The notes beneath the pieces are model-generated. The model did not search any database. It had not been told where the DNA came from and saw only the letters and a program-made list of their open reading frames with translations. Shown here piece after piece: positions 1 through 64,000 of a DNA stretch of 64,000 nucleotides; within the stretch, counting starts at the first letter, position 1, and every line of letters starts with the position of its first letter. The stretch is taken from IMG/VR virus record IMGVR_UViG_2851938318_000001; one strand, written 5' to 3'. The position numbers and the translations under genes were made by a program. The stretch is from a virus (Duplodnaviria > Heunggongvirae > Uroviricota > Caudoviricetes).

Positions 1-159
1 TGTTGCAGGCTAATCTCTTAATTTCTTCTTTCATACCAACTCCTAGCTAACGGATGAAAGTATTCTTACAAAAACTTAAGTATGTATCTACTTATCATTT
101 TAGGTGCAATAGTTCTTTATACTAAGATGCCGGGCATATCCTCAGCCCAGCATTCACCT

Positions 160-573
160 TTAATGAGCTACAGCCTCACTGTTGCACATCTTTCTGTAGA
201 CCTGCTTATAACGCTGTAAATCATGAGGATCATTAGGTGCCAACGACTTCGATAGGATTTTGTATACCACCCCTTTTGAAAACATGCCCTTTGGCTTCAT
301 TTCGAGTTCAACAACATATGAGTGATAGCCCACGTATGCACCAAAGCCATTTTTGGCGTTTAATTCACCACACACAAAGCCTGTCACACTCCCATCATCA
401 TGATCAGTCCTGACAAACTTATCTTTCCTAAACATCACCGACGTGGGATCTTTCATATCATCCGCAATTGCCTGTTGGCCCAGAGTAATAGCCTTCTCGT
501 CTGTAGGCTTACACCCAACTAATGCAAACAAAGACAATAAAGCACCTGTTAAAATCAACTTCTTTTTGCTCAT
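160..573 (-). CDS. putative lipoprotein, unknown function
   Basis: 137 aa; N-terminal signal peptide with lipobox LVGC; segment FVCGELNAKNGFGAYVGY resembles MVCGEVNGKNVLNAYTGA in the 45550..46350 lipoprotein. Confidence 0.5.
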   Translation of the reverse strand: MSKKKLILTGALLSLFALVGCKPTDEKAITLGQQAIADDMKDPTSVMFRKDKFVRTDHDDGSVTGFVCGELNAKNGFGAYVGYHSYVVELEMKPKGMFSKGVVYKILSKSLAPNDPHDLQRYKQVYRKMCNSEAVAH

Positions 574-803
574 TTTGACTTCCCTTTATTTATATTTATC
601 GTAGGTATTAGTTAACCAAAACACGAGCCGTGTCACAATAATTCCATAGCTCATTATCTCTATCGGTGATTAATATCACATCAACTTTACAGTCCATAAA
701 TTAAATTATCAAAGCTGACAGATTAACTAAATTTAAGTACCCTTTTCGCACGCTTGACGCTTGCCGCGTCTAAACTATTCATCCCATATCAACAGAAAAA
801 AAC

Positions 804-1949
804 ATGAAATACATAAAACCTTCATCGTTGCTGGCATTAACTTTGCTTTTTAGCTCTGGATTCGTTAACGCAGACAATAAACAAACGCTGATAGAAGCCG
901 CTAACGCAGGTGATACCGCAGCACAAAGTGAGTTAGGGACAAATTATTTGGATGGTGTCAATGGTTTTGATAAGGATGTAGTTGAGGCCAAGAAGTGGAT
1001 TGATCTCGCTGCAGAAAAGGGAGATAAAGTAGCATATTATGCACTTGGAGTTATGTACACATTTGGCGAGGGTGTAGATAAAGACCTAAATAAAGCTGTT
1101 GAGTACTACAAACTTGCGGGGGATGCTCGTGAAGGTAGAGCCTACAACAATCTTGGTGCTATTTATCAAAAGGGGATGCTTGGTAAAGTAGATCATGCAC
1201 TCGCCATTAAATACTTCAAACTAGCCTCTGATGCCGGGTATGTTAAAGCAACTTCAGTTCTTGGGGCGTATTACCAATATGGTAAAGGCGTTCAAAAGAA
1301 TTATAAAAAGGCTTTTACTTATTACAAAAAGGCGGCAGACCAAGGCAGTTCAGAAGCTATGATAGGATTAGGAATACTATACGATGATGGGTTAGGCGTT
1401 AAACGCAATGATGCAGAAGCAGTTAAGTGGTATAAAAAGGCAGCGGAACTTGGAAACGCCGACGCCATAACCAATCTTGGCATTATGTATGAGAATGGGG
1501 AAGGAGTAAAAAAGGACTATAAAAAAGCAGCCGACCTTTATCAGACTGCTTGCAATAAAGGAGAAAAAAGAGGCTGTGAATACATTACTGAACTGAAAGA
1601 AAGCGGAAAATATCGAGTATCTGATTCCAAAGCCAAATCAAAATCAGATGTACAGCGACTTATTGCTAAATCCATTGATAAAGGCGTTAACGCAACTTTT
1701 ACCTGGCAAGGTGATGACGCCACATTCACCGCTAATGGCGGCAAAATTGACTGCACTTTCCTAAAGGATTTTTCAGAGAAAGGAGGCAATCTGGCTACCT
1801 CGTTTGTTTGCACCGATAACGTTCAAATCATCCTGAAGCAATTCAGAGATACCAAGAATGCCTACCTCGCGGTAATGACTGACAACTTCAACACAGAAGT
1901 TAAATCATTTTCGGTCAATGTTTACGTGACTAATACTGGTTCAAACTAA
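804..1949 (+). CDS. secreted Sel1-like repeat (TPR-like) protein
   Basis: 381 aa; hydrophobic N-terminal signal sequence; several tandem ~36-aa repeats with the A-x-x-W-Y-x-K-A-A-x-x-G pattern followed by G-x-x-Y-x-x-G-x-G-V. Confidence 0.7.
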   Translation: MKYIKPSSLLALTLLFSSGFVNADNKQTLIEAANAGDTAAQSELGTNYLDGVNGFDKDVVEAKKWIDLAAEKGDKVAYYALGVMYTFGEGVDKDLNKAVEYYKLAGDAREGRAYNNLGAIYQKGMLGKVDHALAIKYFKLASDAGYVKATSVLGAYYQYGKGVQKNYKKAFTYYKKAADQGSSEAMIGLGILYDDGLGVKRNDAEAVKWYKKAAELGNADAITNLGIMYENGEGVKKDYKKAADLYQTACNKGEKRGCEYITELKESGKYRVSDSKAKSKSDVQRLIAKSIDKGVNATFTWQGDDATFTANGGKIDCTFLKDFSEKGGNLATSFVCTDNVQIILKQFRDTKNAYLAVMTDNFNTEVKSFSVNVYVTNTGSN

Positions 1950-3194
1950 TGCTGCTATGCCTTTTACCTTGCTTAAAAGTTCAAGCTGTCGTGAGTAAGG
2001 TTTTGCGCAATAGTAGGCTTTGATAATCTTCCCCGGTGTCGCATCGCCGGGGTCGAGTCCTTCCTCGCCCAAACACGCAACTTTGACATTAAGACCGATA
2101 CTGGTCAGTCGCCTGGCTGCGGCCATAGTGTTGCGTATAGCTTGCTTTTCACTATCCCACATCATGATCACATTACGTAACCCACGCGCCTTGAGCGTCA
2201 GGAACGCGCCTAACTGATCTTCTGCATCCTGAGTGGTGTTACCAGATAGATGCATCCCGAACGTTCCTATTGGTTCCACGTAATCACGTAATGTTTCTTC
2301 GTCAAAAATAGCTCGTTTAACCCCCATAACATCGAACGCCCCCTCACAGACAACTACAGTCTGTTTGCCGACTGCATTATGGCCGTTGTAGAGAAACTTA
2401 CCTGAAGCTGGAAGCTGCATAGGAAAGAGGTAGCGGCGTTCTGCTGTACCGGTAATGTCTCGTCCCTGAAATGTCTTCATTACCCCATCCAGATCGTAAA
2501 CCGGTATCAGTATTCGCATATCGAATATCTGCCCTTTTACCTGATCTGTATACGGATCTACATAAGCGTGCTTGCCTTCGACGCAGTATCGTAGGTCAAA
2601 ATACTTTGCCATTTCAGGTGATATGTTTCGTTCAACCAGATAGTCTGGAAGACGGCCATCTATAGGAAGCTCGTAATGACGAGGGAGTGCAACTGGCCCC
2701 TCTAACTCGACTGTGCTTGCAAGCACTAGCTCTTCTTTCTTTGGTGCCCACCCCTGGGAAAGAAGGGCGTTCTGCACATATTCCTCGAACTGTCGTCGTG
2801 ATTTGCCGCTGTAGTACTTGAGGAAGACCAGCTTATTGAACTGAATCTCTTCGGGATGATCACCAGCGAAGCATTTACCGACGCCACTGGTCAGATTGAA
2901 ATATACCTTCCAGTTGGAGCTGCCGCATACCGGACACTCCTTGATATTCACTTCACGACCGCGAGTACTCACGCCTCCACGTCGATAAACGATACCTTCA
3001 GTATCCAACCATTGTTCAAAATCTAATTCGGTAATTAGCTCTTTCAGCTCGCTCACGATAATTCCACTTTTAACAGGCAATATTGTGACCAACCTAAATG
3101 TTGATATAACATAAAGGCTCATGTGTTTTTCTTTTGTGGTTTGGCAAAAGAAAAGTTGTTTCACCAATGAATCAAGCGTGGAGGTGTTCTCCAC
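1941..3194 (-). CDS. DNA primase (zinc-ribbon + Toprim type)
   Basis: 417-aa ORF; CPVCGSSNWKVYF...GKCFAGDH zinc-binding motif; Toprim-like VVVCEGAFDVMG; directly downstream of the helicase gene. True start may be the internal Met at 3122. Confidence 0.6.
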   Translation of the reverse strand: MENTSTLDSLVKQLFFCQTTKEKHMSLYVISTFRLVTILPVKSGIIVSELKELITELDFEQWLDTEGIVYRRGGVSTRGREVNIKECPVCGSSNWKVYFNLTSGVGKCFAGDHPEEIQFNKLVFLKYYSGKSRRQFEEYVQNALLSQGWAPKKEELVLASTVELEGPVALPRHYELPIDGRLPDYLVERNISPEMAKYFDLRYCVEGKHAYVDPYTDQVKGQIFDMRILIPVYDLDGVMKTFQGRDITGTAERRYLFPMQLPASGKFLYNGHNAVGKQTVVVCEGAFDVMGVKRAIFDEETLRDYVEPIGTFGMHLSGNTTQDAEDQLGAFLTLKARGLRNVIMMWDSEKQAIRNTMAAARRLTSIGLNVKVACLGEEGLDPGDATPGKIIKAYYCAKPYSRQLELLSKVKGIAALV

Positions 3195-3203
3195 GCTTAT
3201 TTT

Positions 3204-4544
3204 TTAGGTAACGTCTAAGATTCGCTCAATGAAGCGCATTTGTTCGAGGTTTTGTTTAACGCGAATGCTGATCCCTCCCTGCTGGTTACGCGAACCAGCA
3301 AAGTAGAGACGAGCCTCTCCTTTCGCTTCTTCTTCTTCGGTTTTGTTGATCGTTATTACCAGATCAGCAATACGTACTTTTTCGATGTTGTCGGCAGCGT
3401 GCATCATTGTGGCAACTTCTGACGCGCCACCTTCACGGTTTGTTTGCGACGCCGTGATACCAGCAACGTTATGCTTGTCATAAAGAGCACGTAAATCGGT
3501 GTAGATACTACGAATGTTGGCGCGATCATCACGAAGGTCATAACTGGCACGCATCAAATCTGCGTAGTCGACAACAACCATGTCAGGCACCATACCATTG
3601 GCTTTCATACTGTTAAGCATACGGTCCAGATCTGCCGGTGACATACTTCCTGACGGACGCTCAACAACCCACAAACTACCAATCCCCTTAGAGGCTCCCA
3701 ACTCTGCCAACTTACGATGAACTTCATCGCGCCGTTCCACCAACTTGGACATTTCCGTCTCCGACAATCTTGCATCAAAACGGTCGGACAAAATGTTGGT
3801 GTGAACCTCCAGCGAGAGATACAGAACATTGTAGCCAGCAAGCGTTGCGTTTATGGAAAACTCACCCATTGCGGTCGATTTACCGGATTTAGCGAACCCC
3901 ATGAAGAGCACCATTTCGCGCTTTGCCCAGCCTTTTTGGTACAGCAACCTATCGAGAAGAGGGAGTCCAGTTGTAATACTGTTTGGTACATACTCCTCTG
4001 AAGCCTCATATTCACGCGCTTTCAATCGCTCACTTGCGGAGGTGTAGTAGTCATAGATTCCGGTCGCTTCGTTCGATCCAATCTGCTGAACCTTGGCCAT
4101 GATTGCCATCGCCCCCTGAAAGTCGCCCTTCTCTTTCAGTTCAGCAGCCTTAATCAGAGCATCATCAAACGCTACGCTTTTTGCGAAGGTTGATACCTGG
4201 TCAACCATGTACGAGGTATCGGACAATTTTTCTGCAAGGATGCGCTTAAACGCAGCAACAACATCGGCGAATAGTTCCTCACGGATAGTCTTATCGCGTT
4301 TCGCACGCTTAAGCATATCCAGAATTGCAGATGAAGAGGGCGCGCTCTTGTACATACGGTAATAGCCCGAAACCATATTAACCAATATGGCATTGGCCGC
4401 ATTGGCAAATTGGCTAGGCACAACCAGATCTCCCGCACGAGTAAGAAACTCGTGATCACGACAAAAATATGCCGTCAGTCTGTTCTGGAAATCTTCATCA
4501 AACTCTTCGGACAGCCCGCGTCCTGTATGGCAAAGTTCGGTCAT
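3204..4544 (-). CDS. DnaB-family replicative DNA helicase
   Basis: 446 aa; Walker A GFAKSGKST, Walker B-like MVVVDYADL; N-terminal helical domain plus RecA-like C-terminal domain. Confidence 0.75.
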   Translation of the reverse strand: MTELCHTGRGLSEEFDEDFQNRLTAYFCRDHEFLTRAGDLVVPSQFANAANAILVNMVSGYYRMYKSAPSSSAILDMLKRAKRDKTIREELFADVVAAFKRILAEKLSDTSYMVDQVSTFAKSVAFDDALIKAAELKEKGDFQGAMAIMAKVQQIGSNEATGIYDYYTSASERLKAREYEASEEYVPNSITTGLPLLDRLLYQKGWAKREMVLFMGFAKSGKSTAMGEFSINATLAGYNVLYLSLEVHTNILSDRFDARLSETEMSKLVERRDEVHRKLAELGASKGIGSLWVVERPSGSMSPADLDRMLNSMKANGMVPDMVVVDYADLMRASYDLRDDRANIRSIYTDLRALYDKHNVAGITASQTNREGGASEVATMMHAADNIEKVRIADLVITINKTEEEEAKGEARLYFAGSRNQQGGISIRVKQNLEQMRFIERILDVT

Positions 4545-4587
4545 GTGCTTTCCTTTGTTTTTTAAACAAATTGTTTTCTAGTATTAG

Positions 4588-5337
4588 TTAATTAGATAGG
4601 GGATCAATAAACCGCCGTGCTTCTTCCAGTTCTTCTGGAAAGTGGGCGGAAATAAGGCGCTCTGGAACGATTTCCATTAGCCAGATAGCGGAGAAAATTG
4701 CGCGTATGCGCTTGCTGCGAGGGATGGTGCGCAAACGCTCCAGAATCCACTCAAAATAGCTTTCCTGAATCGGGTTGAACTGCATGTCTCCCATATGCTT
4801 AAAGCTAACAAGAGAGTCATCCAGACGGGTTGTTGCGCGTCTGGCTAATTTCTCTTCAAATATCTCAATCAGTTCTGGCTGCCACAAATGCTGTGGGCGC
4901 GGCAGCTTGTCCCACAGCCGTCGTGCAGCTGCGGAAAGAACGGTGGAGATAAAGTAGTCGTATGAGCAGCAATAGCGATCCGCAAACTGGCGTGCTTTCC
5001 ATAGCGACGTTTTATTGGCAGTCGACAACTCCTGATAAGGCAGGCGTTTTAACCCGGTGGTGAACGGAGCTGTTTCAAAGTGTTCGCGACCGTGCGTCAG
5101 CATGATATTTGAGTACTGACGTTTGTATGCCTCCGTAAAAAGACAGGTGGCCATGAGAGGATGCATGTCGCGGTAATCAAACCACTTCGTCTCGAAGAGT
5201 TCAGCCTCGTCTTTACAGCGCGACAAACCAATGTTTTCAGCGACCCACTTGTCCATAACAGCGGTATTCCACTCTGTCATGAAGTCGTACTGGTCGTTGT
5301 CGATGGTATCGAAAAAGATTTGGCTCATGTGGCTCAC
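4588..5337 (-). CDS. hypothetical protein of the replication module (possible initiator or helicase loader)
   Basis: 249-aa ORF immediately upstream of and co-oriented with the helicase gene; no recognisable motif. Confidence 0.4.
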   Translation of the reverse strand: MSHMSQIFFDTIDNDQYDFMTEWNTAVMDKWVAENIGLSRCKDEAELFETKWFDYRDMHPLMATCLFTEAYKRQYSNIMLTHGREHFETAPFTTGLKRLPYQELSTANKTSLWKARQFADRYCCSYDYFISTVLSAAARRLWDKLPRPQHLWQPELIEIFEEKLARRATTRLDDSLVSFKHMGDMQFNPIQESYFEWILERLRTIPRSKRIRAIFSAIWLMEIVPERLISAHFPEELEEARRFIDPLSN

Positions 5338-5444
5338 CTGGTAGGTAGTTACTTACTTATCACAATGAGCGGATGATAGCGACTGGTGGCAGTTTTTGGA
5401 AGTGGAAACGGAAGGGAGTTGTTCTGGTGGTGTCTTTTAAAAGA

Positions 5445-5499
5445 CCTGCTTCCGTATATATTTAATAAGTTACTTATTATTTATATATACAGAAGCAGG
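5445..5499. repeat. 55-bp near-perfect palindrome, copy 1 of 2
   Basis: cctgcttccgtatatatttaataagttacttattatttatatatacagaagcagg; arms contain CTGTATATAT-like half sites; centre carries the TAAGTTACTTATT motif. Confidence 0.8.
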
Positions 5500-5610
5500 C
5501 ATAACTTGTCGTCTTAGACGCCCAGAAGCTCTACACTTTGAGCCTGTTAAATTGATTAAAAACTTATGTGTAAAATAGAACGCATTAGTCAGTAGCTAAG
5601 AGATGCAATA

Positions 5611-6378
5611 ATGGACGATTTATCGGTATACGCGAGATCATTGGATAAGGCTAAATACTATGTTTACTGTCTCTATGATACAGAAGACAAGATGAAAAGA
5701 CCGTTTTACATAGGAAAAGGCAAATCGACTCGTTGTCTCGATCACATCAAGTATCCCGATGACTCTCCCAAATCCATGCGGATCAAAGAACTTTTGGCTA
5801 ATAAAAAATTAGGCATAGATATTCTTCGTCATGGTATGGATGAAACCACAGCCAAACTTGTTGAGGCGACATGCATCGACCTTATGGGGGTCGGAGAGCT
5901 TACGAATAAGGTACGAGGAAGTGGTTCCATGATGGGCAGAATATCACTGGACGCCTACCATCACTTAGTGCTGCAAGAGGAAACTGAAATTGCTCCTGAG
6001 CACGCCGGTCTTGCCTTCCTGCTAAACAGCACCTACAAGTCAGGAATGTCCGCTCTGGCATTATATGAAGCTACGCGTGGCGTATGGGCAAAGGTTCCAA
6101 GAGACGAGAATCTCAAATATGCCTACGCTACATATGGTGGGCTAATAATGGAAGTTTATCAGATTGAATGCTGGGTCAAAGCCGGTTCTCAGCAGTACTT
6201 TACAAGGGATATAGCTCTTGGCCCCGACACAAAACGTTATGAATTTGTTGGCAGAATAGCCGATGAGCATATTAGAAAACTGTATGTAGGCAAATTAATC
6301 AAGAAGCCACCAAGCTACGGTAGCCCTTTTGTGAAGGTTGGGGTGGTTAGGACTGAACATAGTGTTAGCGCGGCATAA
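5611..6378 (+). CDS. GIY-YIG domain nuclease, possible free-standing homing endonuclease
   Basis: 255 aa; N-terminus YVYCLYD...FYIGKGKSTRCLDH fits the GIY-(10-13)-YIG...R...H pattern; lone plus-strand gene between replication and partition modules. Confidence 0.55.
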   Translation: MDDLSVYARSLDKAKYYVYCLYDTEDKMKRPFYIGKGKSTRCLDHIKYPDDSPKSMRIKELLANKKLGIDILRHGMDETTAKLVEATCIDLMGVGELTNKVRGSGSMMGRISLDAYHHLVLQEETEIAPEHAGLAFLLNSTYKSGMSALALYEATRGVWAKVPRDENLKYAYATYGGLIMEVYQIECWVKAGSQQYFTRDIALGPDTKRYEFVGRIADEHIRKLYVGKLIKKPPSYGSPFVKVGVVRTEHSVSAA

Positions 6379-6430
6379 AGCTGACACTGTAGTTATGCAT
6401 TGGCGCAATGTACGCGCCAATGCATGATTT

Positions 6431-6790
6431 TTAACCTTTCTTCATCAACTCTCGTTTGATTTCATCGGTACGCATCGTGACATCGGCAGCGGTGATCGCC
6501 TCATTCAATTTCACGATGTCCTCGATTTCCTGCGGTGACTTCTCTGCCAGATGGAAAATGGCTGCTCGAATCACGTCAGAACGAGTGAACTTCTCGAAGC
6601 GAGGGATGAACTTCATCATCTCCAGCAGTTCGAAGTATTCGTCCTCCAGTGACATTGTGCGGCTTTTAATTTTCTCTTTGCCACGAGTCGGGCGTCCCTG
6701 TGGTCTGACTGGTTGGCGCAAAGGAGTTGTGTTCTTAGCCGGTGCATCAGGCTCTTTGCGCTTTGCTAGGTCACCCATTTTCATGGACAT
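6431..6790 (-). CDS. small centromere-binding partner of ParA (ribbon-helix-helix, ParG-like)
   Basis: 119 aa; basic N-terminal tail then a beta-strand/helix pattern (TMSLEDEYFELLEMM...RSDVIRAAIFHL); start overlaps the parA stop. Confidence 0.5.
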   Translation of the reverse strand: MSMKMGDLAKRKEPDAPAKNTTPLRQPVRPQGRPTRGKEKIKSRTMSLEDEYFELLEMMKFIPRFEKFTRSDVIRAAIFHLAEKSPQEIEDIVKLNEAITAADVTMRTDEIKRELMKKG

Positions 6791-7458
6791 TATTCTTCTT
6801 CCTCCAGACTCAACAGATAATCTACAAATTCTTCAAACTCGGCTTCCGCCTTTTTGTCGCGCTCGCTACCGGTCATTTCAAAGATAGAACGACCAGACTC
6901 TTCCGCATCATCATAGACGTTGCGGTTATATAGATTGACTGGCGCAGACTCGATTCCAAACGTCTCAACAATCTCTTTAGCCGCCAGAATGCGAGACACT
7001 TGTGATGGCAAAGCCGGGCACTGGTTCATGACCGCGCGGACCTTCACTTTATCGTTTACATTGCGAACATTGTCGATAATAGGATCGATGTCACGTAAAG
7101 ATTTCAAATCACGACGCTTAGGACGCAGCGGGATAATGATAACGTCAGCCATCAGCATCGCTTGTCGCTGAATTTCGGAGTCGAAGCCACCAGCATCTAC
7201 CACTACAAACTCAGCTCTACCCTGAAGCGATTTTAGGTGCTTAATGATGTCATCCTGAACGTATGCAAAAGGAATCAGCTCAAGGTCTTCGTTCTGTCGA
7301 CGGTCTTCACACCAGCTCGTTGTCGTGCGCTGAATATCTATATCGGTAATATAAACCTTCTTCTTCTTTTTGACTTTCAGGCAAACGGCAATTTGCTGGG
7401 CAACGGTGGATTTGCCAGGCCCGCCCTTTGTGCCGCCAACCACAAAGATCTTGGTCAT
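6790..7458 (-). CDS. parA: ParA-family partition ATPase (small, type Ib)
   Basis: 222 aa; deviant Walker A GGTKGGPGKST; second motif VVVDAGG. Confidence 0.8.
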   Translation of the reverse strand: MTKIFVVGGTKGGPGKSTVAQQIAVCLKVKKKKKVYITDIDIQRTTTSWCEDRRQNEDLELIPFAYVQDDIIKHLKSLQGRAEFVVVDAGGFDSEIQRQAMLMADVIIIPLRPKRRDLKSLRDIDPIIDNVRNVNDKVKVRAVMNQCPALPSQVSRILAAKEIVETFGIESAPVNLYNRNVYDDAEESGRSIFEMTGSERDKKAEAEFEEFVDYLLSLEEEE

Positions 7459-7633
7459 TGGAGAGTTCCCTTTGCGTATATAATTATCGTCTGAAACAAC
7501 TTGTTTTCTTATATGTGATATAGCCTAAATGCCTACGGCTGCGGTGTAAAGGTTAAATGGTAGGTTGTGATTAACAATTTGAACCGCCCCGGAAATCCTG
7601 GAGACTAAACTCCCTGAGAAAGAGGTAAACAGG

Positions 7634-7960
7634 ATGACTAAAAATACTCGTTTTTCCCCCGAAGTCCGTCAGCGGGCGATTCGTATGGTTCTGGAAAGTC
7701 AGGATGAATATGACTCACAGTGGGCGGCAATTTGTTCCATTGCCCCAAAGATTGGCTGTACGCCGGAGACTCTGCGTGTCTGGGTTCGCCAGCATGAGCG
7801 GGATACCGGGGGCGGTGATGGTGGGCTCACCAGCGCTGAACGTCAGCGTCTGAAAGAGCTGGAACGTGAAAATCGTGAACTGCGCCGCAGTAACGATATC
7901 CTTCGCCAGGCTTCCGCTTATTTTGCGAAGGCGGAGTTCGACCGCCTCTGGAAAAAATGA
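7634..7960 (+). CDS. IS3-family transposase OrfA (HTH)
   Basis: 108 aa; A-run at the orfA/orfB overlap consistent with -1 frameshifting. Confidence 0.85.
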
Positions 7961-8847
7961 TGCCACTGCTGGATAAGCTGCGTGAGCAGTACGGGGTCGG
8001 ACCGGTATGCAGCGAACTGCATATTGCCCCGTCAACGTATTACCATTGTCAGCAACAGCGACATCATCCGGATAAACGCAGTGCCCGTGCGCAGCACGAC
8101 GACTGGCTGAAGAGAGAGATACAGCGCGTATACGATGAAAATCATCAGGTGTACGGTGTGCGTAAAGTCTGGCGTCAGTTGTTACGGGAAGGAATCAGGG
8201 TGGCCAGATGTACAGTGGCACGTCTCATGGCGGTTATGGGACTTGCCGGTGTTCTCCGGGGTAAAAAGGTCCGTACGACCATCAGCCGGAAAGCCGTTGC
8301 CGCAGGCGACCGCGTAAACCGTCAGTTCGTGGCAGAACGACCTGACCAGCTGTGGGTGGCTGATTTTACTTACGTCAGCACATGGCAGGGCTTCGTCTAT
8401 GTGGCGTTTATCATTGATGTGTTTGCCGGATACATCGTGGGGTGGCGGGTCTCATCGTCTATGGAAACGACATTCGTGCTGGATGCGCTGGAGCAGGCGT
8501 TGTGGGCCCGTCGTCCGTCTGGCACCATCCATCACAGCGATAAAGGCTCTCAGTATGTGTCACTGGCCTATACGGAGCGACTAAAAGAAGCCGGATTACT
8601 GGCATCAACAGGGAGTACAGGCGACTCGTATGACAACGCGATGGCTGAGAGCATCAATGGTCTTTACAAAGCGGAGGTAATACACCGTAAGAGCTGGAAA
8701 AACCGTGCAGAAGTGGAACTGGCCACACTAACGTGGGTGGACTGGTATAACAATCGACGATTGCTGGGAAGGCTGGGCCATACTCCTCCGGCAGAAGCAG
8801 AAAAAGCTTATTATGCTTCCATCGGAAACGATGATCTGGCAGCCTGA
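7957..8847 (+). CDS. IS3-family transposase OrfB (DDE catalytic domain)
   Basis: 296-aa ORF in the -1 frame relative to OrfA. Confidence 0.85.
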
Positions 8848-9089
8848 GTTCACAGATAAAACACTCTCCAGGAAACCCGGGGCGGTTCAATTGGCAATCA
8901 TAGCTTGTATTTGTCTGTTGAAAAAAGTAACAATGACCTCTATATTACAAGTACGGTGATATGCCGTACACAATTTGATAATGCACACGTAATGGGCTAT
9001 AGCCTTTTAAAGTAATTTTTGAGTCGAAAACTCAGTTTGAACAGAGGAGATTGATGGCCTTCCTACATCACGGCCATCAGGAGGAATAC

Positions 9090-9359
9090 ATGTCAGCACT
9101 AAAAAAGCAGCGCATCGATTTGAGATTAACCGATGACGATAAAAGCATCATCGAGGAAGCTGCCGCAATGTCTAACCAGAGCATTACTCAGTTTATGGTT
9201 AGCAGTGCATCTGAACGTGCCGTGAAAGTTATAGAGCAACACCGTAGACTAGTTCTGAATGAAGAATCCTGGAATCTGGTTATGGACGCTATAAGCAATC
9301 CTCCGGCACCGAACGACAAGCTGAAACGAGCTGCTGATCGTCTGAAAAGCATGGAGTAG
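9090..9359 (+). CDS. DUF1778-type antitoxin (TacA-like)
   Basis: Start chosen at ATG 9090 preceded by AGGAGG; about 89 aa; immediately upstream of the GNAT toxin gene. Confidence 0.65.
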   Translation: MSALKKQRIDLRLTDDDKSIIEEAAAMSNQSITQFMVSSASERAVKVIEQHRRLVLNEESWNLVMDAISNPPAPNDKLKRAADRLKSME

Positions 9360-9366
9360 TTTACTC

Positions 9367-9888
9367 GTGAGCAATACAACGATAGAGATTTTCTCTGGAG
9401 AGAAAGATTATGATCTAAACGGTTTTGATTGCGGCGAAGAGTCACTAAACGCCTTTTTAGCCAACCACTTAAAAAGGCAGCATGAGGGAAAAATTCTTCG
9501 TGCTTATGTGCTTTGCACTCAAGAAGAAAGGCCAAAAGTGTTAGGATATTACACTTTGTCAGGTAGTTGTTTTGAAAAGGAGTCCTTACCTTCAAGAAGC
9601 AAACAAAAGAAGGTTCCTTATCGGAATGTTCCAAGTGTTACTTTGGGTAGGCTGGCTTTGGACAAGCCCCTTCAAGGTCAAGGATTTGGCTCAATGCTTG
9701 TAACACATGCAATGCGCGTTGTGTACAATGCATCTCTTGCTGTAGGCATTCATGGACTTTTCGTTGAGGCGTTAAATGACAAAGCCAAGGCGTTTTATAA
9801 AAGTTTAGGCTTTATCCAGCTGGTTGGTAACAACGAGCGTTCTTTGTTCTATCCTACAAAATCTATCGAAAAATTGTTCGAAGAATAA
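9367..9888 (+). CDS. GNAT-family acetyltransferase toxin (TacT-like)
   Basis: 173 aa; acyl-CoA-binding motif QGQGFGSMLV; GTG start 8 nt after antitoxin stop. Confidence 0.65.
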   Translation: MSNTTIEIFSGEKDYDLNGFDCGEESLNAFLANHLKRQHEGKILRAYVLCTQEERPKVLGYYTLSGSCFEKESLPSRSKQKKVPYRNVPSVTLGRLALDKPLQGQGFGSMLVTHAMRVVYNASLAVGIHGLFVEALNDKAKAFYKSLGFIQLVGNNERSLFYPTKSIEKLFEE

Positions 9889-10056
9889 TGTGTTCCCCTC
9901 ATTTGAGGGGAACTTCGACATCACCAACCACAAACCCTCTCTCCCATCGTATTGTGAAAAAGGATTTGGCGTTCGGTTTCTTCAGTCATTACATCATTAT
10001 TGCTGATATAGATAGGCTCAGCCCCATCGCAGAACAACACGCTGGCTGTTTGTGGT

Positions 10057-10308
10057 TTAATGACGCACCCACTTATCATACAACTCACGATGAACGGCAG
10101 AAGCATCTTTCTGACGTATTTTACTGCTCGTCTCATTCACCACTTTCACTGTGTTTTGAAGTCGTTTTCTGTCTTCCTGTTTTGCCTTCTCTTCCATTGC
10201 TCGTCGCGCCGCATTCCCGCCCATCGTGTAAGCGCCGACAAGAACGAAAAGAACGGCAGCCAGCGTAATCAAAGCAACTTTTAGCTTTGTCATCAGGCTG
10301 CCTAGCAT
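10057..10308 (-). CDS. spanin-like protein (N-terminal transmembrane helix + charged coiled region)
   Basis: 83 aa; TM segment LKVALITLAAVLFVLVGAY followed by KAKQEDRKRLQ-rich region; last gene of the lysis-like cassette. Confidence 0.4.
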   Translation of the reverse strand: MLGSLMTKLKVALITLAAVLFVLVGAYTMGGNAARRAMEEKAKQEDRKRLQNTVKVVNETSSKIRQKDASAVHRELYDKWVRH

Positions 10309-10309
10309 A

Positions 10310-11029
10310 TTAGACCATCCCTTTCTGGTGTTTTCTTACCTGCGACCAGGCAATGAATCCTGCCACAACAATAGTGGCAATACCGAAGATAATGCGTACT
10401 GTATCCCCGCTAGAGATATGACCTTGTGCTTTATCCATAGCAGCGGAAACCTGCGGCATAACATCGGCCAGCTGCGCCAGACCAATACCTGCTGTAACAG
10501 TTGCGCCTGCGGTTTCTTTAGTTACAGGAACAGCCTTCACGGTTTTCACCGGCTTAACAACGCCAGCTCGACGCAGACCTTCCTCAATAACTTCTGCCGC
10601 ATACCAGGTGTTCAGCGTTTTTAGCGGGCCTCGGCCATTCTCGTGGCGAATGATTGCCTCAACCAAAGGTCGAAGGATGTCGTAATCATGCAGATCGATG
10701 ATCATGTCTGCGGTTACACCAACGGCTTTAGACACCTCATTAATGTAGGCGTCAGTATTGTTTTCATTCGGCGGTGCCCAGCGTTCAATAACTTCACGAA
10801 TGGTATCGATACTTGTGCCGTCTTTTGCGCGACGTTTATCGTGGTAGGTAATTAGAGTCACCGCCAGCGCACGAATCCCCCAAACAGGGTCTTTAAACGT
10901 GCAAAAGCGCGGTTCGTCTGGATTCGCAACCAGACCTTGCCACGGTGATCCTTTATCAAGATTACCGGGGTTATTATTACGAATGCCTCTCGGAGTCTTC
11001 ATCCTTGATCTCCTGTTATTGCAGTCCAC
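10310..11029 (-). CDS. candidate endolysin or lysis-module protein with C-terminal membrane anchor
   Basis: 239 aa; conserved-looking N-terminal GIRNNNPGNL...W segment; C-terminal TM helix IIFGIATIVVAGFIAW; sits between holin-like and spanin-like genes. Confidence 0.35.
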   Translation of the reverse strand: MDCNNRRSRMKTPRGIRNNNPGNLDKGSPWQGLVANPDEPRFCTFKDPVWGIRALAVTLITYHDKRRAKDGTSIDTIREVIERWAPPNENNTDAYINEVSKAVGVTADMIIDLHDYDILRPLVEAIIRHENGRGPLKTLNTWYAAEVIEEGLRRAGVVKPVKTVKAVPVTKETAGATVTAGIGLAQLADVMPQVSAAMDKAQGHISSGDTVRIIFGIATIVVAGFIAWSQVRKHQKGMV

Positions 11030-11351
11030 TTTTTACGCCATACGCGGCTAACCCCAAAAGCAGTGCGGTAATAATGAACGACGTTATTTTAGAAACAATG
11101 CCGCCAAAGAACCCACTTGAGATGGAATCTAACCGGTTAAGGAGTTTGTCCAGATTGGAGTGTTGAATACTATGTTGCGCCGGGGTCATATCACCAAAGT
11201 AGGTTTTCAGCTGATCATTGACCTCCTGGCCAATTTCTTCACGTAGCTCTTTACCTAATTTGCCAACAACCTCCCGAGCAACGATCGCGGCAATACGCTC
11301 AACTTGCTCTGTTGTAACGCCCGCCATCTCGTTCGACATGTTTTCCTCCAT
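11016..11351 (-). CDS. holin-like small membrane protein
   Basis: 111 aa; one C-terminal TM helix ITSFIITALLLGLAAYGV; first gene of the lysis-like cassette. Confidence 0.35.
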   Translation of the reverse strand: MEENMSNEMAGVTTEQVERIAAIVAREVVGKLGKELREEIGQEVNDQLKTYFGDMTPAQHSIQHSNLDKLLNRLDSISSGFFGGIVSKITSFIITALLLGLAAYGVKSGLQ

Positions 11352-11541
11352 GAAAAGTCAAATCGGGATGGCGGATTTATATCACACTTCCCCTTTCAAT
11401 TATAGGTATATACTTACCTACCTATGCATATACCGTTTAACGGCTGTTCAAATTCGTATCTAGTAACTCACTAATATATCCCTATGATTGCGGCTGTGAG
11501 ATCGCATTTTAAACCTCACAGCCATATAAATAATGTCTAAA

Positions 11542-14500
11542 TCAGTTACTTGTTGCCCCAACAGTACCTGCAAATTTCAGCCATTGACCTGACGGACTTC
11601 TATTACTACGGTAGTGATAAACGAGGATTGCGTTTGTAATCCCACCATAGTCAGCTTTGTGTGACGTCGTTAAACGAATTGTATAATCACCGTTAGGTAG
11701 ATTAAAAACTTCGATTATAGATTCTGCTAATTCTACAGCACCAAATCCCGTTATATTGTTGATACTGCCAGCATTGAATCCCATAGCATCGCCAAAGCCA
11801 ATCCAATAACTTTTGCTAAACGCCCCATTTGATTTTAGGTGGCTAATGAATGCGGACAAGCTCATGCCCATATCCCCACCTGAAACAGAGGAAGTTCGCA
11901 CAGTCATGCTTGGAAGAGCACTGCTCTTCACATAGGAACTTAGAAGGTTTGTTACCTCTGTTTTCGTGTAAGCATTAACATTAGCCGCAGTCAAAGTTAT
12001 ATCGGCAGAGCCATCAAACGCCACACCAGCAATTTTCCTTGCTGTCTGCAATTTTGTGGCGGTTGCGGCATTACCAGTAGTGTTCTGGTTCCCATCTGCA
12101 TTCACACCTGGGATGCTGTCTTTTTTAGTATATATCTGAGTCCAGTCCTCTTCGAACCCATAGCCATCACGTGATGAACGGTAATACAATCCACCATTTT
12201 TATAATGCGCTCGGATTTGGAGAGTCCGACAACTACCTACGCCTGTATAAAAATTTGCAACGATATAAGAATCCCCGGAGCGTGTAACATTATACGCACC
12301 TGATTCGGCATTCCACGGGACCGCACCACTAGTATCGGCATAAGTTCCAGTAGCGCGTCGAGCAAAAGCAGATACATTTGCAGCTGTTAGTGTTATATCA
12401 GCAGAACCATCAAAAGACACGCCGCTTATTTTTCTAGCAGTTTGCAACTTCGTAGCTGTTGAAGCATTACCGTTCAAGCTGCCATTTACGCCACCAGTAA
12501 CATTTAGTCCATTACCAATGGACACAGCACCGCTGGTATTGTTAATTGTAATCGGTCGCAAACCGTTCCATGAACCTAATGTGTCTCCTGATGCTGTTAG
12601 CATGAAATATGTGTTCGACCCATCATTACGGATAAAGAACCCAAAGCTACCGTAAGCAATGCGGAAACCATTTGCATATTTTGAAATGATCTCGCCAGAA
12701 GATGTCAAACCTCCAGATAATGTCCCACCGGTAAGAGGTAATGCACCAACGTCAGATGCTGTTGGTTTATTTTTCGTGTTATATACTCTTCGCCATCCTG
12801 GAGAATAATCTGTGCCATTAAATACATAGATAAACTCCGCATTAGTGAGAGCACCAGAGACACTCGTCGTTGTGGCCGTTGTTATACGGATCGTATAATT
12901 GTTTGAGCTACTACCGTTATTAAATACCTCTATAACAGCTCCTGCCAATGGAATAACGCCACAACCAGTTTCACTATTTGGTATGGTTGCACTATTGGCA
13001 TAGGCCCACGCACATCGAGCAATCCATGACTTTGTGTTAAATGCTCCATTATTTTGCAATAACGTCACTAACTGTGCTGTTGTTATTGCTCCGCCATTAC
13101 TTCCTGTAGTTAACCAACCAGTAGGAGATGCCGGGCAACCTATATTTGCTGGCGATAAGGAAATATTTGCCGAGCCGTCAAACGACACCCCATTAATAGT
13201 ACGCGCAGTCTGCAACTTCGTAGCAGTAGCCGCGTTGCCCGTTGTATTCTGATTACCAGTCGTATTAACACCTGGCAAATTAATATTCGCAGTACCATCA
13301 AAGCTCACGCCGCCGATAGTTCTTGCCGTCTGAAGTTTTGTAGCAGTTGCAGCATTACCAGTGGTGTTCTGATTACCCGTAGTATTTACACCTGGAAGGT
13401 TGATATTTGCAGAACCGTCGAAACCAACTCCACCGATAGATCTTGCCGTCTGCAATTTCGTTGCTGTACTTGCATTACCATTTAATGTTCCGGTGATCCC
13501 ACCAGTAACAGACAACGGACCTGAAACTGTTCCTCCGGTTGTTGGCAGTGCACCAATATCTAACGGCGTCGGTTTCTGATGTGTGCTATACATCGTATAA
13601 ACAACACCATCGGTAACGCTGGAAGGCTTACTCGCTGAATATGTTGGCGATGTATAAATAGAAACTGTCGCATTTGCAGTACAATCCCAATGGATATTTA
13701 CACTCGTCGCATAATTGCCAATCTCAACGTAAATATCATATGTATCGCCGGATGTGTTGATCCAGGCGAAATTCGTTAATCCGACAGCTGTACGCTTCCA
13801 CAAAGCCCCGGTAATTCCTTTGGGGTTTCCATTGCCTGCTCGTAGAACCAGTTCTGAAATGCCTGCCTGATGTGGGGAACCGACGTTGTAACCAGCGCCA
13901 CCAATCAATGCGATGTAAACGATGGAACTCGCTTGTGGCATGGTAACCGTAGCCAGTTTGAACCACCCAGCCCCGCCAGAGAAAGACATCGTTACTGAAT
14001 TTAAAGTACCAATATCTTTCGGCGTTAATGTTATATCCGCAGTCAATGCTTTTCCGTTAACTTTTCGGTTAGATGGCACCCTGCTATTCGCATTGTCATT
14101 GGCTGCTTTAACTGCTTTTGGCGTTGCGGCCAGCGATTCACTGGTGCTGTCGACAGCACTGCTAAGTTTCACAACACCTTTGGTGGTAAGGCTTGCGTCT
14201 TCCATCGCAACTGCACCGGCAATCTCTTCAGCACGATCAGCGGCAGCTTCCGCACGGGTCGCAGCGGATTCAGCAGCAGTTTTGCTCTGAGATGCAGCTG
14301 TCGCACTGCCTGCCGCCTCTGTTGCCTTCGTGGATGCCGTTGAAGCACTGCTCTTCGCTGCTGATGCCTGCTTGGTCGCCTCATCTTTTGAAGCGGATGC
14401 TGAGGTGGCTGATGCAGACGCAGAACTTGCAGATTCAGCAGCTGCCGCCTTAGAGGAAGCAGCATTGTCTTCTGAGGTCTTTGCATTTGTTTCAGAGGTT

Positions 14501-15567
14501 TTTGCTGCCGATGCTGAATTTTTAGCAGCTGTAGCCTGACTCGTCGCCTCTGTCGCTTTTGTGGTAGCTGTTGTCGCGGATGACAATGCGCTATCCGCAG
14601 ATTTTCCTGCCGCTGTTGCACTTGATGAAGCACTATCCGCACTTGCTGAGGCTGCACTTGCTGACGCTTCTGCCACAGATTTCGAACTGTTTGCAGACGA
14701 TGCACTCTGTTCGGCTGCCGTTTCAGATGCTTTTGCGTTTGTCTCTGACGTTTTTGCTGCCTTAGAGGAATTTGCAGCTTCTGTTGCCGATGATGCAGCC
14801 GCGTTTGCACTCGATGAAGCGTTAGTCTCTGATGCTTTGGCTGCATCCTTAGATGCAGAGGCACTGGACGCAGATATTGCAGCCTCCGATGCTTTGGTCG
14901 ATGCTACAGACGCTGATTCTGCTGCCGCTTCTTTGGCGGCCTCTGCGTTCGTTTCAGATCTTTTCGCAGCAGTTGCACTCGCACTTGCAGCACTTTGTGA
15001 GGATGCCGCAGCGGATGCACTTTGAGACGCTTGAGATGCTTTTTCTCCAGCGGTATTGGCGCTTTCTGCCGCTGCGGCAGCACTGGCCGCCGCCTCACGA
15101 GCTTTGTCGCCAGCAGCATCAATCGCGTCAGTGTTATTTTTATACCACTCAACGTTTTCGTTGTGCTCGTTGACGATCTGCATTAGCGGCTTAACGGTCA
15201 CTTCTGTACCGTCTTCACGCTCGATTGTCACCTCATCCAGAGCAGTCAACCAACTGCGCATGGACTTTGAATCAGCCGACATACGCGACATTAGTGCAGT
15301 AAAGCGCGCGCTAAACTGTGTTAAGTCGCCTTCATAGGTCGTAATGATTCGGCACGGAACTTCAGACTGAGTTTCGCCGGTATAAGGTTCTGAGAGAACA
15401 ATGTTCGTATCACTGGTTACGCGCTTGATCTCATACAGCTTGTTGTCGGGGCCAATGACGATCATCCCCGGCAACACACCATTAGCTGTTACGTTCCAGG
15501 CTGTTCCAACACCAACGAGAGTATTGCTACCCTGTGTAAATGTGATAGTACCTTCCCTGTACCACAT
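11542..15567 (-). CDS. side tail fiber protein
   Basis: 1341 aa; long Ala/Ser-rich low-complexity region; three tandem tail-fiber repeats GNAATATKLQTARxIGGVSFDGxANINLPGVNTTGNQNTT. Confidence 0.75.
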   Translation of the reverse strand: MWYREGTITFTQGSNTLVGVGTAWNVTANGVLPGMIVIGPDNKLYEIKRVTSDTNIVLSEPYTGETQSEVPCRIITTYEGDLTQFSARFTALMSRMSADSKSMRSWLTALDEVTIEREDGTEVTVKPLMQIVNEHNENVEWYKNNTDAIDAAGDKAREAAASAAAAAESANTAGEKASQASQSASAAASSQSAASASATAAKRSETNAEAAKEAAAESASVASTKASEAAISASSASASKDAAKASETNASSSANAAASSATEAANSSKAAKTSETNAKASETAAEQSASSANSSKSVAEASASAASASADSASSSATAAGKSADSALSSATTATTKATEATSQATAAKNSASAAKTSETNAKTSEDNAASSKAAAAESASSASASATSASASKDEATKQASAAKSSASTASTKATEAAGSATAASQSKTAAESAATRAEAAADRAEEIAGAVAMEDASLTTKGVVKLSSAVDSTSESLAATPKAVKAANDNANSRVPSNRKVNGKALTADITLTPKDIGTLNSVTMSFSGGAGWFKLATVTMPQASSIVYIALIGGAGYNVGSPHQAGISELVLRAGNGNPKGITGALWKRTAVGLTNFAWINTSGDTYDIYVEIGNYATSVNIHWDCTANATVSIYTSPTYSASKPSSVTDGVVYTMYSTHQKPTPLDIGALPTTGGTVSGPLSVTGGITGTLNGNASTATKLQTARSIGGVGFDGSANINLPGVNTTGNQNTTGNAATATKLQTARTIGGVSFDGTANINLPGVNTTGNQNTTGNAATATKLQTARTINGVSFDGSANISLSPANIGCPASPTGWLTTGSNGGAITTAQLVTLLQNNGAFNTKSWIARCAWAYANSATIPNSETGCGVIPLAGAVIEVFNNGSSSNNYTIRITTATTTSVSGALTNAEFIYVFNGTDYSPGWRRVYNTKNKPTASDVGALPLTGGTLSGGLTSSGEIISKYANGFRIAYGSFGFFIRNDGSNTYFMLTASGDTLGSWNGLRPITINNTSGAVSIGNGLNVTGGVNGSLNGNASTATKLQTARKISGVSFDGSADITLTAANVSAFARRATGTYADTSGAVPWNAESGAYNVTRSGDSYIVANFYTGVGSCRTLQIRAHYKNGGLYYRSSRDGYGFEEDWTQIYTKKDSIPGVNADGNQNTTGNAATATKLQTARKIAGVAFDGSADITLTAANVNAYTKTEVTNLLSSYVKSSALPSMTVRTSSVSGGDMGMSLSAFISHLKSNGAFSKSYWIGFGDAMGFNAGSINNITGFGAVELAESIIEVFNLPNGDYTIRLTTSHKADYGGITNAILVYHYRSNRSPSGQWLKFAGTVGATSN

Positions 15568-15660
15568 GTTGAATATGCTCCTTGATTTGGTGGGCTATCC
15601 TTGCCCACCATAAAGTAAGTACCTACTTATTTTTACCGATGTAAATATTTTTTTCTACTA

Positions 15661-18600
15661 TCACAGAAGGCCAATTCTCACTCGGAGGACGTTGTTATCG
15701 TCATAAACGTCAATCCGCTGACCATTTATGACCAATCGCCCATTGCCGCCGCTATTACCGTTAATCTCAAGCGTTCCATTTTTGCCGAACCGCCATCCAG
15801 ATCTACCGCTAACAAAATTGGTAGATTGCAGATCGCCTACTTTTGCATTGGTGATTGTGCCATCCTTGATATACGCACCATTCATATAGGCGATACTGTT
15901 TTCGATAACAAATGGCGTGGTGATCTTCCCGTTAACAGAGTTGACCAAACCAAATCTGTCCGCCTGCACCAAAAACTGAGAAAGACCGGTGGTGTCGATA
16001 CCAAGCGCAATACCGGCAACATACTTCTGCCCTCCGCTCGTTGAAGTCTCCATTTTCAACGTCCACGCGGTTGAGACTTTTTTGTTGGTATCAGCAATGG
16101 CTGTTGCCTGCTGTTGAATTGTCGCGGTATTTCCATCCACCTCTGCTTTCAGAGTATCGATTCGCCCACTTAGAGCATTATCTGCCTGCGTTCTCGCTGT
16201 CGTTTCAGTTGTGACCGCCGCAGAAATGTTGGCTGCTGTTTGAGACTCTAAGTTTGTGATTTGAGTCGCCAGTGCCGCATCTTGCTCTGTACGCGTTTTC
16301 GTTTCGGTTGCTACAGCCGCTTTAATATCCTCTTTGTATTGAGAGGTCAGCTTGGTGATCTGAGATGACAACGCCGAGTCAGCATCAGTTCGAGCCTGCG
16401 TTTCAACTGCAACGGCCGCACTAATATCTTTCGCAGTCTGTGCTTTTAAACTTGAAACCTCTTTTGTTAAAGCGGTATCACCATCTGCACGAGCCGTTGT
16501 TTCTCTGGCAAGAGATGCCTCGAGATCATTAGCTTTTGCTGTAAGAGACGTAATCTGAGTGGACAATGCACTATCGGCATCAGTCCTTGCCTTTGTCTCT
16601 ACAGCAACCGCTGCGGCAATGTCAGTTCCGGTCTGCGCCCGCAGGATGTTAATTTCTCGTGAGAGCGCCTCGTCAGCACTTGCTCTAGCCTCCTGCTCCT
16701 GAGTGATGGCGGCGGATATATCACCGTCAACCTTTGCTTGAAGCTGGTTTATTTGTTTGGCTAAGGCAGAGTCCCCGCTTGCTCGAGCCTCCTGCTCACT
16801 ACGTATTGCAGCAGAAATATCATCATCAACCTTTGCCTGAAGTTGGGTGATCTGGCTTGCCAGAGCCGAATCTTCCGTTGCTCGGGCTTCTTGCTCCTCC
16901 TTAATAGCTGCGACGATATCGTTGCTTACTTTCGACTCAAGCTGAGTGATCTGTGTCGTCAGAGCTTCATCGGCAGATGTACGAGCCTCCTGCTCTGTAC
17001 TAATCGCCGCGCTGATATCTCCTTCAAACTTAGATTGCAGCTGAGTGACACGCTTTGCCAACGCTTCATCGCCATCGGCACGAGCGGTGGACTCTTCCAG
17101 AATACTGGCCTTAATGTCTTCGCCAATTTCTACGCGAATTTCCTCAACCTTCGTGGCCATTGCAGACATATCATCAGCAAAGGTTTTCTGTGTTGTTGCG
17201 ATCTTCGCGTTATTGACCATCTGCTTGTGCTGGTCTTCATCTTGACGAAGAGCCAGGTCAATGTTTGTTTTGGCCAACGCCTCAATGTTCGTAGTCAGCT
17301 CTGCACTTGCACGATCGACCTCTGCAACCGTCTTTTTCATTTCTTCAACGGCAGCGGAGCTTTCCTCTACCGTTGACTGCAACACTTCCAGTTGTTTAGC
17401 GTTTGCAGCATCGCCTTCAACACGAGCCTCGCTTTCCTTAGCAATAAGAGCCGCCGCTTCATCTCTTGCAGCCTTTATTGCCTCGACTGTATTAGCGAGA
17501 GCTTTATCGTGTTCAGATACGGCGTTTTCGATTTCAACAATTGCAGCATCAGTAGCATCAATTTTTTCAAACGCTTCATTGACCTTGTCGATCGTTGCCG
17601 AAACCTCACCTTTAAGCTCGGTTTGTGCGTTCTCCAAAGCATCGCTACGCTCGTTGAATTTTATTTCAAAATCCGCGAGGTTATCGCTGAACTGCTTATC
17701 TAATTCAGCTATATCTTCCTTAACGTCGTTTACCGCCCCCTCCAAAGATTCGACGCTCTGGTTGATATGCTCATTTAACTCGTCAACTGCTTCTTGAGAG
17801 GCTTTGCTGTTGATGTCCTCAAGCAGAGCCTGACCAAGCTCGGAAGATGTAATTTTGCCAGTCAGGAACGACAGTACATCGCGAGTTGTCGCCTCTGTAC
17901 CCAAGTTTGAGTTCGGAGGACTTAACATACCTCGCTTGTTCGATGCTCGAACCCAGTAATACCACGTTTCACTATCCCCAAGACCAGCATGTGTAAAGGT
18001 GGTGCTTGCAGACTCTGCGATCAGTTTCGCCGTATCCAGATTGTTGGTCTGGGATGCGTAAACATTAATGTGATCAAGGTCTACCGAATCTGGATTAACC
18101 CAATTCAGTATCACATTACGATAGTCTCCAACGGCCGTTAATGACGTTGGTGCATCCGGCGGTGTCATTGTGCCCAGCACCTGATAAACGGTACTGATAA
18201 TTTCTGTTTTTTTACCGTTGAATGAAACCGCATACAGTTGGAAGTCGTAGCGTCCATTCTCCGCGACATTAACGATTTCGTATTGCTCTTCGGTTACACG
18301 CGCCGATTGCCAGTTCGATACATTGTTTTCATCAGAACGTCGCCAACTGATCCAATACTCTGGAGATTTCCCTTCCCATGTTGCAGTCAGTTTTACTGAC
18401 AGGTTGCCCGGGCTTGAGAGATAAGTCCCTTCAGTGATTTGCAGATTAGATGGCTTGGAGTAAGTTGGGTCCAATACCGTCGTATTCTGCGGGATCAGCG
18501 TTGCACCATTGTCGATTGCCTCATATTTAGACGGATTGTTCTCAACAGCGGTGATGTCAAAGCTACCCGGCGTTTCCCCCTGCGCGATGTTAACGATGCG

Positions 18601-19530
18601 AACGCGCATAGGTTCGAGGTCTGGTTCTGTAATAGTCCAGACGCCGTTCAAAACAGGCGTTTCAGCCGAAGACAGGGCTTTTGAAAACGTAACTTTTGTT
18701 ATATTTTCGCCAGTTTCAAGAACATCGCGTTCAACGATTTTGCCTTCCTGATTCAGTATTCGAATAAAGCAGCCGCCTTTGGCTAACGACACAGGCGCAT
18801 CGAGTGTGACGCTGTTTTTGGTAAACGCCACAATTCGACCTGAGTTACGTTTGCCTGCGCGATATTTGTTCTGAATCAGAACGGTTTCACCAGGCATCAG
18901 AAATGACGCGTCTAAGCCGGCAGTAAATGTAATTACATCCGACTCCATTCTGGAGGTATATAAAAGCCACAAACCAACTCGGTGAGCCTGCCCTCGGCTT
19001 GTACAGCCAAATGCTACGACTTCTGTTTTACGCTCACCATAACGGCGCATTGCGTCCTGATCTTCGACGTACTCGATGTTTTGCTTATAACCGTCCTCCT
19101 TGTTGTTGTAGGTTACGAGCGCAACGGATGGGCGATCTTTACGCGCAGAACCTTTATAGGTAAACAATCCATCTTTGACGTTAGAGTTGGTAAACATCAT
19201 TACCGGATCTGATGGGCTATCCTGCATGATGTTAACCATCCCACCAGCCCAAAACACCATGCCGCGGAATGCTCCGGCAATATCCTGAATTAGCCGGTAT
19301 GCGTCCTGTCGACTGGTGATCTGCGTATTGATTGCAAAGCGTTTCTCTTTGCCACCAAAGCCATCATCGACCTCTTCGTCACAATATCGACCAATCTGGT
19401 ACAACTGGCCAAGGTCAATCATAGATTCCGACACATACTGACCAAGGCCATATCGAGCATTGGTCAGCAAATCAAAGAGAATCCACGCGGGGTTCGAAGA
19501 AGACAACAGCTTAAAAGTGCCATCCCATAC
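15661..19530 (-). pseudogene. host-specificity (tail tip) protein J, C-terminal fragment, cut by IS insertion
   Basis: Reading frame stays open up to the IS boundary at 19530 and reads V-WDGTFKLLSSSNPAWILFDLL, contiguous with the lambda J-like N-terminal fragment; central coiled-coil repeats (ISAAI/EQEARA). Confidence 0.8.
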
Positions 19531-19572
19531 TGAACCGCCCCGGGTTTCCTGGAGAGTGTTTTATCTGTGAAC

Positions 19573-20463
19573 TCAGGCTGCCAGATCATCGTTTCCGATG
19601 GAAGCATAATAAGCTTTTTCTGCTTCTGCCGGAGGAGTATGGCCCAGCCTTCCCAGCAATCGTCGATTGTTATACCAGTCCACCCACGTTAGTGTGGCCA
19701 GTTCCACTTCTGCACGGTTTTTCCAGCTCTTACGGTGTATTACCTCCGCTTTGTAAAGACCATTGATGCTCTCAGCCATCGCGTTGTCATACGAGTCGCC
19801 TGTACTCCCTGTTGATGCCAGTAATCCGGCTTCTTTTAGTCGCTCCGTATAGGCCAGTGACACATACTGAGAGCCTTTATCGCTGTGATGGATGGTGCCA
19901 GACGGACGACGGGCCCACAACGCCTGCTCCAGCGCATCCAGCACGAATGTCGTTTCCATAGACGATGAGACCCGCCACCCCACGATGTATCCGGCAAACA
20001 CATCAATGATAAACGCCACATAGACGAAGCCCTGCCATGTGCTGACGTAAGTAAAATCAGCCACCCACAGCTGGTCAGGTCGTTCTGCCACGAACTGACG
20101 GTTTACGCGGTCGCCTGCGGCAACGGCTTTCCGGCTGATGGTCGTACGGACCTTTTTACCCCGGAGAACACCGGCAAGTCCCATAACCGCCATGAGACGT
20201 GCCACTGTACATCTGGCCACCCTGATTCCTTCCCGTAACAACTGACGCCAGACTTTACGCACACCGTACACCTGATGATTTTCATCGTATACGCGCTGTA
20301 TCTCTCTCTTCAGCCAGTCGTCGTGCTGCGCACGGGCACTGCGTTTATCCGGATGATGTCGCTGTTGCTGACAATGGTAATACGTTGACGGGGCAATATG
20401 CAGTTCGCTGCATACCGGTCCGACCCCGTACTGCTCACGCAGCTTATCCAGCAGTGGCATCAT
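19573..20463 (-). CDS. IS3-family transposase OrfB
   Basis: 296-aa ORF identical to the copy-1 OrfB. Confidence 0.85.
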
Positions 20464-20786
20464 TTTTTCCAGAGGCGGTCGAACTCCGCCTTCGCAAAAT
20501 AAGCGGAAGCCTGGCGAAGGATATCGTTACTGCGGCGCAGTTCACGATTTTCACGTTCCAGCTCTTTCAGACGCTGACGTTCAGCGCTGGTGAGCCCACC
20601 ATCACCGCCCCCGGTATCCCGCTCATGCTGGCGAACCCAGACACGCAGAGTCTCCGGCGTACAGCCAATCTTTGGGGCAATGGAACAAATTGCCGCCCAC
20701 TGTGAGTCATATTCATCCTGACTTTCCAGAACCATACGAATCGCCCGCTGACGGACTTCGGGGGAAAAACGAGTATTTTTAGTCAT
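20460..20786 (-). CDS. IS3-family transposase OrfA
   Basis: 108-aa ORF identical to the copy-1 OrfA. Confidence 0.85.
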
Positions 20787-20840
20787 CCTGTTTACCTCTT
20801 TCTCAGGGAGTTTAGTCTCCAGGATTTCCGGGGCGGTTCA

Positions 20841-21707
20841 TACCCCAGCGTAAGTGTTACTGGACTCGTTATAGTTTGAAGGTACTCGAATTTTTAGGCC
20901 ACGCACCAGATAAGAGCGAGATGGCATGGTGCTACCGAATTGCTCAGAGTTTACCTTCAATCCAACCAAAACAGAGTTTGGATAGTTCATCGGTGTATCG
21001 ACAATTTCCCCGATTGAATCCACCCATGTATCGTTATAGAGATACTGGCTACTGTTATCATCGGTAATACGGACTACACGAACCTTGTATGCGCGTCCAG
21101 GCTTAGGCAGCTTCAGCTCGTAGCTACGGTAATAAACGCCGGTCTTCTTTGCTGTTAGCTTAATGCCAACGCTTTTTTCACCTTCCGCGACCACATCTAC
21201 AAATGTTGAGTCGCCATTTGCTATCTGGAACTTGTACTCAACAGTCGTACCGTTCGTGTCACCAGTTTTTTTATCTATGCTTCGCAAAGAAGGAAACTTC
21301 ATGATGACACGAACCCGATCAGCTTCATCGTTATCGATTGAAACCGTTACATAATGTGTTTTTTTTAACTGGATATTGACGGATTTAGGCGTTTCAACGA
21401 AATCAAAGCCAGACATTGGAGTCTGGTCTTGTGAACCGTCGCGAAAATCCCATGTGATTCCGCTGAAGTTGGAGGAACCGTCTTCATTTACAATCGGCAG
21501 ATCGTCGATAAAAATAGATCTTGCGCCATTTACTAAGCCGCCAATTACCCCTTCCCCAAGAAGATCGAGGATAGCGGCCATTGCACGAGAATTTACGGTA
21601 TCGTCGGCTTCAACCGGTGTACGGCTGGAGCTTTTGCTGCTTTTTTTACCACCCGCACCGGCAATAAACAGCGGTAGCTTTTTCTTCTTGAACTGTTCCA
21701 TGTTCAA
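20841..21707 (-). pseudogene. host-specificity protein J, N-terminal fragment
   Basis: 289 codons ending ...VPSNYNESSNTYAGV exactly at the IS boundary; the stop codon is supplied by the IS end (TGA of TGAACC). Confidence 0.8.
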
Positions 21708-21718
21708 AAAATCCTTGT

Positions 21719-22312
21719 TTACATTAGCTGGTCAATCGTGATTGAAGAACTCACAACCTGTGAGCCAACCAGAATTTCCTCGCCATAGATAAGTTGTACT
21801 GGGTTGCCCTGGTTTTCTGTATTTTGAGGGCCGTCGAAATAATAAGAGTTCGAGTTATCTGCCTGTCTCACACTTTCGTTAGTGGCTTGCGGCGATATGA
21901 TTTGTGATATGCCGCCCATCATCAGTGACAAACCGAGAGGTGCTAAAGCAGGCATCACTACCGCCGATACAACCAACAAAGCGGCCCCTACTACCGTCTG
22001 AAACCACCCAAAAGCAGATCCACCGCTTCCTCGCGGAACAGGTGTAATGCGGATTTTGGCAATGTTGTCAGACTGCCCCATCATCTGATATTCACTTTCG
22101 TCAACAGACCACTTGTGGCCCTGTTTATTGGTGATCTGGATGTGGTAACTGTCATAGGTTTTGATATTGCGCTTCATCCATGCTTTAAACCCAGGCTTGT
22201 TGGCTTCAATTAAATCCAGAGCCTGTTTTGTATTGCGCACCTTTAGATGCCAGTGGCGACCAAAATGTTTAGCCATAGGGCCGCCAAGCTGCACATGAAC
22301 TAACTCAGACAC
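21719..22312 (-). CDS. tail assembly protein I-like
   Basis: 197 aa; C-terminal hydrophobic Gly/Ala-rich segment; position between K-like and J-like genes as in lambda. Confidence 0.75.
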   Translation of the reverse strand: MSELVHVQLGGPMAKHFGRHWHLKVRNTKQALDLIEANKPGFKAWMKRNIKTYDSYHIQITNKQGHKWSVDESEYQMMGQSDNIAKIRITPVPRGSGGSAFGWFQTVVGAALLVVSAVVMPALAPLGLSLMMGGISQIISPQATNESVRQADNSNSYYFDGPQNTENQGNPVQLIYGEEILVGSQVVSSSITIDQLM

Positions 22313-23124
22313 GTCTCATCTCCCTTGAGCAAGTCTCTGTGACGCAAGTGATGCGTCGTATGTTTCTGATACATTCCGCCGTAATAAGCACGACAACTAA
22401 GGCGGTCGATCTGGTGATGAAGAATCATTCCATCGCCGATATAAACCGCGCAGTGGTCAGGCATTTTCCCGTATTGGATAAAGAAGATGTCCCCACGTTG
22501 AGGCTCTGTTCCGGGCGCAAGACGCACCAATCCCTCGTTACGGTAGTTCTGATCGAGAATGTCGTTATCGCCGGTGTACCACGATGGAATATGCAGGTGT
22601 GCGTTCGGGTTTAGTTCGACGTTAAACTCACGCTTCAAATAGTCCCGACACAACATCCAGCAATCGAATACGCCAAATACATACGGTCTGCCCAGGTATG
22701 GCATTTCGAAACCATCAGGTGTGATCACATTCATCTCGCTAAAATGGAAAGGGGCATCTCCCTCAACATTCTTGCGAATAGCCAGAATCATCCACGGAAC
22801 TTCCGTCGCTTCGCAGCCTGCACGATCGGCATCAGATGCTTCTGCTGATTCATCAGTATGTGAATGCCAGATTGCGATAACATCACCCGCATCCTCTGCC
22901 GCCATAATGTCGTCAACGTGCATTACAAAAGTGTTCTGCTGGTTCTCCGAAACATTTCGCGCTTCCATAAAGCGATATTTGTCGCCATTAGTTCTAACCA
23001 GAAAGCCACACGCTTCATTAGGGTAGCGATTTATGGCGCAGAGATAGATTTGCTGCATAACGTCAGAGCCAAGCTCAGGGATTGCTTTATTACCCATACC
23101 GCGTAGCTCCAATAAATCCGCCAA
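22300..23124 (-). CDS. tail tip assembly protein K-like (JAB/MPN + NlpC/P60 domains)
   Basis: 274 aa; JAB-like EACGF...HSHTDES motif and Cys/His NlpC-like C-terminal part. Confidence 0.75.
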   Translation of the reverse strand: MADLLELRGMGNKAIPELGSDVMQQIYLCAINRYPNEACGFLVRTNGDKYRFMEARNVSENQQNTFVMHVDDIMAAEDAGDVIAIWHSHTDESAEASDADRAGCEATEVPWMILAIRKNVEGDAPFHFSEMNVITPDGFEMPYLGRPYVFGVFDCWMLCRDYLKREFNVELNPNAHLHIPSWYTGDNDILDQNYRNEGLVRLAPGTEPQRGDIFFIQYGKMPDHCAVYIGDGMILHHQIDRLSCRAYYGGMYQKHTTHHLRHRDLLKGDETCLS

Positions 23125-23820
23125 AATGGATCACACCGTCGGCAAAATAATTTCGACGCGCATTACAGGCGTCATAACGTTTTGTGCAGTAATCCGCACC
23201 AGACATAGACGTCTGCTGGTTATTTTTGTCGAAATATGGACCGGTATAGCCGCATTCTGGCCCTCGGTATTTCCACGGGCAGGTGTTTTTAATGATCTGA
23301 CGATACGGCAGTTGCACCCCCATCAAATCGAACACACTGGACAATTCAAACTCGACAACCTGATGAGTTTCGAGAGTTTTCTGTTCGATAAACCACATTT
23401 CATCCGGGAAATGTTGGTTTGGATCTGCTGTTGGGTTGCCGTCTTAAAATTAACGGCATCGAGGAAGCGAGCCAGCGTCATCTTGCGAATAATGCGGCAG
23501 CCAACAAGATCGTCGTTCGCCTGAACTTCCGCAGAGACGGTTCCGGCAAAGTTCGATACCTGAATTTTTGGACGTGGCAACGTTCCCTGGCCAGTTTTGT
23601 CAAAGCCTGATGCTTTGATTGGCCACGGCTCGTATGTCACTCCTTGCCAGACGACCGGTTGCATCAGTTCGTTTGTTCCGGCGTGGAAGAATAACTTCCC
23701 CCCTGAAGTTGTGTTCGACATATCCAGTACGAACAACTCAATGAGTGCAGAGGGAGATAAGCTCTGAATATCAGCTTTAATTCCCATTGTTTCATCCTTG
23801 AAATAAGTAGGCGCTAACAT
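23090..23820 (-). pseudogene. minor tail protein L-like, frameshifted
   Basis: Two overlapping ORFs (23323..23820 and 23090..23398) each match half of a lambda L-like protein; frames differ by one nt and join inside an A4/T4 run at about 23441..23452. Confidence 0.75.
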
Positions 23821-23869
23821 CCTGTCAGCGCCACAATGATAGTAAATTAGTACTTACTTATCCAGATGC

Positions 23870-24205
23870 TTAAGCCTCAAATACTTGTCTGAATGGAGCG
23901 GTTAATACTGCGTACCCTTGATATCGCTTGACCGTATGACTGTCGCATACAACTACAATCCGTTTTCCTCTTGGATTAACCCAATAGAACGACTCAACGC
24001 CTGCTCGCTCAGTCAGGAAGTCATCGATTGCATTAATTTCGTTGTATGATCTGGTAAAGGTTAACGACCATTCTTCTTTAATACGATTAAGACCTTGAGC
24101 CTGTCGCTGCTCGTAGTCATCACCAAAATTAAGTACCGTTACATTCGGTTTTACGCTTTTTTCAGATTCGTAATCTGGATACCAATTAAACGTTTGTCTT
24201 TCCAT
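23870..24205 (-). CDS. minor tail protein M-like
   Basis: 111 aa; position between tape measure and L. Confidence 0.7.
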   Translation of the reverse strand: MERQTFNWYPDYESEKSVKPNVTVLNFGDDYEQRQAQGLNRIKEEWSLTFTRSYNEINAIDDFLTERAGVESFYWVNPRGKRIVVVCDSHTVKRYQGYAVLTAPFRQVFEA

Positions 24206-24247
24206 CTCACATCCTTGTGAGACTGCCCCGGTCGGGGCAGTCGATAG

Positions 24248-27200
24248 TTAGTTACGTTGAGTGTTTGGGTTGAGTGATCCGCCAGGGCGTTTCTCTTGCG
24301 CGATAGTCTCAAGCGCGATTGCTTTCATCCGTTGAGCGGCATTGTTCCATATGCTTTCTGTATCGCCGGATTCAGTTGTGCTACCGTCACTATGGACGTT
24401 GATCTCAATTGATACCGGAGAAAGAACATTTCCTCCTCCACTCATACCATCGGTACTGAGCGTTACAGGGATTGTTCGACCATCAGGCAATGGAACATAC
24501 GCCTCATTCATAGAACCTTCCCCAAACAACGCTAATTGAGGCGAGTTAGCAATACCGCCTTTCTGGTATGCCCGGAGCGGGATCACGCCGTCTTTTCCGA
24601 ATATTCCTCCATTTGCAAACTTCGGGATTGCAGGAATGCCTTTAGTTCCGTCAGCCACACTGCTGGTTGTGGTTTTAGCAGAGCTTGATGTCACACTATC
24701 GAAACCACCGCCAGCCCAAGCTGAAACAAGACCAGATGCAACCGTTGCTCCAAAACTCAACCACTTATTACCAGAGCCGGAAGCATTAGCTCCAAGCATT
24801 GCAAACGCGGCAGACAGCGCGCCGGTAACAGAGCTGAGGTTCTGCATCGAGAAGATGGAGTCCTTCACGGCTTTTGTCTCGGCATCTTTGGCTTCAGTAC
24901 TATCAAATAGCCCTGATACCCAGCTACCAATCGCATTTGTTGCAGTGCCAATTGCGCTGGTGGTCTGCTGTGTTGTTTGCCCCAATCCAGTTACCGAACT
25001 GGACGTCTCCTTCGTGGCTTCTCCTACCGACTTGTCACCGTTAACAGTGTTGCCCATTCGTACCCCTTGATTGGCAACGGCGGAAGCAACCCCGGTCAGC
25101 AAATTACCACTCTGTGAACTACCAGCTGCGGTGGTTCCCATCCCCAACATGTTCATTAGAGGCAGCGTGATCTGCGACTTCACGACCATATTGGTGATAT
25201 CTTTCAAAATGGACTGAGACAGGCTGGAGAAGCTCATCTTCCCGTTAATAACGAAATCAGTCAGGACATCAGTTAAGCCACTAAACAAATCAGTCCAGGT
25301 GCTTTCGATCTGCTCTGCCAGGTTTTCGTATTCCAGTGCCAACTTCTGCGTCGCAGTCCCCGTCTCTTTAATAAGCGCGGTATTGCCAGCAGCAATAAGT
25401 TGATTGATTTTCTTTGTATAAAGCGCCACGACTTTAGGATCAGACGCCTTATCACGAAGTTCTATCAACGCTTTGAGATTGCGGTTGTAGGTGTCTTCGA
25501 AATCAGCAACTTTCTCTTCACGAGACGGCGTATAGCCAGCACTAATAATGGAATCTGATTCCGGTGCCCAAGTGGAGATCATCTGCTCAACATTGCGGCG
25601 ATTAAACATCTCGCGATATTCAGGTGTCGCATTTTTGAGGTCTTCAAGACGTTTTTTCGCCTTGTCGATCATCTCTTGAGTGATGAACTCGTTAGGAACC
25701 GCATTAGCCAAATCTGTCAGCGATTTCGTTGTATCGCGAAGAGACTGATCAAACGATACCGTAGCCTTAGAGCTTTCACCCATTTGCCCCATAAGCTGAT
25801 CGGCCTTGTCCAGAGCCTTCTGGTATCCGGCTGCCAGTTTCTGTTGCGCTGCCTGTTCCTTCTTGGCCGCACGCTGCGAGGCGTTAGCTGATCGTTGGGC
25901 TGCTTTCTCGGCGGCTGCGGCATCCTGTTCACGAGCTTTAGTCAGTGCGGCAATGGCTGCGGCACGCTCTTCATCGCTCATTTTCTCCAGAGAGCTGGCG
26001 CTGGATGCTTTCTGCAAATTAAGCTGCGTCTTGAGTTGTTTAGGCCCAATAATCGGCTTACCTTCGAAGTCCATCATCGGAGTGCCGTCAGGCAGAGTAC
26101 GCTGATAAGTCGCAGAATCCATCTGGTTTCGCATATATTGCGCCAGCGCCTTCTGAGCTGCTTTATCAGTTGTACCTAACCCCAGAACATCTCCATTGAT
26201 TGACACTAAGCCATTACCACTTTTGGCCGCGTTATCCCTCTTAAACTCTGCCTGAGTCAGTTCCTGAGCAACGACTTCCAAATGCTCCTGATAGCCACGA
26301 ATACTTCCTTGCAGTTTCTGAATCTGCTCGGTATTTCCTTCCTTTTTCGCTTTTTCAAGCTGATCATTAAGAGTCGCGATTTGCTTCTCGGTCGCATTCT
26401 TACGAGAAGAAAGTGAATCAACCAGTTTTTGCGCAGGCTCCAGATAGCTTTTGTTTACCGTTTCACGTAACGGTGCCAATAGCTTGTTCTTTTCGTCATC
26501 CGAAAGTGAACCGTCATCCTTGATTTTCTGGATTTTCTCCAGAGCCTCCTGACGAGCTTTCACGAACGTTGCCGCAAAGTCTCTATTCTCTTCGAGTATT
26601 TTCTCTATCTGGGATTCTGCCGTCTCTTTTGCCAGACGTTTGGCTACAGCCAAATCCCCTCTGGCAATAGTTTCATTGGTTTCATCGCGTTTCTTACGAA
26701 GTTCATTTAGCTCATTTTCTATTCGCTTACGTTCATCATGATTAATCTTTACTGTAGTTCCGGCCATACCCGGCCCATAAACCACCTTTTCGCCAGATTT
26801 TAACTCTTGTTCCTTTTGCGTGATTTGTTGCTCAAGACGCGCTTTATACTCGGCCATCTGTGCACGTTTAGCCGCCGTCATCGCTTCTGGTATTTTCCTA
26901 ATCTCGTCAACGACCTTTGAAGTTTCGCTACGAAGCATGGTCATATACGTGATTAAGCCAGCAACAGCGGTCATTGCAGCAGTGAAAACAAAACCTATCG
27001 GATTCGCCGCAATAAACGCAGTCAGGCCAGCAAAAGCGCCTTTAAGCCCCGTAATCGCCCCACGGATGGCGAAAATAAGAGAGGGGATCGGAGCCAGCCC
27101 CATACGTGCCGCACGATTGAATCGAGTTACTGCTGTAGCGCCGAGGTTAAATGGAGTCTGTATGGCGGTCGCCATCGTGGCAAAGGTGCTAACCATCTGG

Positions 27201-28828
27201 CTGCCAGCACCAACTACCCCCATGATCCCTGCTCGCATCAGTTTGAACGCAACCATCGCGGCCACGACCTTACCGAGATTAATTACCAGCTCTTGGTTCT
27301 TTGCTAACCATTGAGCAAGCTGACGCAACCCATCGATTGCCGTCGTTAACCCCGAACCTAAAGAATTGGCAAACGAAATCCCTTCGGCGCTATTCATGAT
27401 TGAAGCCAGTTCTTTCATCCCCTTTGATAGAGAATCCAGATATCCGGCCTGACCAACTCGATCAGCAAATAACGTGAATGACGTCTGAAGTTGCGCCAGC
27501 GCACCTGTGTAGGTTTGCATCATGTCTTTCGCTGCGTTCTCGTTCTCCGCACGCAGACCAACAAACATCAGAGACAACGCCTGTTTTGCCTCAACCGTAC
27601 CGCTGGCAACAGCTTTAGTCAGTTCCCCCATAGTGATGCCTGCGGCATCTGCCATTGCCTGCATCGCGTTAGGAACGGCTTCACCTAATTGCTGACGTAG
27701 CTCTTCCATTGACACAACGCCCTTACCGGACATCTGCTGAACGGCCACAGCCGCACGTTTCAACAGCTCACTATCACCACCAAAACGAGCAACGGAGTCC
27801 ACCAGCGCCTTCAGAGAACCATCGGTTGGATCTAAGCCAGCAGAACGAAACTTCACGAAGGAATCTGTTAACGCCTGCATCGCGAACGGCGCATTTTGAG
27901 CCATGTCTACGATGTACTTCATATCATCAGCGGCAGCCTGGCCAGGGTTGGACTTCTCCTTATTCAACCCTCGAAGCATCACCCGCATACGTTCCATTTC
28001 GGCCGCAGCTTCAACAATAGGCTTCTGCCACCCAAACATGATGTCAGTAACCGTTCTGGCTGCATCTCCGATCTCGCCAAGCAGGAAAATGTTGCCACGA
28101 AGGCCAGAGAACATACCTCCTTCGTTATTTTTACCGCTGTGACCAGAAGCGCCGCTACGCTGCCCGCTACCACCATCGCCACTTCCAGATGTACGAACGC
28201 GTACCGGCTTGCTAATCAGTTGCTGACGTCCGATAACTTCGTCCATCTGCTCACGAACCTTTTTCAGTCCCTCGGCAGCCTGACTCGTTGTGACCCCCCA
28301 ATTACTGAGTCGCTTCGTCGTGGTATTAAGGCGCGTATTCATGCCACTCACGGACGCAGATGCTTCTTTGACCTCCGTTCCAAAGCGGCTTGCGCTTTTG
28401 CTTGCATAGGTCGCCCAATCAGAGAAATCATTTAGCTCTGATTGCACTTTACGTAATGACGCAGTGAGTTTATCTACTGAAGAAGTTGTCGTATCGACGC
28501 GCTCAATCAGGGCTTTAAGACCAGAATTGAGGCTGGTGATGTTGCCACGCATTTTACGCGTAGCATCTGAAGCAAGCTCAAAACCGGCAGCTACATCCTG
28601 TAGTTTATCTGCCGTAGAATCGAGCTTGCTTTCCAGAACGCCAATGATACGGGCGACCGAACCCAAAGAGCGTTCAAAGGTTTGGATTTTTTGAGCAGGC
28701 TTTGTTACCTGCTCACCAAATCGAGTAAGCAGTTTCCCCGCACGATCGATTGACGCTGTAAACTGTTTGTCTTCCAGCGACAGGATAAACTCTACGTTTT
28801 GTGACATTCCCTTGTCATCCTCTGCCAA
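24248..28828 (-). CDS. tail tape measure protein
   Basis: 1526 aa; long alpha-helical and Gly/Ala-rich hydrophobic segments; position downstream of the G/G-T chaperone genes. Confidence 0.85.
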   Translation of the reverse strand: MAEDDKGMSQNVEFILSLEDKQFTASIDRAGKLLTRFGEQVTKPAQKIQTFERSLGSVARIIGVLESKLDSTADKLQDVAAGFELASDATRKMRGNITSLNSGLKALIERVDTTTSSVDKLTASLRKVQSELNDFSDWATYASKSASRFGTEVKEASASVSGMNTRLNTTTKRLSNWGVTTSQAAEGLKKVREQMDEVIGRQQLISKPVRVRTSGSGDGGSGQRSGASGHSGKNNEGGMFSGLRGNIFLLGEIGDAARTVTDIMFGWQKPIVEAAAEMERMRVMLRGLNKEKSNPGQAAADDMKYIVDMAQNAPFAMQALTDSFVKFRSAGLDPTDGSLKALVDSVARFGGDSELLKRAAVAVQQMSGKGVVSMEELRQQLGEAVPNAMQAMADAAGITMGELTKAVASGTVEAKQALSLMFVGLRAENENAAKDMMQTYTGALAQLQTSFTLFADRVGQAGYLDSLSKGMKELASIMNSAEGISFANSLGSGLTTAIDGLRQLAQWLAKNQELVINLGKVVAAMVAFKLMRAGIMGVVGAGSQMVSTFATMATAIQTPFNLGATAVTRFNRAARMGLAPIPSLIFAIRGAITGLKGAFAGLTAFIAANPIGFVFTAAMTAVAGLITYMTMLRSETSKVVDEIRKIPEAMTAAKRAQMAEYKARLEQQITQKEQELKSGEKVVYGPGMAGTTVKINHDERKRIENELNELRKKRDETNETIARGDLAVAKRLAKETAESQIEKILEENRDFAATFVKARQEALEKIQKIKDDGSLSDDEKNKLLAPLRETVNKSYLEPAQKLVDSLSSRKNATEKQIATLNDQLEKAKKEGNTEQIQKLQGSIRGYQEHLEVVAQELTQAEFKRDNAAKSGNGLVSINGDVLGLGTTDKAAQKALAQYMRNQMDSATYQRTLPDGTPMMDFEGKPIIGPKQLKTQLNLQKASSASSLEKMSDEERAAAIAALTKAREQDAAAAEKAAQRSANASQRAAKKEQAAQQKLAAGYQKALDKADQLMGQMGESSKATVSFDQSLRDTTKSLTDLANAVPNEFITQEMIDKAKKRLEDLKNATPEYREMFNRRNVEQMISTWAPESDSIISAGYTPSREEKVADFEDTYNRNLKALIELRDKASDPKVVALYTKKINQLIAAGNTALIKETGTATQKLALEYENLAEQIESTWTDLFSGLTDVLTDFVINGKMSFSSLSQSILKDITNMVVKSQITLPLMNMLGMGTTAAGSSQSGNLLTGVASAVANQGVRMGNTVNGDKSVGEATKETSSSVTGLGQTTQQTTSAIGTATNAIGSWVSGLFDSTEAKDAETKAVKDSIFSMQNLSSVTGALSAAFAMLGANASGSGNKWLSFGATVASGLVSAWAGGGFDSVTSSSAKTTTSSVADGTKGIPAIPKFANGGIFGKDGVIPLRAYQKGGIANSPQLALFGEGSMNEAYVPLPDGRTIPVTLSTDGMSGGGNVLSPVSIEINVHSDGSTTESGDTESIWNNAAQRMKAIALETIAQEKRPGGSLNPNTQRN

Positions 28829-29200
28829 ATATTTGCATCAGTTGCTCTTTGGCGTCAGGGTCTGCCTTATCCTGGCTTGGATCGTAGACTTTATCTGTTA
28901 CGACTGGTCTTCCAATCCTGAGTTGCAAACCCTCCATGAACGCCTTCACAGCCTCGCCATCCGCCTGGGACGCACGAGCGACTTGTAAGTTGCGGACATC
29001 CTCTTCCGCACGCAGACGGTCTATATTGCGACTGAGCATCCAGAACATCGTGAGAGGGATGTTCAATAGCTCTAATGGCGACACAGCGTAGTGAGCAACT
29101 ACACGACTGAAATAGAATCCGAGATCTATTGAAACGGTCCTTGTCCCGGATTCATCGCGGGAAATTACTTTGCCCCTTCGCCAGCCGCTTTTTCGTTTTC
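28815..29200 (-). CDS. T-frame extension of the tail assembly chaperone (G-T -1 frameshift product)
   Basis: ORF in the -1 frame relative to G; frame stays open through the 3' end of G (checked codon by codon 29085..29198). Confidence 0.45.
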
Positions 29201-29482
29201 TTCATCAATCACTTCCATAGCGAAGGTGAAGATCTGCTGGAGTTGCGGAACAGTCAGTTTTTCAAGAACTTCGTCAGGTACTGAAGGGATAACCTTACGA
29301 ACCAGATCTGCATAAGCTGTCACTTGCTCAACAGGAGACATGTTCATGAGATCTTTACCTTCCATCTGCTTGATGGAAACGAACAGACCTACCGTCATTT
29401 CAACGATGGGATATTCCTGACCGCCAAATTTGATGCTTTTCTTCGGAGGCAGAATGGAATCGAGATCGAGTAATTTGGTCAT
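29165..29482 (-). CDS. tail assembly chaperone G-like
   Basis: 105 aa acidic protein between major tail and tape measure genes; ends ...EKAAGEGAK over an A-rich stretch. Confidence 0.6.
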   Translation of the reverse strand: MTKLLDLDSILPPKKSIKFGGQEYPIVEMTVGLFVSIKQMEGKDLMNMSPVEQVTAYADLVRKVIPSVPDEVLEKLTVPQLQQIFTFAMEVIDEENEKAAGEGAK

Positions 29483-29537
29483 TGGTTAAAATCCTTTTAA
29501 AAGAGAGGCCCATCCTGAGCCTCTGCTTAATTACTGA

Positions 29538-30284
29538 TTAATCTGCGGGGTTAATCGTTACTGACTTAGTAGCCTTCTTAGAACCGCTATTGCTGGTGAA
29601 GGAGATGTTTGCAGTACCCTGCGCCACACCACGTACCAGACCCGTTTGATCTACCGTGGCCTTTTCCTGGTCTTCGGATTCCCAAACACCGGTTTTGTCT
29701 GCGGCATCAGCTGGAGTGATTTCGGCTGTCAGTTGCACAGTTTCTCCAGCTTTTACGGTTGGAGATTCCGGTGTGATCGACACAGTTTTTACCGGTTTGG
29801 GACCGCTCATTTTGCCCAGAACGCCTTCATCATCCGGGTATGCGCTGAACTGAACAGAGAACACACGAACATCATCAGACTGGTAGGTCATAGTGAAGTT
29901 GCCCGCGGTTGCCGCTTTCGGAATGGTCAACACATAGTCGGTGGTGTCCTGCGGAGTCAGAACCAGCTCCTTCGCCACATCGATCAGGTTGACGCCCTGT
30001 GCAGATGTGATCGTGACAGAGTTGTCATCTTCGCTCAGAGTAGAACCGGGCATCAGGTCAACCATGTTTTGGAGTACAGACTCAGCCAGAGGCGCGGTGA
30101 TGGTAATGTTGCGCCCCTGAACTAATTCGGAAATTACGGTCTGCCCCAACTGATCGACGGTGACTTTCAGCGTTTCAGTGGCTACTTCAACCTGAACACC
30201 ACCTTTGGTGTAACCCAAATCCACACCACCAAACGACACCTTACAGGCACCAAGTTTGATGTTTTTTACATGGGTATTAGACAT
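29538..30284 (-). CDS. major tail protein with C-terminal Ig-like domain
   Basis: Start placed at ATG 30284 (AAGGAG 10 nt upstream); C-terminal Ig-like segment VKTVSITPESPTVKAGETVQLTAEITPAD; the ORF could extend to 30320. Confidence 0.65.
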   Translation of the reverse strand: MSNTHVKNIKLGACKVSFGGVDLGYTKGGVQVEVATETLKVTVDQLGQTVISELVQGRNITITAPLAESVLQNMVDLMPGSTLSEDDNSVTITSAQGVNLIDVAKELVLTPQDTTDYVLTIPKAATAGNFTMTYQSDDVRVFSVQFSAYPDDEGVLGKMSGPKPVKTVSITPESPTVKAGETVQLTAEITPADAADKTGVWESEDQEKATVDQTGLVRGVAQGTANISFTSNSGSKKATKSVTINPAD

Positions 30285-30358
30285 TGATGGAAAACTCCTT
30301 TTTCCGTTAATTCTACGCATTCATTGCGCTAATGGTAAGTATATACTTACCTATTGAC

Positions 30359-30715
30359 TTAATTCAATAAATAGCCAGCAAATTCAACAGGAATGCCTGC
30401 TTCTATTAATGCCCCATCATTTTTGGGATAAATGATTGGCATCGCCATCGGTCGTACAAGTCGAAAATAAACACCACCAGATTCCGTTTCCTCTACTGGA
30501 AACATCTCAATGATTTTATTGGCTTTCTCAACCGTCGTAGTAATTGACGAACCACGCACAATGATTGTGAATGATTCGTGATAAAAGCCCTGTAGCTCAT
30601 GATCGATGCAGATGCCGGTATTTGGGTTAATAAGCAAGACGCCAGATTTCACATTGGCAGGCAAGTAGTGACAGAAAATGTCAGTCCCGACCGTGCCAAT
30701 CTTTGCCTTCTGCAT
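30359..30715 (-). CDS. tail terminator / tail completion protein
   Basis: About 119 aa from internal Met 30715; position just upstream of the major tail gene. Confidence 0.45.
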   Translation of the reverse strand: MQKAKIGTVGTDIFCHYLPANVKSGVLLINPNTGICIDHELQGFYHESFTIIVRGSSITTTVEKANKIIEMFPVEETESGGVYFRLVRPMAMPIIYPKNDGALIEAGIPVEFAGYLLN

Positions 30716-30743
30716 CAAACTTGCAAACGCTTCGATAAACACA

Positions 30744-31217
30744 TTAACCTCTCGTAAAACCGGCTTTTCTGGCAGCCTCAAGAATCGCTTCTGAGAACTG
30801 CTTCTCGCTAATTTCCACCGCTCTTTCCAGAAAGTGTGGCCCAACACGAGGTTTAACACCGGCAATTGGTGGATTTGTCACGTTCTTCATTCGAGAAAGA
30901 TAACCGAGTCGATATTTACCCAGCTCCATGTACTTAGCATAGTCACCTACTTCTACGCCCGGATGCCCCTGACGTGGTTTTGCTCCAGACACAGAAAGCT
31001 CAATGCGCAGCCCTGAATAACCTTCTTTAATCACCCTGGCAAAGATAGCTGTCTCCAGAGATCCGGTTTCCAGCGGAGCCATTGCACGGCTGAGACGCTC
31101 AACCAAACGCGCCAGCTTTTCCATGTCCCGAATAAGATATCGCTTAAATGCTTTCTGGCTGTTGTTGAGTCTATTCCCCGCACGTTTGAACTGATGCGCA
31201 TCGTATTTCAGACCCAT
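30744..31217 (-). CDS. head-tail connector / tail completion protein
   Basis: 157 aa; position only. Confidence 0.4.
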   Translation of the reverse strand: MGLKYDAHQFKRAGNRLNNSQKAFKRYLIRDMEKLARLVERLSRAMAPLETGSLETAIFARVIKEGYSGLRIELSVSGAKPRQGHPGVEVGDYAKYMELGKYRLGYLSRMKNVTNPPIAGVKPRVGPHFLERAVEISEKQFSEAILEAARKAGFTRG

Positions 31218-31552
31218 ATATTCGCCCCCACTTCAAGATGCCCAGGTCTTCCTCGTAGCCCCCAGCGACGATGAACACTGGACACCTTTAATTTTTGACC
31301 TTCAAGGATCAGCACATCATCAAGTTGTACAGCCGCTTCTAAAGGGACAACTAACACAGCATCAAACAACTCCAGACTCGCCTTACCACGGCTACCAGAG
31401 CTATCAGCACGAACTGACGATTTCTCATTACTCTGTTCGAACTTAACCACGCCGACATTCGTCTTCCTGACGAATTGCAATTGCGCCTCGCCGTAAACGT
31501 TCTTTGCGCCAAAGCGGTAGATCGCAATTTCTGTTTGCCATGAAATATTCAT
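31208..31552 (-). CDS. head-tail joining protein
   Basis: About 114 aa from ATG 31552 with GGGAGAGAG upstream; position only. Confidence 0.35.
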   Translation of the reverse strand: MNISWQTEIAIYRFGAKNVYGEAQLQFVRKTNVGVVKFEQSNEKSSVRADSSGSRGKASLELFDAVLVVPLEAAVQLDDVLILEGQKLKVSSVHRRWGLRGRPGHLEVGANIWV

Positions 31553-31631
31553 GCTCTCTCCCTGTTGTTGTCGGTCGCTCTCATTACTGGCCAAAAACCA
31601 TTTCGACCAAAAGTAAATAATGCGACTAGCG

Positions 31632-32465
31632 TTACGCACGGCGAACAATCATACGGTTGTTAATGTAACTGACCAGCAAGCGCCAGGTACTGCGAGCCAC
31701 ATGCACGTTTGCAGCTTTACCGGTACGGTACATGTTGGTTGTTTCACCGATGGACTCTGACAAAATGCCATCTTCTCGTGCTGCGGCAACATCATTGCCA
31801 TTTGCGATCTCACACGCTTCGTTGACAACGGCAAGCATCAACGCTTCTTTGAAGTAGTCAGGGAACTCTTCAAACTTCTCCTGCGTCATCTTTTCCCAAT
31901 CGACTAAATCATGCCGGTACGCTCCGTCTGCTCCCCACGGAATGTCATACACATTCAGCATATTTTGAGGGCGATCGTATCGGTCAAAGTCGATACGTAG
32001 AATTTTGCGGATTGAGAACGGTAAAGTTTTAATTCGTCTGGTAGCCTCAATGAGACGCTTGCGCATTAAGCCTTCACCATCCGACAGCAAAGTGTCCCCA
32101 TTCAGCATATCGATCGCCTGCATTTGAGCATCAGCGACAGTTGCAAACGACTGTTCTGGTATCGACAGTTCAAAACTATTCAGCAGAACATACATTTGCC
32201 GCTCTTCATGCGTCAGACCCGATGCAACAGCCTTCACAATGACGTACCGCAGATCGCGTTCTTTCTCAGAGAGCAGGTTATATTCAGCCGACACGACAAC
32301 CGGAATCGACATTTGCCCGCTGGTAATTTCTAGCGGCTCGCCATCAACGAGAATAGCCCCGGTGCTGTCCTTTACTGTGTAGGTGGCAGATTCGATATCC
32401 AGCACGTTGAAGGCAAATGAAAGAGAAACAGCTTCACCGCTACGATACGAGTCGATCTGCGCCAT
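31632..32465 (-). CDS. hypothetical head-tail module protein
   Basis: 277-aa ORF between capsid and tail genes. Confidence 0.35.
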   Translation of the reverse strand: MAQIDSYRSGEAVSLSFAFNVLDIESATYTVKDSTGAILVDGEPLEITSGQMSIPVVVSAEYNLLSEKERDLRYVIVKAVASGLTHEERQMYVLLNSFELSIPEQSFATVADAQMQAIDMLNGDTLLSDGEGLMRKRLIEATRRIKTLPFSIRKILRIDFDRYDRPQNMLNVYDIPWGADGAYRHDLVDWEKMTQEKFEEFPDYFKEALMLAVVNEACEIANGNDVAAAREDGILSESIGETTNMYRTGKAANVHVARSTWRLLVSYINNRMIVRRA

Positions 32466-32899
32466 TACTCACCGCCTTGTGCTTTCAGGATGCCTTCAAT
32501 CATCTCGACAATTCCTTTCGCTTTAACACCAACCTGATTACCAATAACTCGTAGACCGGCAATACCTTCGTTGTCTGCAATGGACTCCAGCTCTTCTCGT
32601 GTGAAAGTCTGGATCTGTTTGGCCGGTTCATCTGGTGTCCCACGTTTCATTGGCACAATGTCAGGCGCTACTGGCTCTGTAATCAGGTCTGCGGCCAATT
32701 CACCACGATCACTGTATGCGGCAGATGGGGAAACATTTTTTCCCTCTACTGTTGACGCTCGCATTGATGCACAAATTCTCTGCTGATCGATAAAAGGCAA
32801 CTCCGCTACGGATACCCCGTTCTCGAACTGAACGCCGCACAGCATTCCCGAATAACCGGAAAATTGCGGTTCTAATAAAACAATTTTTGCTGGTTTCAT
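32465..32899 (-). CDS. hypothetical head module protein
   Basis: 144-aa ORF, start overlapping the stop of the upstream gene. Confidence 0.35.
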   Translation of the reverse strand: MKPAKIVLLEPQFSGYSGMLCGVQFENGVSVAELPFIDQQRICASMRASTVEGKNVSPSAAYSDRGELAADLITEPVAPDIVPMKRGTPDEPAKQIQTFTREELESIADNEGIAGLRVIGNQVGVKAKGIVEMIEGILKAQGGE

Positions 32900-32943
32900 A
32901 ACGCTTTCTCTCCACTTGGGCGGCTTTCGCCGCCCAATATCGG

Positions 32944-33864
32944 TTATTCCTGTGCGGCAGTGACCTCTACGGTCGCTGTCGCTTTGTGGCTACCATCTTG
33001 TGTAGTAACCTCGATTGTGGCAGTGCCAGCCGCAACACCAGTTACAACACCGGTTTCGCTGTCCACCGTTGCAAACTCGGTATTTTTGGATTCCCAAGTA
33101 ACGGTTTTATTTGTGGCTCCTACCGGCTCGACATTTGCGGTCAGCTGAACAGTTTTGTTTGCCTCAACGGTTGTGCTATTTGGGTCGATTTCGACACCAG
33201 TAACAGCCACAACAGGCGCAGTTACTTCCACCGTTGCAGTTGCCTTTTTGCTGCCATCTTGGGAAACGATCTCAATCGTCGCAGTGCCAACTTCTACACC
33301 AGTTACGTTCCCGCTCTGGTCTACCGTTGCCTTATCTTCATTTTTGGAAGACCAGGTAACAGCCTTATTCGTCGCATTTGACGGCTGAACATTCGCTTTC
33401 AGACTGACTGATTTTCCTTTCTCAACAGAGGTTGAGTCTGGCGTTACCGTTACGGATTGAACGGCTACCGGATTTACGGTGACTTCCACTGAAGCGGAAA
33501 GCTGGGTTTCCTGATCAGTTGCAGTAATTTTTACTTTGCCTGGGGCTACGCCAGTTACTAATCCAGTGCCGTTAACGGTTGCAATTTGATCATTGGCTGA
33601 CTTCCAGGTGAATGAACTGGCACTCTTACCCATAGTAATACCTGCACTAAGTTGAACAGTTTTCCCAACCAAAACTGACGGTGAAGCCGGGGTTATGTTT
33701 ACGGATTGGGAGAAGGGAACCGCCTGCAAACAAGCAGATAGCTGACTTTGTTGTCGCTCGGTTAAAGGTTCATCGGAGATAGAATTGGTAAATCCGGCAC
33801 GGCACATATGCCCCGTAAAATCCGAAAATGCCTCTTCCGTAATCTTCATCTTTTGTTCTGGCAT
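32944..33864 (-). CDS. Ig-like (Big_2-type) repeat protein, probable capsid decoration
   Basis: 306 aa; three to four tandem ~80-aa Ig-like repeats (e.g. VTVTPDSTSVEKGKSVSLKANVQPSNATNKAVTWSS); immediately downstream of the capsid gene. Confidence 0.6.
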   Translation of the reverse strand: MPEQKMKITEEAFSDFTGHMCRAGFTNSISDEPLTERQQSQLSACLQAVPFSQSVNITPASPSVLVGKTVQLSAGITMGKSASSFTWKSANDQIATVNGTGLVTGVAPGKVKITATDQETQLSASVEVTVNPVAVQSVTVTPDSTSVEKGKSVSLKANVQPSNATNKAVTWSSKNEDKATVDQSGNVTGVEVGTATIEIVSQDGSKKATATVEVTAPVVAVTGVEIDPNSTTVEANKTVQLTANVEPVGATNKTVTWESKNTEFATVDSETGVVTGVAAGTATIEVTTQDGSHKATATVEVTAAQE

Positions 33865-33937
33865 TTCTCGCTCCTACAAAAAGGGTGGGCGTATAGCCCA
33901 CCCTTTAACATAGATAATTACTTATCTACTGCACTGA

Positions 33938-34813
33938 TTAAATTTTTACATTGGTCAGTGCAGCGATAGCCTTATCGTGCTTATTCGCCAGAGAGCAGTA
34001 CCACTTCACACGGGTACGTACTGCGTCTTTGTTCTGTACAGTACCAATGTTTTCAACAACGATACCTGCGTTGTCGCCGCCATACAGACCAGTAACGCCG
34101 TTCTCTTCTGACAGATGCAGGCAGTAGATGCTTGCTTTGCCAGAATCGGTCGGGATGAAGTCGTTGATGATGAACGGAACGCCGTTGTGACACAGCATCG
34201 GACGACCGAAGTTCTCCATCATGATTTCAGACGGACCTACGTTTACTGTACGCAGCAGCGCACGGTAAGCACGCAGGTGCTCTGAACGCATCATGATGCA
34301 GTCAGCACCAAGATCTTTCACCGCATCGACCAGTTCGTCGAACATGGAGAAAGTCATAGATGCACCTGCGATGTCGATCTTCTGATCTTCATGCATCAGG
34401 CGTGGAATACCGTCGAACGCTTTGTTGTTGGAGCTGGAGTCACCCAAAATCAGGTTGCGGCGGAACGCACGAGCCAGACCTTTAACTTTCTGACGAACCT
34501 GAATAGCCAACTGGTTATTGGTGTCGGCCATAGTGGTTGCCAGGAATTTATCAACGTCTACGTCACCAGCCAGAATACGCAGTTTCGCAACGCATTCTTC
34601 GAAGGTTGCTGCACCTTCAGGGATGGTGTCGTTAACGTCGATGAAGGTAGCTTCACTCAGCGTTTTTTCACGGTTGTACAGATATGCCTTTGAATTAATT
34701 TTCATAAAAGGCAAGATGGCAAACAGGTCATCGCGATCGATGATAGTTTCGATCACACCCTGTTCAAGTTCGTTGTTAGACAGCTTTTCAGCTTCTTCAC
34801 GCAGTAATGGCAT
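33938..34813 (-). CDS. major capsid protein
   Basis: 291 aa; position directly after the scaffold gene. Confidence 0.6.
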   Translation of the reverse strand: MPLLREEAEKLSNNELEQGVIETIIDRDDLFAILPFMKINSKAYLYNREKTLSEATFIDVNDTIPEGAATFEECVAKLRILAGDVDVDKFLATTMADTNNQLAIQVRQKVKGLARAFRRNLILGDSSSNNKAFDGIPRLMHEDQKIDIAGASMTFSMFDELVDAVKDLGADCIMMRSEHLRAYRALLRTVNVGPSEIMMENFGRPMLCHNGVPFIINDFIPTDSGKASIYCLHLSEENGVTGLYGGDNAGIVVENIGTVQNKDAVRTRVKWYCSLANKHDKAIAALTNVKI

Positions 34814-34838
34814 CTATCAATTCCCTTTGATTTAGATG

Positions 34839-35726
34839 TTACTTAAGTCCAATTTTCCCCAGACCGGAGGCCAACTTATCCATAGTCGACTTGTTCTTCG
34901 GTTGGGATATTGTGTAGGTCGATTTGGAATGTGAGCCTACACCCTGCTTGGCTTCGCTACGCATCAATGCGTCAGCTTCCGGATCTGCCCGCACAATGCG
35001 TTCAATCGCGGATTCAAACGGCAACGGCTTACCTTCACCGTCAACCAGAACAGCTCGTTCTTTATGACCTGCCGGTTTGTCATAACCCACTACGCTACCG
35101 TCTTCACCCACTTCAAAATGAGAACCGTAGATCACGCGGGCTTTTGCCGGAGTCATCAGAACTTTGTCACGTAGGAAGAGAGAGTTACTGAAGGAAGCGC
35201 CCACGGTCATCTCGACTAATTGAGATTTCAGTGATGCGTTTTCACTTTCCAGTGCTGCATAACGTTCGTCACGCTGTGCCAGCTCTGCCTGGTGTGCTTC
35301 GATCATCTGTTTTTTAACAGCATCGAACTCACCACGACGCTCCAGTTCAGCTTGCTCCGCCTCACGACGTGCATTTTCTGCGGCCTGTTCAGCTTCTAAA
35401 AGCTGGCGAGCACGCGCCGGGTCGATATCACCGTACTGAGCAAGCTGATCGGCCAATGTGCGCTCTTTCTCTTTGCGCTTCATGTTCTCTTTCAGCAGTT
35501 CAGCACCAGCTTTCTTGGTTTTACGAAGTTCGGCCAGTAACTCTTCATGAGTCATGCCAGCGTATTCGTCATCACCCTTCGGCTGCTCTTTTTGTTCACC
35601 CTGTTTGTCAGGATTTTGTGTACTCTGCTCATTATCAGCAGCTACACCGCCAGCGCCTCCACGCTCATGCGCTTCAGCAACATTCATCAGACCACGACGG
35701 GCCAAAAGCATTTGCCACAGTTTCAT
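34839..35726 (-). CDS. scaffolding protein
   Basis: 295 aa; Glu/Ala/Arg/Gln-rich predicted coiled coil; between portal and capsid genes. Confidence 0.6.
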   Translation of the reverse strand: MKLWQMLLARRGLMNVAEAHERGGAGGVAADNEQSTQNPDKQGEQKEQPKGDDEYAGMTHEELLAELRKTKKAGAELLKENMKRKEKERTLADQLAQYGDIDPARARQLLEAEQAAENARREAEQAELERRGEFDAVKKQMIEAHQAELAQRDERYAALESENASLKSQLVEMTVGASFSNSLFLRDKVLMTPAKARVIYGSHFEVGEDGSVVGYDKPAGHKERAVLVDGEGKPLPFESAIERIVRADPEADALMRSEAKQGVGSHSKSTYTISQPKNKSTMDKLASGLGKIGLK

Positions 35727-35747
35727 AAAAATTCCCTTTGTTACTTA

Positions 35748-37322
35748 TCACTCGTTCTCTTGAGTAGATGAGTCCCCATTCCCTCGGGGTTGATCTTGCC
35801 CGCTTTCTTGGGCCGCGCCTTGATCATAAGTAAGTACTGACTTATTTTCAAGGGTATTTAGATCATTTTTTGGCGGAAAATTCAAGAGATCTTTATCAAA
35901 TTCCTTCTTCATCGCCTCAGTGATGTTCGGGAAAATCTTCTCAATAAGCATTTCCATCTGGTGACGACGTACAGAGTCCGGTGCCTGGAGTAATGACAGT
36001 TTCTCGGCAACAGAAAATTCATCAGTAAGGCCACGAATATCAAAACTTTCTGGATACGCAATTAAAGAGTGGTCTTCGTCCAGATCTACCCCCATCCATT
36101 TCGCAACCAGTAGCATGATTTGGCGTTCAGCCCTTTCCAGACGCTCTGCTTTTGTGACAAGCAAGCTATTTACACGCTGGAAGTCATACATTTTTGCGGC
36201 ACCAGATGAGTTATCGATTCCCTGTGCGTTGTCCTGCTTCGTTCGCTCACCAGCTACACCAACTGAATGGTAGATTTCGTTAATCACCGTCTTAATCGTA
36301 GTGATGATCATCTGAGCTTGTTTCGGGTCTGGTGACAGATAAAACGGCTGGTTTCCACCTTCAGAATCGTAGGTGAAGACTCGCTTTGTGCCCATTTCAA
36401 GCACTTTAGTGTGGTTTTCATCACCAGGTAAAAGCGACTGTACCGGTATAGCCAACTGGCTAAATGTCTGATCCTGAATAATGGCATCAAGGTTTGACAG
36501 ATAGTTTGCAACCGCACGATCAAGATAAGCGATATCATCGATCAACGATGGGCTGAAATACGGTGATTCGCTTTCTCCAATACAATCAACAGGAAACACA
36601 GGAACTACGCCGAGATTATGCGCACCGCTATCCTCTAAAATAACTTTTGCCTGACGGCGACCTGCTCCACCAGCGCCCTTCTTCACTTCCTCACGGAACA
36701 GATACCACTCGTTTTGTGTCCACAGACGATAACGTTGGTATTCCTGACCTGTAGAAGTAAAAGGATCTGCGTCATCACGAGCGACTTCCACAATTAACGC
36801 CCACAACATATTCCCGTCGTCGTCCCATGCCACATCCAGCATTTGCTGAGGTGAAATCCAGTAGGCGTAGGCGCGAGCATCTTTCTTTTTCTCGTCAGCT
36901 ACTGACTCAACATCACCACTCATCGTGCTATCGACAACAACCCATATGCGACCGTAAATAGACGACTGCAAATCAATAGCGGCCATAAATGAGTCAATAG
37001 AGGCATTCTGGCGGGTCGCACGTTTCCAGAAATTGCGGATCTGCTCTGGTGCCTCTTCGATATTTCTATGAATGTCTTCTTTAAAGAGATATTTGTTGAT
37101 GAGGTTTACCACCTCACGAGTGTGGTTGAAGCGATAAGCACGCTCAACTCGCTCCTTAAACTCCTGATCTCCCTCTTTAAAGTAACGAAAGATATTGTCT
37201 GTAAACCAACCACGCCCGCCAGCGTAAGTGCTGGCGAGGAAGTCCCAATGTTCTTTTTTCTTTTCGTATTCCGGGTGGCGTCGCGCCACCAGATCCTTAA
37301 TTTGTTTGTCGTTCAATTCCAT
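35748..37322 (-). CDS. portal protein
   Basis: 524 aa; position immediately downstream of the terminase large subunit. Confidence 0.65.
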   Translation of the reverse strand: MELNDKQIKDLVARRHPEYEKKKEHWDFLASTYAGGRGWFTDNIFRYFKEGDQEFKERVERAYRFNHTREVVNLINKYLFKEDIHRNIEEAPEQIRNFWKRATRQNASIDSFMAAIDLQSSIYGRIWVVVDSTMSGDVESVADEKKKDARAYAYWISPQQMLDVAWDDDGNMLWALIVEVARDDADPFTSTGQEYQRYRLWTQNEWYLFREEVKKGAGGAGRRQAKVILEDSGAHNLGVVPVFPVDCIGESESPYFSPSLIDDIAYLDRAVANYLSNLDAIIQDQTFSQLAIPVQSLLPGDENHTKVLEMGTKRVFTYDSEGGNQPFYLSPDPKQAQMIITTIKTVINEIYHSVGVAGERTKQDNAQGIDNSSGAAKMYDFQRVNSLLVTKAERLERAERQIMLLVAKWMGVDLDEDHSLIAYPESFDIRGLTDEFSVAEKLSLLQAPDSVRRHQMEMLIEKIFPNITEAMKKEFDKDLLNFPPKNDLNTLENKSVLTYDQGAAQESGQDQPRGNGDSSTQENE

Positions 37323-37348
37323 TTGAATAACCTTAGATAATTACTTAC

Positions 37349-38605
37349 CTATCGAGAACCACCAAGAATAACACGGTTTTTGACTGGATACCTACGATGT
37401 ACTGGATAGCCCAATGCGTCTGCACTATGCTCAATGCCACCTGTCTTATCCATATCTCGTGTTCCAGGCTTGTAGATGACCTTTTCCAGTGAATCAATCA
37501 AATGCTTGCACTTCGGATCGATATACAGCCGGATATCTCCAGATGCGGTCATCAGCATTCGGTTAACAGCATTAACACGATCCGCAATTGGCGGGTGCTT
37601 TTTCGAATAATCGACACGTAAGAATCCCTTCTCTTTGAATATGTCTACGTCAGACTCCCCGCGAGCATGTTGGCGATAAGCACCTGCCGGATCTGGAAAT
37701 ACCGTTATCTGTGATTTCCAGCGCCAGAAGCGCCTCTCAAGCTCATCACAAACCTCTGCCGTGTTAGAGGAAAAGAGCACCAATTCATCAATTGCCCATA
37801 GCTCACCATTTGGCTGAGGTTGCAAAATTACGGAAGACATCGGGTCAATGTTGAAGTCCTGTCCTACCCATATAGGCAACCGAGGGTTGAACTGAAGCGG
37901 TTTAACATGCACGTTTCGATCGAACGGGTAGTAAACGCGCCCGGACATATTTTCAAAGCTGGCCAGGTACTCCTGAGCGAACGATTTAGGGTCCATATCG
38001 TTCTTAGCAGCTTCAATTTCCGCCGTAGGCACAAACGGCGAATCAGCAGTTACAAACTGCCAGCTCTTCCACTGTCCCTTTCTTTGCAGCTCTACGTTCT
38101 GGCCTATAGTCCACAGTTTGTGAAATTCCGAGAAGCCTTTTGGCGTACCAATAATCAGTGCACCGCCGCGTGTCGATGAAAGAGTAGGTCGTAACACCTT
38201 GTACCAGGTGTCAGCCTTCATATCCTGAAATTCATCAAGCACTACAAAATGCAACGCTACGCCGCGCAGAGTGTCAGGTTTATCAGCTCCTTTGAGGGCG
38301 ATCTCCGAACCGTTCTTCAACACGATTGTCATCGTGGTGTCGTTCTTTTTCCTAACCCACTTACGGGGCAGAACTTCCTGTAGATCGTCCCACAAAATCT
38401 GGCGAGCCATCTGGTAAGTAGGAGCGACATACCAGACCCTTTGCTTTTTTTCCTTTGCCGCCGCACGAATAATAGTGGAGATCGACAACCGGGATTTTCC
38501 CCAGCGTCGACCAGCACAAACAACTTTAAATCGATGCGGAGACTGGAAGACTTTCATCTGTCCAGAATGCAGTTGCACAAGACTGAGCGAGGACGGGATT
38601 GCCAT
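37349..38605 (-). CDS. terminase large subunit
   Basis: 418 aa; Walker A-like GRRWGKS, Walker B-like FVVLDEFQD; start overlaps the small-subunit stop. Confidence 0.8.
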   Translation of the reverse strand: MAIPSSLSLVQLHSGQMKVFQSPHRFKVVCAGRRWGKSRLSISTIIRAAAKEKKQRVWYVAPTYQMARQILWDDLQEVLPRKWVRKKNDTTMTIVLKNGSEIALKGADKPDTLRGVALHFVVLDEFQDMKADTWYKVLRPTLSSTRGGALIIGTPKGFSEFHKLWTIGQNVELQRKGQWKSWQFVTADSPFVPTAEIEAAKNDMDPKSFAQEYLASFENMSGRVYYPFDRNVHVKPLQFNPRLPIWVGQDFNIDPMSSVILQPQPNGELWAIDELVLFSSNTAEVCDELERRFWRWKSQITVFPDPAGAYRQHARGESDVDIFKEKGFLRVDYSKKHPPIADRVNAVNRMLMTASGDIRLYIDPKCKHLIDSLEKVIYKPGTRDMDKTGGIEHSADALGYPVHRRYPVKNRVILGGSR

Positions 38606-39237
38606 TATTCGTCCTCCCCTTCACTTCCATCATCTGTCGCATCAAATTCGCTTAGAGCTTCTTCTTCCAACGTCTCAAGCAATTCGTCATCGATGATTTC
38701 AGGCTCGTCGTCTTCCTGACGTAATTTCGCCACCTGGGAAGGCGTAAGCTCACCAAATACCAGGTTCGGAATTTCTTCCTCGTCATTTTCCGCATGATCC
38801 ATGCCCAATGCTTTGGACGAAACTTCAAAGCATTTTGCAAGGGTATTACTGGCTCTCTGTAAGCTCTTGAGAGAACCCTCAATCGCCCCTAAAGGCTTAC
38901 CCTCACGTTTGGCCGTAGTGACTTCGACCATCACCATCTGCCCCAACGCATACGCCCAGCCGTCATAACGTGTACGACGTTCTTCTATCTTTTCCGCACG
39001 GGCTTTAGCGCGAAGCTCTGCGTCAGATTTAAGAGACTCACGAACCATCTTCCCAACAGAGTCCGCGCCTTTCTCTAATCCTCGCTTTTTGAAATGTCTG
39101 GAGAGTGTTTCACGACGAATGCCGTACTCTTCCTCCAGCTTTGAGAGTGTATATTCGCCTGACGTCCATTTGGCTTCAGCTTCGGCCCACTCCGCTGGTG
39201 TCAGGCGAGTTTTTACCTCGTCTTTTTCGACAGTCAT
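38605..39237 (-). CDS. terminase small subunit (putative)
   Basis: 210 aa; N-terminal helix-turn-helix-like region and highly acidic C-terminus. Confidence 0.5.
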   Translation of the reverse strand: MTVEKDEVKTRLTPAEWAEAEAKWTSGEYTLSKLEEEYGIRRETLSRHFKKRGLEKGADSVGKMVRESLKSDAELRAKARAEKIEERRTRYDGWAYALGQMVMVEVTTAKREGKPLGAIEGSLKSLQRASNTLAKCFEVSSKALGMDHAENDEEEIPNLVFGELTPSQVAKLRQEDDEPEIIDDELLETLEEEALSEFDATDDGSEGEDE

Positions 39238-39354
39238 AGATCCCTCTAAAACACACAGAGCGCGTCCATGCGCTCTAAAACAACTTGTTTACTGCATCTG
39301 CTAACCAACTTGTTTTCTGGTGTGTCTAATTAGGTCTGGGCATGTCTTACTAAG

Positions 39355-39411
39355 CCTGCTTCTGTATATATATTTAATAAGTTACTTATTATTTATATAT
39401 ACAGAAGCAGG
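39355..39411. repeat. 57-bp palindrome, copy 2 of 2
   Basis: cctgcttctgtatatatatttaataagttacttattatttatatatacagaagcagg; nearly identical to 5445..5499. Confidence 0.8.
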
Positions 39412-39435
39412 TCTTTAAATAACGTCCCAGACCGA

Positions 39436-39702
39436 TTACATCACCAGTAACTTCGCTTTGGCTCGACCTAAAGTGGTTAACCCAAGAGTCCGGCGGTGAT
39501 AGCGATTGTCACTGCGTTGGCGCGTATGCCCTTTCTCCACCAGCCCCTTTTTTATCAGAGCGCGAATTGAGAACTGGATACTTTGCTTTGTTGTCTTGTA
39601 CGGCAAAACTTCAAGCAATTCGTCCAGATCAAGTAGATGACCTCGCTCATAACCGAGATTGAGCGTTTTGATGATGTCCTTTTGTTTGTCGGTTAACGTC
39701 AT
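39436..39702 (-). CDS. small winged-helix DNA-binding protein
   Basis: 88 aa, basic; last gene of the ParB/ATPase operon. Confidence 0.4.
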   Translation of the reverse strand: MTLTDKQKDIIKTLNLGYERGHLLDLDELLEVLPYKTTKQSIQFSIRALIKKGLVEKGHTRQRSDNRYHRRTLGLTTLGRAKAKLLVM

Positions 39703-39711
39703 GGCAAATCC

Positions 39712-40602
39712 TTATGCCGGTAAAGCAATTTCTAACGGTTTATCCAAAGGTTGTTTGTCGAATGCCAGCAGTGGCAGCGTGTCAGGCAGTCGACGACCAA
39801 AGTCAGGGTTTCGATACACACCATACAACGGAGACGTAAAGCTCAGGTTGTGAATGTCCTTGAGCAGCTTCACAATGCTGGCCTCGTCCACCAGACTGTC
39901 GGCAATGTCCTGAATCGTCGTGCCACGATTCCGCCCAGCTTTTGCCAGGGAACTGTTCTTGTGGTAGTCCGCCACCAGATCACGCAGTGCACGGCGACGA
40001 CGTGACTCGCTCATTGCGAACAACTCTTTGACGATCGCCTCGTTATCACCCGGGTCGGAGCGGAAATGGCGCTGGAACACACGCAGTGCACTTTCATAGC
40101 TCTTCGGTCGCTCAGGGCGGATGAACTTGAACCCTGCTTTCATGGCGAAGGGATTGTATTTGCTCATCGAGGATTGGATCTCAATGATTGGCCGGTCATG
40201 CATCCTGCTAACCAGGTTAATCATTCGATAAGAGACGCCTACGCCACGGTACTGAGTATCCACAACTGAGCGGCTGATCACCGCAAAGTTGTTATTCACG
40301 TACCGGCCCCAGTACTGGTTAGCCACGGTGGTATTGGTGGTTGGTTTCAACTTAGGAAACATGCGATGGCGAGGTGCCAGCAGAAGTTTCGGGTAAGCCA
40401 TAACCACGACGCCCACCAGACGGTCATCCAGTTCGCAGCGATAGTATGTTGGCGCGAAAGGTTTGCCGTCTGTTTTGTAGTGAAGCGACTTAAGAGCGTG
40501 CCAGTCCTCTACAGTTCCCTTTGTGACAGTCATTCGCTCCAGAAAGTCCAGATGACGCGGAAACTCTTCAGGGCGGTAGCGTTTAATGATGATGTCCGTC
40601 AT
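39712..40602 (-). CDS. GNAT-like protein (putative acyltransferase fold)
   Basis: 296 aa; motif ISRSVVDTQYRGVGVSYRMINL resembles the GNAT acyl-CoA loop; start overlaps the ATPase stop by 4 nt. Confidence 0.35.
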   Translation of the reverse strand: MTDIIIKRYRPEEFPRHLDFLERMTVTKGTVEDWHALKSLHYKTDGKPFAPTYYRCELDDRLVGVVVMAYPKLLLAPRHRMFPKLKPTTNTTVANQYWGRYVNNNFAVISRSVVDTQYRGVGVSYRMINLVSRMHDRPIIEIQSSMSKYNPFAMKAGFKFIRPERPKSYESALRVFQRHFRSDPGDNEAIVKELFAMSESRRRRALRDLVADYHKNSSLAKAGRNRGTTIQDIADSLVDEASIVKLLKDIHNLSFTSPLYGVYRNPDFGRRLPDTLPLLAFDKQPLDKPLEIALPA

Positions 40603-41264
40603 GAATGGACCTCATCATAACTACCATTGTGATATTCCACCTTCACGCGTTCTTTGTAGTGCTTGGTGATCTGCATATCCGGGCGCAGCGCGTTCTTCAG
40701 GTCTTCGTGAGTCGTCGCCACCATTACCGTCGCACCAACCTTTCGAGCGGCACGCTGGAGGTTAGATGCCACAACCTGAGCGGTTACACGGTCTAGAACA
40801 GCACCGAACTCGTCAGCAGCCCACACTTTAGCGCCTGACTCAATCAGTTTGGCAATCTTGAGACGATATTTCTGACCGTCTGACATTTCAGAAGGCTTGC
40901 GAACAAACAGATATGCATCGTTCAGACCAGCCATAGATAACAACCCAAGCGCATCGCTGGTCGTTTTGCCCAACTGATCGATGACGTTAACCTCATTATC
41001 GAAGGTAAAATCATCGATGGAGGCTACAGACAGCCCTTCATCCTTCATCTGGCGTTGCAGCTCGCGCAACACAACGGATTTACCTGAACCGGATTGGCCG
41101 GTGATGTACACCACATCGCCCTGCTTCACTTCCAGCTCCAGATTGTCGTAAAGCGTCCACTCTTTTTCGTCCAGGCCAAGCCCGAACGACTCAGCGATTT
41201 CCAACGTGCGCGTGGTTTTATTTACGCGTGTCTGAAACGATACGTTGATGATGTATTTACTCAT
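40599..41264 (-). CDS. ABC-type P-loop ATPase (stand-alone)
   Basis: 221 aa; Walker A GQSGSGKS, signature-like MSDGQKYRL, Walker B VWAADEF, H-loop TTHE. Confidence 0.65.
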   Translation of the reverse strand: MSKYIINVSFQTRVNKTTRTLEIAESFGLGLDEKEWTLYDNLELEVKQGDVVYITGQSGSGKSVVLRELQRQMKDEGLSVASIDDFTFDNEVNVIDQLGKTTSDALGLLSMAGLNDAYLFVRKPSEMSDGQKYRLKIAKLIESGAKVWAADEFGAVLDRVTAQVVASNLQRAARKVGATVMVATTHEDLKNALRPDMQITKHYKERVKVEYHNGSYDEVHS

Positions 41265-41929
41265 GCAGCCATCTCCCCGGAAGAGATCTTCTCCGCATAT
41301 GCCACAAATGCGTCTACCCCGCTTTCTCCCGTCATTTCTTCCATATGGGCAAGCAAATCACCAACAACAATGGCAGAGCCAGCAGGGAGCGTTTTAAAGC
41401 CCAATACGTCGACAACACGTACTTCTTCCGCTGCAACTTCACGACTGATCTCGGTGTGTTCATCCTTCTGTCGTTTAGTTTCTTCGCCAAGATCGATAAC
41501 TAGCGAGTCGGTGTCCATTTCTTCTGTCATACTGCCAACGAGAACATTCAACTCACGCTCTTCAAAGCCGAAAACCTCGATATCGTCCAGAACAAGCGAC
41601 TCAAGCTCTTTCTGTAGCTTAATTGCATCGTAATCAATGCTGGCAAGTCGGTTATCTTCAAGGCGCTTCGCACGAACCTCGTCATCACTGAGATCATCGC
41701 GAACAATAACCGGTACGCGCTCAAGTCCAGCAAAAATTGCAGCCTCACGGCGGCCGTGGCCAGTAATAATTACGTCGTTCTTATCGACCGTAATTGGCTG
41801 GTCAAATCCGCGCTTTTTAATGGCTGCGGCCAGATCTCGGATCTGCTGTTCATCATGCTTTTTGGCATTCATCTCATAGGGAATAAGATCTGCCGGGTCG
41901 CGATATACGATTTCAAACTTTTTGGTCAT
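41261..41929 (-). CDS. ParB/Srx-domain protein 1
   Basis: ParB box-II-like ITGHGRREAAIFAG; start taken at Met 41929, sharing one nt with the upstream stop. Confidence 0.65.
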   Translation of the reverse strand: MTKKFEIVYRDPADLIPYEMNAKKHDEQQIRDLAAAIKKRGFDQPITVDKNDVIITGHGRREAAIFAGLERVPVIVRDDLSDDEVRAKRLEDNRLASIDYDAIKLQKELESLVLDDIEVFGFEERELNVLVGSMTEEMDTDSLVIDLGEETKRQKDEHTEISREVAAEEVRVVDVLGFKTLPAGSAIVVGDLLAHMEEMTGESGVDAFVAYAEKISSGEMAA

Positions 41930-42627
41930 TACATACGCTCCTTGTAGTAGTCGACCAGCCACACCAGAGCCTCACCAGCGTTCTCCATTTCATTACCGGT
42001 GTTAATAGCCTGCTCTTTGATGATGTTTTTTATGGTTTCTGCAACACGATCTGACGCATCGAAAGTTACTTTGAAGCGCATGGTCTGATGTTCCGCCCCC
42101 ACACGTTCGGTTTTCTCTCGTTTGTCGGTATCGACAGGCTCATCACTACCACGAGACAACGCCTCCAGTGCTTCAAGGTCGATTGCCGCCTCTTTTGCTA
42201 AAACCATCGAGATTTCGTCGTCATACGGGGCGATTTCAGACAGTTGATAGTCAAGTTCTGACTGAATTTCTTCAATGAAGCGTTGCAATGCGATTTGGTC
42301 GTCTTCACCGTATCGCTCGTTGTCCACCAGTGACATCTGTTTAGCTACGACATCGCTAATTTTGCCCACAGAAAGCACCGGAACCGTTGAAATTCCTTGC
42401 TCAATAGCAGCACGCCAGCGATGTTCGCCGCCGAGGATTTCAAAAAATCCATCTTCAAGTTCACGAGCCAAAATTGGCTTAAAAAAGCCCAATTTTTCGA
42501 TAGAACCTTTCAGTTTTTCAAAATTCTGCGCACCAACCGAATTGGTGTTCCAGGTATTCGGGCGAAGGTTGGCAACATCAACCTGCAAAATCGTGATTTT
42601 TACATCCATTTTATTGCTACAATCCAC
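41929..42627 (-). CDS. ParB/Srx-domain protein 2
   Basis: 232 aa; ParB box-II-like ILGGEHRWRAAIEQGI; first gene of the operon; phage palindromic motif at 42627..42648. Confidence 0.65.
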   Translation of the reverse strand: MDCSNKMDVKITILQVDVANLRPNTWNTNSVGAQNFEKLKGSIEKLGFFKPILARELEDGFFEILGGEHRWRAAIEQGISTVPVLSVGKISDVVAKQMSLVDNERYGEDDQIALQRFIEEIQSELDYQLSEIAPYDDEISMVLAKEAAIDLEALEALSRGSDEPVDTDKREKTERVGAEHQTMRFKVTFDASDRVAETIKNIIKEQAINTGNEMENAGEALVWLVDYYKERM

Positions 42628-42691
42628 TAAGTAATTACTTACTTATTATAATAGCCAAATAACATACAAAAGGCACTAAGGAAAGAGGTTT

Positions 42692-44251
42692 ATGACTGTT
42701 CGGATTGTATCTAACGCAGTAAATGCGCTTATTTCTGGCGCAGATGACAAGGTAAAGCAACTGGTGCAGCAAATGTTGAGCTACGAAGTCGAGACTGGCG
42801 ACTGGAAGGGCACAAGCACGATGTTCAACTGGAGTAAAAACTCGTTCCCTGCTGGCTTTGCCAAGCCTGTAGCAGCGAACTTGAACAAGGCGGGCATCAA
42901 ATGTGTTCATATCCGCAAAGACAAAGCCCCGGCGCTTGGTAAACCAAATCCGGCGGTTAACCCATTCCCATACAATCCTGATTATGCGTATCAGGATCAG
43001 ACTGTGGAAACACTGGTTCGAGAGGGAATGATGATTGCGCAGATCGCTACTGGTGGCGGGAAATCTAATGTTGCCTGCAAAGCAGCTGCACGTATCGGTC
43101 GAATGACATTATTTTTAACAACCCGCTCTGTTCTGATGTTTCAGATGGCCGAAAACTTCCAGAGATCCATCGACTACCGCGCCGAAAATGGCGAACCGTG
43201 GTTAAAAGACCAAAAGGTTGGAGTAATTGGCTCGGGTGAGTTCCAGGTATCACGACATATCAACGTCGCTACAGTTCAAACTCTTGCAAGTTTCCTTGAA
43301 GAACCACCACGCGATGCAACTCCAGATAAGAAAAGCTACCACCTCAAACGTCGGGAGTTGGTGAAACGCTTCCTTTCAAGTGTCTCTCTTCTTATTCTGG
43401 AAGAGGCGCATGAGTCTTCAGGCTCTAATTTCTATGACATTGCCAGATTATGTGCGAACGCAGACTATCGCCTGGCGCTTACGGCAACGCCGTTCATGAA
43501 GGATTCTACGGAAGCCAACATGCGTCTGATGGCTGTAGCCGGGCGAATTGAAATAAAAGTCACGGAAAAGTACCTGATTGATAGAGGAATTCTGGCAAAG
43601 CCATACTTCCTTTATCATAAAGTTGCCTACAAACCGGACGAGGTCAGAATCAAGGCAGAACTTGCTAACAAACACCTCAATTTTAGAGTAGGTATGAGCA
43701 CTGCCTACCAAAAGGCTTATCAGTTGGGGATCGTGTATAATTTGGGACGTAACGAGGCCATTGTGCGCGAAGCATTGCTCTATAAGCAACACTCTCTCAA
43801 CTGCATGACTCTGGTTCGTCTTAAACGCCACGGGCAAATCCTGATGGAGATGATGAAGGAGTCCGGTCTTAGAGTTGACTTCATCTATGGGGAATCGAAC
43901 CAGGCGACAAGGCAAGCAAAGCTGAACAGTTTAGCGTCTGGTGAAATAGATGTTTTAATAGGCTCGACTATTCTGGATGTCGGTGTTGATGTGCCAAGCG
44001 TTGGTGCGGTCATTCTTGCTGGTGGCGGGAAAGCAGAAGTTGAAATGAGACAACGTGTCGGTCGTGGCTTACGAGCCAAGAAGAATCAGGCAAACGTGTG
44101 TTTTATCACTGATTTCATTGACATTAGCAACAAATACCTGTTGTCTCACTCTTATGAGCGAAAACACATCATCGACACTACACCTGGCTTTGCAGAAGGT
44201 GTATTGCCAATTGATGGCACATTCGATTTTGGAGTTCTGAAACGAGATTAG
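42692..44251 (+). CDS. SF2 DEAD/DEAH-box family helicase
   Basis: 519 aa; motif I TGGGKS, motif II LEEAHE, motif III LTATP, motif VI QRVGRGLR; ATG preceded by AAGAGG. Confidence 0.75.
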   Translation: MTVRIVSNAVNALISGADDKVKQLVQQMLSYEVETGDWKGTSTMFNWSKNSFPAGFAKPVAANLNKAGIKCVHIRKDKAPALGKPNPAVNPFPYNPDYAYQDQTVETLVREGMMIAQIATGGGKSNVACKAAARIGRMTLFLTTRSVLMFQMAENFQRSIDYRAENGEPWLKDQKVGVIGSGEFQVSRHINVATVQTLASFLEEPPRDATPDKKSYHLKRRELVKRFLSSVSLLILEEAHESSGSNFYDIARLCANADYRLALTATPFMKDSTEANMRLMAVAGRIEIKVTEKYLIDRGILAKPYFLYHKVAYKPDEVRIKAELANKHLNFRVGMSTAYQKAYQLGIVYNLGRNEAIVREALLYKQHSLNCMTLVRLKRHGQILMEMMKESGLRVDFIYGESNQATRQAKLNSLASGEIDVLIGSTILDVGVDVPSVGAVILAGGGKAEVEMRQRVGRGLRAKKNQANVCFITDFIDISNKYLLSHSYERKHIIDTTPGFAEGVLPIDGTFDFGVLKRD

Positions 44252-44253
44252 TT

Positions 44254-44532
44254 ATGAGCGAAAAGAAAACAACTTATTGCCAAGTGGCATTGTCTGATAA
44301 AGCCAATGAAAAACTTGGAAAATTTCAAATAAAACTCAAAGAGAAAAAAATCAAGATGTCTAAGGCTGAAGTTATCAATGCCATTCTGGAGACGATGACT
44401 ATGGCTGAATTTGACAAAGTCACATCTGCCGTTGGGGTTTCCGCTAAGACGCGTGAGAAAATCATGCGCATCTATGAGAACTCCAATATGACAAAAAAAG
44501 ATCTAGAGGAAATACTGAGCAGGTTGCCGTAA
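44254..44532 (+). CDS. hypothetical small protein
   Basis: 92-aa Lys-rich ORF starting 3 nt after the helicase stop. Confidence 0.4.
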   Translation: MSEKKTTYCQVALSDKANEKLGKFQIKLKEKKIKMSKAEVINAILETMTMAEFDKVTSAVGVSAKTREKIMRIYENSNMTKKDLEEILSRLP

Positions 44533-44597
44533 CATTTCATATTTACCCCCTATCTACTAAATCTATGATGTGCTCACTTGTTAGAAAGGAGCACATC

Positions 44598-45164
44598 ATG
44601 AGTTGGTTAAAAGAATTATCATTTGTTGACACCACTGGCGCTAAGAAAAATCATTCTTTCTGGAAAGTCAGCGATCCTTCTGATTTTCTTGTTGGTGCTA
44701 ATGCTGCTTTTGAATTGCTTAACTTTTATCAACGTTATCCTGAAATGAAACACAGTCCACTCCTGTACAGAATAACAAACGATATGAATAGGTCTGGTTT
44801 ATTATCAAGTGAGTCAGCGAAAGGCTTTTTTAGCAAAATTACGCCTCACATATCATTCGATGCAGCAAACGAAATTGATTATCTATCCACAAAATCTCAA
44901 GAACAATTATCTGTGCCACCTGAGAAAAAAGAAAGACGAATTGCCAGCATTGAAAATATATCGAAAGAGCTTCGCACAACAACGTTGAGGCTGCTGAACT
45001 TTCTTACGCTACTTAATTGGATAGATGATCAAACATTGATTCCATCAACCGATGCGTTGGATAACAGAGTCCTTAGGCTGAACAAAAAATCGCAATTTGG
45101 TTTTGTGTTCACCAAAAAAGGTGAAGATTTAATCAAAAGAAAATATAGATTATTGAATGATTAA
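44598..45164 (+). CDS. hypothetical protein
   Basis: ATG 44598 preceded by AAAGGAG; AT-rich codon usage. Confidence 0.4.
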   Translation: MSWLKELSFVDTTGAKKNHSFWKVSDPSDFLVGANAAFELLNFYQRYPEMKHSPLLYRITNDMNRSGLLSSESAKGFFSKITPHISFDAANEIDYLSTKSQEQLSVPPEKKERRIASIENISKELRTTTLRLLNFLTLLNWIDDQTLIPSTDALDNRVLRLNKKSQFGFVFTKKGEDLIKRKYRLLND

Positions 45165-45549
45165 TAGTCTACATGCAGGTGTATGAGAGCACCTGCATGT
45201 GACATTCATCACATTTTTGAATGTATATACCTTCGGCTGAAAAAAGATCTTGATAGGCTGAATGATATTTGTAGGCTTCGCCTCCGAAGAAATTCGGAGG
45301 ATATATGCGACAATTTATAAAAACGTGTGACCTAAGAAATATAGTAGATGATATTGCATGTGATGAAATTAGCAAAAAAGAGAAGAACAAAAACGCCAAT
45401 TAACGCTATCTACCTATAAATCTGAAGAGTTCAATAGGATACATATCTGAAACACGCCCTCGACAATACCAAAAAGATTTGTCGAGGGCGTCGGGCTTTC
45501 CCTATGTCTGAACGATTAAATTTTACAGCAATTAAATATTTTGTATATG

Positions 45550-46350
45550 TTATTCTTCTGGTGGTACGACAAAATCGTCGAGCTTATTCTTTTCGTCCCG
45601 AAGCAACCTGATTTCTTCTTCTGTTATGCATTTGTCATAATCTGTTTGTTCAGAATGGCACAGCGCAACTGCGAATGGATAGCCGGTGTAAGACAGCCCT
45701 CTAACAGGTTCTAATTCACCGTTGTCTTTTTTCCTAAATTTGTAAAAGTCAGGAGTGTCATAATTGGTGACGCTAACAAGAGCATATTTATCATTTTCTC
45801 TTGCATACACTTCACTAACACCTCTCGATTCTCCCAACTCTCTACTCACATATGTCGAATCACTTGCAGCATCAAACACAGCCTGACCTAATGGAGTTTT
45901 TTTTAAATCATCTATTTTCTCTTTTTCTTTCCTGATTTTAGATTCGTTTTCCAGATAAAGTTTCACACCATTTTCTTTACATGCTAGATTTTGGCGTTCA
46001 AAACGTAATCGTTCACTTGCCGAGTTGGTACTTTTATCCATTGTAACGAATACAATCGGGTTACGTTCACGAACATCAAAGATGTGTGCATTGAATGCGG
46101 TCGCACCTGTATAGGCGTTCAAGACGTTTTTGCCATTCACCTCTCCACATACCATATATGAATAGCTATTTTCACCTAACTGAATAGCTCGCATATTCGT
46201 GAACCGACCAGCATCAGGATCTAGCAGTGTAGAGCGAATATCCTTTTCAACTAGATTTATGACTCGCTCTTCATCAGAATCACAACCTGTTAATAGTAAA
46301 GCCGCTATTAACAATGCTAATGAGTATTTTTTATTCACCCCATTCTTCAT
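45550..46350 (-). CDS. putative lipoprotein
   Basis: 266 aa; signal peptide with lipobox LTGC; shares a domain with the 160..573 lipoprotein. Confidence 0.5.
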   Translation of the reverse strand: MKNGVNKKYSLALLIAALLLTGCDSDEERVINLVEKDIRSTLLDPDAGRFTNMRAIQLGENSYSYMVCGEVNGKNVLNAYTGATAFNAHIFDVRERNPIVFVTMDKSTNSASERLRFERQNLACKENGVKLYLENESKIRKEKEKIDDLKKTPLGQAVFDAASDSTYVSRELGESRGVSEVYARENDKYALVSVTNYDTPDFYKFRKKDNGELEPVRGLSYTGYPFAVALCHSEQTDYDKCITEEEIRLLRDEKNKLDDFVVPPEE

Positions 46351-46452
46351 GAAACTTATTCCATAATCAATTTTTGGTGGAATGTACGGTTAGTCTGTCT
46401 ACGCATCATAGAGATGTATATAATGACCAAAAAAGACTTAAAAAGGTAGACT

Positions 46453-46974
46453 ATGGTTAAAGACATCACCTACGGCATACCGGCTGAAGTCTGGCCGCGA
46501 GACTACGAACATGCTGAAAACATACTTATGTTCTGGCGGAAGAACAACATTCCTGTAAGAGTCACGCTTGAAGACGGTCAGGTGTTTTGCATGTACGTTC
46601 AGGGGACAATGCCTTCCCGCAATAAGCTAGATTTATGCCCGCTTCCATATGATAAAGAAAATCGTATAAGACTCCCACTTGAGCGCATTAGCACAATTGA
46701 ATCAGGTGTAATCGATGGCATTGCTCGCGAGTTCAAAGGTAGGCTAACAATACATCCAGACTATGTTGACAATCAGCCATCACGCCGTGACTTTTTTGCG
46801 ATATGTCGCAAGGCTTATCAAAACGACCAATCTATAAGGGTCTACATGGCAGACGGTCGTGAAATAGAAGGGGTGTCAAGAGGCGTTGATGCTTGCCAGG
46901 TCACTCTTAAGTTAGAAGACGGCAGAAAAATACTTGTTTTCTTCGATTGGGTTGAACGAATCCTTCCTTTTTAA
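46453..46974 (+). CDS. hypothetical protein with an internally duplicated domain
   Basis: 173 aa; two similar halves (IPVRVTLEDGQVF / IRVYMADGREIEGV). Confidence 0.4.
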   Translation: MVKDITYGIPAEVWPRDYEHAENILMFWRKNNIPVRVTLEDGQVFCMYVQGTMPSRNKLDLCPLPYDKENRIRLPLERISTIESGVIDGIAREFKGRLTIHPDYVDNQPSRRDFFAICRKAYQNDQSIRVYMADGREIEGVSRGVDACQVTLKLEDGRKILVFFDWVERILPF

Positions 46975-47269
46975 ATCTATAAGGGTAATAACCGGCTAAG
47001 TCCGGTTATTATTTTACATGCCATTCATTTAAAACTCTTTCAATGCTACGCTGTATAAATATATAAGGTTAAAAGCCTGAATTGATTATTTATTTAGGGA
47101 ACACCTTCGACGATCTCGCTTTTATTTCTAGGACTTTCATCCCTGCAAAAAATTTAAAAAAAACACTTGCAATCTTTTTTCACGTATCGATAATTGAACT
47201 CGTCGAAAGCGAGCTAGCTAACGACAGTAAAAAATAAATTCATTTTAATTTTTCGTAAGGATGTCCATC

Positions 47270-47920
47270 ATGGCTAACATTATCATTTCTAAAAAATCCA
47301 TCATTGAAGCTGCTTCCATTGTATCCGATGAACTGCGCGAAAAAGCAGATCTGGCAACTCAAACATATAACGAACATTATAAAAATGGTACGCACACTAA
47401 AGCAGACAAAGCAAATATGCAAGCTGCGACCACTAAACTTGCTTACTTCATCAACAACGTTGTAAACGCTGTTGAAGACGAAAAATTATGCTCTGTTTTC
47501 TACTATGCAATTAAAGCAAGCAAACAAGCGCCAGAAGTATTTTTCCGTGATGCAATGACTAATAGTTATTCACTGGAAAAACTGGTTTATCTGGTTAAAT
47601 CCATTAAAGCTGGTAAATGTGTTTATTCCGTCGCTGATATGTCAGGATCTCGTGTATTCGCTTTAATCGATATGATTAACGACGAGATCGACACGTTCAC
47701 CAATGGCGCTGTTTTCGATTTAATGAATGAAGCTAAAAAAGCGTGTGAAATTAAATTGGACGCTGGATATACTCAAGCCAACCAGTTGATCAATCTTTGC
47801 GAACGTCTCGGACTTGTTGAAAAAGTCAAAGGAGCTGGGAGCGCCAAAGCTGGTACGCAGCAATATCGCTTCATTAAAAATGATTTCTACAATTATTTAG
47901 CTGATGCTTTCAAAGCGTAA
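47270..47920 (+). CDS. hypothetical protein
   Basis: Start placed at second ATG (47270), 9 nt after TAAGGA; hairpin gcgcccactttgggcgc follows the stop. Confidence 0.4.
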   Translation: MANIIISKKSIIEAASIVSDELREKADLATQTYNEHYKNGTHTKADKANMQAATTKLAYFINNVVNAVEDEKLCSVFYYAIKASKQAPEVFFRDAMTNSYSLEKLVYLVKSIKAGKCVYSVADMSGSRVFALIDMINDEIDTFTNGAVFDLMNEAKKACEIKLDAGYTQANQLINLCERLGLVEKVKGAGSAKAGTQQYRFIKNDFYNYLADAFKA

Positions 47921-47942
47921 TTAATGGAATCAAGCGCCCACT

Positions 47943-48173
47943 TTGGGCGCTTTAAAGGAGCTTTCAAAAATGGTCAGCTATGACAAGATCCGCGCGGAAT
48001 ATCGCGCAAAGTATCGCGCTTATAAACTGGAATTAATCGATGATTTGATCGCGCAACGCGACCAATTAAATTTTACGTTTTCTGATTTGCTTAACAGTAA
48101 ACGAGATTGTAAGCGTAAACGTGAATATTTACGTTTAAGCGCATTAATCGGAAAACTGCAAAATTCTATTTAA
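47943..48173 (+). CDS. hypothetical small basic protein
   Basis: 76-aa ORF, Arg/Lys-rich. Confidence 0.35.
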   Translation: MGALKELSKMVSYDKIRAEYRAKYRAYKLELIDDLIAQRDQLNFTFSDLLNSKRDCKRKREYLRLSALIGKLQNSI

Positions 48174-48193
48174 TTTTTTTAAGGAGCTTAATC

Positions 48194-48421
48194 ATGGTTA
48201 TTTTCATCTCTGGCGTAAATATCAATAATCATACTCTTGTTTATGATATTGCTGGTTTAGCTGGATATGCTCTAAGTTCTGAAGTGGTTGATGAAACAAC
48301 GTTTAAAATAAACATCAATGACGTAGAACATAGAGCGCGCGTAGGAATCAATGAAGCTGATGTTACTTTAATGCTTCAAGAATTTTTAAACGCTGGCTTT
48401 AATATTCACTTAGAAAAATAA
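48194..48421 (+). CDS. hypothetical small protein
   Basis: 75-aa ORF followed by a strong terminator. Confidence 0.35.
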   Translation: MVIFISGVNINNHTLVYDIAGLAGYALSSEVVDETTFKININDVEHRARVGINEADVTLMLQEFLNAGFNIHLEK

Positions 48422-48428
48422 AAACAAT

Positions 48429-48453
48429 AGCGCCCACTATGGGCGCTTTTTTT
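48429..48453 (+). terminator. rho-independent terminator closing the plus-strand accessory genes
   Basis: Hairpin agcgcccactatgggcgct followed by a T7 run; a second hairpin cgcgccaatgatggcgcg plus T-run lies at about 48476..48500. Confidence 0.6.
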
Positions 48454-48736
48454 CGTTTCCAATACTCCCACCATAACGCGCCAATGATGGCGCGTTTTTT
48501 ATTGTCTTTAACTCACTCCAACAACATAAAAATAAGCACCAAAATAACGCCATAGACGCGCTTTTATATCCTTGCCAGTACATACCCATTACTTAACACA
48601 TTAACGCGCTTAAAACGCGTTATAGCGCATAGTTAATCATTGGCTTTTAGTCTTGCTATGTAATCCGCGTTTAATTGTCGGCGCGGATCGGCATTTTGTG
48701 TTGTTCTGTATCCGCTCGCGTATTATGTGCGCGTGA

Positions 48737-49020
48737 TTTTTCACATAATCACACCACTTAATCACGTATGTGATTACGCTACGAAAGAAATCTGGATGTC
48801 TCAGGCGACGAAAGTCATCATAATTTTCCCCGCTCGCCTGTCCGACAACCGCTGGTTGGATTCCACCAGCTTCCCGATGTTTTTTCTACACAAAGGCGAA
48901 TGCAGCCGTTTCCCGAAAAAATCCTGGCCGTTCCCCGTCGGCTCATGAATACGTTCCTCGCCGTTTCTGAAAATTTCCCTGCGGCAGCTGGTGGCTATAG
49001 AGAAAGGGCCGTTTCTGGCC
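48737..49020. repeat. iteron-like direct repeat cluster 1 with a DnaA-box-like site
   Basis: GCCGTT(T)CC cores at 48905, 48927, 48960 and 49008 (22-, 33-, 48-bp steps); TTTTTCACA at 48737..48745. Confidence 0.5.
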
Positions 49021-49030
49021 CTCTTCTCAG

Positions 49031-49513
49031 TTACACGCCATCAAGGATGTGGATGCGGTTGCTTGCGTATACATTCAGCATAAAGTTAGCGCAAAACAGT
49101 TTCCATGTGTCAACGCCAGCGGTATACGTAATATTTTTGCATTTAATTGCATTGTTGGCGATCCGCATCCCCTGCGATACTGCTTCATCGTCGGAAAATT
49201 TGAACGACGATTGAGTTTTAATCCAGACAGAAATCTGCGTAGCGAACTCAATCAGCTTGGACTGGCAGAATCGCCCGGAGCGCACCGGAAAGACGAACGT
49301 TCCGAATCCAGAATTTACCACATACGCTTTCTCAAATACCCGCGAGTAACGACGATTACCAATGATGTCACGTGCAATAATGCATTTTTCTTGTGCTGAC
49401 AGTTCTACCGTCTCATTGTCGCGCCATGCACCAAGTACTCGTTTTTCAATGTCAGAGAACGTTACAGCGATATTGCCATGTGCGGGTGCGTTTACAGTAG
49501 CGATAAAATTCAT
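49031..49513 (-). CDS. hypothetical protein (early small-gene array)
   Basis: 160-aa ORF; conserved AAACAA-N-TTGTTTTCTT element at 49535..49570 upstream. Confidence 0.45.
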   Translation of the reverse strand: MNFIATVNAPAHGNIAVTFSDIEKRVLGAWRDNETVELSAQEKCIIARDIIGNRRYSRVFEKAYVVNSGFGTFVFPVRSGRFCQSKLIEFATQISVWIKTQSSFKFSDDEAVSQGMRIANNAIKCKNITYTAGVDTWKLFCANFMLNVYASNRIHILDGV

Positions 49514-49717
49514 GATTAATTCCTTATCGTAAATAACAAATTGTTTTCTTGTTGTTGTTAATTATCGCTGTACGAATAAGGCGTCAAAGTTGAAAACTAC
49601 GGTAGCCGGACGGGAACAGGTGGGTTTGTCGGTTGCCTGGAGGTAAGAGGTTGGTGTTTTTAGCCTGCGGGAAACAAGATGGTCATTTAAGGCCACCAGC
49701 ATTGGTGGCCTTATTCT

Positions 49718-49999
49718 TTAGTGGAGTAGAGCGATGTCGATGGTATCCCCTGAATCATCCACACGGATCATCAGCATGGCGAAGGCGTTTAGTGGATAAC
49801 TGGCGTGCCATTCAGGGAAGCGGTCATCTCGCATGAAGTCAGCAATGTCGTAAACGCAGCCCTCAAAGTGGAAGAATCGCGTGCTTACCTGCTCGTCATA
49901 ATCCACATGATCCATTTCTTGCTGTTCTGTTTCCGGCAAGTCCAGCCATGATTCGAGGAATACATTTTGTGCTTTGGTGGTAATGGTGAAATCAGTCAT
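49718..49999 (-). CDS. hypothetical small protein (array member)
   Basis: Start at second Met (49999), 7 nt after AGGA; N-terminal 19 codons lie in a 57-bp repeat shared with 50482..50540. Confidence 0.45.
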   Translation of the reverse strand: MTDFTITTKAQNVFLESWLDLPETEQQEMDHVDYDEQVSTRFFHFEGCVYDIADFMRDDRFPEWHASYPLNAFAMLMIRVDDSGDTIDIALLH

Positions 50000-50191
50000 G
50001 AGCATATCCTAACTGCGTAAACATGTTGTTTTCTTGTTGGTGTAATTATCGCAGTGTAGATAAGGCATAAAAGAAGTTAATACAGGCTGAATACGCAAGA
50101 AAGGTTCTGGAAGTTGATAGCTAGGTTTCAAACTAACCTTCGGTTATTAAAAGTCATTTAAGGCCACCAGCGTTAACTGGTGGCCTATATC

Positions 50192-50455
50192 TCATTGCTT
50201 TCGATGTGCTGCAACGAACTCTTTCAACGTTTCTAGCGCATGATAAAGACCGACGATATTTGAGCCGTAGTCGATGCAAACAGGGGAAAGTGATGTCTTC
50301 CCGTCGTGCGATGAATATGCCGATGTGGTAGTTGCAGGGTAATCGTGGCGATAGCAAACCGCAGTTTTTGGGTGTCGCAGATACGCTATCCCTCTTTCAA
50401 GATCATAAATTGCGCGTCGCAGGTCATGCTCCTGCGCTCTGGTCAATTTTGCCAT
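50192..50455 (-). CDS. hypothetical small protein (array member)
   Basis: About 87 aa from Met 50455. Confidence 0.4.
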   Translation of the reverse strand: MAKLTRAQEHDLRRAIYDLERGIAYLRHPKTAVCYRHDYPATTTSAYSSHDGKTSLSPVCIDYGSNIVGLYHALETLKEFVAAHRKQ

Positions 50456-50469
50456 CGTAATACTCTCAC

Positions 50470-50730
50470 TTAATGCGGCAAAGCCAGCCATGATTCGAGG
50501 AATACATTTTGTGCTTTTGGGGTAATGGTGAAATCAGTCATCGTGCCCCCCATCTCCTGCAACTGTGCAACGGTGATATCTGGACACAGCCCGTCGATCC
50601 ACACCCACACGTCAATGATGCTGTCACCGGCTTCAAAATGGTGAAATGCGCGCTCAAGCTGCTGATTGTTATCCACAGGCTCATTTGCTAGCTGCGCCCA
50701 GATTTGCTGGACTTGAGTAATAGTTTTCAT
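50470..50730 (-). CDS. hypothetical small protein, apparently chimeric
   Basis: 86 aa; last 24 codons (TMTDFTITPKAQNVFLESWLALPH) are a copy of the N-terminus of the 49718..49999 product; SD AGAGGA upstream. Confidence 0.45.
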   Translation of the reverse strand: MKTITQVQQIWAQLANEPVDNNQQLERAFHHFEAGDSIIDVWVWIDGLCPDITVAQLQEMGGTMTDFTITPKAQNVFLESWLALPH

Positions 50731-50843
50731 CTGCTTTCCTCTTGTTTTCTTGTTGTTGTAATTATCGAAGTTTAGATAAGGCAGAAAATAAATTGTTATC
50801 GGGCATAAGAAAATGGCGCGGTTTACGCGCCATTCAAAGAGGA

Positions 50844-51239
50844 TTAAGCGAATACGCTTTCAGGGATTAAGGTGTCGGCAGGAATGCCAGAGGTAATGCG
50901 CAGGCCGTACTGACCAATCCAGGTGGTGCTGGTGTTCAGGCTGGAGGTGAATACGGAATTAACCATACTCATCATGGTTTCAAACACCTCTTCATCAACC
51001 TGGCGGAAGTAGTTCTCGATTTTCAGCAGCAGTGGGTCAGTTGCATCGAGAATGGACTGGTATTGAGTCGCGTACTCGCCGCCGGAGGCATCACCTTTAC
51101 GCACGATCGTACTGGCCTGGACTTCGGCACCAGTTTCGGTGTTGTACGTAACAACGGTGATTTTTGCCACATTCTTACCTTCGGCAGTTTCAGAGGCATA
51201 GTAAACATCAACTGTCAGTTTTTCGCGTTTAACGGTCAT
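50844..51239 (-). CDS. hypothetical protein
   Basis: 131-aa ORF; palindromic motif gtaggtatgtacttac at 51283..51298 upstream. Confidence 0.4.
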   Translation of the reverse strand: MTVKREKLTVDVYYASETAEGKNVAKITVVTYNTETGAEVQASTIVRKGDASGGEYATQYQSILDATDPLLLKIENYFRQVDEEVFETMMSMVNSVFTSSLNTSTTWIGQYGLRITSGIPADTLIPESVFA

Positions 51240-51365
51240 TTCACTCTCCGTAGTGTATTGGTTATTTTTCTATTTTATAGTCGTAGGTATGTACTTACAA
51301 TACAAAAAAGCCCCGTAAGGATGGCGGGGCTGTCGTACTGTCGACTAATTACCACTTGCACATTA

Positions 51366-51707
51366 TCAGGCTATTGCCATCACTGATGCTCTCTGAATTT
51401 CTTGCTGGGCCACGCGGTTAACTTCCATCAAAGCCAGTTCGAGCTGATGTTCCGGCCACATTCTTTGAAATGCCACCCAGCCTTTTCCACGCTGGCGGCG
51501 AACATTCATTACATAACGAGTAAAGGTGTTTTTATCGAAAGACACCGCGGTTTCACGGAACAGACGAATAGAGGTTCCATTGGCAACGATGTCCAGCAAA
51601 GTTAATTGAGCAACCAGTGCAGGCTTCTCTTTTCTCTTCTGGTCTTTGTCCAGACCAAGAACCAATGATTTTTTCATCACAACTCCGTAAACAACTTGTT
51701 TTCTCAA
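51366..51707 (-). CDS. hypothetical basic protein
   Basis: 113-aa ORF; conserved upstream element at about 51700..51720. Confidence 0.35.
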   Translation of the reverse strand: MRKQVVYGVVMKKSLVLGLDKDQKRKEKPALVAQLTLLDIVANGTSIRLFRETAVSFDKNTFTRYVMNVRRQRGKGWVAFQRMWPEHQLELALMEVNRVAQQEIQRASVMAIA

Positions 51708-51830
51708 TGGCGTAAATAATACCAGTAAGAAAACGGCTACAAAGCATATTGATCAGGTGCATGAGCGATATGCAGGTTCTTCCCTGCGGCTACAGATTAA
51801 GTTAAGCCAGCAATGCTGGCTTAGATTGGT

Positions 51831-52181
51831 TTACGCGAATACCTCAAGAAACTCCTGAACGTCCCAATGCTGGACGAGGTGAAGATAGACCTTAGAAATC
51901 ACGTCATTCTCGCTATCGCATGTGAAGTAGTACTTCTGGCTGCGGTTGTATGTGTCCACACAAAATTCGCTCATATCCATAAAGTCAGCATCTTCACCCA
52001 GGTCGCAAATCATCAAAGCAGGTGCGTCATCACGAGTCATCAGCTCAAGCACCCACCGCGAATTGATCAGAGTGGAAGACCAACCTTCTAACTCATAAAA
52101 CTGATCAAACTCTTTTTGAGTTAATTTCTTGATTTGGTTGATGTCGATATGTGCAAACATAAAGCAATCCTTAAACAACAT
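51831..52181 (-). CDS. hypothetical acidic protein
   Basis: 116-aa ORF; conserved upstream element at 52176..52210. Confidence 0.4.
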   Translation of the reverse strand: MLFKDCFMFAHIDINQIKKLTQKEFDQFYELEGWSSTLINSRWVLELMTRDDAPALMICDLGEDADFMDMSEFCVDTYNRSQKYYFTCDSENDVISKVYLHLVQHWDVQEFLEVFA

Positions 52182-52334
52182 GTTTTCTTGTTGGTGTTAT
52201 TATCGTAATAACGCACAGGCGAAAAAGGATTTTATTCCGGTGAATGTGGTTTTGGCAGTGAGTTTTCAGGTTCAGTACCGAGTACACTTTTTACATTATT
52301 CTGATTTAGTGGCCGAAGGTGGCTGGTGGACAGA

Positions 52335-52652
52335 ATAATCCTCTCCCCGAAAACCTACTGAAATCGATTGTGACCCGCTGACTGTCTGGCACAATTACGC
52401 TGTAGCTGGGCATTCAGAGGGAATCCAGCGGTAAGCAAGTCCGCCTGCACGTGAGCGCCTCTCTTCTTCCCGCACATTGCAGGTGGGTAGCCGCAACTCT
52501 CCCTCTCGCTATACCGGTACGCCGCCGTTCCTGAACCGGCATTGAGCCTTTTCCCGAAATCCACACAGGCAACTCGACCGTTTCCCTGAAAACCTCCAGC
52601 CGTTCCCAAAGGCAACCCAGCCGTTTCTGTAGCGGGATGCAGCCTTTCCCCT
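52335..52652. repeat. iteron-like direct repeat cluster 2
   Basis: GCCGTT/GCCTTT cores at 52524, 52546, 52578, 52599, 52620 and 52642 (mostly 21-22-bp steps); related ctccccgaaaacc at 52335. Confidence 0.55.
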
Positions 52653-52789
52653 GTATGGACCGAAGGCTGACCGTAGGGGTGTTACGGGGGATAAAATCAG
52701 GAGTTGAATAAATACGAAAAAGGAGGCGACCCCCCTCCTTCCCTCCCCACTTATACATACCTGGCTTCTTCGCTATACATGTTGTGTTT

Positions 52790-53560
52790 TCTTCGTGTTT
52801 TATCTGTCTCAACCTCTCTATAGGCGTTAATGCTCACACCTTCCAGAACGTTCTATACGGCGACTAATTCTGTTGGTGAATTGGGTGTGTTGTTCTCTCT
52901 GTCGGTGTAAATGGTTTCGTTAGTTTTGCGGTGGTTCTTCTGTGGGATGTTCTCGTCGTTTTGGTGATTGTTCTTCTCCGTGTATGGAGTAAAGGCAGGT
53001 GGGCGATTCCTTTCGTTATTGTGTTTGAGTTGTTTGTCTGGAGTGTGTGAAGGGCTTTTGTAGTTATTCGTGTATTGGGTAATGGCGTTTCCCGTGATTG
53101 TTATGTTTCGTGTCTTTTGGGATTGAGAGAATCCTTGCGGTTACAGGCTTCGTTGGGGTTTCAGTGATTCTGGTGTTTCTTCGCTGTTTGGGTAATGGCG
53201 TGTCGTGGGTATCGCGCGTATGGAAGTTTCGAATTGCCTGTGAAAGTTAGGTTGGTTGTCCGGTAGCCTGCCATAAAGAGGTTGGTTGTTTTTGGAATGG
53301 CATATGTGTTATTTGGTTGTTTTGTTATACCTGAAAATAAGTTGTTTATATGGTTGTGTAACGCAACGGGAGCGATTTTGAGCGTGTGTTTTTGTTGGTA
53401 GTGTGTTTGGTCGTCTGTGGTGAAAATTGGACGCTGTGGCGCTGTCTGCTGCGTAGAATTACGGGTATAAGCAGTGATGTGTGAAAACGTCAATTTTTTA
53501 GACCAAATCGGGTGAAAGCGTTGATGTTTCGTTGATCTGTTATTCAGTTGTTTTCTTATT
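52790..53560. other. ORF-free GT-skewed tract (candidate non-coding RNA or origin-associated region)
   Basis: About 770 bp rich in G and T on the plus strand with short degenerate repeats (gggtaatggcgt twice; ggttggttgt several times); bounded by upstream-element-like sequences at 52787..52815 and 53536..53560. Confidence 0.4.
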
Positions 53561-53690
53561 GGTATAAACAACTATAACCTATTGATATTTAAGGATGTGA
53601 TTGCAGGTATAGAATGGGGGTAGTGGCGATCAACGGATTCTTATAGAAAAGAATCAAATTGTGACCGCCATTATCAATGAGTTGCAACCG

Positions 53691-54260
53691 TTAGTTGTTC
53701 AGATAAACATTTGGAACACGGACGTAGAAGTTCCTGTCGCCGGTAAGTTCCAGAGTAATGTTAATGTCATTACCATTGTCTAGTGTAGCCGTTGCTCTAT
53801 AGAACTTATCCGTCACCTTGTCCTCTATTGTCACCTTCATACATTTTGGTGCAGTCGAACCGTTATTCTCTTTCAGAATAGTTGTCACGAGAGGGCAGGC
53901 TGCTTCTTCAAGAGCAACCTCGTCCTTGTGTGGGATGCCGATGAAGATAACCCAAGCCAGCGACGCAACGATTATGATAAATGGCACTCTGCTGCCTTTT
54001 GTAATAGTCGCGCGCTTCCAGAGATAGACAGGCAGGAGGAATACCCCCCATAGAATTGAAGGTGGTTCACAGCCAGACTCCGATAGAGCCATTCTGTCAG
54101 CTACTAACAAACCGATGGTAGTTACACCCCCAATTATAATAGCGTAATTGGTATACTCTTCCGGCGATACTCCAAAGAAGAAAGGCATGAACGCTAGAAT
54201 CCACGCATAAATGTTATTCAGAGGTTTTGTTTGTTGGTTCTGGGTTTCCATCACATCCAT
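53691..54260 (-). CDS. hypothetical membrane protein
   Basis: 189 aa; about four predicted TM helices then a soluble C-terminal domain. Confidence 0.45.
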   Translation of the reverse strand: MDVMETQNQQTKPLNNIYAWILAFMPFFFGVSPEEYTNYAIIIGGVTTIGLLVADRMALSESGCEPPSILWGVFLLPVYLWKRATITKGSRVPFIIIVASLAWVIFIGIPHKDEVALEEAACPLVTTILKENNGSTAPKCMKVTIEDKVTDKFYRATATLDNGNDINITLELTGDRNFYVRVPNVYLNN

Positions 54261-54413
54261 TCCATCACATAAAAATCGCGTTTATATATTATCAATTTTC
54301 TCACTTGTATAACCTAAATACGCATCCGTTTATCAATCCACCTTCCACAAACATCAGCTTTAGCTATGAAAAATAACAATCTCAAAGTGAAAACCATTAT
54401 CATAGGATAACGA

Positions 54414-54599
54414 TTAGATGAGATGGTCTAATTCATCATCTATCATTGCTTTAACACTTGAGTCATTAACCCCGTATTGATTTATGAACCGTTTCAGCTC
54501 CGGTGAAAACTGAAGGTAGATATCGTGAGCGTTTTTCACTGTAGGTTCAACGCCACGCATTTCAAGCGCCTTTAGTAGATATGAGTCTTCTTTAAGCAT
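54414..54599 (-). CDS. hypothetical small protein
   Basis: 61-aa ORF. Confidence 0.3.
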   Translation of the reverse strand: MLKEDSYLLKALEMRGVEPTVKNAHDIYLQFSPELKRFINQYGVNDSSVKAMIDDELDHLI

Positions 54600-54635
54600 A
54601 AATTCTCCGTTGTCTAGTATGAAGCGATTGCCGGA

Positions 54636-54944
54636 TTACCATTGCCAGCACTCTAGCCCTTCAACGACCGGTGCACCACAATCAAAATGTACAGAGTCAA
54701 AGCCTACATCAAGTACTTTCTGAATGTTCGCAATCGCGCCCTCGGATATACCATATCGACGCAACTCATCTTTCCAGTCATCGTCCTGTAACCCAGCGTG
54801 GACAATGCAACCGTACTCAATTTGTGAAACCCAATCCAGCTCATTGCTTGCGATCATGAATCGGCGAGCATCTTCCTCTGATGTATGAGATGAGCTGATC
54901 AATGCCACCTGGTAGGCTTGGGTAATGTTCAACATTTCAACCAC
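54636..54944 (-). CDS. hypothetical small acidic protein
   Basis: 102-aa ORF; conserved upstream element at 54950..55010. Confidence 0.4.
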   Translation of the reverse strand: MVEMLNITQAYQVALISSSHTSEEDARRFMIASNELDWVSQIEYGCIVHAGLQDDDWKDELRRYGISEGAIANIQKVLDVGFDSVHFDCGAPVVEGLECWQW

Positions 54945-55042
54945 TCCAAAACAAGTTGTTTTCTTATGTGGTTTATTATCTCCATCAACAAAAGGCAGAA
55001 AACAAATTGTTTTAGGTACTGTGTAAATCAGAAGGGATTGTG

Positions 55043-55075
55043 TCTATATGAAAATGCCCGGCGTGTTGCCGGGCA
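55043..55075 (-). terminator. probable metG terminator
   Basis: Hairpin atgcccggc-gtgtt-gccgggcat just downstream of the metG stop, followed on the minus strand by a short T-rich run. Confidence 0.5.
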
Positions 55076-55096
55076 TTGCGAAGAGAGGTTGTTTAA

Positions 55097-57130
55097 TTAC
55101 TTAACCTGGTGGCCAGGTTTAGCACCAGCATCCGGGCTTAACAGGAAGATATCTTTCCCGCCGGGGCCAGCAGCCATCACCATGCCTTCAGAGATACCGA
55201 AGCGCATTTTACGTGGTGCCAGGTTAGCCACCATAATGGTGTGACGACCAATCAGTGCCTGTGGATCTGGATAAGCGGAACGGATGCCTGAGAAGACATT
55301 ACGCTTTTCACCACCGAGATCCAGCGTCAGGCGAAGCAGTTTGTCAGAACCTTCTACAAACTCTGCGTTTTCAATCAGCGCCACGCGCAGGTCAACTTTG
55401 GCGAAGTCGTCAAAGGTGATAGTTTCCTGAATCGGGTCGTCAGCCAGTGGGCCAGTTACCGGTGCGGCTGTGGCTTTCACTTCTTCTTTGGATGCTTCCA
55501 CCAGTGCTTCAACCTGCTTCATATCGATGCGGTTATACAGTGCCTTGAACGGATTCACTTTATGGCCCAGCAGCGGTTGCTGGATACCATCCCAGGTCAG
55601 TTCTGTATTCAGGAATGCTTCTGCACGTTCAGTCAGTTTCGGCAGTACCGGCTTCAGGTACGTCATCAGCACGCGGAACAGGTTAATGCCCATAGAGCAA
55701 ATCGCCTGCAGATCGGCATCGCGTCCTTCCTGCTTCGCCACCACCCACGGAGCCTGTTCATCGACATAGCGGTTAGCCAGGTCAGCCAATGCCATGATTT
55801 CACGGATAGCTTTACCAAATTCGCGGCTTTCCCACGCTTCACCAATCACTTCAGCGGCATCAGTGAAGGTTTTGTACAACTGCGGGTCAGCCAATTCGCT
55901 TGCCAGCACGCCGTCAAAACGCTTGTTGATAAAGCCCGCATTACGAGAGGCCAGGTTAACCACTTTGTTCACGATATCGGCATTCACGCGCTGAACGAAA
56001 TCCTCCAGGTTGAGATCGATATCATCAATGCGCGAAGAGAGTTTCGCAGTGTAGTAGTAACGCAGGCTGTCGGCGTCAAAATGATTCAGCCAGGTGCTGG
56101 CTTTAATAAAGGTGCCGCGAGACTTGGACATCTTCGCGCCGTTCACCGTCACATAGCCGTGAACAAACAGGTTGGTCGGCTTGCGGAAGTTGCTGCCTTC
56201 CAGCATGGCAGGCCAGAACAGGCTGTGGAAGTAAACAATATCTTTACCGATGAAGTGGTACAGCTCGGCGGTGGAGTCTTTCTTCCAGTATTCATCGAAG
56301 CTGGAGGTGTCGCCGCGTTTGTCGCACAGATTCTTGAAGGAACCCATGTAGCCAATCGGCGCGTCCAGCCAGACGTAGAAATATTTGCCCGGTGCGTTCG
56401 GAATTTCAAAACCGAAGTACGGCGCATCGCGGGAGATATCCCACTGTTGCAGACCAGATTCAAACCACTCCTGCATTTTGTTTGCCACCTGCTCCTGCAA
56501 CGCACCGCTGCGGGTCCATGCCTGCAACATTTCGCTGAAAGAAGGCAGATCAAAGAAGAAGTGTTCGGAATCACGCATTACCGGCGTAGCACCAGAAACT
56601 ACCGATTTCGGCTCGATCAGTTCAGTAGGGCTGTATGTCGCGCCGCAGACTTCACAGTTATCGCCGTATTGATCCGGCGCTTTACATTTCGGGCATGTGC
56701 CTTTCACAAAACGGTCCGGCAGGAACATGCCTTTTTCCGGGTCGTACAGCTGAGAGATGGTGCGGTTTTTAATAAAACCGTTCTCTTTCAGGCGAGTATA
56801 GATAAGCTCGGACAACTGACGGTTCTCTTCGCTGTGCGTCGAGTGATAGTTGTCATAGCTGATGTTAAAGCCTGCAAAATCAGTCTGGTGTTCCTGACTC
56901 ATTTCGCCAATCATCTGTTCCGGTGTGATACCAAGCTGCTGTGCTTTCAGCATGATCGGTGTGCCGTGGGCATCGTCGGCACAGATGAAATTAACCTCGT
57001 GGCCGCGCATTCGCTGGTAACGAACCCAGACATCAGCCTGGATGTGCTCCAGCATATGGCCGAGGTGGATTGAGCCGTTAGCGTACGGCAGCGCGCACGT
57101 CACCAGAATTTTCTTCGCGACTTGGGTCAT
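55097..57130 (-). CDS. metG: methionyl-tRNA synthetase
   Basis: 677 aa from [26 protein letters not shown] (HIGH motif), KMSKS motif present; the 720-aa track ORF has an N-terminal extension upstream of the real start. Confidence 0.95.
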
Positions 57131-57287
57131 AGTAGGCATTACTTCTTTGTAGTGAAAAGGGGCTTGATAGTAACAAAATGGCCTTATGTCTGCCATGTGA
57201 TAACAGCATTTCTCATAAATGATTAAATGCCGTAGCTGGAGTACACTACAAGGCGACAATTGCGCAAATTAAAATAAAGGAGACGGG

Positions 57288-58388
57288 ATGAGCGAGTCCA
57301 AATCGCCGGATGCCCTGAGAGCAATGGTAGCCGGTACGCTGGCTAATTTTCAGCACCCAACCCTGAAACACAATCTGACTACGCTTAAAGCGTTACACCA
57401 TGTTGCGTTGATGGATGACACACTGCATGTCGAACTAATCATGCCTTTCGTGTGGAATAAGCCTTTTGAAGACCTGAAAGAGCAATGTAGTGGTGATCTG
57501 CTCCGTATCACTGGCGCAAAGGCTATTGACTGGAAGCTGTCGTACAACATTGCCACGCTTAAGCGCGTCAAAAACCAACCAGGCATTAATGGCGTGAAGA
57601 ACATTATCGCCGTCAGCTCAGGCAAGGGCGGCGTTGGTAAATCCTCCACGGCGGTAAACCTGGCACTGGCGTTGGCTGCTGAAGGTGCGAAAGTTGGTAT
57701 TTTGGATGCCGATATCTACGGGCCATCAATTCCAACCATGCTTGGCGCGGAAAACCAACGTCCAACCTCACCGGACGGTACTCACATGGCACCGATTATG
57801 TCTCATGGACTGGCAACCAATTCAATTGGTTATCTGGTAACTGACGACAATGCGATGGTGTGGCGTGGTCCGATGGCGAGCAAGGCGTTAATGCAGATGT
57901 TGCAGGAAACTCTATGGCCTGATCTGGACTATCTCGTTCTCGATATGCCGCCGGGTACTGGTGATATTCAGCTGACGCTGGCGCAGAACATTCCTGTAAC
58001 TGGTGCTGTTGTGGTAACTACGCCGCAAGATATCGCGCTGATCGATGCGAAGAAAGGCATTGTGATGTTCGAAAAAGTCGAAGTGCCGGTACTGGGTATC
58101 GTCGAAAACATGAGTGTGCATATTTGCAGTAACTGCGGTCATCACGAGCCAATTTTTGGCACCGGTGGCGCACAGAAGCTGGCCGAGAAATACAACACGC
58201 AGTTGTTAGGCCAAATGCCACTTCATATCTCTCTTCGTGAAGATCTGGATAACGGAACACCAACCGTTATTAGTCGTCCAGATAGCGAATTTACGGCTAT
58301 TTATCGTGACCTCGCAGATCGCGTTGCTGCCCAAATGTATTGGCAAGGTGAAGTAATACCTGGCGAAATCGCATTCCGCGCAGTGTGA
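57288..58388 (+). CDS. apbC: iron-sulfur cluster carrier ATPase Mrp/ApbC
   Basis: 366 aa; deviant Walker A SGKGGVGKSS; CxxC near the C-terminus; divergent from metG as in E. coli. Confidence 0.9.
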   Translation: MSESKSPDALRAMVAGTLANFQHPTLKHNLTTLKALHHVALMDDTLHVELIMPFVWNKPFEDLKEQCSGDLLRITGAKAIDWKLSYNIATLKRVKNQPGINGVKNIIAVSSGKGGVGKSSTAVNLALALAAEGAKVGILDADIYGPSIPTMLGAENQRPTSPDGTHMAPIMSHGLATNSIGYLVTDDNAMVWRGPMASKALMQMLQETLWPDLDYLVLDMPPGTGDIQLTLAQNIPVTGAVVVTTPQDIALIDAKKGIVMFEKVEVPVLGIVENMSVHICSNCGHHEPIFGTGGAQKLAEKYNTQLLGQMPLHISLREDLDNGTPTVISRPDSEFTAIYRDLADRVAAQMYWQGEVIPGEIAFRAV

Positions 58389-58414
58389 TAAAAAGGTGGT
58401 GCAATGCACCACCT
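58389..58414 (-). terminator. rho-independent terminator after the UmuD'-like gene
   Basis: Hairpin aggtggtgca-t-tgcaccacct followed on the minus strand by TTTTTAT. Confidence 0.5.
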
Positions 58415-58425
58415 AAACAGTTCTC

Positions 58426-58815
58426 CTACATCACAGGACAATCATCAAACTCGCCACTTCTTGCGTCGTTGATAATGTGAGTGATCACACCAAACACGGC
58501 ATTGCTGCCCGTGCATCCATCATCATCCTTTGGCAATGCTTCCTTCTTACCAGTTCTTAAATCCTCCAGATGCTGACGTGGATACTTCCGGTATCTTTTT
58601 ACGCGATATTCCCCATCCAGAGCACATACAAGAAGAGATCCATCAACAGGAGTGAGTGAGGAATCGACCACCAGCAATGCACCCTGCAATATTCCCTCAC
58701 GATGATGGCTGTCTGCCGCCCTCATGAAGTAGGTCGCTGAAGGATGTCTAATTATCTGCTGATCAAGAGAAATACGGCTCTCAGCATAATCCGCCGCAGG
58801 AGAAGGGAAGCCCAT
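58426..58815 (-). CDS. UmuD'-like S24 peptidase-fold protein (lacks the N-terminal arm and Cys-Gly cleavage site)
   Basis: 129 aa starting MGFPSPAADY, matching the start of processed UmuD'; conserved Ser (AADS) and Lys (YRVKRY); in-frame TAA four codons upstream of the ATG; SD AGAGG. Confidence 0.65.
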   Translation of the reverse strand: MGFPSPAADYAESRISLDQQIIRHPSATYFMRAADSHHREGILQGALLVVDSSLTPVDGSLLVCALDGEYRVKRYRKYPRQHLEDLRTGKKEALPKDDDGCTGSNAVFGVITHIINDARSGEFDDCPVM

Positions 58816-58831
58816 AATACTCGCCTCTTAA

Positions 58832-58851
58832 TACTGTATATACATACAGTA
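58832..58851. promoter_or_regulatory. LexA box (SOS operator)
   Basis: TACTGTATATACATACAGTA: perfect CTGT-N8-ACAG palindrome just upstream of the SD and ATG of the UmuD'-like gene. Confidence 0.75.
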
Positions 58852-59477
58852 TATGTTGAAGCTATATATTTTTGAACTCTATCTCTTAAAAAAGATGTTA
58901 ATAAGATGCTAACTATTGAAAGGCATAAATATATACAATTCCAACAAACGTTATTTTTAACAAATTTTTTCTCTCTGTTGACTTTTGCGAAAGCCTTGTC
59001 TGGCCTAAATTGCGCGGAAGCTACTTTTTCCTTCCTGAGTTATCCACAGAGTTATGCACTTGCATGCATAACCTATACACACTATCTTAATTCGCAAGAC
59101 ACTGATGTTGCGGTATTGAAGGTTCATTGGGTTAAAAATAGACATTAAAAAGCCCAGTTGACTAGGCTGGGCTTTTTAAAAGGAAACAGAGTTTGCGGCT
59201 CTGTTCCTGAGCCATAAGTATCTGGCGACTGAATTAAGATTAACCGAATGTACTGGATTCATCAAGAAACGTTGAGTGGTCATACCAGGTAATAATGACC
59301 ATTTACTAAACATCGTTGTTCTCAAAGAAGATTTAAGTCCAGGTTTTTGGTGACTCTAAAACCTTACCTTAACTCGAAATCGTGCCGTAAGTATCTGGCG
59401 ACTACAGATATTGCAACTGCAAAGGCAAGCCCAAAGGTATTTGCAGCTAGGCGCGATAAAACTAAGTGAGGCCTGTT

Positions 59478-59561
59478 ATGGTTAACTTACTGTTCAAAAT
59501 CGTGCCGCCGATGTTCGCGATTATCAAAGCGATCATTGAGTACGTAAACCAGCGTCCATAA
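59478..59561 (+). CDS. small hydrophobic peptide (27 aa), candidate small membrane protein or type I toxin
   Basis: ATG 59478 with GTGAGG 7 nt upstream; MVNLLFKIVPPMFAIIKAIIEYVNQRP; terminator hairpin after the stop; too short for the ORF track. Confidence 0.35.
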   Translation: MVNLLFKIVPPMFAIIKAIIEYVNQRP

Positions 59562-59574
59562 CGCTAGTTGCTAC

Positions 59575-59608
59575 AGGCCCCATCAAGAGCATGGGGCCTC
59601 TTTATCGT
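59575..59608 (+). terminator. rho-independent terminator
   Basis: Hairpin aggcccca-tcaagagca-tggggcct followed by CTTTAT. Confidence 0.5.
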
Positions 59609-59616
59609 ACTATTGC

Positions 59617-60243
59617 TTATTTTTTACGGACTGAGTTGTTCACTGCTCTGGCAATCTTCTCCCGCAATTGCTGCGTTCCGTGGTACTGAACCGCAATATC
59701 TCTCAACTCGTTCACCAGTTCTCGAATCTGGTGATCTTTAAGCTCATTATTTGGGTGATGGGTAACAACTCTGGTTAATTCACCCTTGTCTTTTGCTCTT
59801 ACGTATGCAGCTCTTGTGCATTCGACCCATGTATTACCGCCTACATTAACTTCGTAGATTAGGCTGGACTTATCTGTCAATTCGGAACAAATACGGGCCG
59901 TGGTCTGGCAACTAGAGCATTCGCAGTTATCGCGGAAACCGTGATCTACCGGTCGAGAAAGAGGTTTAACTTTTTCATCCAACTTCATCACAGCATCGTG
60001 ATAAGCGTTCCAGCCGTCATCTTTACCAAGTTGATAAATCTCTGAAGGCTCCATGTAGTCTATATCGCAACCTTCTTCATCCGATCTATCTGGTCGCTTC
60101 CCTGGTAATCGCTCATAAAAACGATTTCTGTCTCGACGTTCGGCTCTCAGTGCTAACGCAAGAAGTTGCTCAAGCGAGGTATTTGCACCAGCAATAATTT
60201 CATTGAGAATATCTTCTGTGAGATCTTTCGCTACCGTGCTCAT
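59617..60243 (-). CDS. hypothetical prophage protein
   Basis: 208-aa ORF with several Cys pairs (CECSSC). Confidence 0.4.
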   Translation of the reverse strand: MSTVAKDLTEDILNEIIAGANTSLEQLLALALRAERRDRNRFYERLPGKRPDRSDEEGCDIDYMEPSEIYQLGKDDGWNAYHDAVMKLDEKVKPLSRPVDHGFRDNCECSSCQTTARICSELTDKSSLIYEVNVGGNTWVECTRAAYVRAKDKGELTRVVTHHPNNELKDHQIRELVNELRDIAVQYHGTQQLREKIARAVNNSVRKK

Positions 60244-60623
60244 TTATCTCTCTCAGTATGTTGCGATGGCGTAAATTTGACGACATCAAATATTTTGGAT
60301 GGCATCAACTTTATCCGCGAGCTTAGTTCGGCTCTTCTCTGTAATGCGGTTAATAATGTTTTCGTTCTGACGCCTTCGTGTATCCTCATCCCTGGCACAA
60401 GAACTACATCGCAGGGGAGATGCTCAGGTGACAAATCATTTTGGGCATCGCTAATCAGTCGTGTAATCTCTCTTTCAAGCCGACCGCCTAGCTCTGTTTT
60501 AGTGCAATGTTCTGACCAATCGCCAGCCTCAAGCAGCGCGAGAATGCTTAAAATATCGTCCAATAGATCAGTGGTATTATCGACTTCCTTCTGAAACTCA
60601 CCGGCTACTGATTTATGCATCAT
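60240..60623 (-). CDS. hypothetical prophage protein
   Basis: 127-aa ORF with overlapping start/stop to its neighbours. Confidence 0.4.
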   Translation of the reverse strand: MMHKSVAGEFQKEVDNTTDLLDDILSILALLEAGDWSEHCTKTELGGRLEREITRLISDAQNDLSPEHLPCDVVLVPGMRIHEGVRTKTLLTALQRRAELSSRIKLMPSKIFDVVKFTPSQHTERDK

Positions 60624-61537
60624 TCGTCATCCTCATCCGAGTCATCCTCATCACAGGATGAGAGTAGTGGGTTAGTCATTCGCCCTACTTGAGTGGCGTA
60701 GCCACGCCGACAGAGATTGCGCAGCACACTGTATATTTCGAACATCTCGGTTCGTTCATCGCCAACATCAAGCTCAGATGCTATAGCGTGGCATTCAGTC
60801 GCGAGAGCCGATATTTTCTGAAATAACTCTGCATTATTCACTGTTCGACTCCTGCGGCGTTCTGGTAGTGGCATCCAGTGTGTGACATTGCTAATCAGAC
60901 CATATTCATTAGTTTGAGGATGGTTGCCGTTATCGTCTCCGTATTTAAGACTCTCCATAAAGCCATAATGCCTATCACCATTAACGCTCACAAAGCCGTA
61001 ATAAGCTGGTATAACGCCGATCTCACACGTAATCAGCAAAGGAAAACCAGTTCTCCAATTTAACTCGCCGATTACAGGCATTCGCTCACTACAGCTTATC
61101 CAACCATCCTTAATGCAATTATCTTGACTCTGAAGCATAGCGGCACGACAGGCGTTCCAGCCTCTCACCTCTGCAATAGCGGCAACAGCATCAACCGCGT
61201 ACATGCTAAGAGGATTAGGCATTGGTTTTTCTTCCGGTACTACTGGCACTGGAGGGGCGGCGTATACTTCAATTGTCCCATTATCAATAGGCCATTCTCC
61301 ATCCTTGAGGTAGTCACTTGTGCCGTCAACTTGCTGTTCTGCAATGTGGAATGCACCTATTGGTTTTGCCTCAAGCGAGGCCAGTGCAATTCGTGCCAGT
61401 TTTAGATCTCGTGCAACCATCTCAATAACAACTTTGCAGTCCGCACCTTCTTTACTAACACGTCCTTTCAAGTCTTCCAGATAACTAACGCTTTCGCGTG
61501 CATGGGAGATTAACTGTTCTTTGGTTAAGGTGGTCAT
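60620..61537 (-). CDS. DUF551-like prophage protein
   Basis: 305 aa; C-terminal region with the HWMPLPE motif I associate with DUF551-type prophage proteins. Confidence 0.45.
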   Translation of the reverse strand: MTTLTKEQLISHARESVSYLEDLKGRVSKEGADCKVVIEMVARDLKLARIALASLEAKPIGAFHIAEQQVDGTSDYLKDGEWPIDNGTIEVYAAPPVPVVPEEKPMPNPLSMYAVDAVAAIAEVRGWNACRAAMLQSQDNCIKDGWISCSERMPVIGELNWRTGFPLLITCEIGVIPAYYGFVSVNGDRHYGFMESLKYGDDNGNHPQTNEYGLISNVTHWMPLPERRRSRTVNNAELFQKISALATECHAIASELDVGDERTEMFEIYSVLRNLCRRGYATQVGRMTNPLLSSCDEDDSDEDDE

Positions 61538-61722
61538 TAGGCAGCTCTCTCAACAACAAGCAATTCGTCGTAGTCATAATCCGTTTCGGAACCATCCGTA
61601 CCGAACAGAGTCACTTTGTCACCTTCCATCCAGAAAGATTTAACCGCACATCGTTTGCCTTTAGATGTTATGACCACATCACCTGGGGTTACATCTTCAG
61701 CGCGAACTTCTACTGTTCTCAT
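61537..61722 (-). CDS. hypothetical small prophage protein
   Basis: About 61 aa from internal Met 61722. Confidence 0.3.
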   Translation of the reverse strand: MRTVEVRAEDVTPGDVVITSKGKRCAVKSFWMEGDKVTLFGTDGSETDYDYDELLVVERAA

Positions 61723-62263
61723 AATGCTGACCCTCTTTGGTGAAAACGCCTGATGCAATACTGTTTATGATGCTGTCAGTACAGGGAGTAGAAAGCTGGG
61801 CATCTCCAGCTATTTTCATGACTTCGACATTCGCATATCGAATACCGAGGTGTATCAGACCTGCTATACCTGACTTAAGTCGAACATTTTCCATAAACAG
61901 ATCCTTTTCCCGCTGTTTAACGGTCTCCAGCTCAACACGCAGTTTCTCAAGCGTTAGGGCCATCTCTACGTTCTCCTGCTCAAGACGTCGGATGTGTTGC
62001 TGTCTTTTATCCAGTTCGTCCAGCAGTGCAATCACATCGGGATCACTATCATCAACTACTGTTACGCGTGATTTTTCATAATGTTCGTCTGCAAAAGTAC
62101 GCCCTATCTTAAAATATCCGTCATCACTCTCACCGGAACAGGCATAAACAACATGTGCTCCAGATATGCGCTGTATTGACATTTCCTCGCCACAAACAGA
62201 GCATTTAGGCGCTGGTTTTGGTGAATAACGTTCACGTAACGTCAGGTAGTAAATCTCATTCAC
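61697..62263 (-). CDS. coiled-coil prophage early-region protein (Ead/Ea22-like)
   Basis: 188 aa; CxxC near N-terminus and a long heptad-like coiled coil. Confidence 0.4.
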   Translation of the reverse strand: MNEIYYLTLRERYSPKPAPKCSVCGEEMSIQRISGAHVVYACSGESDDGYFKIGRTFADEHYEKSRVTVVDDSDPDVIALLDELDKRQQHIRRLEQENVEMALTLEKLRVELETVKQREKDLFMENVRLKSGIAGLIHLGIRYANVEVMKIAGDAQLSTPCTDSIINSIASGVFTKEGQHYENSRSSR

Positions 62264-62715
62264 TGTTTATTTCCTGTACGAAGCTCAGCGGCAAAAGCTA
62301 CTGCGTGATCATGATGTTCAAGTGTGTATGCGCACTCAGCAAACATCTCCACGCCCTGCGCACGTACTTCAGCCAGAAAAGCATCGGTGGCTGGAGTCTC
62401 CGTTAATTCGCTAACCCAATTATCTCCGTGTTCCTCGGCACACATCGCATCGAATGCTCGCTCAGATTCTTTCAGGGCTGCATTCTCCGCCGCTAATGCG
62501 TCTCTCTGCGCCCGCAACTTCTCAATTTCAGCAGCCATGTAGTAACCAACCATAGCGAAGACGGCAAAAGAGTTGTCTGCCTCATCAGGCGACACTGAGG
62601 CCATTAGCAGGCCATCGTAAAAATCGTGACTCCCATTGGTGATCGCCACCGCATAGGAGTCGTGGTTCTCGCGCTTGTGAATGAGAACTACGGGATTTTC
62701 GATTTTGTTACTCAT
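62260..62715 (-). CDS. coiled-coil prophage early-region protein (Ead/Ea22-like)
   Basis: 151 aa; central coiled coil EIEKLRAQRDALAAENAALKE. Confidence 0.4.
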   Translation of the reverse strand: MSNKIENPVVLIHKRENHDSYAVAITNGSHDFYDGLLMASVSPDEADNSFAVFAMVGYYMAAEIEKLRAQRDALAAENAALKESERAFDAMCAEEHGDNWVSELTETPATDAFLAEVRAQGVEMFAECAYTLEHHDHAVAFAAELRTGNKQ

Positions 62716-62853
62716 GTGTTTTTCTCTTCTTTGCTGTTACATAAGCACTACCAAGTGCTGGTTTATTTTCACAAATAAGAAAAGGTAGAAAACAATTTAT
62801 TTAAGGCCATAAGTTATGGCCTTTATTTATTCATGCAGAAGGATTTGTAGCGC

Positions 62854-63234
62854 CTAATTGCCGTATAAAATGGGTTGAGGTGCTTGCCAGTAAGCTCCAC
62901 CGTCCCATGTGAACCCCATGCGAATAAGAGTGTTTATTGCGGCTTTGGTAGACTCTGATTCGACGCTGACTTTTCGAAACTCTTGAACCTCTTTCGCCAA
63001 CTTGTATGTAATTGTGCAGGGGACGATTGCAGCCCAGCCTTTCTCATGACTGTTAATGACCATCTGGATGTGACCATCCAGAATAGGTTGATCAGGCATG
63101 TTATTGAAAACGTCTGCCTGTTTTTGAATGTGAAGAAAAAGCCTTGCCAGCTCCATTTGCTCACTACGAGACAAGGGATTATCAAGAGGGCTTTTTGCAA
63201 AAGCTGCTATACGCTGTGCATCAATGCCAAACAT
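62854..63234 (-). CDS. hypothetical prophage protein
   Basis: 126-aa ORF. Confidence 0.35.
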   Translation of the reverse strand: MFGIDAQRIAAFAKSPLDNPLSRSEQMELARLFLHIQKQADVFNNMPDQPILDGHIQMVINSHEKGWAAIVPCTITYKLAKEVQEFRKVSVESESTKAAINTLIRMGFTWDGGAYWQAPQPILYGN

Positions 63235-63938
63235 CAGCGCACCTCACCATCTTTATGGCTGGAGTTAACTTCCGTCATTAAATGTCTGACGTAATCGACA
63301 AGAGAGCCGCCTGGTGGAATCTGGCATTCCTCAACTAACTGGAAGTAGATATCCGCTGCATTACGTGTATTGCTACCCGCGCATATTCTTTCTTCCCGAA
63401 GTGCATGAAGCTCGTTGATCAAACGGTCACACTCTCCGTTACGCTGATCCACAACAGCCTCAAGTTCTGCGACGCGTTCACCTGGCGTCTTACCTTCTTT
63501 GCGTTGGATGGTAACGACGAAATCGCCAATTGCAGGGACGTTGTAATCCAGCTCAAGGTAGTTTTTGGCACCGCTGCGGACGAACTCACCCGCGAACATG
63601 GTGGCGAACATCGCAGAGGCCACTTCGCCGTTGAAAAGTGACTCCAGATCTAACGGAGTCCCGGCAGCAAGAGCCTCTTTTGCTGTATCCATTGCATCCA
63701 TGAACCGATCAAACTCACTAGCGCGCTTTTCCAGGTCTTTCCATTGCTCGCTCCAACGTTTGGCAACGAAGTCTATGAATGTTTTCGCGGATTCATCAAA
63801 ATTCCCCTCAAACTTAACGATGCCTTTATCAATAATGATCTGGCCTACCGCATCCTCTGCATAACCTTTCAATGTAAACTTGAAAGGAAAATCAGAATGG
63901 CCTGTGACGTTAAAATGCTCTAACTGGAGGTTGTTCAT
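63234..63938 (-). CDS. hypothetical prophage protein
   Basis: 234-aa ORF; phage palindromic motif taagtaagtatttacctat at 63982..64000 upstream. Confidence 0.4.
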   Translation of the reverse strand: MNNLQLEHFNVTGHSDFPFKFTLKGYAEDAVGQIIIDKGIVKFEGNFDESAKTFIDFVAKRWSEQWKDLEKRASEFDRFMDAMDTAKEALAAGTPLDLESLFNGEVASAMFATMFAGEFVRSGAKNYLELDYNVPAIGDFVVTIQRKEGKTPGERVAELEAVVDQRNGECDRLINELHALREERICAGSNTRNAADIYFQLVEECQIPPGGSLVDYVRHLMTEVNSSHKDGEVR

Positions 63939-64000
63939 GTGTTTTTCTCTTATCGTTTAGTTACTACATTCTTACACAAATTAAGTAAGTATTTACCTAT

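Follow-up and report, generated by a model that had tools for sequence, protein, structure and literature searches.

A 64-kb stretch of DNA (64,000 nucleotides, analysed as a whole and called the window below) encodes two lipoproteins of unassigned role, and raises the question of what they do for the element that carries them. The initial annotation placed them at opposite ends of the element as paralogous candidate exclusion factors that mask phage receptors. The window corresponds, in reverse complement and with 99.998% identity, to 34546..98546 of the circular plasmid pRM9131-1 (117,123 bp), of which it covers 55%. This carrier is an SSU5-like phage-plasmid of E. coli: it is 97-98% identical to the phages Cyrano, PhiR41_1 and CMS-2020a and ~80% identical to SSU5, and joins collinear near-identity to known members with a plasmid replicon and virion genes, the pRM9131-1 record listing RepA/IncFIB, terminase, portal, capsid, tape measure and tail genes. 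Since the plasmid is circular, the element has no ends, and the genes are merely 45 kb apart, in two separate accessory islands. These islands are low in GC (0.399 at window positions 1-2000 and 0.377-0.393 at 44001-48000, against 0.45-0.50 elsewhere, the backbone being at 0.46-0.50), and both genes lie outside the tail and late operons of this plasmid. They are lysogenic-conversion cargo of the phage-plasmid and not replication or virion genes.

Both open reading frames exist as initially described, on the minus strand, and each product starts with a lipoprotein signal peptide composed of a basic n-region, a hydrophobic core and a lipobox. The short gene (160..573, minus strand; 137 aa; WP_000038288.1, annotated 'hypothetical protein') is 100% identical to pRM9131-1 97974..98387, and its product consists of the signal peptide and a single copy of the domain discussed below. 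The signal peptide with its lipobox (511..573, minus strand), as read from the sequence, is MSKKKLILTGALLSLFALVG followed by C21 (..ALVG/C21, hence LVGC). The +2 residue is Lys, which under the rule for Enterobacteriaceae predicts sorting to the outer membrane. Directly after the stop codon lies a candidate terminator hairpin with a poor U-tract (117..154, minus strand), the corresponding stretch of 61 nt folding at -21.3 kcal/mol (z = -3.4). Divergently oriented from the short gene is a gene for a secreted Sel1-repeat protein (804..1949, plus strand; Pfam Sel1, E=1e-52), and the two form one low-GC island (1..~1966, GC 0.40), with a primase gene as the other neighbour. The island is missing from Cyrano, PhiR41_1 and CMS-2020a, the phage matches beginning at 1966/1999, and is found in 52 plasmids.

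The long gene (45550..46350, minus strand; 266 aa; WP_061158056.1, also a 'hypothetical protein') has as its ortholog CYRAN_115 of Cyrano, a 'putative membrane lipoprotein' with 97.5% DNA identity. Its product matches phrog_20234 over the full length (E=9.6e-186) and gives an AlphaFold model with a pLDDT of 82.7. The lipobox ..LLTG/C23 (LTGC) is followed by Asp at +2 (D24); Asp at this position is an inner-membrane retention signal in Enterobacteriaceae. From the lipobox onwards extends the family domain (45976..46281, minus strand; ~aa 24-125), modelled as a helix, four strands and a helix, in which C68 and C124 are invariant within the long subfamily. The C-terminal extension (45553..45975, minus strand; ~aa 126-266), which AlphaFold models as two long helices and then a beta-rich domain, is matched only in SSU5-type phage-plasmid relatives (P0008, P0014 and P0018), and PDB and Pfam searches with it gave no match. 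About 60 nt past the stop codon is a GC-rich candidate terminator hairpin with a weak U-tract (45455..45490, minus strand; -26.2 kcal/mol, z = -4.8), missed by a consensus terminator scan because of its long loop. On the other side, a divergent intergenic region of 102 bp (46351..46452) separates the long gene from a gene for an FljA-like protein (repressor of phase-1 flagellin; 46453..46974, plus strand; Pfam PF03614, E=5e-81). This region is presumed to be the common control region of both genes, and no consensus promoter was found in it. The remaining neighbours are hypothetical genes.

The relationship between the two products goes beyond their signal peptides. They align in pairwise BLASTP with E=1e-8 and 29% identity over 68 aa, and the conserved segment first remarked upon is present in both (FVCGELNAKNGFGAYVGY and MVCGEVNGKNVLNAYTGATAF). 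This segment belongs to a homologous domain of ~100 aa, for which both proteins match phrog_2320 (E=1.9e-39 for the short and 1.3e-19 for the long protein) and have the same fold in their AlphaFold models; an HMM of the domain, run against the whole plasmid, finds exactly two ORFs, namely these. The term paralogous is correct as to shared domain ancestry, but each protein is far closer to relatives in other elements, the short one being 48% identical to a member from the P2-like phage SEN5 and 49-54% identical to members from Enterobacterales prophages, where they lie beside ogr. Among 238 related E. coli plasmids, defined as those with the same terminase, 55 carry the short gene, 38 the long gene and only two both, against 8.8 expected (P=0.002), and neither gene is ever chromosomal. 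Local duplication within the element was rejected on account of the closer kin elsewhere, the partner being only 29% identical, and of this deficit in co-occurrence. Each gene was acquired on its own, and both belong to a single large, uncharacterised family of mobile-element lipoproteins.

A profile built from both subfamilies retrieves 8,110 cluster representatives (E<=1e-3), nearly all through profile positions 1-90, from Alpha-, Beta- and Gammaproteobacteria, including free-living soil and water species. A lipobox is present in 133 of 161 sampled relatives, and its Cys is nearly invariant across the family. The near-invariant signature is DPxSxxF, followed by VCGxVNxKNxxGxYxG, together with a conserved Cys pair that probably forms a disulfide; D42, P43, F48, V67, C68, G69, N72, K74, N75, Y80, G82 and C130 are either invariant or conserved at 90% or above (alignments A1 and A3). 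In both AlphaFold models the domain comprises a helix, four antiparallel strands and a helix, with pLDDT >90 through most of it (short protein, overall pLDDT 83: H25-37, E47-57, E63-74, E80-94, E102-111 and H116-130), and the predicted fold is cystatin/NTF2-like. By profile, signature, lipobox and predicted fold alike, both proteins belong to the phrog_2320 family, and the long one also to phrog_20234; these PHROGs carry no functional annotation. Searches of Pfam, NCBIfam and PADLOC gave no model for the domain and only noise at the level of the signal peptide, Foldseek against the PDB gave no match at E<=0.001, and a PDB sequence search no match; the BFVD returned uncharacterised phage lipoproteins only, and a literature search no paper on a DPxSxxF/VCGxVNxKN lipoprotein family. 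The family is large, nameless in Pfam and NCBIfam, and 'hypothetical' in almost all annotations. Cystatin, NTF2-like and VirB8-like folds likewise have a helix packed on a curved antiparallel sheet, but the likeness is at the level of the fold only (4-14% identity), and the signature and Cys pair are not present in those families. The conserved hairpin was considered as a counterpart of the cystatin inhibitory hairpin and dropped, as the strand order appears not to correspond.

How such proteins might exclude phages was initially answered by receptor masking, in which a phage receptor protein is put out of action by an outer-membrane lipoprotein attached to its periplasmic side, the way in which Cor and T5 Llp disable FhuA. 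Precedents exist in Cor, Llp and the Lpp proteins of mEp phages (PMC3594210; PMC11893012), and the small size and phage-borne nature of the two lipoproteins, along with the predicted outer-membrane sorting of the short one, agree with this. Cor (phi80/N15/HK022) and T5 Llp are also small, periplasm-facing phage lipoproteins conferring exclusion, but they reside in the outer membrane, are specific for a single receptor and show no homology to the present family, which has mixed sorting signals, a class-spanning core and cell-wall-binding fusions. The Cor profile phrog_1119 aligns with the long protein only over the signal peptide (residues 8-26, E=0.31) and does not match the short protein, and for Llp no sequence or structural similarity emerged in PHROG and PDB searches. 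Lpp021 and Lpp010 of mEpimmI (PMC11893012) were ruled out as homologs, the domain HMM aligning only with their residues 1-28, again the signal peptide. Nor did any other known exclusion lipoprotein show kinship. Further against masking, the +2 residue is Asp in the long protein and mixed across the family (D in 21 of 133), no fusion partner is an outer-membrane domain whereas several bind peptidoglycan, and conservation of the domain core extends from Alpha- to Gammaproteobacteria, unlike that of receptors, which vary. Moreover, SSU5 adsorbs to the LPS core, which is beyond masking by a periplasmic lipoprotein (PMC4138488). With PADLOC also giving no match, we consider receptor masking improbable as the mechanism. 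Two other classes of envelope lipoproteins were rejected: o-spanins of the Rz1-like type (phrog_6073 and phrog_1267, E=0.025-0.27, residues 7-57 only, the neighbours not forming a lysis cassette) and EexN entry-exclusion lipoproteins (NF033894, residues 4-24 only, E=0.17, with 11.9 bits where the cut-off is 33).

Comparative genomics of the family offers a different perspective. At 75 family loci across Proteobacteria the neighbours are dominated by prophage genes, with families such as the tape measure (up to 13 members), lambda K-type NlpC/P60+JAB proteins, Ogr/Delta, Mor, CI-type repressors and integrases; the metagenome contig P0020 is too short for gene context. At 13 of 80 loci a co-oriented ORF of 777 aa or more starts 21-96 nt downstream of the family gene, and the order chaperone, family gene, tape measure recurs in the three unrelated lineages checked. 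Members thus often occupy prophage moron slots, frequently adjoining the tape-measure gene. The slot between tail assembly chaperone and tape measure is that of the HK97 exclusion moron gp15 (PMC3594210). gp15 is a prophage-expressed envelope protein, as the two lipoproteins would be, and many family relatives sit in exactly its slot; it stops genome entry while leaving the receptor alone, the mode of action that we favour for the two lipoproteins. It differs in being a small inner-membrane protein of the YebO family and no lipoprotein, with no kinship in sequence or fold, and the two window genes are outside the tail operon. Such co-orientation in tail operons, only 21-96 nt away from the tape-measure gene, might also suit a lytic-cycle helper expressed late with tail genes, which would keep progeny phages from binding again to cell debris, as T5 Llp does in its second role, or tune the breakdown of the wall during lysis. 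This we regard as the least probable of the explanations weighed here: the genes of this plasmid are outside late operons, lysis genes are absent from the common neighbours, spanin profiles match the signal peptide only, and CYRAN_115 is transcribed while other Cyrano genes in the same part of the published table are near background.

A second line of evidence comes from domain fusions, the family domain being joined to SPOR (4 cases), SH3b and PG_binding_1 domains. Recurrent association with such cell-wall-binding domains would also fit a periplasmic inhibitor or immunity protein against non-phage wall-degrading enzymes, the candidates being amidases or muramidases delivered as type VI effectors, lysozyme of the host, and autolysins of the cell itself, with a competitive or survival benefit to the carrier. 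The cystatin-like fold is a common inhibitor scaffold, the conserved core motif suggests a conserved target, and CYRAN_115 is induced in macrophages and DMEM. Yet the cystatin inhibitory motifs QxVxG and PW are not readable in the sequences, known lysozyme inhibitors and type VI immunity proteins showed no resemblance in PDB searches, and the 25 commonest neighbour families, overwhelmingly of phage origin, include no type VI, lysozyme or autolysin genes. An inhibitor of this kind accordingly strikes us as unlikely, if less so than receptor masking.

As to moron traits, both genes are low in GC relative to their surroundings and patchily distributed (55/238 and 38/238 plasmids). Downstream of each stop codon is a stable hairpin whose U-tract is weak, and promoter-like sites near the two genes are no more frequent than in shuffles. 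Expression figures pertain to the long-gene ortholog CYRAN_115 only, which is transcribed from the resident phage-plasmid at 2.9-fold above plasmid background in LB, below the 5-fold moron cut-off of the authors, and 9-23-fold higher in DMEM and macrophages, where it is among the most transcribed Cyrano genes; replication, partition and hypothetical genes in the same table part are near background (PMC9928086, S1 Table). The divergent FljA-like CYRAN_114 rises jointly with it in DMEM and macrophages (PMC9928086). This co-induction could point to host-adaptation or virulence cargo unrelated to phage defence, acting in envelope stabilisation, in serum or macrophage survival (compare lambda Bor) or in concert with the FljA-like repressor. 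The pairing of the short gene with a secreted Sel1-repeat protein is in keeping with this, as is the J gene, which in this plasmid copy is split by an IS, so that the cargo may be retained for host benefit. However, occurrence of the family in free-living soil and water Proteobacteria argues against a role specific to animal hosts, and the preference for the tail-operon slot is left unexplained. Neither Sel1 nor FljA is among the common neighbours family-wide, and a functional tie to these local neighbours was therefore discarded. On balance a pure host-adaptation role seems to us rather improbable.

Returning to a block of phage entry, the reading that we tentatively prefer, though at somewhat less than an even chance, is that both proteins are periplasm-facing lysogenic-conversion lipoproteins that would act at the peptidoglycan and stop incoming phages after adsorption, with no masking of receptors. 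Each protein would be exported, lipid-anchored and oriented towards the periplasm, where the anchored domain may act at the peptidoglycan layer and disturb a post-adsorption step, a candidate being the passage of the tail tip or tape-measure complex across the cell wall, or the wall degradation that accompanies it. Superinfecting phages would thereby be excluded while surface receptors remain accessible, and the long protein may gain a second contact or a different target from its C-terminal domain, which is confined to this plasmid type. We infer both the action at the cell wall and the exclusion of phages. Several observations weigh against this reading: PADLOC returns no match, neither gene lies in a tail operon in the window, CYRAN_115 falls under the 5-fold cut-off in LB, promoter-like sites occur at chance frequency, and induction in DMEM and macrophages could indicate a role in host interaction. 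Conservation of the core motif across three proteobacterial classes fits a host target that is itself conserved at least as well as it fits a phage protein under rapid evolution, the fusions tell where the domain works and not what it does, and the positional argument is guilt by association. As the proteins are phage-borne envelope lipoproteins encoded by variable, low-GC accessory genes, with a transcribed ortholog of the long one and kin in the moron slot of HK97 gp15, candidate exclusion factor is a reasonable designation.

Two known exclusion systems are instructive in this context. Ltp of the Streptococcus phage TP-J34 is a prophage lipoprotein that blocks DNA injection and reportedly targets the tape-measure protein (PMC3952083). 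In function it comes nearest to the post-adsorption block proposed here. It has no sequence relationship to the family, and is a lipoprotein of the Gram-positive cell surface built on a helical repeat fold. Likewise, T4 Sp (spackle) is a periplasmic protein that inhibits the tail lysozyme at the cell wall and so excludes superinfecting phage, providing a model for a block at the peptidoglycan layer; it is not a lipoprotein, its fold differs from the cystatin/NTF2-like domain, and it is not among the PHROG matches. A bolder extension, which we hold to be possible but doubtful, is that the shared domain defines a new and widespread class of periplasmic anti-phage lipoproteins: cystatin-like, disulfide-stapled, anchored to membrane or peptidoglycan, and acting at the cell wall to arrest the tail-tip/tape-measure complex or the wall degradation that it carries out. 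Ltp and Spackle would then have a Gram-negative equivalent, present as a moron in thousands of prophages, phage-plasmids and small plasmids.

Envelope-altering add-on genes of prophages decide which phages can infect a lysogen. This is relevant to phage therapy and to how phage-plasmids, frequent carriers of resistance genes, spread. The present family occupies the best-known exclusion slot of lambda-like and HK97-like tails and has repeatedly gained cell-wall-binding domains; both genes are short and easily cloned, which makes the question directly testable. If entry is indeed blocked at the peptidoglycan, a common but overlooked defence would join the catalogue, and a small, simple protein would become available for studying the passage of siphophage tails through the periplasm. 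Should the family instead have another role at the cell wall, it would still represent a frequent lysogenic-conversion function worth defining.

The short gene (160..573, minus strand, 137 aa) and the long gene (45550..46350, minus strand, 266 aa) encode lipoproteins whose N-termini run from a short basic stretch through a hydrophobic core to a lipobox (MSKKKLILTGALLSLFALVG and MKNGVNKKYSLALLIAALLLTG, each followed by the Cys). The segments quoted as conserved in the initial annotation are present in both products, and their similarity is beyond chance: pairwise BLASTP aligns them with E=1e-8 and 29% identity across 68 residues, PHROG profile searches match both to phrog_2320 (1.9e-39 and 1.3e-19, respectively), and their AlphaFold models (mean pLDDT 83 and 82.7, rising past 90 for most of the domain) have an identical domain layout of a helix, four antiparallel strands and a helix. 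The long protein is additionally a full-length member of phrog_20234, and its extra part, modeled as a pair of long helices plus a beta-rich domain, has no match in Pfam or PDB. When a profile of the shared domain was run against all six-frame ORFs of the source plasmid, only these two genes were matched. RefSeq labels both products "hypothetical protein", and the ortholog of the long protein in the related phage Cyrano is annotated "putative membrane lipoprotein". Stable hairpins with weak U-tracts lie 3' of both genes (z -4.8 for the long gene, -3.4 for the short); promoter-like matches within the window are no more frequent than expected by chance.

The window matches pRM9131-1, a circular IncFIB plasmid of 117,123 bp from the bovine E. 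coli RM9131, with 99.998% identity; it corresponds to 34546..98546 on the reverse strand of that plasmid. This element shares 97-98% identity with three phages (Cyrano, PhiR41_1 and CMS-2020a) and ~80% with SSU5, a phage of Salmonella. It encodes RepA and partition genes alongside terminase, portal, capsid, tape-measure and tail genes, and is therefore an SSU5-like phage-plasmid. The earlier placement of the two genes at opposite ends of the element does not hold, as a circular element has no ends and only 55% of it falls within the window; they lie 45 kb apart in separate accessory islands, both of low GC (0.40 in 1-2000 and 0.38-0.39 in 44-48 kb, versus 0.45-0.50 elsewhere). A 1,310 bp IS1203/IS629 copy (19531..20840; also 7573..8893) interrupts the tail host-specificity gene J, whose flanks are contiguous in Cyrano (17591..19278, 99.5% identity), and this insertion sequence is present seven times on the plasmid; hence, the pRM9131-1 version of the phage-plasmid has probably lost the ability to produce infectious virions. 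Adjoining an IS1203 copy is a GNAT-toxin/DUF1778-antitoxin pair (9051..9888, plus strand; pRM9131-1 88659..89457), whose Cyrano counterparts by annotation match, a KacT-type toxin and a putative antitoxin (CYRAN_26/27), belong to the plasmid morons (prophage add-on genes) with the highest expression. The window also holds housekeeping-like genes annotated as methionyl-tRNA synthetase (55097..57259, minus strand) and ApbC (57288..58388, plus strand), and outside it the plasmid encodes dnaE, nrdB, thyA, folA and cspG, a cargo unusual for a temperate phage.

Both lipoprotein genes have divergent neighbors. The short gene shares its low-GC island with a gene for a secreted Sel1-repeat protein (804..1949, plus strand) with six repeats and a ~110-aa non-repeat C-terminal domain; this island occurs in about 52 plasmids and is not found in Cyrano, PhiR41_1 or CMS-2020a. 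The long gene is separated by a 102 bp spacer from a full-length FljA-like 'repressor of phase-1 flagellin' gene (46453..46974, plus strand; Pfam PF03614, E=5e-81). Such a plasmid-borne flagellin repressor could change motility, immune recognition or flagellum-dependent phage sensitivity.

The description of the two genes as paralogous stands insofar as they have a common domain, but they are not a recent duplicate pair, since each has closer relatives in other elements and they rarely occur together. Over 95% of its length, the short protein shares 48% identity with the product of a gene situated between ogr and int in two P2-like phages of Salmonella, SEN4 and SEN5, and its identity to the products of genes from Yokenella, Kosakonia, Enterobacter and Trabulsiella is 49-54%; an Ogr/Delta gene is likewise the immediate neighbor in at least three loci of the wider family. 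Full-length relatives of the long protein were recovered only on enterobacterial contigs of ~100 kb. In 5,426 complete genomes of E. coli, 238 plasmids encode this plasmid type's terminase, 55 have the short gene at full length and 38 the long gene, with no chromosomal copies of either lipoprotein gene. Only two of the 238 related plasmids carry both, against 8.8 expected under independence (hypergeometric P=0.002), a rarity that lineage structure or functional redundancy might explain. Thus, the closer relatives elsewhere, the patchy presence on plasmids and the rare co-occurrence establish these homologous lipoprotein genes as separate, variable cargo of the phage-plasmid.

Searching 1.84 billion representative proteins with a profile built on both subfamilies recovered 8,110 matches at E<=0.001 (441 at E<=1e-10), nearly all running through the first ~90 profile positions and most 100-150 aa long. 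A lipobox is present in 133 of 161 sampled proteins. An alignment of 50 diverse members shows near-invariance of the lipobox Cys, a D-P-x-S-x-x-F motif after the first helix, V-C-G-x-V-N-x-K-N-x-x-G-x-Y-x-G spanning the second and third strands, and a Cys close to the C-terminus, which probably pairs with the VCG Cys as a periplasmic disulfide. The domain has no model in Pfam, NCBIfam or PADLOC, ten family clusters bear the public names "hypothetical protein" or "SPOR domain-containing protein", and our literature search found no publication on the family. Foldseek returned no significant match in the PDB, and the predicted fold is a generic helix-on-sheet. An assignment to the cystatins was dropped because their inhibitory motifs are missing. 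Some relatives are encoded as two adjoining family genes, as in Pseudomonas silvicola (locus L081, 7956..8624 and 9204..9842), and others (P0072, P0121) have a tandem double copy of the domain within one protein, suggesting that it may function as a dimer or that its targets may be repeated.

Taking one genome per species, the best 80 of 320 confirmed family loci span Alpha-, Beta- and Gammaproteobacteria. The two immediate neighbors were scanned against Pfam and PHROGs for 75 loci, and the commonest neighbor families are phage ones. These include tape-measure proteins (one PHROG with up to 13 members; Pfam TMP_2 with 8, Tape_meas_lam_C 7 and TMP_3 4), lambda K-type NlpC/P60+JAB proteins (4), Mor (4) and Ogr/Delta (3), as well as CI-type HTH and S24 repressors, integrases and tail chaperones. 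Thirteen of the best 80 loci place the family gene 21-96 nt upstream of a co-oriented ORF (777 aa or longer), and two further loci place it just downstream of one. The order chaperone, family gene, tape measure was confirmed in prophages of Pseudomonas, Enterobacter and Brevundimonas; in coliphage LMessi and Pseudomonas phage AUS531phi the family gene sits between the tail genes K and I, and one member is carried by a small Rep3 plasmid. A role as a late lytic-cycle helper might be entertained for genes so placed, but we regard it as very improbable. The term "moron" originated with the chaperone/tape-measure slot, which in HK97 is occupied by gene 15, encoding a protein that confers superinfection exclusion at the stage of genome entry (PMC3594210). 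The likeness of the family to HK97 gp15 lies in this slot, as confirmed for relatives in the three prophage lineages, and as the single likeliest role we tentatively favor post-adsorption exclusion of incoming phages.

Longer members carry, C-terminal to the family domain, a SPOR domain (four cases) or a bacterial SH3 domain, and in phages Pkon1 and Ab105-2phi it is followed by a region annotated as a peptidoglycan-binding domain. With three unrelated kinds of cell-wall-binding modules fused to it, the domain therefore probably acts beside peptidoglycan. A lesser possibility is that these proteins are inhibitors of, or immunity proteins against, non-phage wall-degrading enzymes. The short protein has Lys and the long one Asp at +2 of the lipid-modified Cys, a difference that under the Enterobacteriaceae +2 sorting rule predicts different membranes; across the family this residue also varies (G 29, K 28, D 21). 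As the function appears to tolerate either membrane anchor, a periplasmic or cell-wall target is a better fit than a single outer-membrane receptor contacted at its inner face. The earlier proposal of candidate exclusion factors is thus a fair hypothesis, but its mechanism, receptor masking, is probably wrong in detail and decidedly less likely than post-adsorption exclusion. Neither protein is homologous to the known exclusion lipoproteins Cor and Llp or to those tested from mEp phages, and the family has mixed sorting signals and a domain core conserved across proteobacterial classes; further, the receptor of SSU5 is the LPS core (PMC4138488).

Published Cyrano RNA-seq (PMC9928086, S1 Table) covers CYRAN_115, an ortholog 97.5% identical to the long gene. 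In overnight LB it reaches 28.6 normalised counts against a plasmid median of 9.8, a 2.9-fold excess below the authors' 5-fold moron cut-off, and in DMEM and inside THP1 macrophages it rises to log2 7.9-9.4, 9-23x the LB value and among the plasmid's highest, with the other Cyrano genes from that section of the table (replication, partition, hypothetical) close to background (PMC9928086). The divergent FljA-like CYRAN_114 matches this pattern, being likewise up in DMEM and macrophages (PMC9928086). Thus, going by its Cyrano ortholog, the long gene is transcribed from the resident plasmid at a level that varies with conditions. A host-adaptation function is a rather unlikely alternative to the favored post-adsorption exclusion. 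Both products would be lysogenic-conversion proteins working in the periplasm at the cell wall. Phage-borne envelope lipoprotein cargo is a kind already known; the finding owes its value less to this gene pair than to the family it exposes, which is huge, unnamed and mostly prophage-borne, with cell-wall-binding fusions.

Follow-up and report, generated by a model that had tools for sequence, protein, structure and literature searches.

The C1 operators of phage P1 are asymmetric 17-bp sites (ATTGCTCTAATAAATTT) that occur at many promoters, including that of the gene for a DnaB-type helicase. Partition proteins can act as global repressors, as is the case for KorB of RK2, omega of pSM19035 and SopB of N15, the last being a phage-plasmid in which dispersed centromere sites affect late gene expression. 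At the RNA level, FljA reportedly acts on the leader of Salmonella fliC to block translation and hasten decay, and Sm/Hfq folds are able to bind both A-rich and U-rich sequences.

Here we analysed a stretch of 64,000 nucleotides (the window) from the E. coli phage-plasmid pRM9131-1, an SSU5-family element of 117 kb, in which a 16-base motif, AGAAAACAAnTTGTTT, marks the predicted start of about 20-25 transcription units. Most likely, these units are controlled in common through the motif and form an undescribed regulon of a widespread family of plasmid-prophages. The plasmid collection has about 800 records of SSU5-type elements, a family to which the S. Typhi plasmid pHCM2 and the Y. pestis plasmid pMT1 belong, and a literature search found no published account of the control of SSU5-type lytic genes or of the motif.

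The original prediction of a shared upstream element was borne out by counting. The 17-mer AAACAANTTGTTTTCTT, with up to three mismatches allowed, has 24 matches in the window against 1.21 expected (maximum of 5 in 100 shuffles), and the 9-mer AGAAAACAA occurs 13 times against 1.36 expected. The copies continue beyond the window: the 117-kb plasmid holds 27 core copies with at most two mismatches, nearly all intergenic and upstream of genes, and all 16 copies with at most one mismatch lie outside annotated coding sequence, which makes up 80% of the plasmid (non-coding, 20%). The sites of the window are collected in Table 1. Those listed earlier resolve into nine full copies, two inverted copies (54996-55012 and 62786-62802), two half-sites and one degenerate copy; absent from that list were two copies of inverted type (50782-50798 and 53331-53347) and two weaker, intragenic ones (44263-44279 and 46927-46943).

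Table 1. Copies of the motif and genes of the two candidate effectors, in window coordinates
Feature	Position	Strand	Context
Candidate effector 2, ParB-like protein (117 aa)	6431..6784	-	downstream of small ParA (222 aa)
Full copy, TAGAAAACAATTTGTTT in gene orientation	4564..4580	-	centre 26 nt before ATG of DnaB-like helicase gene 3204-4544
Perfect copy	7494..7510	-	centre 42 nt before ATG of small parA 6790-7458
terS-proximal copy	39278..39294	-	centre 47 nt before ATG of terS 38605-39237
terS-distal copy	39303..39319	-	25 bp upstream of terS-proximal copy
Weaker copy	44263-44279		inside gene
Candidate effector 1, FljA-family protein (PF03614), two tandem Hfq/Sm-like domains predicted	46453..46974	+	
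Weaker copy	46927-46943		inside gene
Full copy after GATAAT	49534..49550	-	before array gene 49031-49513
Full copy after GATAAT	50019..50035	-	before array gene 49718-49999
Half-site AGAAAACAA only, after GATAAT	50742..50750	-	before array gene 50470-50730
Inverted copy, TAACAATTTATTTTCTG in gene orientation	50782..50798	.	overlaps -35 region, unit of gene 50470-50730
Full copy after TATTAT	51689..51705	-	before array gene 51366-51677
Full copy after GATAAT	52173..52189	-	before array gene 51831-52160
Degenerate copy AAGAAAACACAACATGT	52787-52815		
Inverted-type copy	53331..53347	.	within unannotated A/C-rich stretch
Half-site AGAAAACAA only	53548..53556	-	head of unannotated A/C-rich stretch
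Perfect copy after GATAAT	54949..54965	-	before DUF5983 gene 54636-54935
Inverted copy	54996..55012	.	about -38 of DUF5983 gene unit; 51 bp from copy 54949..54965
Inverted copy	62786..62802	.	after hairpin, upstream of GAAAAT and gene 62260-62715

The site is a dyad of 13-19 bp, and the short inverted repeat noticed earlier is real. In a matrix built from 63 non-redundant sites, position -4 is A in 63 of 63 sites, variants with ATCAA being almost never seen, and a T at -20 and an A at -22, -21 and -18 are conserved. The two arms are unequal, the AGA-proximal one holding 9 mismatches against 18 in the other, and the AGA extension faces the promoter side in every case. Half-sites also occur singly, and roughly one copy in four is inverted and placed upstream of the -10 box. 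Information content is below 0.5 bit outside positions -24 to +7 and the genes downstream (dnaB, parA, terS, nrdB, cobT and the small ORFs) are unrelated; the motif is therefore not a by-product of duplication of those genes.

In gene orientation, each unit reads as a -10-like box, 10-12 nt, AGAAAACAAnTTGTTT, a ribosome-binding site and the ATG. The A/T-rich -10-like hexamer, also recognized in the earlier work, ends 10-12 nt before the AGA of the motif; at the array genes it reads GATAAT or TATTAT and the spacing to the AGA is 10-11 nt, whereas elsewhere the hexamer is weaker. The centre of the motif lies 18-81 nt, mostly 18-31 nt, before the start codon, and at parA, terS and nrdB, where this distance rises to 38-72 nt, the motif still adjoins the -10-like box, which suggests that it tracks the start site and not the ribosome-binding site. 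We infer that the motif is centred near +13 and covers roughly +4 to +20. In some units a second, inverted copy is centred near -38, exactly 51 bp upstream of the first, and this pair recurs in SSU5, the K. quasipneumoniae plasmid and viral contigs. A conserved hairpin follows the terS-proximal copy, and hairpins between the array genes make it plausible that these are monocistronic.

A shared cis-element at the boundary of promoter and 5' leader is supported, whereas the promoter activity ascribed to it earlier is conjectural, and a plain sigma-70 scan finds no promoter at the sites where the -10-like box stands 10-12 nt upstream of the motif. Between 49000 and 55200 the consensus scan returned seven promoter-like sites, none of the seven at a motif unit (shuffles, 10.9), and the canonical arrangement of -35 and -10 boxes with a spacer of 16-18 nt was not found at motif units; poor -35 regions explain why the scan passes over these sites. 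Nor does the motif single out early, anti-defence or takeover genes as had been proposed, for it also precedes genes of replication, partition, nucleotide metabolism and packaging (terS).

Relatives from E. coli, Salmonella, Klebsiella and Yersinia have the motif in identical form, and orthologous units (terS, parA, dnaB, cobT, nrdB and the small-gene array) are marked in SSU5, two Klebsiella lineages and pMT1. Counting core copies with at most one mismatch against local shuffles gave 20 versus 0.2 in SSU5, 17 versus 0.17 in Klebsiella pJN2-26, 19 versus 0.4 in the K. quasipneumoniae plasmid and 6 versus 0.2 in pMT1. The helicase copy is conserved in SSU5, Cyrano, pJN2-26 and the K. quasipneumoniae plasmid, the copy at 53331..53347 keeps its position in SSU5 and both Klebsiella plasmids, and a copy was found before every parA examined. 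Across this lineage the proteins are 30-90% identical (median about 55-60%), and at the orthologous units both flanks and proteins are down to about 50% identity. The Moellerella relative, with 3 core copies versus 0.7 in shuffles, is counted as being without the motif regulon, and the Aeromonas relative has no core copy; a scan of viral contigs for the exact motif returned mostly SSU5-type contigs together with single chance matches. Presence at orthologous units despite this divergence, combined with absence from distant relatives, renders duplication, chance or a conserved host factor unlikely. In the distant relatives, comparable positions are occupied by other palindromes, irrespective of host G+C content, which argues for a binder encoded by the element.

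Expression in the lysogen is compatible with negative control. In the RNA-seq data of the Cyrano lysogen (PMC9928086, S1 table), where background is 9.8, most motif-linked genes stand at background: terS at 7.1, cobT at 7.8, nrdB at 12.9, tciA at 7.0, CYRAN_101 at 7.5, CYRAN_105/106 at about 12 and CYRAN_110 at 6.7. The exceptions are parA (50) and dnaB (21), which are expressed though motif-bearing (PMC9928086).

On balance we favour, with modest confidence, the reading that about 20-25 transcription units have the motif at their start as a negative-control operator, and action on DNA appears somewhat more probable than not. Each unit would comprise a -10-like box, little or no -35 and, 10-12 nt further on, the motif, on whose dyad an element-encoded protein could block initiation or promoter escape, much as a repressor would at lacO1 at +11. 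The second, inverted copy would overlap the -35 region about five helical turns (51 bp) upstream, and a protein bound to both copies flanking the -10 box could clamp the promoter. In the plasmid-prophage state, such an operator would hold the units for replication, nucleotide metabolism, small genes and packaging silent. Whereas the motif, its enrichment, placement and conservation and the silence of most linked genes in a lysogen are observed, we infer where transcription starts, that a protein binds and in which direction it regulates. In favour of a DNA operator are the enrichment, the intergenic location, the fixed geometry, the dyad, the 51-bp pairs, the conservation at orthologous units, the absence from distant relatives, the silence of most linked genes in the lysogen and the failure of the leaders to fold better than shuffles. 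Against it stand the expression of parA and dnaB in the lysogen, the asymmetric arms and lone half-sites, and the predicted RNA-binding fold of the candidate whose distribution best matches that of the motif. The motif promoters, being unrecognized by the sigma-70 scan, could also be silent for lack of an activator and not through repression.

An operator in the RNA leader is a serious contender that we hold at below even chances. In its specific form, which is possible yet doubtful, the motif would be the first 20 or so nucleotides of each mRNA, bound by the FljA-family protein so that translation is blocked and decay hastened. This would make it the RNA operator of a post-transcriptional regulon, a tentative proposal in which a protein of predicted tandem Hfq-like fold would gate the translation and stability of about 25 mRNAs, those of lytic and replication genes and of small accessory ones. 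This protein matches PF03614 over its full length (E 5.3e-81; 270.9 bits, cut-off 24), and its predicted model (pTM 0.76) shows two units of a helix plus five strands, for which Hfq makes up nearly all of the best 50 PDB matches (rmsd 1.0-1.5 A, 56-61 residues aligned). It is encoded in all five motif-bearing genomes, including pMT1, and is absent from the Moellerella and Aeromonas relatives, and across plasmids it shows much the same counts per genus as the SSU5-type terminase (Enterobacteriaceae and Yersinia); this match of distributions is, however, confounded by phylogeny. In the leader of Salmonella fliC, ATCAAGTTGTAAT has its centre 24 nt ahead of the ATG and resembles the motif AAACAAGTTGTTT, centred 18-31 nt before most ATGs, with CAAGTTGT as shared core; a place within the leader fits the motif provided that the predicted transcription start is right. 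Furthermore, the sense strand carries the better-conserved arm, AGAAAACAA, and the motif read as RNA is an A-rich tract followed by a U-rich one. The inverted quarter of the copies, on the other hand, lies outside the leader of the respective gene, and at parA, terS and nrdB the motif follows the -10-like box instead of the ribosome-binding site. An RNA hairpin was set aside: leaders folded no better than shuffles (z-scores -0.6 to +0.85), the minimum free energy of the motif alone was 0, and neither a 5'-terminal stem-loop nor an Rfam family match was found at the motif leaders. The protein is only 43% identical between lineages with an identical motif, and its mRNA is low in the Cyrano lysogen, at 18 against a background of 9.8 (PMC9928086).

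The ParB-like protein offers a further alternative, in which the motif would be the operator, and possibly the dispersed centromere, of a partition protein acting as global repressor; we regard this as unlikely. The gene order and sizes (a small Walker ParA of 222 aa, then the ParB-like protein of 117 aa) fit type Ib partition. The motif stands at the parA promoter in every genome or contig with the ParB-like protein, no other repeat array was seen upstream of parA, and the genus counts of the protein match the SSU5-type elements of Enterobacteriaceae. A genome scan for the protein returned only six close relatives. The parA promoters of SSU5 type carry a single dyad and that of the K. quasipneumoniae plasmid a dyad with flanking half-sites, and at the parA promoter of the Moellerella homologue the same half-site forms an everted repeat, TATTGTTT..AAACAATA. 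The blocks RPQGRPTRGK..IKSRTMS.EDE and FTRSDVIRAAI are invariant despite 48% identity between lineages, and the gene is expressed in the lysogen along with parA (CYRAN_29, 89; PMC9928086). Yet pMT1 is without the ParB-like protein and keeps six copies, Moellerella has the protein and no regulon, and a repressor always present in the plasmid state would need an extra release mechanism. The protein matched no Pfam family and bore no KorB/ParB or ribbon-helix-helix signature, and its single-sequence AF2 model was weak (pLDDT 67), so that a ribbon-helix-helix fold is a reading of the sequence only.

Binding by a conserved host protein such as IHF (consensus WATCAANNNNTTR) is very improbable, even though identical motifs occur in elements from Escherichia, Salmonella, Klebsiella and Yersinia and AACAAnTTGTTT of the motif resembles the IHF H' site, ATCAATTTGTTG. 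Departures from the consensus at two conserved positions (A for T and T for R) in nearly all 63 sites rule against an IHF site, the Moellerella plasmid lacks the regulon in what is also an Enterobacterales host, and other lineages use different palindromes at comparable positions. Promoter cassettes inherited through duplication, or a preference in the initial transcribed sequence, with no dedicated binder, are similarly improbable: the array promoters do share about 60 nt (TTTTnnGCCTT..GATAAT..ACCAACAAGAAAACAA) and two array genes a duplicated coding segment (MTDFTIT.KAQNVFLESWL), but the motif also follows unrelated upstream sequences before unrelated genes (dnaB, parA, terS, nrdB, cobT), is kept base for base where flanks diverged, and would be left with its dyad symmetry unexplained.

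That the motif is neither a DNA-level nor an RNA-leader operator seems improbable. As to the binder, the FljA-family protein is a reasonable candidate short of even odds, another protein of the element is a substantial possibility, the ParB-like protein is a long shot and a host factor is scarcely credible. Other proteins were considered and rejected. The 88-aa winged-helix protein upstream of terS (39436-39702) is weakly similar to the DNA-binding domain of LexA (E 0.07) and is the small protein with the highest conservation, at 78% in the divergent Klebsiella lineage. Its recognition helix, TTKxSxQFSIRAL, is however the same in distant elements with other palindromes; it is more likely to bind a second motif, AGGTAAGTnnTTACCT, whose GTAA-N4-TTAC core is common to the Aeromonas motif. 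The XRE-type repressor encoded beside the integrase, beyond the window, is missing in SSU5 even though that element has 20 copies, and the repressor's own intergenic region carries a different dyad (GGTAAGTGCTTACC). A lysogen-expressed 92-aa protein after the UvsW-like helicase has no homologue found in the K. quasipneumoniae plasmid, and the S24 peptidase resembles UmuD and was not found in the other genomes.

Among clinical Enterobacteriaceae, SSU5-type phage-plasmids are common, and they can carry resistance genes. A single 16-base signal gives a map of the regulon and a direct starting point for reporter assays, footprinting and pull-downs, with two concrete candidate regulators, the FljA-family and the ParB-like protein. 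If the former is the effector, a function would be assigned to a family known from one target; were the RNA operator true, that function would extend beyond flagellar phase variation and would explain why these elements carry an FljA-family protein.

The kind of system is already known, that is, a dispersed operator regulon, and this particular regulon is undescribed. As with lacO1, the dyad would be centred about +11 to +13 and the auxiliary site would fall on the same helical face (51 bp here), whereas the two are unrelated in sequence and the auxiliary site here overlaps the -35 region instead of lying at a distance. FljA and fliC offer a parallel in that FljA targets the leader of the gene it controls; a PF03614 protein is encoded by the element and a fliC-like sequence stands at a similar distance from the ATG, the likeness being limited to the core; FljA has one known target, in contrast to about 25 putative ones here. 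KorA/KorB, omega and SopB similarly combine 12-13 bp palindromes or short repeats at many promoters with a protein of the partition operon, whereas the ParB-like protein is linked to the motif only through the logic of autoregulation and the conserved blocks. Unlike the asymmetric P1 site, the present one is a 13-19-bp dyad of other sequence with candidate binders; as in P1, the same short site is found at many separate, scattered promoters of a plasmid-prophage of about 100 kb, a DnaB-type helicase gene included, an arrangement that in P1 ties lytic functions to a single regulator.

The motif, a repeated element lying upstream of genes in this SSU5-type phage-plasmid, reads AAGAAAACAAnTTGTTT in gene orientation and AGAAAACAAGTTGTTTTCT in its double-stranded 19-mer form. 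A search of the window for the 17-mer with up to 3 mismatches returned 24 copies where 1.2 were expected and where the highest of 100 shuffles did not exceed 5, and the 9-mer AGAAAACAA was found 13 times against 1.4 expected. Every position at which the original prediction had placed a copy is occupied (nine full copies, two inverted copies, two half-sites and one degenerate copy). The window corresponds to Escherichia coli plasmid pRM9131-1 (NZ_CP028430.1, 117,123 bp), from which it differs by a single 1-nt indel in 64 kb; this SSU5-type phage-plasmid is kin to phage Cyrano (pLF82), Salmonella phage SSU5, Klebsiella phage-plasmids and Yersinia pMT1, and most window genes are carried on the minus strand. 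For plasmid-wide counts the whole of pRM9131-1 was reassembled from three annotated stretches and was found to hold 27 copies of the core AAACAAnTTGTTT with up to 2 mismatches, including copies outside the window before nrdB, a TerB/TciA-like gene, cobT and others. All 16 core copies with at most 1 mismatch are intergenic, in a plasmid of which annotated CDS make up 80%. The observation is confirmed and extended to a family-wide regulon signal, of which no account was found in the papers searched for SSU5 repressors, operators or promoters and for the motif strings.

The anatomy of the motif was drawn from 63 non-redundant oriented sites of five genomes. The core is almost invariant, an AGA extension is present on a single side only, and the AGA-adjacent arm carries 9 mismatches against 18 in the opposite arm. 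Further upstream is an A/T-rich box with T at -20 and A at -22, -21 and -18, information content elsewhere being below 0.5 bit. In units of the array, a cluster of small genes, GATAAT or TATTAT ends 10-11 nt before AGA, and weaker hexamers stand at 10-12 nt in front of dnaB, parA and terS. If the A/T-rich box is the -10 element, transcription would start a few bases before AGA with the dyad centred near +13. The motif centre precedes ATG by 18-31 nt in most units and by 38-72 nt at nrdB, parA and terS; therefore the motif tracks the -10-like box and not the ribosome-binding site. About a quarter of all copies have the inverted orientation (AAACAAnTTGTTTTCTGCC) and extend over the -35 region, and where a unit has both orientations the spacing is exactly 51 bp in pRM9131-1, SSU5, the K. 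quasipneumoniae plasmid and metagenomic contigs. At terS two tandem copies lie 25 bp apart. A plain sigma-70 scan called none of the motif-unit promoters because their -35 regions are poor, and so their promoter function is something we infer.

We lean towards the motif acting as a DNA operator, in view of its dyad symmetry, its coupling to a -10-like box, the inverted copies at their fixed distance upstream of that box, and the lack of a stable RNA hairpin (leader z-scores of -0.6 to +0.85; minimum free energy of 0 for the motif alone). Rfam matches at the motif leaders were likewise nil. Action at the RNA level is plausible but less probable; it is favoured by the sense-strand asymmetry of the motif, by its place in the inferred leader and by the kind of protein that matches best among the candidates, a member of the FljA family. 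The original prediction of a shared operator or conserved 5'-UTR was broadly right, while its association with early or anti-defence genes did not hold, since the regulon covers replication, partition, nucleotide metabolism, packaging and small accessory genes.

Normalised RNA-seq counts are available for every gene of Cyrano, the pLF82 prophage, in E. coli LF82, with a background median of 9.8 (PMC9928086, S1 table). The genes linked to the motif are at this background or close to it (terS 7.1, cobT 7.8, nrdB 12.9, tciA-like 7.0, CYRAN_101 7.5, CYRAN_105/106 ~12 and CYRAN_110 6.7), the exceptions being parA (50) and dnaB (21) (PMC9928086). Cyrano is induced by ciprofloxacin. The low lysogen counts fit negative control via the motif without proving it, and weak promoters that are silent for want of an activator would look the same.

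Core copies number 20 in SSU5, 17 in Klebsiella pJN2-26, 19 in K. quasipneumoniae pKqq_SB1124_3 and 6 in pMT1, against 0.2-0.4 in shuffles. The Moellerella relative is not enriched (3 copies against 0.7 expected) and the Aeromonas relative has none; in distant SSU5-like contigs and in the Aeromonas plasmid, comparable positions are taken by other palindromes that are likewise dispersed (AAGTCA-N4-TGACTT, and AGTAA-N4-TTACT at 24 sites). It follows that the signal is specific to the lineage and goes with the element, and this argues against a conserved host factor as the binder. Orthologous units (terS, parA, dnaB, cobT, nrdB, DUF4942, DUF5983 and array genes) bear the motif within differing flanks, and K. 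quasipneumoniae-lineage proteins share only 30-90% identity with their window counterparts, which rules out chance and recent duplication as its source.

Two proteins are retained as candidate binders (see table). The FljA-family protein is one of seven proteins, a structural Ig-like protein left aside, that are common to all motif-bearing genomes and absent from both Moellerella and Aeromonas; of these seven it alone belongs to a known regulatory family, and pMT1 keeps it and one other. Genus by genus, plasmid counts of the family (Klebsiella 341, Escherichia 228, Enterobacter 92, Yersinia 62, Salmonella 60) run parallel to the counts for the SSU5-type terminase, and where a terminase is found with no motif the protein is lacking, a phyletic match confounded by relatedness. 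No solved structure matched it by sequence. An AlphaFold model from 24 homologues (pTM 0.76) has two helix-plus-five-strand units, and nearly all of its best 50 PDB matches are Hfq (rmsd 1.0-1.5 A over 56-61 residues); the family is accordingly predicted, from the model, to consist of two tandem Hfq/Sm-like domains. In the Salmonella fliC leader, taken from metagenome contigs, ATCAAGTTGTAAT is centred 24 nt before ATG and shares CAAGTTGT with the motif, the FljA contact site there being putative; the E. coli K-12 fliC leader has AATCAACGACTTGCAAT in place of ATCAAGTTGTAAT. A weakness of this candidate is that identity of the protein is as low as 43% across lineages whose motif does not differ. 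The Aeromonas relative lacks a FljA homologue and encodes an Hfq next to dnaB.

The ParB-like protein keeps two invariant blocks at an overall identity down to 48%; the promoter of its operon with ParA bears the motif in every case examined, and its gene is expressed in the Cyrano lysogen (count 89; PMC9928086). Moellerella plasmid NZ_CP093251.1 has a homologue and, at the parA promoter (locus positions ~19090-19125), an everted repeat TATTGTTT-N11-AAACAATA with the same half-site as the motif, the remainder of that plasmid not being enriched. Against this candidate, pMT1 lacks the protein and Moellerella has it without the regulon; no fold or family support for it was obtained. Also considered as motif binders, and rejected, were an 88-aa winged-helix protein, the XRE repressor, a 92-aa protein and the S24 peptidase.

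A second dispersed palindrome, AGGTAAGTnnTTACCT (core GTAA-N4-TTAC), precedes the portal, Ig-like, tail and holin genes, the ParB-ParB-ATPase operon and others, and is also present in the intergenic gap that separates the XRE repressor gene from the adjoining small divergent gene. Its core is that of the 24-copy Aeromonas palindrome, and it resembles the one of the distant contigs. It is probably the element that the original prediction had listed as its first, and the winged-helix protein and XRE repressor are candidates for its binder.

Coordinates of candidate binders, the second palindrome and neighbouring features (window positions unless stated)
Feature	Position	Strand	Remark
FljA-family protein	46453-46974		Candidate motif binder; PF03614, full-length, E 5e-81
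ParB-like protein, 117 aa	6431-6784		Candidate motif binder; after small ParA
Second palindrome	~37343, 33920, 30345, 15621, 11412, 42637, 5351, 51293, 63991		Approximate centres
Second palindrome, perfect copy	pRM9131-1 107454		Outside window
88-aa winged-helix protein	39436-39702		Candidate binder of second palindrome
terS leader hairpin	~39245-39272		GAGCGC-N6-GCGCTC, then TGTGTGTTTT
A/C-rich stretch	52830-53560	minus	~700 nt, unannotated, G-poor
GGGAAAnGGC repeats	~52440-52700	minus	Five, ~22-25 nt apart
Terminator-like hairpin	52716-52741		Strong
Array genes with shared residues	50470-50730; 49718-49999		MTDFTIT.KAQNVFLESWL
IS1203 (IS3-family)	7580-8889; 19531-20840		Two inverted copies, each with ALIL frameshift pseudoknot

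Several neighbouring features were also observed. A conserved hairpin separates the two terS motif copies from the terS ribosome-binding site; in the K. quasipneumoniae lineage it reads GGCGTC..GATGCC, both arms having changed in such a way that they still pair, and it may serve to attenuate the late operon. The A/C-rich stretch, downstream of a half-motif and holding an inverted copy, keeps its position in SSU5 and both Klebsiella lineages and might represent either a non-coding RNA or a leader of the Rho-loading (rut-like) type. The GGGAAAnGGC repeats come after the terminator-like hairpin and look like an iteron or centromere array. In two array genes the last 23 amino acids of one protein recur at the N-terminus of the protein that follows, by sequence a local partial duplication inside the array. 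One IS1203 copy lies ~70 bp upstream of the parA motif copy, in place of the sequence found further upstream in Cyrano, the other splits the tail-gene region, and several more are found elsewhere in pRM9131-1.

The motif would gain in interest if the FljA-family link holds. By sequence it belongs to none of the P1 C1, RK2 KorA/KorB or lacO1 families, and its binder is represented by candidates; in arrangement it operates as do the C1 operators dispersed over P1 and the KorA/KorB operators of RK2, and its geometry is similar to that of lacO1 with an auxiliary site.

Follow-up and report, generated by a model that had tools for sequence, protein, structure and literature searches.

Known systems of dispersed operators

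The closest known systems of dispersed repressor operators are the C1 operators of phage P1 and the stoperators of the cluster A mycobacteriophages (L5 gp71). P1 is a plasmid prophage in which one repressor acts at many operators over about 100 kb; these overlap the sigma-70 promoters of separate lytic units, a copy lies at the repressor's own gene, and the P1 record has many C1 operators annotated on promoters. Stoperators comprise about 20-30 immunity-repressor sites in the short intergenic gaps of early and late operons, often overlapping stop codons; Brown et al. reportedly proposed in 1997 that in mycobacteriophage they block elongating polymerase. The KorB operators (OB) of RK2, of which there are 12, and the sites of Noc are likewise dispersed palindromes through which one dimeric protein co-ordinates many promoters. 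ParB-, Noc- and KorB-type proteins bind dispersed palindromes of 13-16 bp. P1 also possesses 11 late promoters, in each of which a -10 element is accompanied by the 9-bp inverted repeat AAGTNACTT, located at -22 (PMC10695390).

A comparison of the phage analyzed here with these systems shows both shared features and disparities. As in P1, a plasmid prophage carries many copies of one motif, which overlap sigma-70-like promoters of separate lytic units and include a copy at the candidate repressor's own gene. In contrast, the C1 operators are asymmetric 17-mers and C1 is a larger protein, unrelated to the candidate repressor here, which is a small XRE-type helix-turn-helix protein. P1 also places its late structural genes under separate Lpa-dependent promoters, whereas here one palindrome precedes DNA-metabolism and structural genes alike. 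Like stoperators, copies overlap the terL stop codon or abut start codons. Unlike stoperators, asymmetric 13-14-mers that are oriented according to the direction of transcription, the motif is a symmetric 18-mer, many of its copies coincide with promoter-like sequences, the host is Gram-negative, the prophage is a plasmid, and a roadblock function is putative.

Distribution, form and conservation of the palindrome

The window, the whole stretch of 64,000 nucleotides that was analyzed, is part of an SSU5/Cyrano-like E. coli phage-plasmid. It contains 12 copies of an 18-bp palindrome, TA(A/G)GTAAG-NN-CTTA(C/T)(C/T)TA, ahead of at least 12 gene blocks (Table 1). The initial annotation had listed 11 such sites, all of which are present where it placed them; the copy at 77-94 is additional, and the perfect palindrome TAAGTAATTACTTA exists but starts at 42628 rather than 42630. 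The aligned sites form one palindrome centered between positions 9 and 10, which takes the form TA(A/G)GTAAGTA-NN-TA(C/T)(C/T)TA in the enterobacterial group and TAAGTAAG-NN-CTTACTTA across the family, with about 20 copies per 108-kb genome. A published description of the motif was not found in the literature; it would be a new member of a kind already known, the dispersed repressor operator. The twin long palindromes (5445-5499 and 39333-39433) had been said to carry the same core, which is true of the compressed form ATAAGT-A-ACTTAT alone and not of the 18-mer.

Table 1. Palindrome copies (s0 to s11) and associated features in the window
Feature	Position	Strand	Context
s0	77..94		minus-strand sequence TAAGTAGATACATACTTA; 42 nt upstream of minus-strand gene; identical 18-mer in SSU5 at 38179
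Gene downstream of s0	starts ~34, runs off window	minus	CYRAN_34 / SSU5_042 homologue
s1	5342..5359		13 nt upstream of ATG at 5328 (CYRAN_31 homologue, first of helicase/primase block); abutted by Shine-Dalgarno AGGTGA
s2	11403..11420		~51 nt upstream of holin gene (11016-11351, minus); final two bases start a TATAAT hexamer; orthologous sites at Cyrano 26658 and SSU5 27475
s3	15612..15629		44 nt upstream of tail-fiber gene (11542-15567, minus)
s4	23843..23860		22 nt upstream of minor tail protein L gene (start 23820, minus)
s5	30336..30353		within perfect 18-bp palindrome GGTAAGTATATACTTACC; 51 nt upstream of major tail / Ig-domain tail gene (start ~30284, minus)
s6	33911..33928		46 nt upstream of Ig-like protein gene (start 33864); flanked by major capsid stop codon (33938) and intrinsic-terminator-like hairpin (33903-33887)
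s7	35827..35844		portal ORF 3' end; 100 nt upstream of scaffold-position gene (start 35726)
Sigma-70-like promoter TTGAAA-17-TATGAT	35823..35851	-	10/12 matches; 17-bp spacer is s7
s8	37334..37351		terL/portal junction; motif TAG is the terL stop codon; portal ATG 11 nt downstream
MarR-like winged-helix protein, 88 aa (CYRAN_123)	39436..39702	-	rival candidate binder
Paralogues ParB1 (41929-42609) and ParB2 (41261-41929)	41261..42609	-	rival candidate binders
s9	42628..42645		divergent region between uvsW (start 42692, plus) and parB1 (ATG 42609, minus)
s10	51284..51301		weaker, ATTGTAAGTACATACCTA; directly after terminator-like hairpin; 44 nt upstream of 50844-51239 gene (CYRAN_107 homologue)
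s11	63982..63999		43 nt upstream of Ead/Ea22-like gene (63234-63938, minus)

The motif occurs in the window far more often than in shuffled sequence and is almost exclusively non-coding. TACTTAYYTA was matched nine times against 0.37 expected, and TARGTAAGNNCTTACYTA, at three or fewer mismatches, 11 times against 0.49 expected; neither count was reached in any of 100 shuffles. Of the 12 18-mers, ten have no overlap with any called ORF, while non-coding sequence makes up 9.2% of the window (binomial tail, computed for at least nine of 12, 8e-8), and scanning the window's coding sequence for more strong copies yielded none further. The copies are consistently placed just upstream of genes, and the modules they precede are those for replication, nucleotide metabolism, packaging, head, tail and lysis. 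The 5-70 nt to a start codon given in the initial annotation does not apply to s7, which lies 100 nt upstream. Assigning the motif a strand means little, since it is a palindrome; at most sites, though not at every one, the half turned toward the gene is the better conserved.

Conservation of the motif is deep. Relatives that range from 0.41 to 0.64 in GC content, at protein identities of 35-55%, keep it at the same junctions (terL/portal, uvsW/parB, upstream of terS, and around the capsid and tail genes). All eight lineages compared have it at the terL/portal junction, and its distance to the parB1 start is 10-18 nt in every lineage examined. Its flanks mirror each other, A at -4 corresponding to T at +22. 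Half-site pair 8/11 is Watson-Crick in 47 sites against 58.6 expected and pair 4/15 shows zero double changes, while pair 3/16 shows a weak association within the enteric group (p = 0.04). A palindrome with symmetric flanks whose halves vary without compensation points to a double-stranded DNA site read by a symmetric dimer rather than to an RNA hairpin.

Promoter overlap and expression in the lysogen

Among sigma-70-like promoters overlapping the motif, those reading toward the gene score better than those in reverse (Wilcoxon p = 0.003), and at least nine of 12 matches are reached by 18 gene-ward and five reverse ones; the density of sigma-70-like hits in the region overall is no higher than in shuffles. 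In the commonest register, the -35 element lies at -7..-2 and the -10 element at 17..22, so that the motif itself is the spacer, as in the promoter at s7 and in TTGCAA-17-TACAAT before the portal gene in high-GC relatives. The s7 promoter has the joint-highest match count among promoter-like hits in 29-45 kb, and its arrangement with the palindrome recurs at Cyrano 3528 and SSU5 3545. At other sites, the -10 element lies upstream and the motif covers +1. Such a variable register is typical of repressors and not of activators. The mean -35 match in the spacer register is only 2.0/6, however, and many sites have no recognizable -35 element, which is also how activator-dependent promoters look and counts against a repressor.

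Published RNA-seq of an LF82 (Cyrano) lysogen, which carries a 98%-identical phage (PMC9928086 S1 table), shows that nearly all motif-preceded genes are silent, with one partial exception. First genes after strong motifs have 5-22 normalized counts versus a median of 9.8 (PMC9928086 S1 table), and CYRAN_4, downstream of the s7-type promoter, is at background. Higher counts were recorded for CYRAN_34, which follows a weak site (44), for uvsW on the far side of s9 (46) and for the repressor gene CYRAN_45 (96) (PMC9928086 S1 table).

A candidate repressor

An XRE-family helix-turn-helix repressor gene adjoins the integrase gene (CYRAN_45 in Cyrano); its coordinates in CP053388.1, the phage from which the window comes, are 16152-16535, outside the window. 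A 14-bp core, GGTAAG-NN-CTTACC, is situated 30-40 nt ahead of the repressor start codon, directly behind a conserved TTTACA-N16-TAATAT promoter. Core and promoter are kept for every repressor variant (56% to 100% identity), while the remaining intergenic region diverges. This copy is without the outer TA dinucleotides, so another protein could act there. Across the family the recognition-helix motif is conserved; the high-GC relative L046 encodes a homologue of 20% identity that retains the helix-3 motif GYKNAN..S..KSG, and the immunity-type region around it has copies of the palindrome at 701 and 1058. In the parts of the distant relatives' contigs that could be examined, a repressor homologue was found in only one relative. 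SSU5, isolated as a plaque-forming phage, is without the repressor-integrase module and has kept the operators.

With modest confidence, we read the motif as the dispersed operator regulon of a dimeric prophage repressor, and gene context makes the XRE-family protein beside the integrase the most likely binder. The "dimeric regulator operator" of the initial annotation fits the symmetry, placement, conservation, promoter overlap, lysogen silence and repressor-promoter core, while its alternative of a self-contained phage-specific promoter element is disfavored by mirror-symmetric flanks without a direction-specific element in constant register and by the several sites that adjoin a Shine-Dalgarno sequence or a start codon and so must themselves be transcribed. 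The operators would occupy the sigma-70-type promoters of lytic transcription units, or the stretch right behind them, and also the tiny gaps inside long operons. In the plasmid-prophage state, a dimer on the DNA would shut out RNA polymerase at sites where the motif covers +1 or forms the spacer between -35 and -10; at promoterless operon junctions, we infer that it may act as a roadblock against read-through. A single protein could in this way silence the replication, nucleotide-metabolism, packaging, head, tail and lysis genes during plasmid life, and may limit its own synthesis through the weaker, core-only copy at +1 of its promoter. Further points weigh against such a repressor: control of early and late genes by one protein does not explain temporal control, and ParB1, ParB2 and the MarR-like protein, all conserved DNA-binding candidates, are encoded right beside conserved motif copies.

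Alternative explanations

It is possible but unlikely that the palindromes are sites of ParB1/ParB2 or of the adjacent MarR-like protein, lytic-only proteins that would use them as loading or operator sites in the manner of KorB of RK2 or Noc, for transcription feedback or for organizing phage DNA for packaging. The genes parB1 and parB2 are the first of the packaging operon after s9, and the conserved spacing to parB1 is as autoregulation predicts; in RK2, too, a ParB-family gene is preceded by a copy of the operator. Both proteins have a ParB_N domain (Pfam), of the CTP type, and a conserved C-terminal strand-helix-helix module resembling a ribbon-helix-helix, and their sequence matches in PDB are Spo0J, ParB and Noc. 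The AF2 model of ParB1 (pLDDT 88.5) matches ParB, Noc and KorB in Foldseek, a predicted fold resembling the CTP-binding members of this family. Their putative DNA-reading strands, MRFKV and LGFKRV, are conserved as far as the high-GC clade, like the motif. KorB and Noc, however, read DNA by a helix-turn-helix, and a ParB-type helix-turn-helix domain was not detected in ParB1 or ParB2 by Pfam, which returned ParB_N only. The AF2 model of the MarR-like protein (pLDDT 80) matches MepR and MarR in Foldseek (TM 0.75). MarR dimers bind palindromes of roughly the size of the 18-mer. The position of the gene is conserved in all clades, just before the long palindrome upstream of terS, and the high-GC relatives, which have homologues of it, center that palindrome on the 18-mer. 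The targets are silent in the lysogen already, and parB1 (5.0), parB2 (9.5) and the MarR-like gene (7.8) are all at background in it (PMC9928086 S1 table), so their products cannot keep near-consensus promoters such as that at s7 silent in that state, and the conserved core copy on the XRE repressor promoter is left unexplained.

It is quite doubtful that the palindrome is an activator box of phage-specific middle or late promoters, comparable to those that depend on Lpa in P1. A phage dimer made after induction would bind the palindrome, centered near -20, and recruit host RNA polymerase to promoters lacking a -35 element, with a -10-like TAnnnT using the last TA of the motif. P1 has several genes in common with the SSU5/Cyrano-like family, and in both systems an inverted repeat of AAGT/ACTT units, present about 11-20 times per genome, directly precedes morphogenesis and lysis operons and adjoins a TAnnnT hexamer; the P1 box is matched exactly by the centers (ATAAGTAACTTAT) of the twin long palindromes in the window. 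Motif positions 17-22 spell TAnnnT at eight of the window's 12 sites and at 54% of a set of 74 non-redundant sites, a good -35 element is missing at most sites, tRNA genes follow the motif by 29-36 nt in two relatives, and lysogen silence is equally consistent with an absent activator. The TAnnnT preference is mirrored upstream, however (A at -4 in 58% of sites), which makes it a feature of the palindrome and not a -10 element with a direction. The P1 box depends on Lpa, has a length of 9 bp and keeps a constant distance to its directional -10 element, whereas the site here is an 18-mer with symmetric flanks whose register to the best promoter-like elements or start codons ranges from 0 to 130 nt. 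A tblastn search for a Lpa homologue did not find one; the best match had E = 0.46, and its gene is missing from SSU5. At the class of sites with an abutting Shine-Dalgarno sequence and an ATG at +11 to +13, a downstream start would produce a leaderless mRNA, several sites lie inside near-consensus promoters with a 17-bp spacer that need no activator, and a separate explanation would be needed for the core copy at +1 of the repressor promoter.

Finally, a transcribed hairpin serving as a processing site, mRNA stabilizer or translational operator near ribosome-binding sites is highly improbable: many copies must be transcribed, since a Shine-Dalgarno sequence or start codon is 0-20 nt away, and, like T7 RNase III processing sites, they fall between genes of long operons, but compensatory covariation is absent, with deviations of the two halves if anything anti-correlated, the stem of at most 8-9 A/U-rich bp with a 2-4-nt loop is too short for RNase III, conservation across genomes of 41-64% GC is of sequence and not of pairing, and the s9 copy serves divergent genes while other copies precede tRNA genes.

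Conclusion

If the motif is indeed the operator of a dimeric prophage repressor, one protein would silence the entire lytic program while the phage persists as a plasmid, an arrangement comparable to the C1 operators of P1 or the stoperators of mycobacteriophages.

A recurrent 18-bp palindrome in an SSU5-like phage-plasmid

The window has a G+C content of 46.6%. Over 30-42 kb it shares 98% identity with Escherichia phage CMS-2020a (CP053388.1) and with Cyrano (phage-plasmid pLF82 of E. coli LF82), and approximately 80% identity with Klebsiella phage-plasmids and Salmonella phage SSU5. On the basis of these nucleotide identities, the window represents two thirds of an SSU5-like phage-plasmid, in reverse complement to the Cyrano record; gene names were taken from the annotated Cyrano and SSU5 records. 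The initial annotation had claimed eleven copies of a recurrent palindromic motif upstream of operons, and all eleven were located in the sequence, together with a twelfth copy at 77-94. Aligned in the direction of the following gene, the window sites form a single 18-bp palindrome, TA(A/G)GTAAGTA-NN-TA(C/T)(C/T)TA, of approximately 26 bits. The word TACTTAYYTA occurs nine times in the window against 0.37 expected, and the degenerate 18-mer with up to three mismatches occurs 11 times against 0.49 expected, a count that no shuffle came near. Symmetric scoring yields eight sites with at least 13 of 16 matches, compared to 0.2 in Markov simulations.

Non-coding sequence makes up 9.2% of the window, and 10 of the 12 copies lie entirely outside called ORFs (binomial tail for at least nine of 12 copies being non-coding, 8e-8); one other copy includes the terL stop codon and one falls within the final 100 nt of the portal gene. 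The motif is thus not found at comparable density in coding regions, the outcome that the initial annotation had named as counting against its proposal. A weight matrix built from the window sites detects approximately 21 strong copies in the whole Cyrano genome and 24 in SSU5, where the motif precedes head, tail, lysis, and packaging genes and also the gp32-like SSB, SbcCD, ribonucleotide reductase, and ThyX blocks as well as the Dam methylase, RNase H-adjacent, and helicase/primase blocks. We found no published description of the motif in the literature on SSU5, pHCM2, or promoters and operators, or by searching for the sequence itself.

Conservation beyond close relatives

An exact-pattern scan of viral contigs recovered many SSU5-like contigs, as well as contigs with little or no nucleotide similarity and G+C contents of 0.41-0.64 that carry several copies of the motif each. 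The latter were identified by tblastn as distant members of the SSU5-like family, in which TerL, portal, capsid, UvsW, ParB, Pol III alpha, and CobS, among others, share 35-55% protein identity and keep their order. In these distant relatives the motif takes the nearly invariant form TAAGTAAG-NN-CTTACTTA and is found at shared junctions: between uvsW and parB, before terS, between terL and portal, around the capsid gene, and before tRNA genes. When the terL-portal junction was compared across eight lineages, few columns were invariant, and most of those lie within the motif.

A single copy of the motif is not diagnostic, as a scan of genome contigs (596 Gb) with TAAGTAAGNNCTTACTTA returned at least 120 single matches in unrelated bacteria, approximately the number expected by chance, and L310 is the sole SSU5-like locus among the matches listed. 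The listed loci with a single exact palindrome (L200-L319) show a striking excess of Pyrinomonadaceae and Blastocatellia (Acidobacteriota). The same 18-mer is also present once each in an unrelated low-GC (approximately 0.37) phage family (L027, L048, L051, L067, L071, L072, L090, L091, L105, L112, L120, and L122), where it overlaps the end of an 88-90-aa ORF, with a 231-238-aa gene approximately 100 nt downstream. Its presence there may be a chance occurrence retained by descent, or this family may have adopted the operator word independently.

A candidate repressor and gene expression in the lysogen

The decisive lead to the protein that binds the motif is a copy of its core, GGTAAG-NN-CTTACC, located directly after a TTTACA-N16-TAATAT promoter upstream of CYRAN_45, the Cyrano gene for an XRE-type helix-turn-helix protein. 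This gene lies beside the integrase and outside the window; in the window's own phage, CP053388.1, it occupies 16152-16535. Promoter and core precede every CYRAN_45 homologue retrieved from viral contigs (56-100% protein identity), while the surrounding sequence diverges, and the candidate repressor thus has at its own promoter the copy expected under autoregulation, as a core-only site. In the high-GC relative L046, a 20%-identical homologue encoded at the equivalent place upstream of cobT retains the invariant GYKNAN..S..KSG of the predicted recognition helix, and its gene is flanked by full motif copies at 701 (before a divergent 65-codon ORF) and 1058. Phage SSU5, isolated as a plaque-former, is without the repressor-integrase module and has kept the candidate operators.

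Expression values for all Cyrano genes were obtained from the supplementary RNA-seq table of a study of LF82 (PMC9928086). In the lysogen, normalised counts are 5-22 for the gene behind each strong motif (prophage median, 9.8), and this range includes CYRAN_4, which lies behind a TTGAAA-17-TATGAT promoter; partial exceptions are CYRAN_34 behind the weakest site (44) and uvsW on the far side of the motif copy at 42628-42645 (46) (PMC9928086). The genes that are expressed are the toxin-antitoxin pairs, the partition genes, repA, a UmuD-like gene, CYRAN_43, CYRAN_117, and CYRAN_45 itself, which is listed as a "putative repressor" and reads 96 counts (PMC9928086). The candidate repressor is thus expressed in the lysogen where its putative targets are silent, CYRAN_34 with its weak site being a partial exception. 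By far the top prophage gene in the lysogen is CYRAN_43, at approximately 7,000 normalised counts (median 9.8; PMC9928086); it adjoins the integrase-repressor module at 268-822 of Cyrano (minus strand, outside the window) and encodes a 184-aa protein with no Pfam match.

Other candidate binding proteins

Three conserved proteins encoded in the window could instead recognize the motif. The first is a MarR-like protein of 88 aa encoded upstream of terS, with a model (pLDDT 80) that can be superposed on MepR and MarR winged-helix domains. The others, ParB1 and ParB2, are paralogues that possess a CTP-type ParB N-domain (ParB_N) and a fold resembling ParB, Noc, and KorB; the helix-turn-helix domain of ParB was detected in neither. 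A C-terminal strand-helix-helix is predicted in both from the monomer model only, with a strand (MRFKV / LGFKRV) conserved to the high-GC clade. Homologue searches with the MarR-like protein and ParB1 found only close relatives, and the diversity of ParB1 was taken from a separate search of representatives. That the motif copies serve these ParB-like or MarR-like proteins, whether as sites of the KorB/Noc kind or for feedback, seems rather unlikely, as parB1 and parB2 show only background expression in the lysogen, a state in which the targets are silent. The MarR-like protein is at background as well, so all three could act only in lytic growth, and a ParB role confined to the lytic cycle is possible.

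CYRAN_117 was considered as a ribbon-helix-helix repressor and rejected: its homologues number only 17, with 67-99% identity within E. coli, and, being variable and swapped for unrelated small proteins in the high-GC clade, it is unfit to recognize an invariant operator. Its variability, and its 114 counts in the lysogen against the median of 9.8, which place it among the top genes there (PMC9928086), fit a diversifying immunity or exclusion function.

Promoters and start codons around the motif

For 74 non-redundant oriented sites, the top-scoring overlapping sigma-70-like promoter was determined in each direction. Mean matches were 7.67 gene-ward and 7.10 in reverse (Wilcoxon p = 0.003), and at least nine of 12 matches were reached at 18 sites gene-ward versus five in reverse; many sites show no recognizable -35. 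The register of these promoter-like elements relative to the motif is variable. In the commonest class the motif occupies the 17-bp spacer, as at 35827-35844, where TTGAAA-17-TATGAT ties for the top match count among promoter-like matches in 29-45 kb, and as ahead of the portal gene in four to five distant lineages (TTGCAA-17-TACAAT, TTGTAA-17-TATCAT, and TTGCAA-17-TAATAT). In a second class, the motif covers the start region and is preceded by a -10-like element, which in the high-GC relatives is often CGCTATAAG. The motif of a third class is necessarily transcribed, since a Shine-Dalgarno sequence abuts it and the start codon follows 11-13 nt downstream; in two relatives, an ATG lies 0 and 2 nt after the motif. 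A general promoter scan returned as many promoter-like matches as were found in shuffles, and therefore only individual coincidences are informative. As a second conserved word, CGCTATAAG occurs 0-9 nt upstream, on the gene-distal side, of many motif copies (L108, L064, L046, L088, and L114), which suggests a composite promoter-operator unit in the high-GC clade.

The variable register, and the presence of near-consensus promoters that would need no help, favor a repressor over an activator. The alternative of an activator box like that of Lpa, the P1 activator of late promoters, is suggested by the final TA of the motif and the next four bases, which read TAnnnT in eight of the 12 window sites; this arrangement resembles the P1 late promoter, in which a 9-bp inverted repeat, AAGTNACTT, is centered at -22 with the -10 hexamer 4 bp downstream (PMC10695390). 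The same preference is equally strong on the mirror side of the motif, however, and TAnnnT is therefore part of the palindrome; the flanks are mirror-symmetric, with no directional -10 or -35 element at a constant register. Unlike the P1 late promoter, the motif is 18 bp long and variable in register. It lacks a -10 element with a set position and direction, and no homologue of Lpa was found; both are defining features of the P1 system, and this reading is quite unlikely. The best tblastn match to Lpa in the window and Cyrano (E = 0.46) was to the ORF at 44565-45164 (CYRAN_116), which was rejected because SSU5 has the motif but not CYRAN_116.

A probable site on duplex DNA

Among 116 non-redundant sites, no compensatory change was observed at paired positions of the palindrome. 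Positions 8 and 11 are complementary in 47 sites, compared to 58.6 expected under independence, and the 4/15 pair shows 17 single changes and no double changes; the only associated pair is 3/16 (A-T or G-C), and this association is weak within the enterobacterial group (p = 0.04). The sequence is therefore conserved in each half separately, as for a symmetric protein dimer on duplex DNA, and the flank preference is also symmetric, with a purine at -1, A at -4, and T at +22. In its length of 18 bp, symmetric flanks, and independent half-sites, the motif matches the (pseudo)palindromic 14-20-bp dimer sites of CI/XRE-type operators. The covariation counts argue against an RNA hairpin, in which pairing would be kept by compensatory changes, and the motif is also without the features of a terminator, as the stem would be A/T-rich and no T run follows. 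An element acting at the RNA level is highly improbable. Terminator-like hairpins beside two of the window copies (s6 and s10) are features separate from the motif.

Other features of the window

Additional features of the window, with coordinates and strand
Feature	Position	Strand	Description
Twin long palindromes	5445-5499 and 39333-39433		One before the replication block, one before terS; arm length up to 50 nt, complementarity 76-94%
Minor tail protein L gene, split	~23445; ORFs 23323-23820 and 23090-23398		1-nt deletion relative to Cyrano (736/741 bases identical)
Operon upstream of terS	39712-42609	-	ParB1, ParB2, ABC-type ATPase, ATPase-acetyltransferase, MarR-like winged-helix protein
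CYRAN_117	44254-44532	+	92 aa, downstream of uvsW
173-aa protein	46453-46974	+	Pfam Flag1_repress (FljA family, phase-1 flagellin repressor), 5e-81

The twin palindromes are centered on ATAAGT-A-ACTTAT, a compressed motif that equals the consensus of the P1 late-promoter -22 box, and in high-GC relatives the long palindrome upstream of terS is centered on the full 18-mer; these structures could function as a pac or ori site, form a cruciform, or terminate transcription in both directions. The order of the operon upstream of terS is kept from E. coli to 60%-GC relatives, and in the high-GC clade the operon has an extra 134-aa gene with its ATG abutting a motif copy. The fusion of ATPase and acetyltransferase follows the Cyrano annotation, for which Pfam returns no more than a weak match to GNAT (E = 0.037). 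The operon could function in packaging, DNA modification, or regulation. The deletion in the L gene divides it into two overlapping ORFs; it may be a sequencing error, but if the frameshift is real, the phage would be tail-defective. The phage-plasmid-borne flagellin regulator could alter host motility or antigenicity.

A probable dispersed operator regulon

The most economical reading, and on balance probably the correct one, is that the motif constitutes the dispersed operator regulon of a prophage repressor. We infer that the repressor binds the motif and that the regulation is negative; it would act by promoter occlusion and possibly as a roadblock at junctions without a promoter, and would regulate its own synthesis via the weaker core site. 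This arrangement would work similarly to the C1 operator network of P1, but here the site is symmetric, the candidate protein is an unrelated small XRE protein, and, unlike in P1, the same site also precedes structural genes. Like the stoperators of cluster A mycobacteriophages, the motif recurs many times in the short gaps between genes of both early and late operons and frequently falls at stop codons. At stoperators, the bound repressor is proposed to halt elongating RNA polymerase, and the motif copies may act likewise. Stoperators are asymmetric sites with one orientation relative to transcription, whereas the motif is palindromic and its better half faces either way. The system described here is thus a member of neither group.

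A joint scheme, in which the motif serves as promoter operator and genome-wide insulator or roadblock and is handed over in the lytic cycle from the XRE repressor to ParB1/ParB2 or the MarR-like protein, is speculative and, in our view, improbable. If the insulator reading holds, the motif would be the symmetric Gram-negative counterpart of stoperators, in a system kept across a very broad phage and phage-plasmid family with hosts of 41-64% GC; if the hand-over occurs, one DNA word would be used for lysogenic silencing and later for late-gene control or packaging.

Returning to the repressor regulon, SSU5-like phage-plasmids (pHCM2, pLF82/Cyrano, and Klebsiella elements of the pKpn-type) occur widely across Enterobacteriaceae as carriers of resistance genes, and to our knowledge their lysis-lysogeny control is essentially uncharacterized. 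One 18-bp word that tags almost all lytic transcription units, paired with a named candidate repressor, provides a directly testable wiring diagram that predicts the promoters firing on induction. Immunity specificities usually diversify fast, and retention of the motif across hosts of very different base composition would be unusual for a phage immunity system. The interest of the finding lies in its breadth, in this unusual conservation for an immunity determinant, and in the clinical relevance of SSU5-like phage-plasmids, for which the motif and its repressor may offer a handle for curing or inducing these elements and a compact operator/repressor pair for engineering.

Follow-up and report, generated by a model that had tools for sequence, protein, structure and literature searches.

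Palindromes and Their Gene Neighborhood

The DNA analyzed here (the window, 64,000 nucleotides of a Caudoviricetes virus, IMG/VR record IMGVR_UViG_2851938318_000001) carries two long palindromes, P1 and P2 (Table 1). Both were located where the first-pass annotation had reported near-identical long palindromes, and the gene context that it gave for each was borne out by open reading frames and protein-family annotation; its division of the palindromes into arms and center was approximate. P1 and P2 share a 45-nt core that is 100% identical (5455–5499 and 39367–39411), and the arms of P1 contain a single C/A mismatch on the plus strand. The arm CCTGCTTCYGTATATAT occurs four times when up to 3 mismatches are allowed, against 0.21 occurrences expected, a count reached in 0 of 100 shuffles. 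The center of the palindrome is asymmetric.

The GIY-YIG gene next to P1 is inverted relative to the operons in the window and points away from the palindrome. The slot that it occupies, bounded by the par operon and P1, is variable and takes any of at least 17 alternative cargoes. A fragment consisting of the GIY-YIG gene plus P1 was also found captured on an IncF plasmid. Homologs of the small par genes in the related phage-plasmid Cyrano are expressed in lysogens (PMC9928086). P2 lies approximately 120 nt upstream of terS, and the AAACAAsTTGTTT sequence found between them is a separate dispersed palindromic motif, with nine copies upstream of operons.

Table 1. Coordinates of the palindromes and surrounding features in the window.
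Feature	Position	Strand	Description
Primase	1941–3194	−	Follows DnaB-like helicase, operon downstream of P1
DnaB-like helicase	3204–4544	−	Follows 249-aa ORF, operon downstream of P1
249-aa ORF (rep249; phrog_2500, unknown function)	4588–5337	−	First gene of operon downstream of P1
Extended P1 element	~5422–5527	−	Outer helix TTCTGG (5422–5427)/CCAGAA (5522–5527) around inner hairpin and U-tract
P1 U-rich tract (UCUUUUAAAAG)	5434–5444	−	Abuts hairpin 3′ side on sense strand
P1 inner palindrome/hairpin	5445–5499	− (sense)	CCTGCTTCTGTATATATAAATAATAAGTAACTTATTAAATATATACGGAAGCAGG; 55 nt
255-aa LEM-3-like GIY-YIG gene	5611–6378	+	Pfam PF22945, 30.1 bits
Small par operon	6431–7458	−	ParA, 222 aa (6790–7458); 119-aa partner (6431–6790); unit upstream of P1
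terL	37349–38605	−	Start of packaging/late operon downstream of P2, with terS
terS	38605–39237	−	Start of packaging/late operon downstream of P2, with terL
P2-terS interval	39256–39318	−	Two AAACAAsTTGTTT motifs (39274–39293, 39299–39318)
Small canonical terminator-like hairpin with U-run	39256–39277	−	Between P2 and terS
Extended P2 element	39333–39433	−	Outer helix GGTCTGGG (39333–39340)/CCCAGACC (39426–39433) and partly complementary linkers
P2 inner palindrome/hairpin	39355–39411	− (sense)	57 nt, perfect arms
Operon upstream of P2	39436–42627	−	Two ParB_N proteins, ABC-type ATPase, 296-aa ATPase, 88-aa ORF
Canonical SOS box (TACTGTATATACATACAGTA)	58832–58851		Before umuD-like gene; sole canonical box in window

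A Third Copy and Conservation Among Phage-Plasmids

The window is 100% identical to the Escherichia coli plasmid pRM9131-1, a phage-plasmid of the SSU5/pHCM2 type. On this source replicon the palindromes, first described as twins, have a third copy (P3) at positions 28000–28054 of the plasmid record, equivalent to ~70.5 kb in window coordinates (6.5 kb past the window), between a Dam-like methylase gene and small-ORF/RNase H genes. On the circular 117-kb record the three copies and repA are spread out, lying at 0, 28, 59, and 93 kb. Each copy separates two operons transcribed in the same direction, and its polarity with respect to transcription is always the same.

The first-pass annotation had suggested looking for the palindrome at module junctions in related phages. 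Hundreds of relatives carry it in fixed positions between genes; only at P1 does it border a hypervariable cargo slot. Among 127 pattern-matched instances there were three fixed sites, all between co-directional operons and in one polarity. In protein-anchored locus sets built without the pattern (80 loci per site), the palindrome was recovered upstream of the rep249 homolog (P1) in 78 loci, upstream of terS (P2) in 71 and at the P3 site in 68. P1, P2, and P3 are one family of conserved, co-oriented intergenic hairpins specific to phage-plasmids of the SSU5/pHCM2/pMT1 type.

Element length ranges from 51 to 57 nt, with arm-to-arm spacing shifting by up to 6 bp. Stem cells among distinct haplotypes comprised 337 Watson-Crick pairs, 20 G·U and 8 C·A in the sense strand, and 7 others; at P3 the G·U cells did not outnumber the C·A cells (4 vs. 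5), and the hairpin there was on average more stable in antisense. Double-sided compensatory changes were observed at stem positions 5, 6, 8, and 9. Formal covariation in the lower stem was modest (3 double-change pairs against 1.0 ± 0.9 after shuffling; 25 of 500 shuffles reached the observed value) because the arm sequence itself is conserved across three paralogous sites and several genera. Some clade-wide mismatches are uncompensated (A6·A in E. coli P2; G6·A and C8·A in Klebsiella P2). Among distant relatives, two (L371 and L372) have arms that differ in sequence yet are still complementary, one (L207) has a canonical terminator, CAGAGCACGGCTCTG followed by T7, in the P2 position upstream of terS, and others (L364–370) carry a canonical terminator, AGAGATTCAGGCAC..GTGCCTTAATCTCT followed by GTTTTT, after the methylase in the P3 position. 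Plasmid pMT1 has kept a perfect P2 without the ParA/119-aa pair, rep249, the helicase or the methylase.

RNA Folding, U-Tracts and Expression Across P1

Folding energy, one of the checks proposed at first pass, indicated strong hairpins at the palindrome cores (−23 to −34 kcal/mol, z −6.8 to −9.5), with values of −30.2 kcal/mol (z −8.6) for the minus-strand RNA of P1 and of −33.9 (minus) and −34.0 (plus) kcal/mol for P2. Each palindrome moreover sits at the heart of a longer, imperfect one of ~100 nt that is closed by TCTGG...CCAGA, and these outer motifs (GTCTGGGAG/CTCCCAGACC) are conserved in sequence. Extended sense forms fold at −42 to −51 kcal/mol: −42.5 kcal/mol (z −7.3) for P1 (5415–5535, minus strand) and −51.3 kcal/mol (z −10.4) for P2, whose 50-nt extended arms are 76% complementary. 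Flank complementarity had z below −2 in 28 of 35 distinct P2 sequences; at P1 it was weakly supported statistically (mean z −0.3), and the TCTGG motif upstream of P1 is kept beside many different cargo genes.

The sense-strand 9-nt tails of P1 contain a mean of 5.5 U (minimum 4) in 44 distinct sequences vs. 4.1 in antisense, and those of P3 contain 5.1 vs. 3.0. The sense tail of P2 is U-poor (2.9 of 9), its antisense tail being slightly richer. A simple terminator scanner called neither P1 nor P2.

Published RNA-seq of Cyrano/pLF82 in strain LF82 (PMC9928086, S1 Table) covers the P1 homolog. The co-directional genes CYRAN_28–30 read at log2 5.2–10.8 and CYRAN_31, across P1 and 194 nt downstream, at log2 2.3–4.2. 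The fall from CYRAN_30 to CYRAN_31 amounts to 2.9–7.9 log2 units (~8- to 230-fold) in every condition; these are per-gene abundances in a relative, and a repressor roadblock or RNA decay would look alike.

Possible Functions of the Hairpins

The hairpins are most likely fairly ordinary genome punctuation, with transcripts stopped or processed between operons. More specifically, P1–P3 may be factor-independent, terminator-type RNA hairpins that insulate operons, a reading to which we give roughly even chances. A GC-clamped, AT-rich stem of ~26 bp would form in the transcript, and at P1 and P3 the U-tract that follows would let RNA polymerase terminate without a factor, keeping transcription of genes active in the lysogen out of the lytic operon that lies downstream. 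If polymerase reads through, the RNA would also include the 3′ side of the TCTGG/CCAGA outer helix and could adopt a double-stranded fold of ~100 nt arranged like lambda tI/sib. With its extended helix and U-poor tail, P2 may serve chiefly as a weak terminator, as a processing site, or to stabilize RNA 3′ ends. Of the earlier suggestion of bidirectional terminators or insulators, the terminator/insulator part is therefore the best supported, but P1 and P3 look unidirectional because their U-tract is on the sense strand only.

In favor of this reading are the strong folding of the hairpins, the three fixed and co-oriented sites, recovered also in the pattern-free locus sets, the sense-strand U-tracts at P1 and P3, and the expression drop across Cyrano P1. 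Distant clades with canonical terminators where P2 and P3 would lie, and the perfect P2 that pMT1 has kept although it lacks several neighboring-operon genes, also speak for it, as do stem changes that are mostly of G·U type or compensatory and the still complementary arms of L371 and L372. The variable length would likewise be tolerable for a hairpin, but not for a protein bridging two half-sites on B-DNA. Against termination stand the poor sense U-tract of P2 and the failure of the simple scanner to detect the sites, an arm sequence conserved well beyond the needs of a generic terminator, the uncompensated clade-wide mismatches, the missing G·U bias and greater antisense stability at P3, and, in the window, an adjoining upstream gene (GIY-YIG) that faces away from P1. 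In addition, a single-stranded DNA hairpin of the coding strand would give the same strand asymmetry.

Overlapping with termination rather than excluding it, the ~26-bp hairpin or its ~45-bp extended form could be an RNase III site or a 3′-exonuclease barrier that parts operon mRNAs. Long, near-perfect double-stranded stems, an outer helix beyond the U-tract as in lambda sib, the same hairpin at several intergenic sites as in T7, and the absence of a U-tract at P2, where the extended helix is strongest (−51 kcal/mol) and flank complementarity has z below −2 in 28 of 35 sequences, would all fit. Cleavage is, however, only predicted, the U-tracts of P1 and P3 favor termination, and the drop across P1, roughly 100-fold, exceeds what processing alone usually yields, so that as the main function we regard processing as quite improbable. 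A DNA-level site, at which a protein of the phage or plasmid binds the arms and the TCTGG/CCAGA outer motifs, or the DNA extrudes a cruciform, appears unlikely to us. Such a site might be a dispersed N15-like centromere, a repressor roadblock, or an AT-rich unwinding element with flanking initiator sites (a lytic origin). Conservation of the arm sequence beyond pairing at three sites across genera, together with the outer motifs, is compatible with it, as are the position of P1 beside the par and helicase/primase operons and the spread of the three copies and repA around the circle; a roadblock would also produce the RNA-seq drop, and a dimeric binder the symmetric compensatory changes. However, arm-to-arm spacing varies by up to 6 bp, polarity is conserved and a symmetric DNA site would have no use for U-tracts on the sense strand, pMT1 has a perfect P2 without the small par pair, rep249 and helicase, a GC-skew switch is absent at P2, AAACAAsTTGTTT is a better operator candidate, and central asymmetry and bulges disfavor cruciform extrusion. 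The regulator binding sites proposed at first pass, as half-sites on B-DNA, are disfavored because of the variable element length. As for LexA, whose half-sites the arms had been said to resemble, they do contain CTGTATATAT, and Cyrano is induced 39-fold by ciprofloxacin. Yet the half-sites lie ~37–41 bp apart rather than as CTGT-N8-ACAG, many orthologs have C in place of the T of CTG (C..G in 33 of 127, C..A in 3 of 127), and the canonical box stands elsewhere, leaving a LexA operator at the palindromes with next to no likelihood.

The palindromes had also been viewed as recombination hot spots defining module junctions, which is half right. Gene conversion does take place between the copies, as an incidental result of their being identical in sequence: the center of P1 in the window is 95–100% P2-like, against 76% identity to the orthologous Cyrano P1, and arm alleles A (CTTC/GAAG) and B (CGTC/GACG) are mixed at Klebsiella P2 and P3. 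P1 also marks the constant border of a hot spot for cargo insertion, with 17 upstream contexts vs. one downstream, and homology to Cyrano, SSU5, and CMS-2020a SCU-175 stops within 10 bp of its edge. These features, and the capture on an IncF plasmid, might suggest that the palindromes are primarily linkers offering portable homology for module exchange and cargo capture. We find this very unlikely, however: synteny is conserved on both sides of P2 and P3, no P1×P2 rearrangement (inversion/deletion, swapped flanks) occurred among the 127 instances, any repeated sequence is expected to undergo gene conversion, and U-tracts, polarity, and the expression drop would be left unexplained. We consider it more improbable still that P2 is a packaging recognition or cleavage (cos or pac) site. 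Its distance from terS is typical of one, and the linear GenBank record of virion-derived SSU5 opens and closes inside P2 (...GACTTATTA / AATATATACGG...) without loss or duplication. But the genome holds three near-identical copies, and the break falls where P2 ceases to match the reverse complement of SSU5 P1, as expected if an assembler breaks at a repeat. The identical opening of Cyrano is not independent evidence, since the Cyrano sequence is that of plasmid pLF82, annotated anew and apparently re-oriented to follow SSU5. TerL matches Terminase_6N and Terminase_3, families of mostly headful packagers, and IMG/VR contigs of approximately genome length do not have ends at P2.

Comparison With Known Systems

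Set beside the LexA SOS box (TACTG(TA)5CAGTA), the family shares CTGTATATAT/ATATATACAG in its arms, but differs in half-site distance, in the variable CTG and in having the canonical box at a separate position. Like the module-boundary linkers of mosaic (lambdoid) phages, P1 is short and conserved and borders a hypervariable slot, with exchange between copies; P2 and P3, in contrast, are not mosaic junctions, and the element has a clear transcript-level anatomy. The sopC-like centromere sites of N15, which are short palindromes bound by SopB, are similarly few and lie between genes at points of functional importance in a low-copy phage-plasmid, here with one copy by the par operon, whereas variable spacing, fixed polarity, U-tracts, and the retention of P2 in pMT1 without the small par system set the present family apart. 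T7 RNase III sites also form a family of similar hairpins, placed between genes at several points of a phage genome that is transcribed in one direction, but have a characteristic internal loop and proven cleavage, while the stems here are AT-rich and near-perfect and two of three are followed by a U-tract. Lambda tI/sib likewise combines a hairpin and U-tract with flanks that pair only in read-through RNA to form long double-stranded RNA; it is present once rather than in three copies and has no sequence similarity to the family, for which RNase III cleavage and antitermination are only candidate activities. With Rho-independent terminators the family has in common a GC-clamped hairpin with a sense-strand U-tract (P1 and P3), a location at the 3′ end of co-directional operons and, at Cyrano P1, a large downstream drop in RNA. 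It departs from them in its ~26-bp, AT-rich stems with internal loops, in the lack of a good U-tract at P2, and in the use of one sequence, nested in an outer helix, at three loci across genera.

Three Copies of a Long Palindrome at Fixed Sites

Both palindromes of the window, here called P1 and P2, are present where the first-pass annotation had placed them, and their near-identity was confirmed, with a 45-nt core identical in both (coordinates of these and other features are collected in the table). With up to three mismatches allowed, the window contains their 17-nt arm four times; 0.21 occurrences are expected, and 0 shuffles reached four. The window is 100% identical to the E. coli RM9131 plasmid pRM9131-1 (117,123 bp, IncFIB, non-mobilizable), and this source replicon carries a third near-identical copy outside the window, P3, flanked by a phage N6-adenine methyltransferase gene and by a small ORF and rnhA. 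The palindromes described as twins are triplets in the replicon. Close relatives of the window are the phage-plasmids CMS-2020a, PhiR41_1 and Cyrano (= pLF82), with Salmonella phage SSU5 more distant.

A pattern scan of IMG/VR returned at least 120 stretches, and when instances were classed by neighbouring genes, three site classes corresponding to P1, P2 and P3 were found among the matches listed. All three have the same polarity once oriented by the direction of the flanking operon. In a protein-anchored retrieval, which is independent of the palindrome pattern, the palindrome was recovered upstream of rep249 (a 249-aa ORF, the first gene of the helicase/primase operon) in 78 of 80 loci, upstream of terS in 71/80 and downstream of the methylase in 68/80, in line with the expectation that it would recur in related phages. 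The gene contexts originally assigned also held: P1 has the 249-aa ORF/DnaB-like helicase/primase operon on one side and a LEM-3-like GIY-YIG gene on the other, and P2 separates an operon of two ParB_N proteins, ABC-type ATPases and an 88-aa ORF from terS/terL. The P2 region was found in 831 plasmid records (Klebsiella 341, Escherichia 236, Enterobacter 92, Yersinia 62, Salmonella 49, and others), and a scan with one genome per bacterial species returned only 7 palindromes, all at P1 or P2 sites of SSU5-like elements. In the 100 kb examined of pMT1 from Yersinia pestis (NZ_CP033694.1, retrieved as L382/L383), a perfect P2 is kept upstream of terS, and the P1 and P3 contexts are missing: rep249, the helicase, the small parA and the methylase have been lost, and caf1, phospholipase D, IS100 and a P1-type ParAB are found as replacement content.

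Palindromes, repeats and motifs (window coordinates unless a record is named)
Feature	Position	Size	Remarks
P1	5445-5499	55 nt	single C/A arm mismatch on + strand; site: par operon or cargo / palindrome / rep249-helicase-primase
P2	39355-39411	57 nt	arms perfect; site: 88-aa ORF / palindrome / terS
P3	pRM9131-1 (NZ_CP028430.1, record L130) 28000-28054		6.5 kb past right window end; site: Dam-like methylase / palindrome / small ORF, RNase H
Canonical SOS box TACTGTATATACATACAGTA	58832-58851		directly upstream of umuD-like ORF
UmuD-like (S24 peptidase-type) ORF	58426-58815	129 aa	- strand
AAACAA-N-TTGTTT motif	4560-4585, 7490-7515, 39274-39293, 39299-39318, 46927-46948, 50019-50040, 51685-51710, 52169-52194, 54945-54970		
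Small canonical terminator-like hairpin + U-run (TAGAGCGCATGGACGCGCTCTG TGTGTTTTAG)	39256-39277		- strand
Two IS3-family copies	7580-8889 and 19531-20840	1310 bp	100% identical, mutually inverted, bracket 10.6 kb
ALIL frameshift pseudoknot matches	7915-8031 and 20389-20505		in IS copies
Direct repeats	11998-13401, 14398-14788, 16672-17067	120 nt, about 67 nt, 99 nt	60-75% identity; between IS copies
Direct repeat	49934-49999 / 50476-50541	66 nt	94% identical
Four-member repeat family	50018, 50734, 52172, 54948	69 nt	

Hairpin Anatomy and Folding

Within the core clade the arms, CCTGCTTCYGTATA / TATACRGAAGCAGG, are nearly invariant, while the centre is AT-rich, variable and asymmetric, and the whole element measures 51-57 nt. 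RNA folding, proposed earlier as a check, gave -23 to -34 kcal/mol for the cores (z -6.8 to -9.5). On the sense strand, which is the minus strand for both P1 and P2, the folds reached -30.2 and -33.9 kcal/mol, respectively (z about -8.6 to -8.7), and have the stable, GC-containing stem of an intrinsic terminator, with stem base CCUGCUUC/GAAGCAGG. Around each core a larger, imperfect palindrome is closed by TCTGG(G)...(C)CCAGA, and the extended sense-strand folds came to -42.5 (P1), -51.3 (P2) and -41.6 kcal/mol (P3). Complementarity of the flanks was significant at P2, where z fell below -2 for 28 of the 35 distinct sequences, and in 15/38 at P3; at P1 it was weak. The heptamer CCCAGAC occurs 7 times in the window against about 8 copies expected (an estimate from sequence length), and is therefore a local feature of the elements rather than a dispersed motif. 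No known RNA family in Rfam matched the palindromes, and the sole matches were to ALIL in the IS copies.

Evidence for Proposed Transcript-Level Termination

We consider the chances about even that P1, P2 and P3 act on transcripts as terminators or insulators. This is the best-supported part of the earlier proposal, with U-tracts at P1 and P3 and an expression drop across the P1 of Cyrano, but it fits the U-poor P2 less well. Each site lies downstream of a unit reading towards it: P2 follows the 88-aa ORF, P3 the methylase, and P1, in most relatives, either the par operon or a cargo gene of the same direction. In this window only read-through from the par operon would reach P1, because the adjacent GIY-YIG gene is inverted. 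The sense tail of P1, UCUUUUAAA, has a mean of 5.5 U of 9 in 44 variants (antisense 4.1) and that of P3, CUGUUUUGU, 5.1 U of 9 (antisense 3.0); the tail of P2, CUUAGUAAG, has just 2.9 U of 9 and lacks a proper U-tract. A consensus terminator scanner made no call at P1 or P2. In distant clades that have a decayed palindrome, the corresponding positions are taken by canonical terminators.

Per-gene transcript abundance is available for a relative, Cyrano/pLF82, from the LF82 transcriptome (five conditions in duplicate; PMC9928086). There, CYRAN_28-30, a co-directional set comprising ParA, its partner and a cargo gene, have log2 values of 5.2-10.8, and CYRAN_31, a homologue of rep249 that lies 194 nt further downstream on the other side of P1, has 2.3-4.2 (PMC9928086). 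From CYRAN_30 to CYRAN_31 this per-gene abundance falls by 2.9-7.9 log2 units, a drop which a roadblock or RNA decay would mimic. Across P2 the drop in the same data was just 0.1-1.8 log2, at low expression, and P3 was uninformative due to low expression.

Most of the variation within the stems is such as an RNA helix can tolerate. Counting each distinct haplotype once, 337 cells are Watson-Crick, 20 are G·U and 8 C·A in the sense strand, and 7 are of other kinds. A ratio of G·U to C·A of 81 to 3 in the pattern-matched set (among the matches listed) shrinks to 20 to 8 in the unbiased sets when distinct haplotypes are counted, and the bias is absent at P3, which leaves moderate, not strong, evidence of an RNA-strand signature; a hairpin formed in single-stranded coding-strand DNA would, moreover, show equal asymmetries. 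Double-sided changes were seen at stem positions 5, 6, 8 and 9, and in very distant relatives the arms differ yet remain complementary (GCCTTGCTCCCATA/TATGGGAGCAAGGC and GCCGTGTTCCCATA/TATCGGAGCACGGC). Covariation in the lower stem was modest: 3 pairs showed double changes where shuffles gave 1.0±0.9, and 3 was reached in 25 of 500 shuffles. With RNAalifold, run on MAFFT alignments of the 137-nt elements, only the lower stem came out, since the AT-rich centre and the flanks align poorly. Clade-wide uncompensated mismatches at P2 speak against termination, as does an arm sequence conservation that exceeds the needs of a plain terminator.

Alternative Roles for the Palindromes

The conserved arms could instead be read in DNA, as a protein-binding or cruciform site, which we regard as unlikely: the 6-bp length range is more than a rigid protein spanning two half-sites on B-DNA could accommodate, and is irrelevant for a hairpin. 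The likeness to LexA half-sites pointed out earlier does not extend to an operator. CTG and CAG lie about 37-41 bp apart, against the 16-bp palindrome CTGT-N8-ACAG, and they are not conserved (C..G 33, U..G 81, U..A 10 and C..A 3 of 127 among the matches listed); the sole CTGT-N8-ACAG match in the window, at 58834-58849, belongs to a canonical box elsewhere. A type Ib partition centromere fits poorly, with P1 alone near the par operon and no repeat arrays, and a centromere of the small ParA system is weakened by pMT1, which has its perfect P2 but neither the 222-aa ParA nor the 119-aa partner in homologous form. For a replication origin, an AT-rich centre between inverted conserved arms would be compatible, but pMT1 keeps P2 without rep249 or the helicase; no GC-skew switch was found at P2. 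With regard to telomere resolution, all plasmid records examined were deposited as circular, and the palindrome is internal and present in three copies.

That P2 is a cos site is very improbable. The linear SSU5 record (NC_018843.1) does open inside P2, 9 nt off the palindrome centre (retrieved loci L124:1-20 and L125:2460-2500), and the Cyrano record opens likewise. However, the SSU5 break coincides with the point where P2 stops matching the reverse complement of SSU5's own P1, a repeat boundary, and probably reflects an assembly interrupted at a repeat or hairpin; the Cyrano opening is not independent, as Cyrano is the re-annotated plasmid pLF82. The site is also not unique, with three copies per replicon, and TerL belongs to Terminase_6N/Terminase_3. 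At the RNA level, the hairpins could serve processing rather than termination, and the predicted stems at P1 and P2 would be long enough for RNase III, which needs at least about 20 bp of dsRNA; we hold this to be very unlikely.

Sequence Exchange and a Cargo Slot at P1

The palindrome copies do exchange sequence. The centre of the window's P1 matches the P2 of the window at 95% identity and the P2 of Cyrano at 100%, but the orthologous Cyrano P1 at only 76%, whereas the neighbouring replication genes are 97% identical between window and Cyrano. In Klebsiella, the arm alleles CTTC/GAAG and CGTC/GACG are mixed at P2 and P3, with a matched pair in one retrieved locus (L337). P1 has 17 upstream contexts against a single downstream one and forms the constant border of a cargo hot spot, so the suggestion that the palindromes define module junctions applies to P1, in a mosaic sense, but not to P2 and P3, where synteny extends on both sides. 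Swapped flanks indicating P1xP2 inversion or deletion were absent from the 127 instances among the matches listed. We read recombination as a consequence of the repeated sequence and not as the purpose of the palindromes.

The free-standing GIY-YIG nuclease gene (LEM-3-like, 5611-6378, plus strand) is cargo adjoining P1 in inverted orientation, and it adjoins P1 on backbones with rep249 100% and 92% identical to that of the window. One possibility is a mobile homing-type endonuclease that co-converted the neighbouring palindrome when it inserted. A fragment in NZ_CP062831.1 (locus L128, about 19.5-20.8 kb) comprises a 255-aa GIY-YIG gene, the P1 palindrome and the first part of rep249; it is truncated by IS3 and lies among IS elements of an IncF conjugative plasmid, which marks it as a captured piece of an SSU5-like element.

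Other Repeats and Motifs in the Window

About nine copies of a palindromic motif, AGAAAACAAsTTGTTT, with the core AAACAA-N-TTGTTT, lie a short way before operon starts, among them those of the helicase, parA and terS, and the motif may serve a global phage regulator as promoter or operator. Directly upstream of the terS start, after two AAACAAGTTG motifs, the small hairpin with a U-run may be an attenuator or antitermination target of the late operon. The 66-nt repeat and the 69-nt family carry the AAACAnnTTGTTTTCT motif and look like repeated promoter/leader cassettes before short genes. The IS3-family copies are annotated as IS1203 in the source plasmid, which has at least three more, and one of them directly adjoins the parA promoter region; the direct-repeat families between them are probably internally repetitive coding sequence. 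The UmuD-like ORF behind its LexA box is probably a real SOS-regulated gene of the phage-plasmid. Cyrano, a relative of the window element, is ciprofloxacin-induced.

Implications for Phage-Plasmids

P1, P2 and P3 are best filed as long, sequence-conserved, nested terminator-type hairpins, three per replicon, in one phage-plasmid family; in the literature on SSU5/pHCM2 we found no description of them. Phage-plasmids of the SSU5/pHCM2/pMT1 type are common in Enterobacterales, including the Yersinia pestis virulence plasmid pMT1/pFra, and published papers report that they can carry resistance genes. If the hairpins insulate, lytic replication and packaging operons would stay silent while plasmid-maintenance and cargo genes are expressed, which would offer a simple handle on how such elements unite plasmid and phage lifestyles and would explain the build-up of accessory genes immediately before P1. 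As family markers, and as landmarks for transcription-unit annotation, the three conserved sites are handy, and exchange between them illustrates how repeated terminators can seed mosaicism. Current ideas are not overturned; the annotation of a widespread element is refined.

Given that the arms and the outer TCTGG/CCAGA helix are strictly conserved in sequence at P1, P2 and P3, the hairpins may also be recognised switches, not just passive terminators, which open three operon boundaries on induction, although we think this distinctly unlikely. A phage-encoded antiterminator, or an RNA- or cruciform-binding protein, would then open all three boundaries together on induction; alternatively, RNase III would process the extended read-through helix at each of them. 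Such a switch would tie the replication, late and nucleotide-metabolism operons to the decision between lysogeny and lysis and would amount to a three-site sib/nut-like regulon in a phage-plasmid. The U-rich tracts of P1 and P3 sit between the inner stem and the outer helix, in the 3' internal loop, a layout which we take to resemble that of lambda tI/sib.
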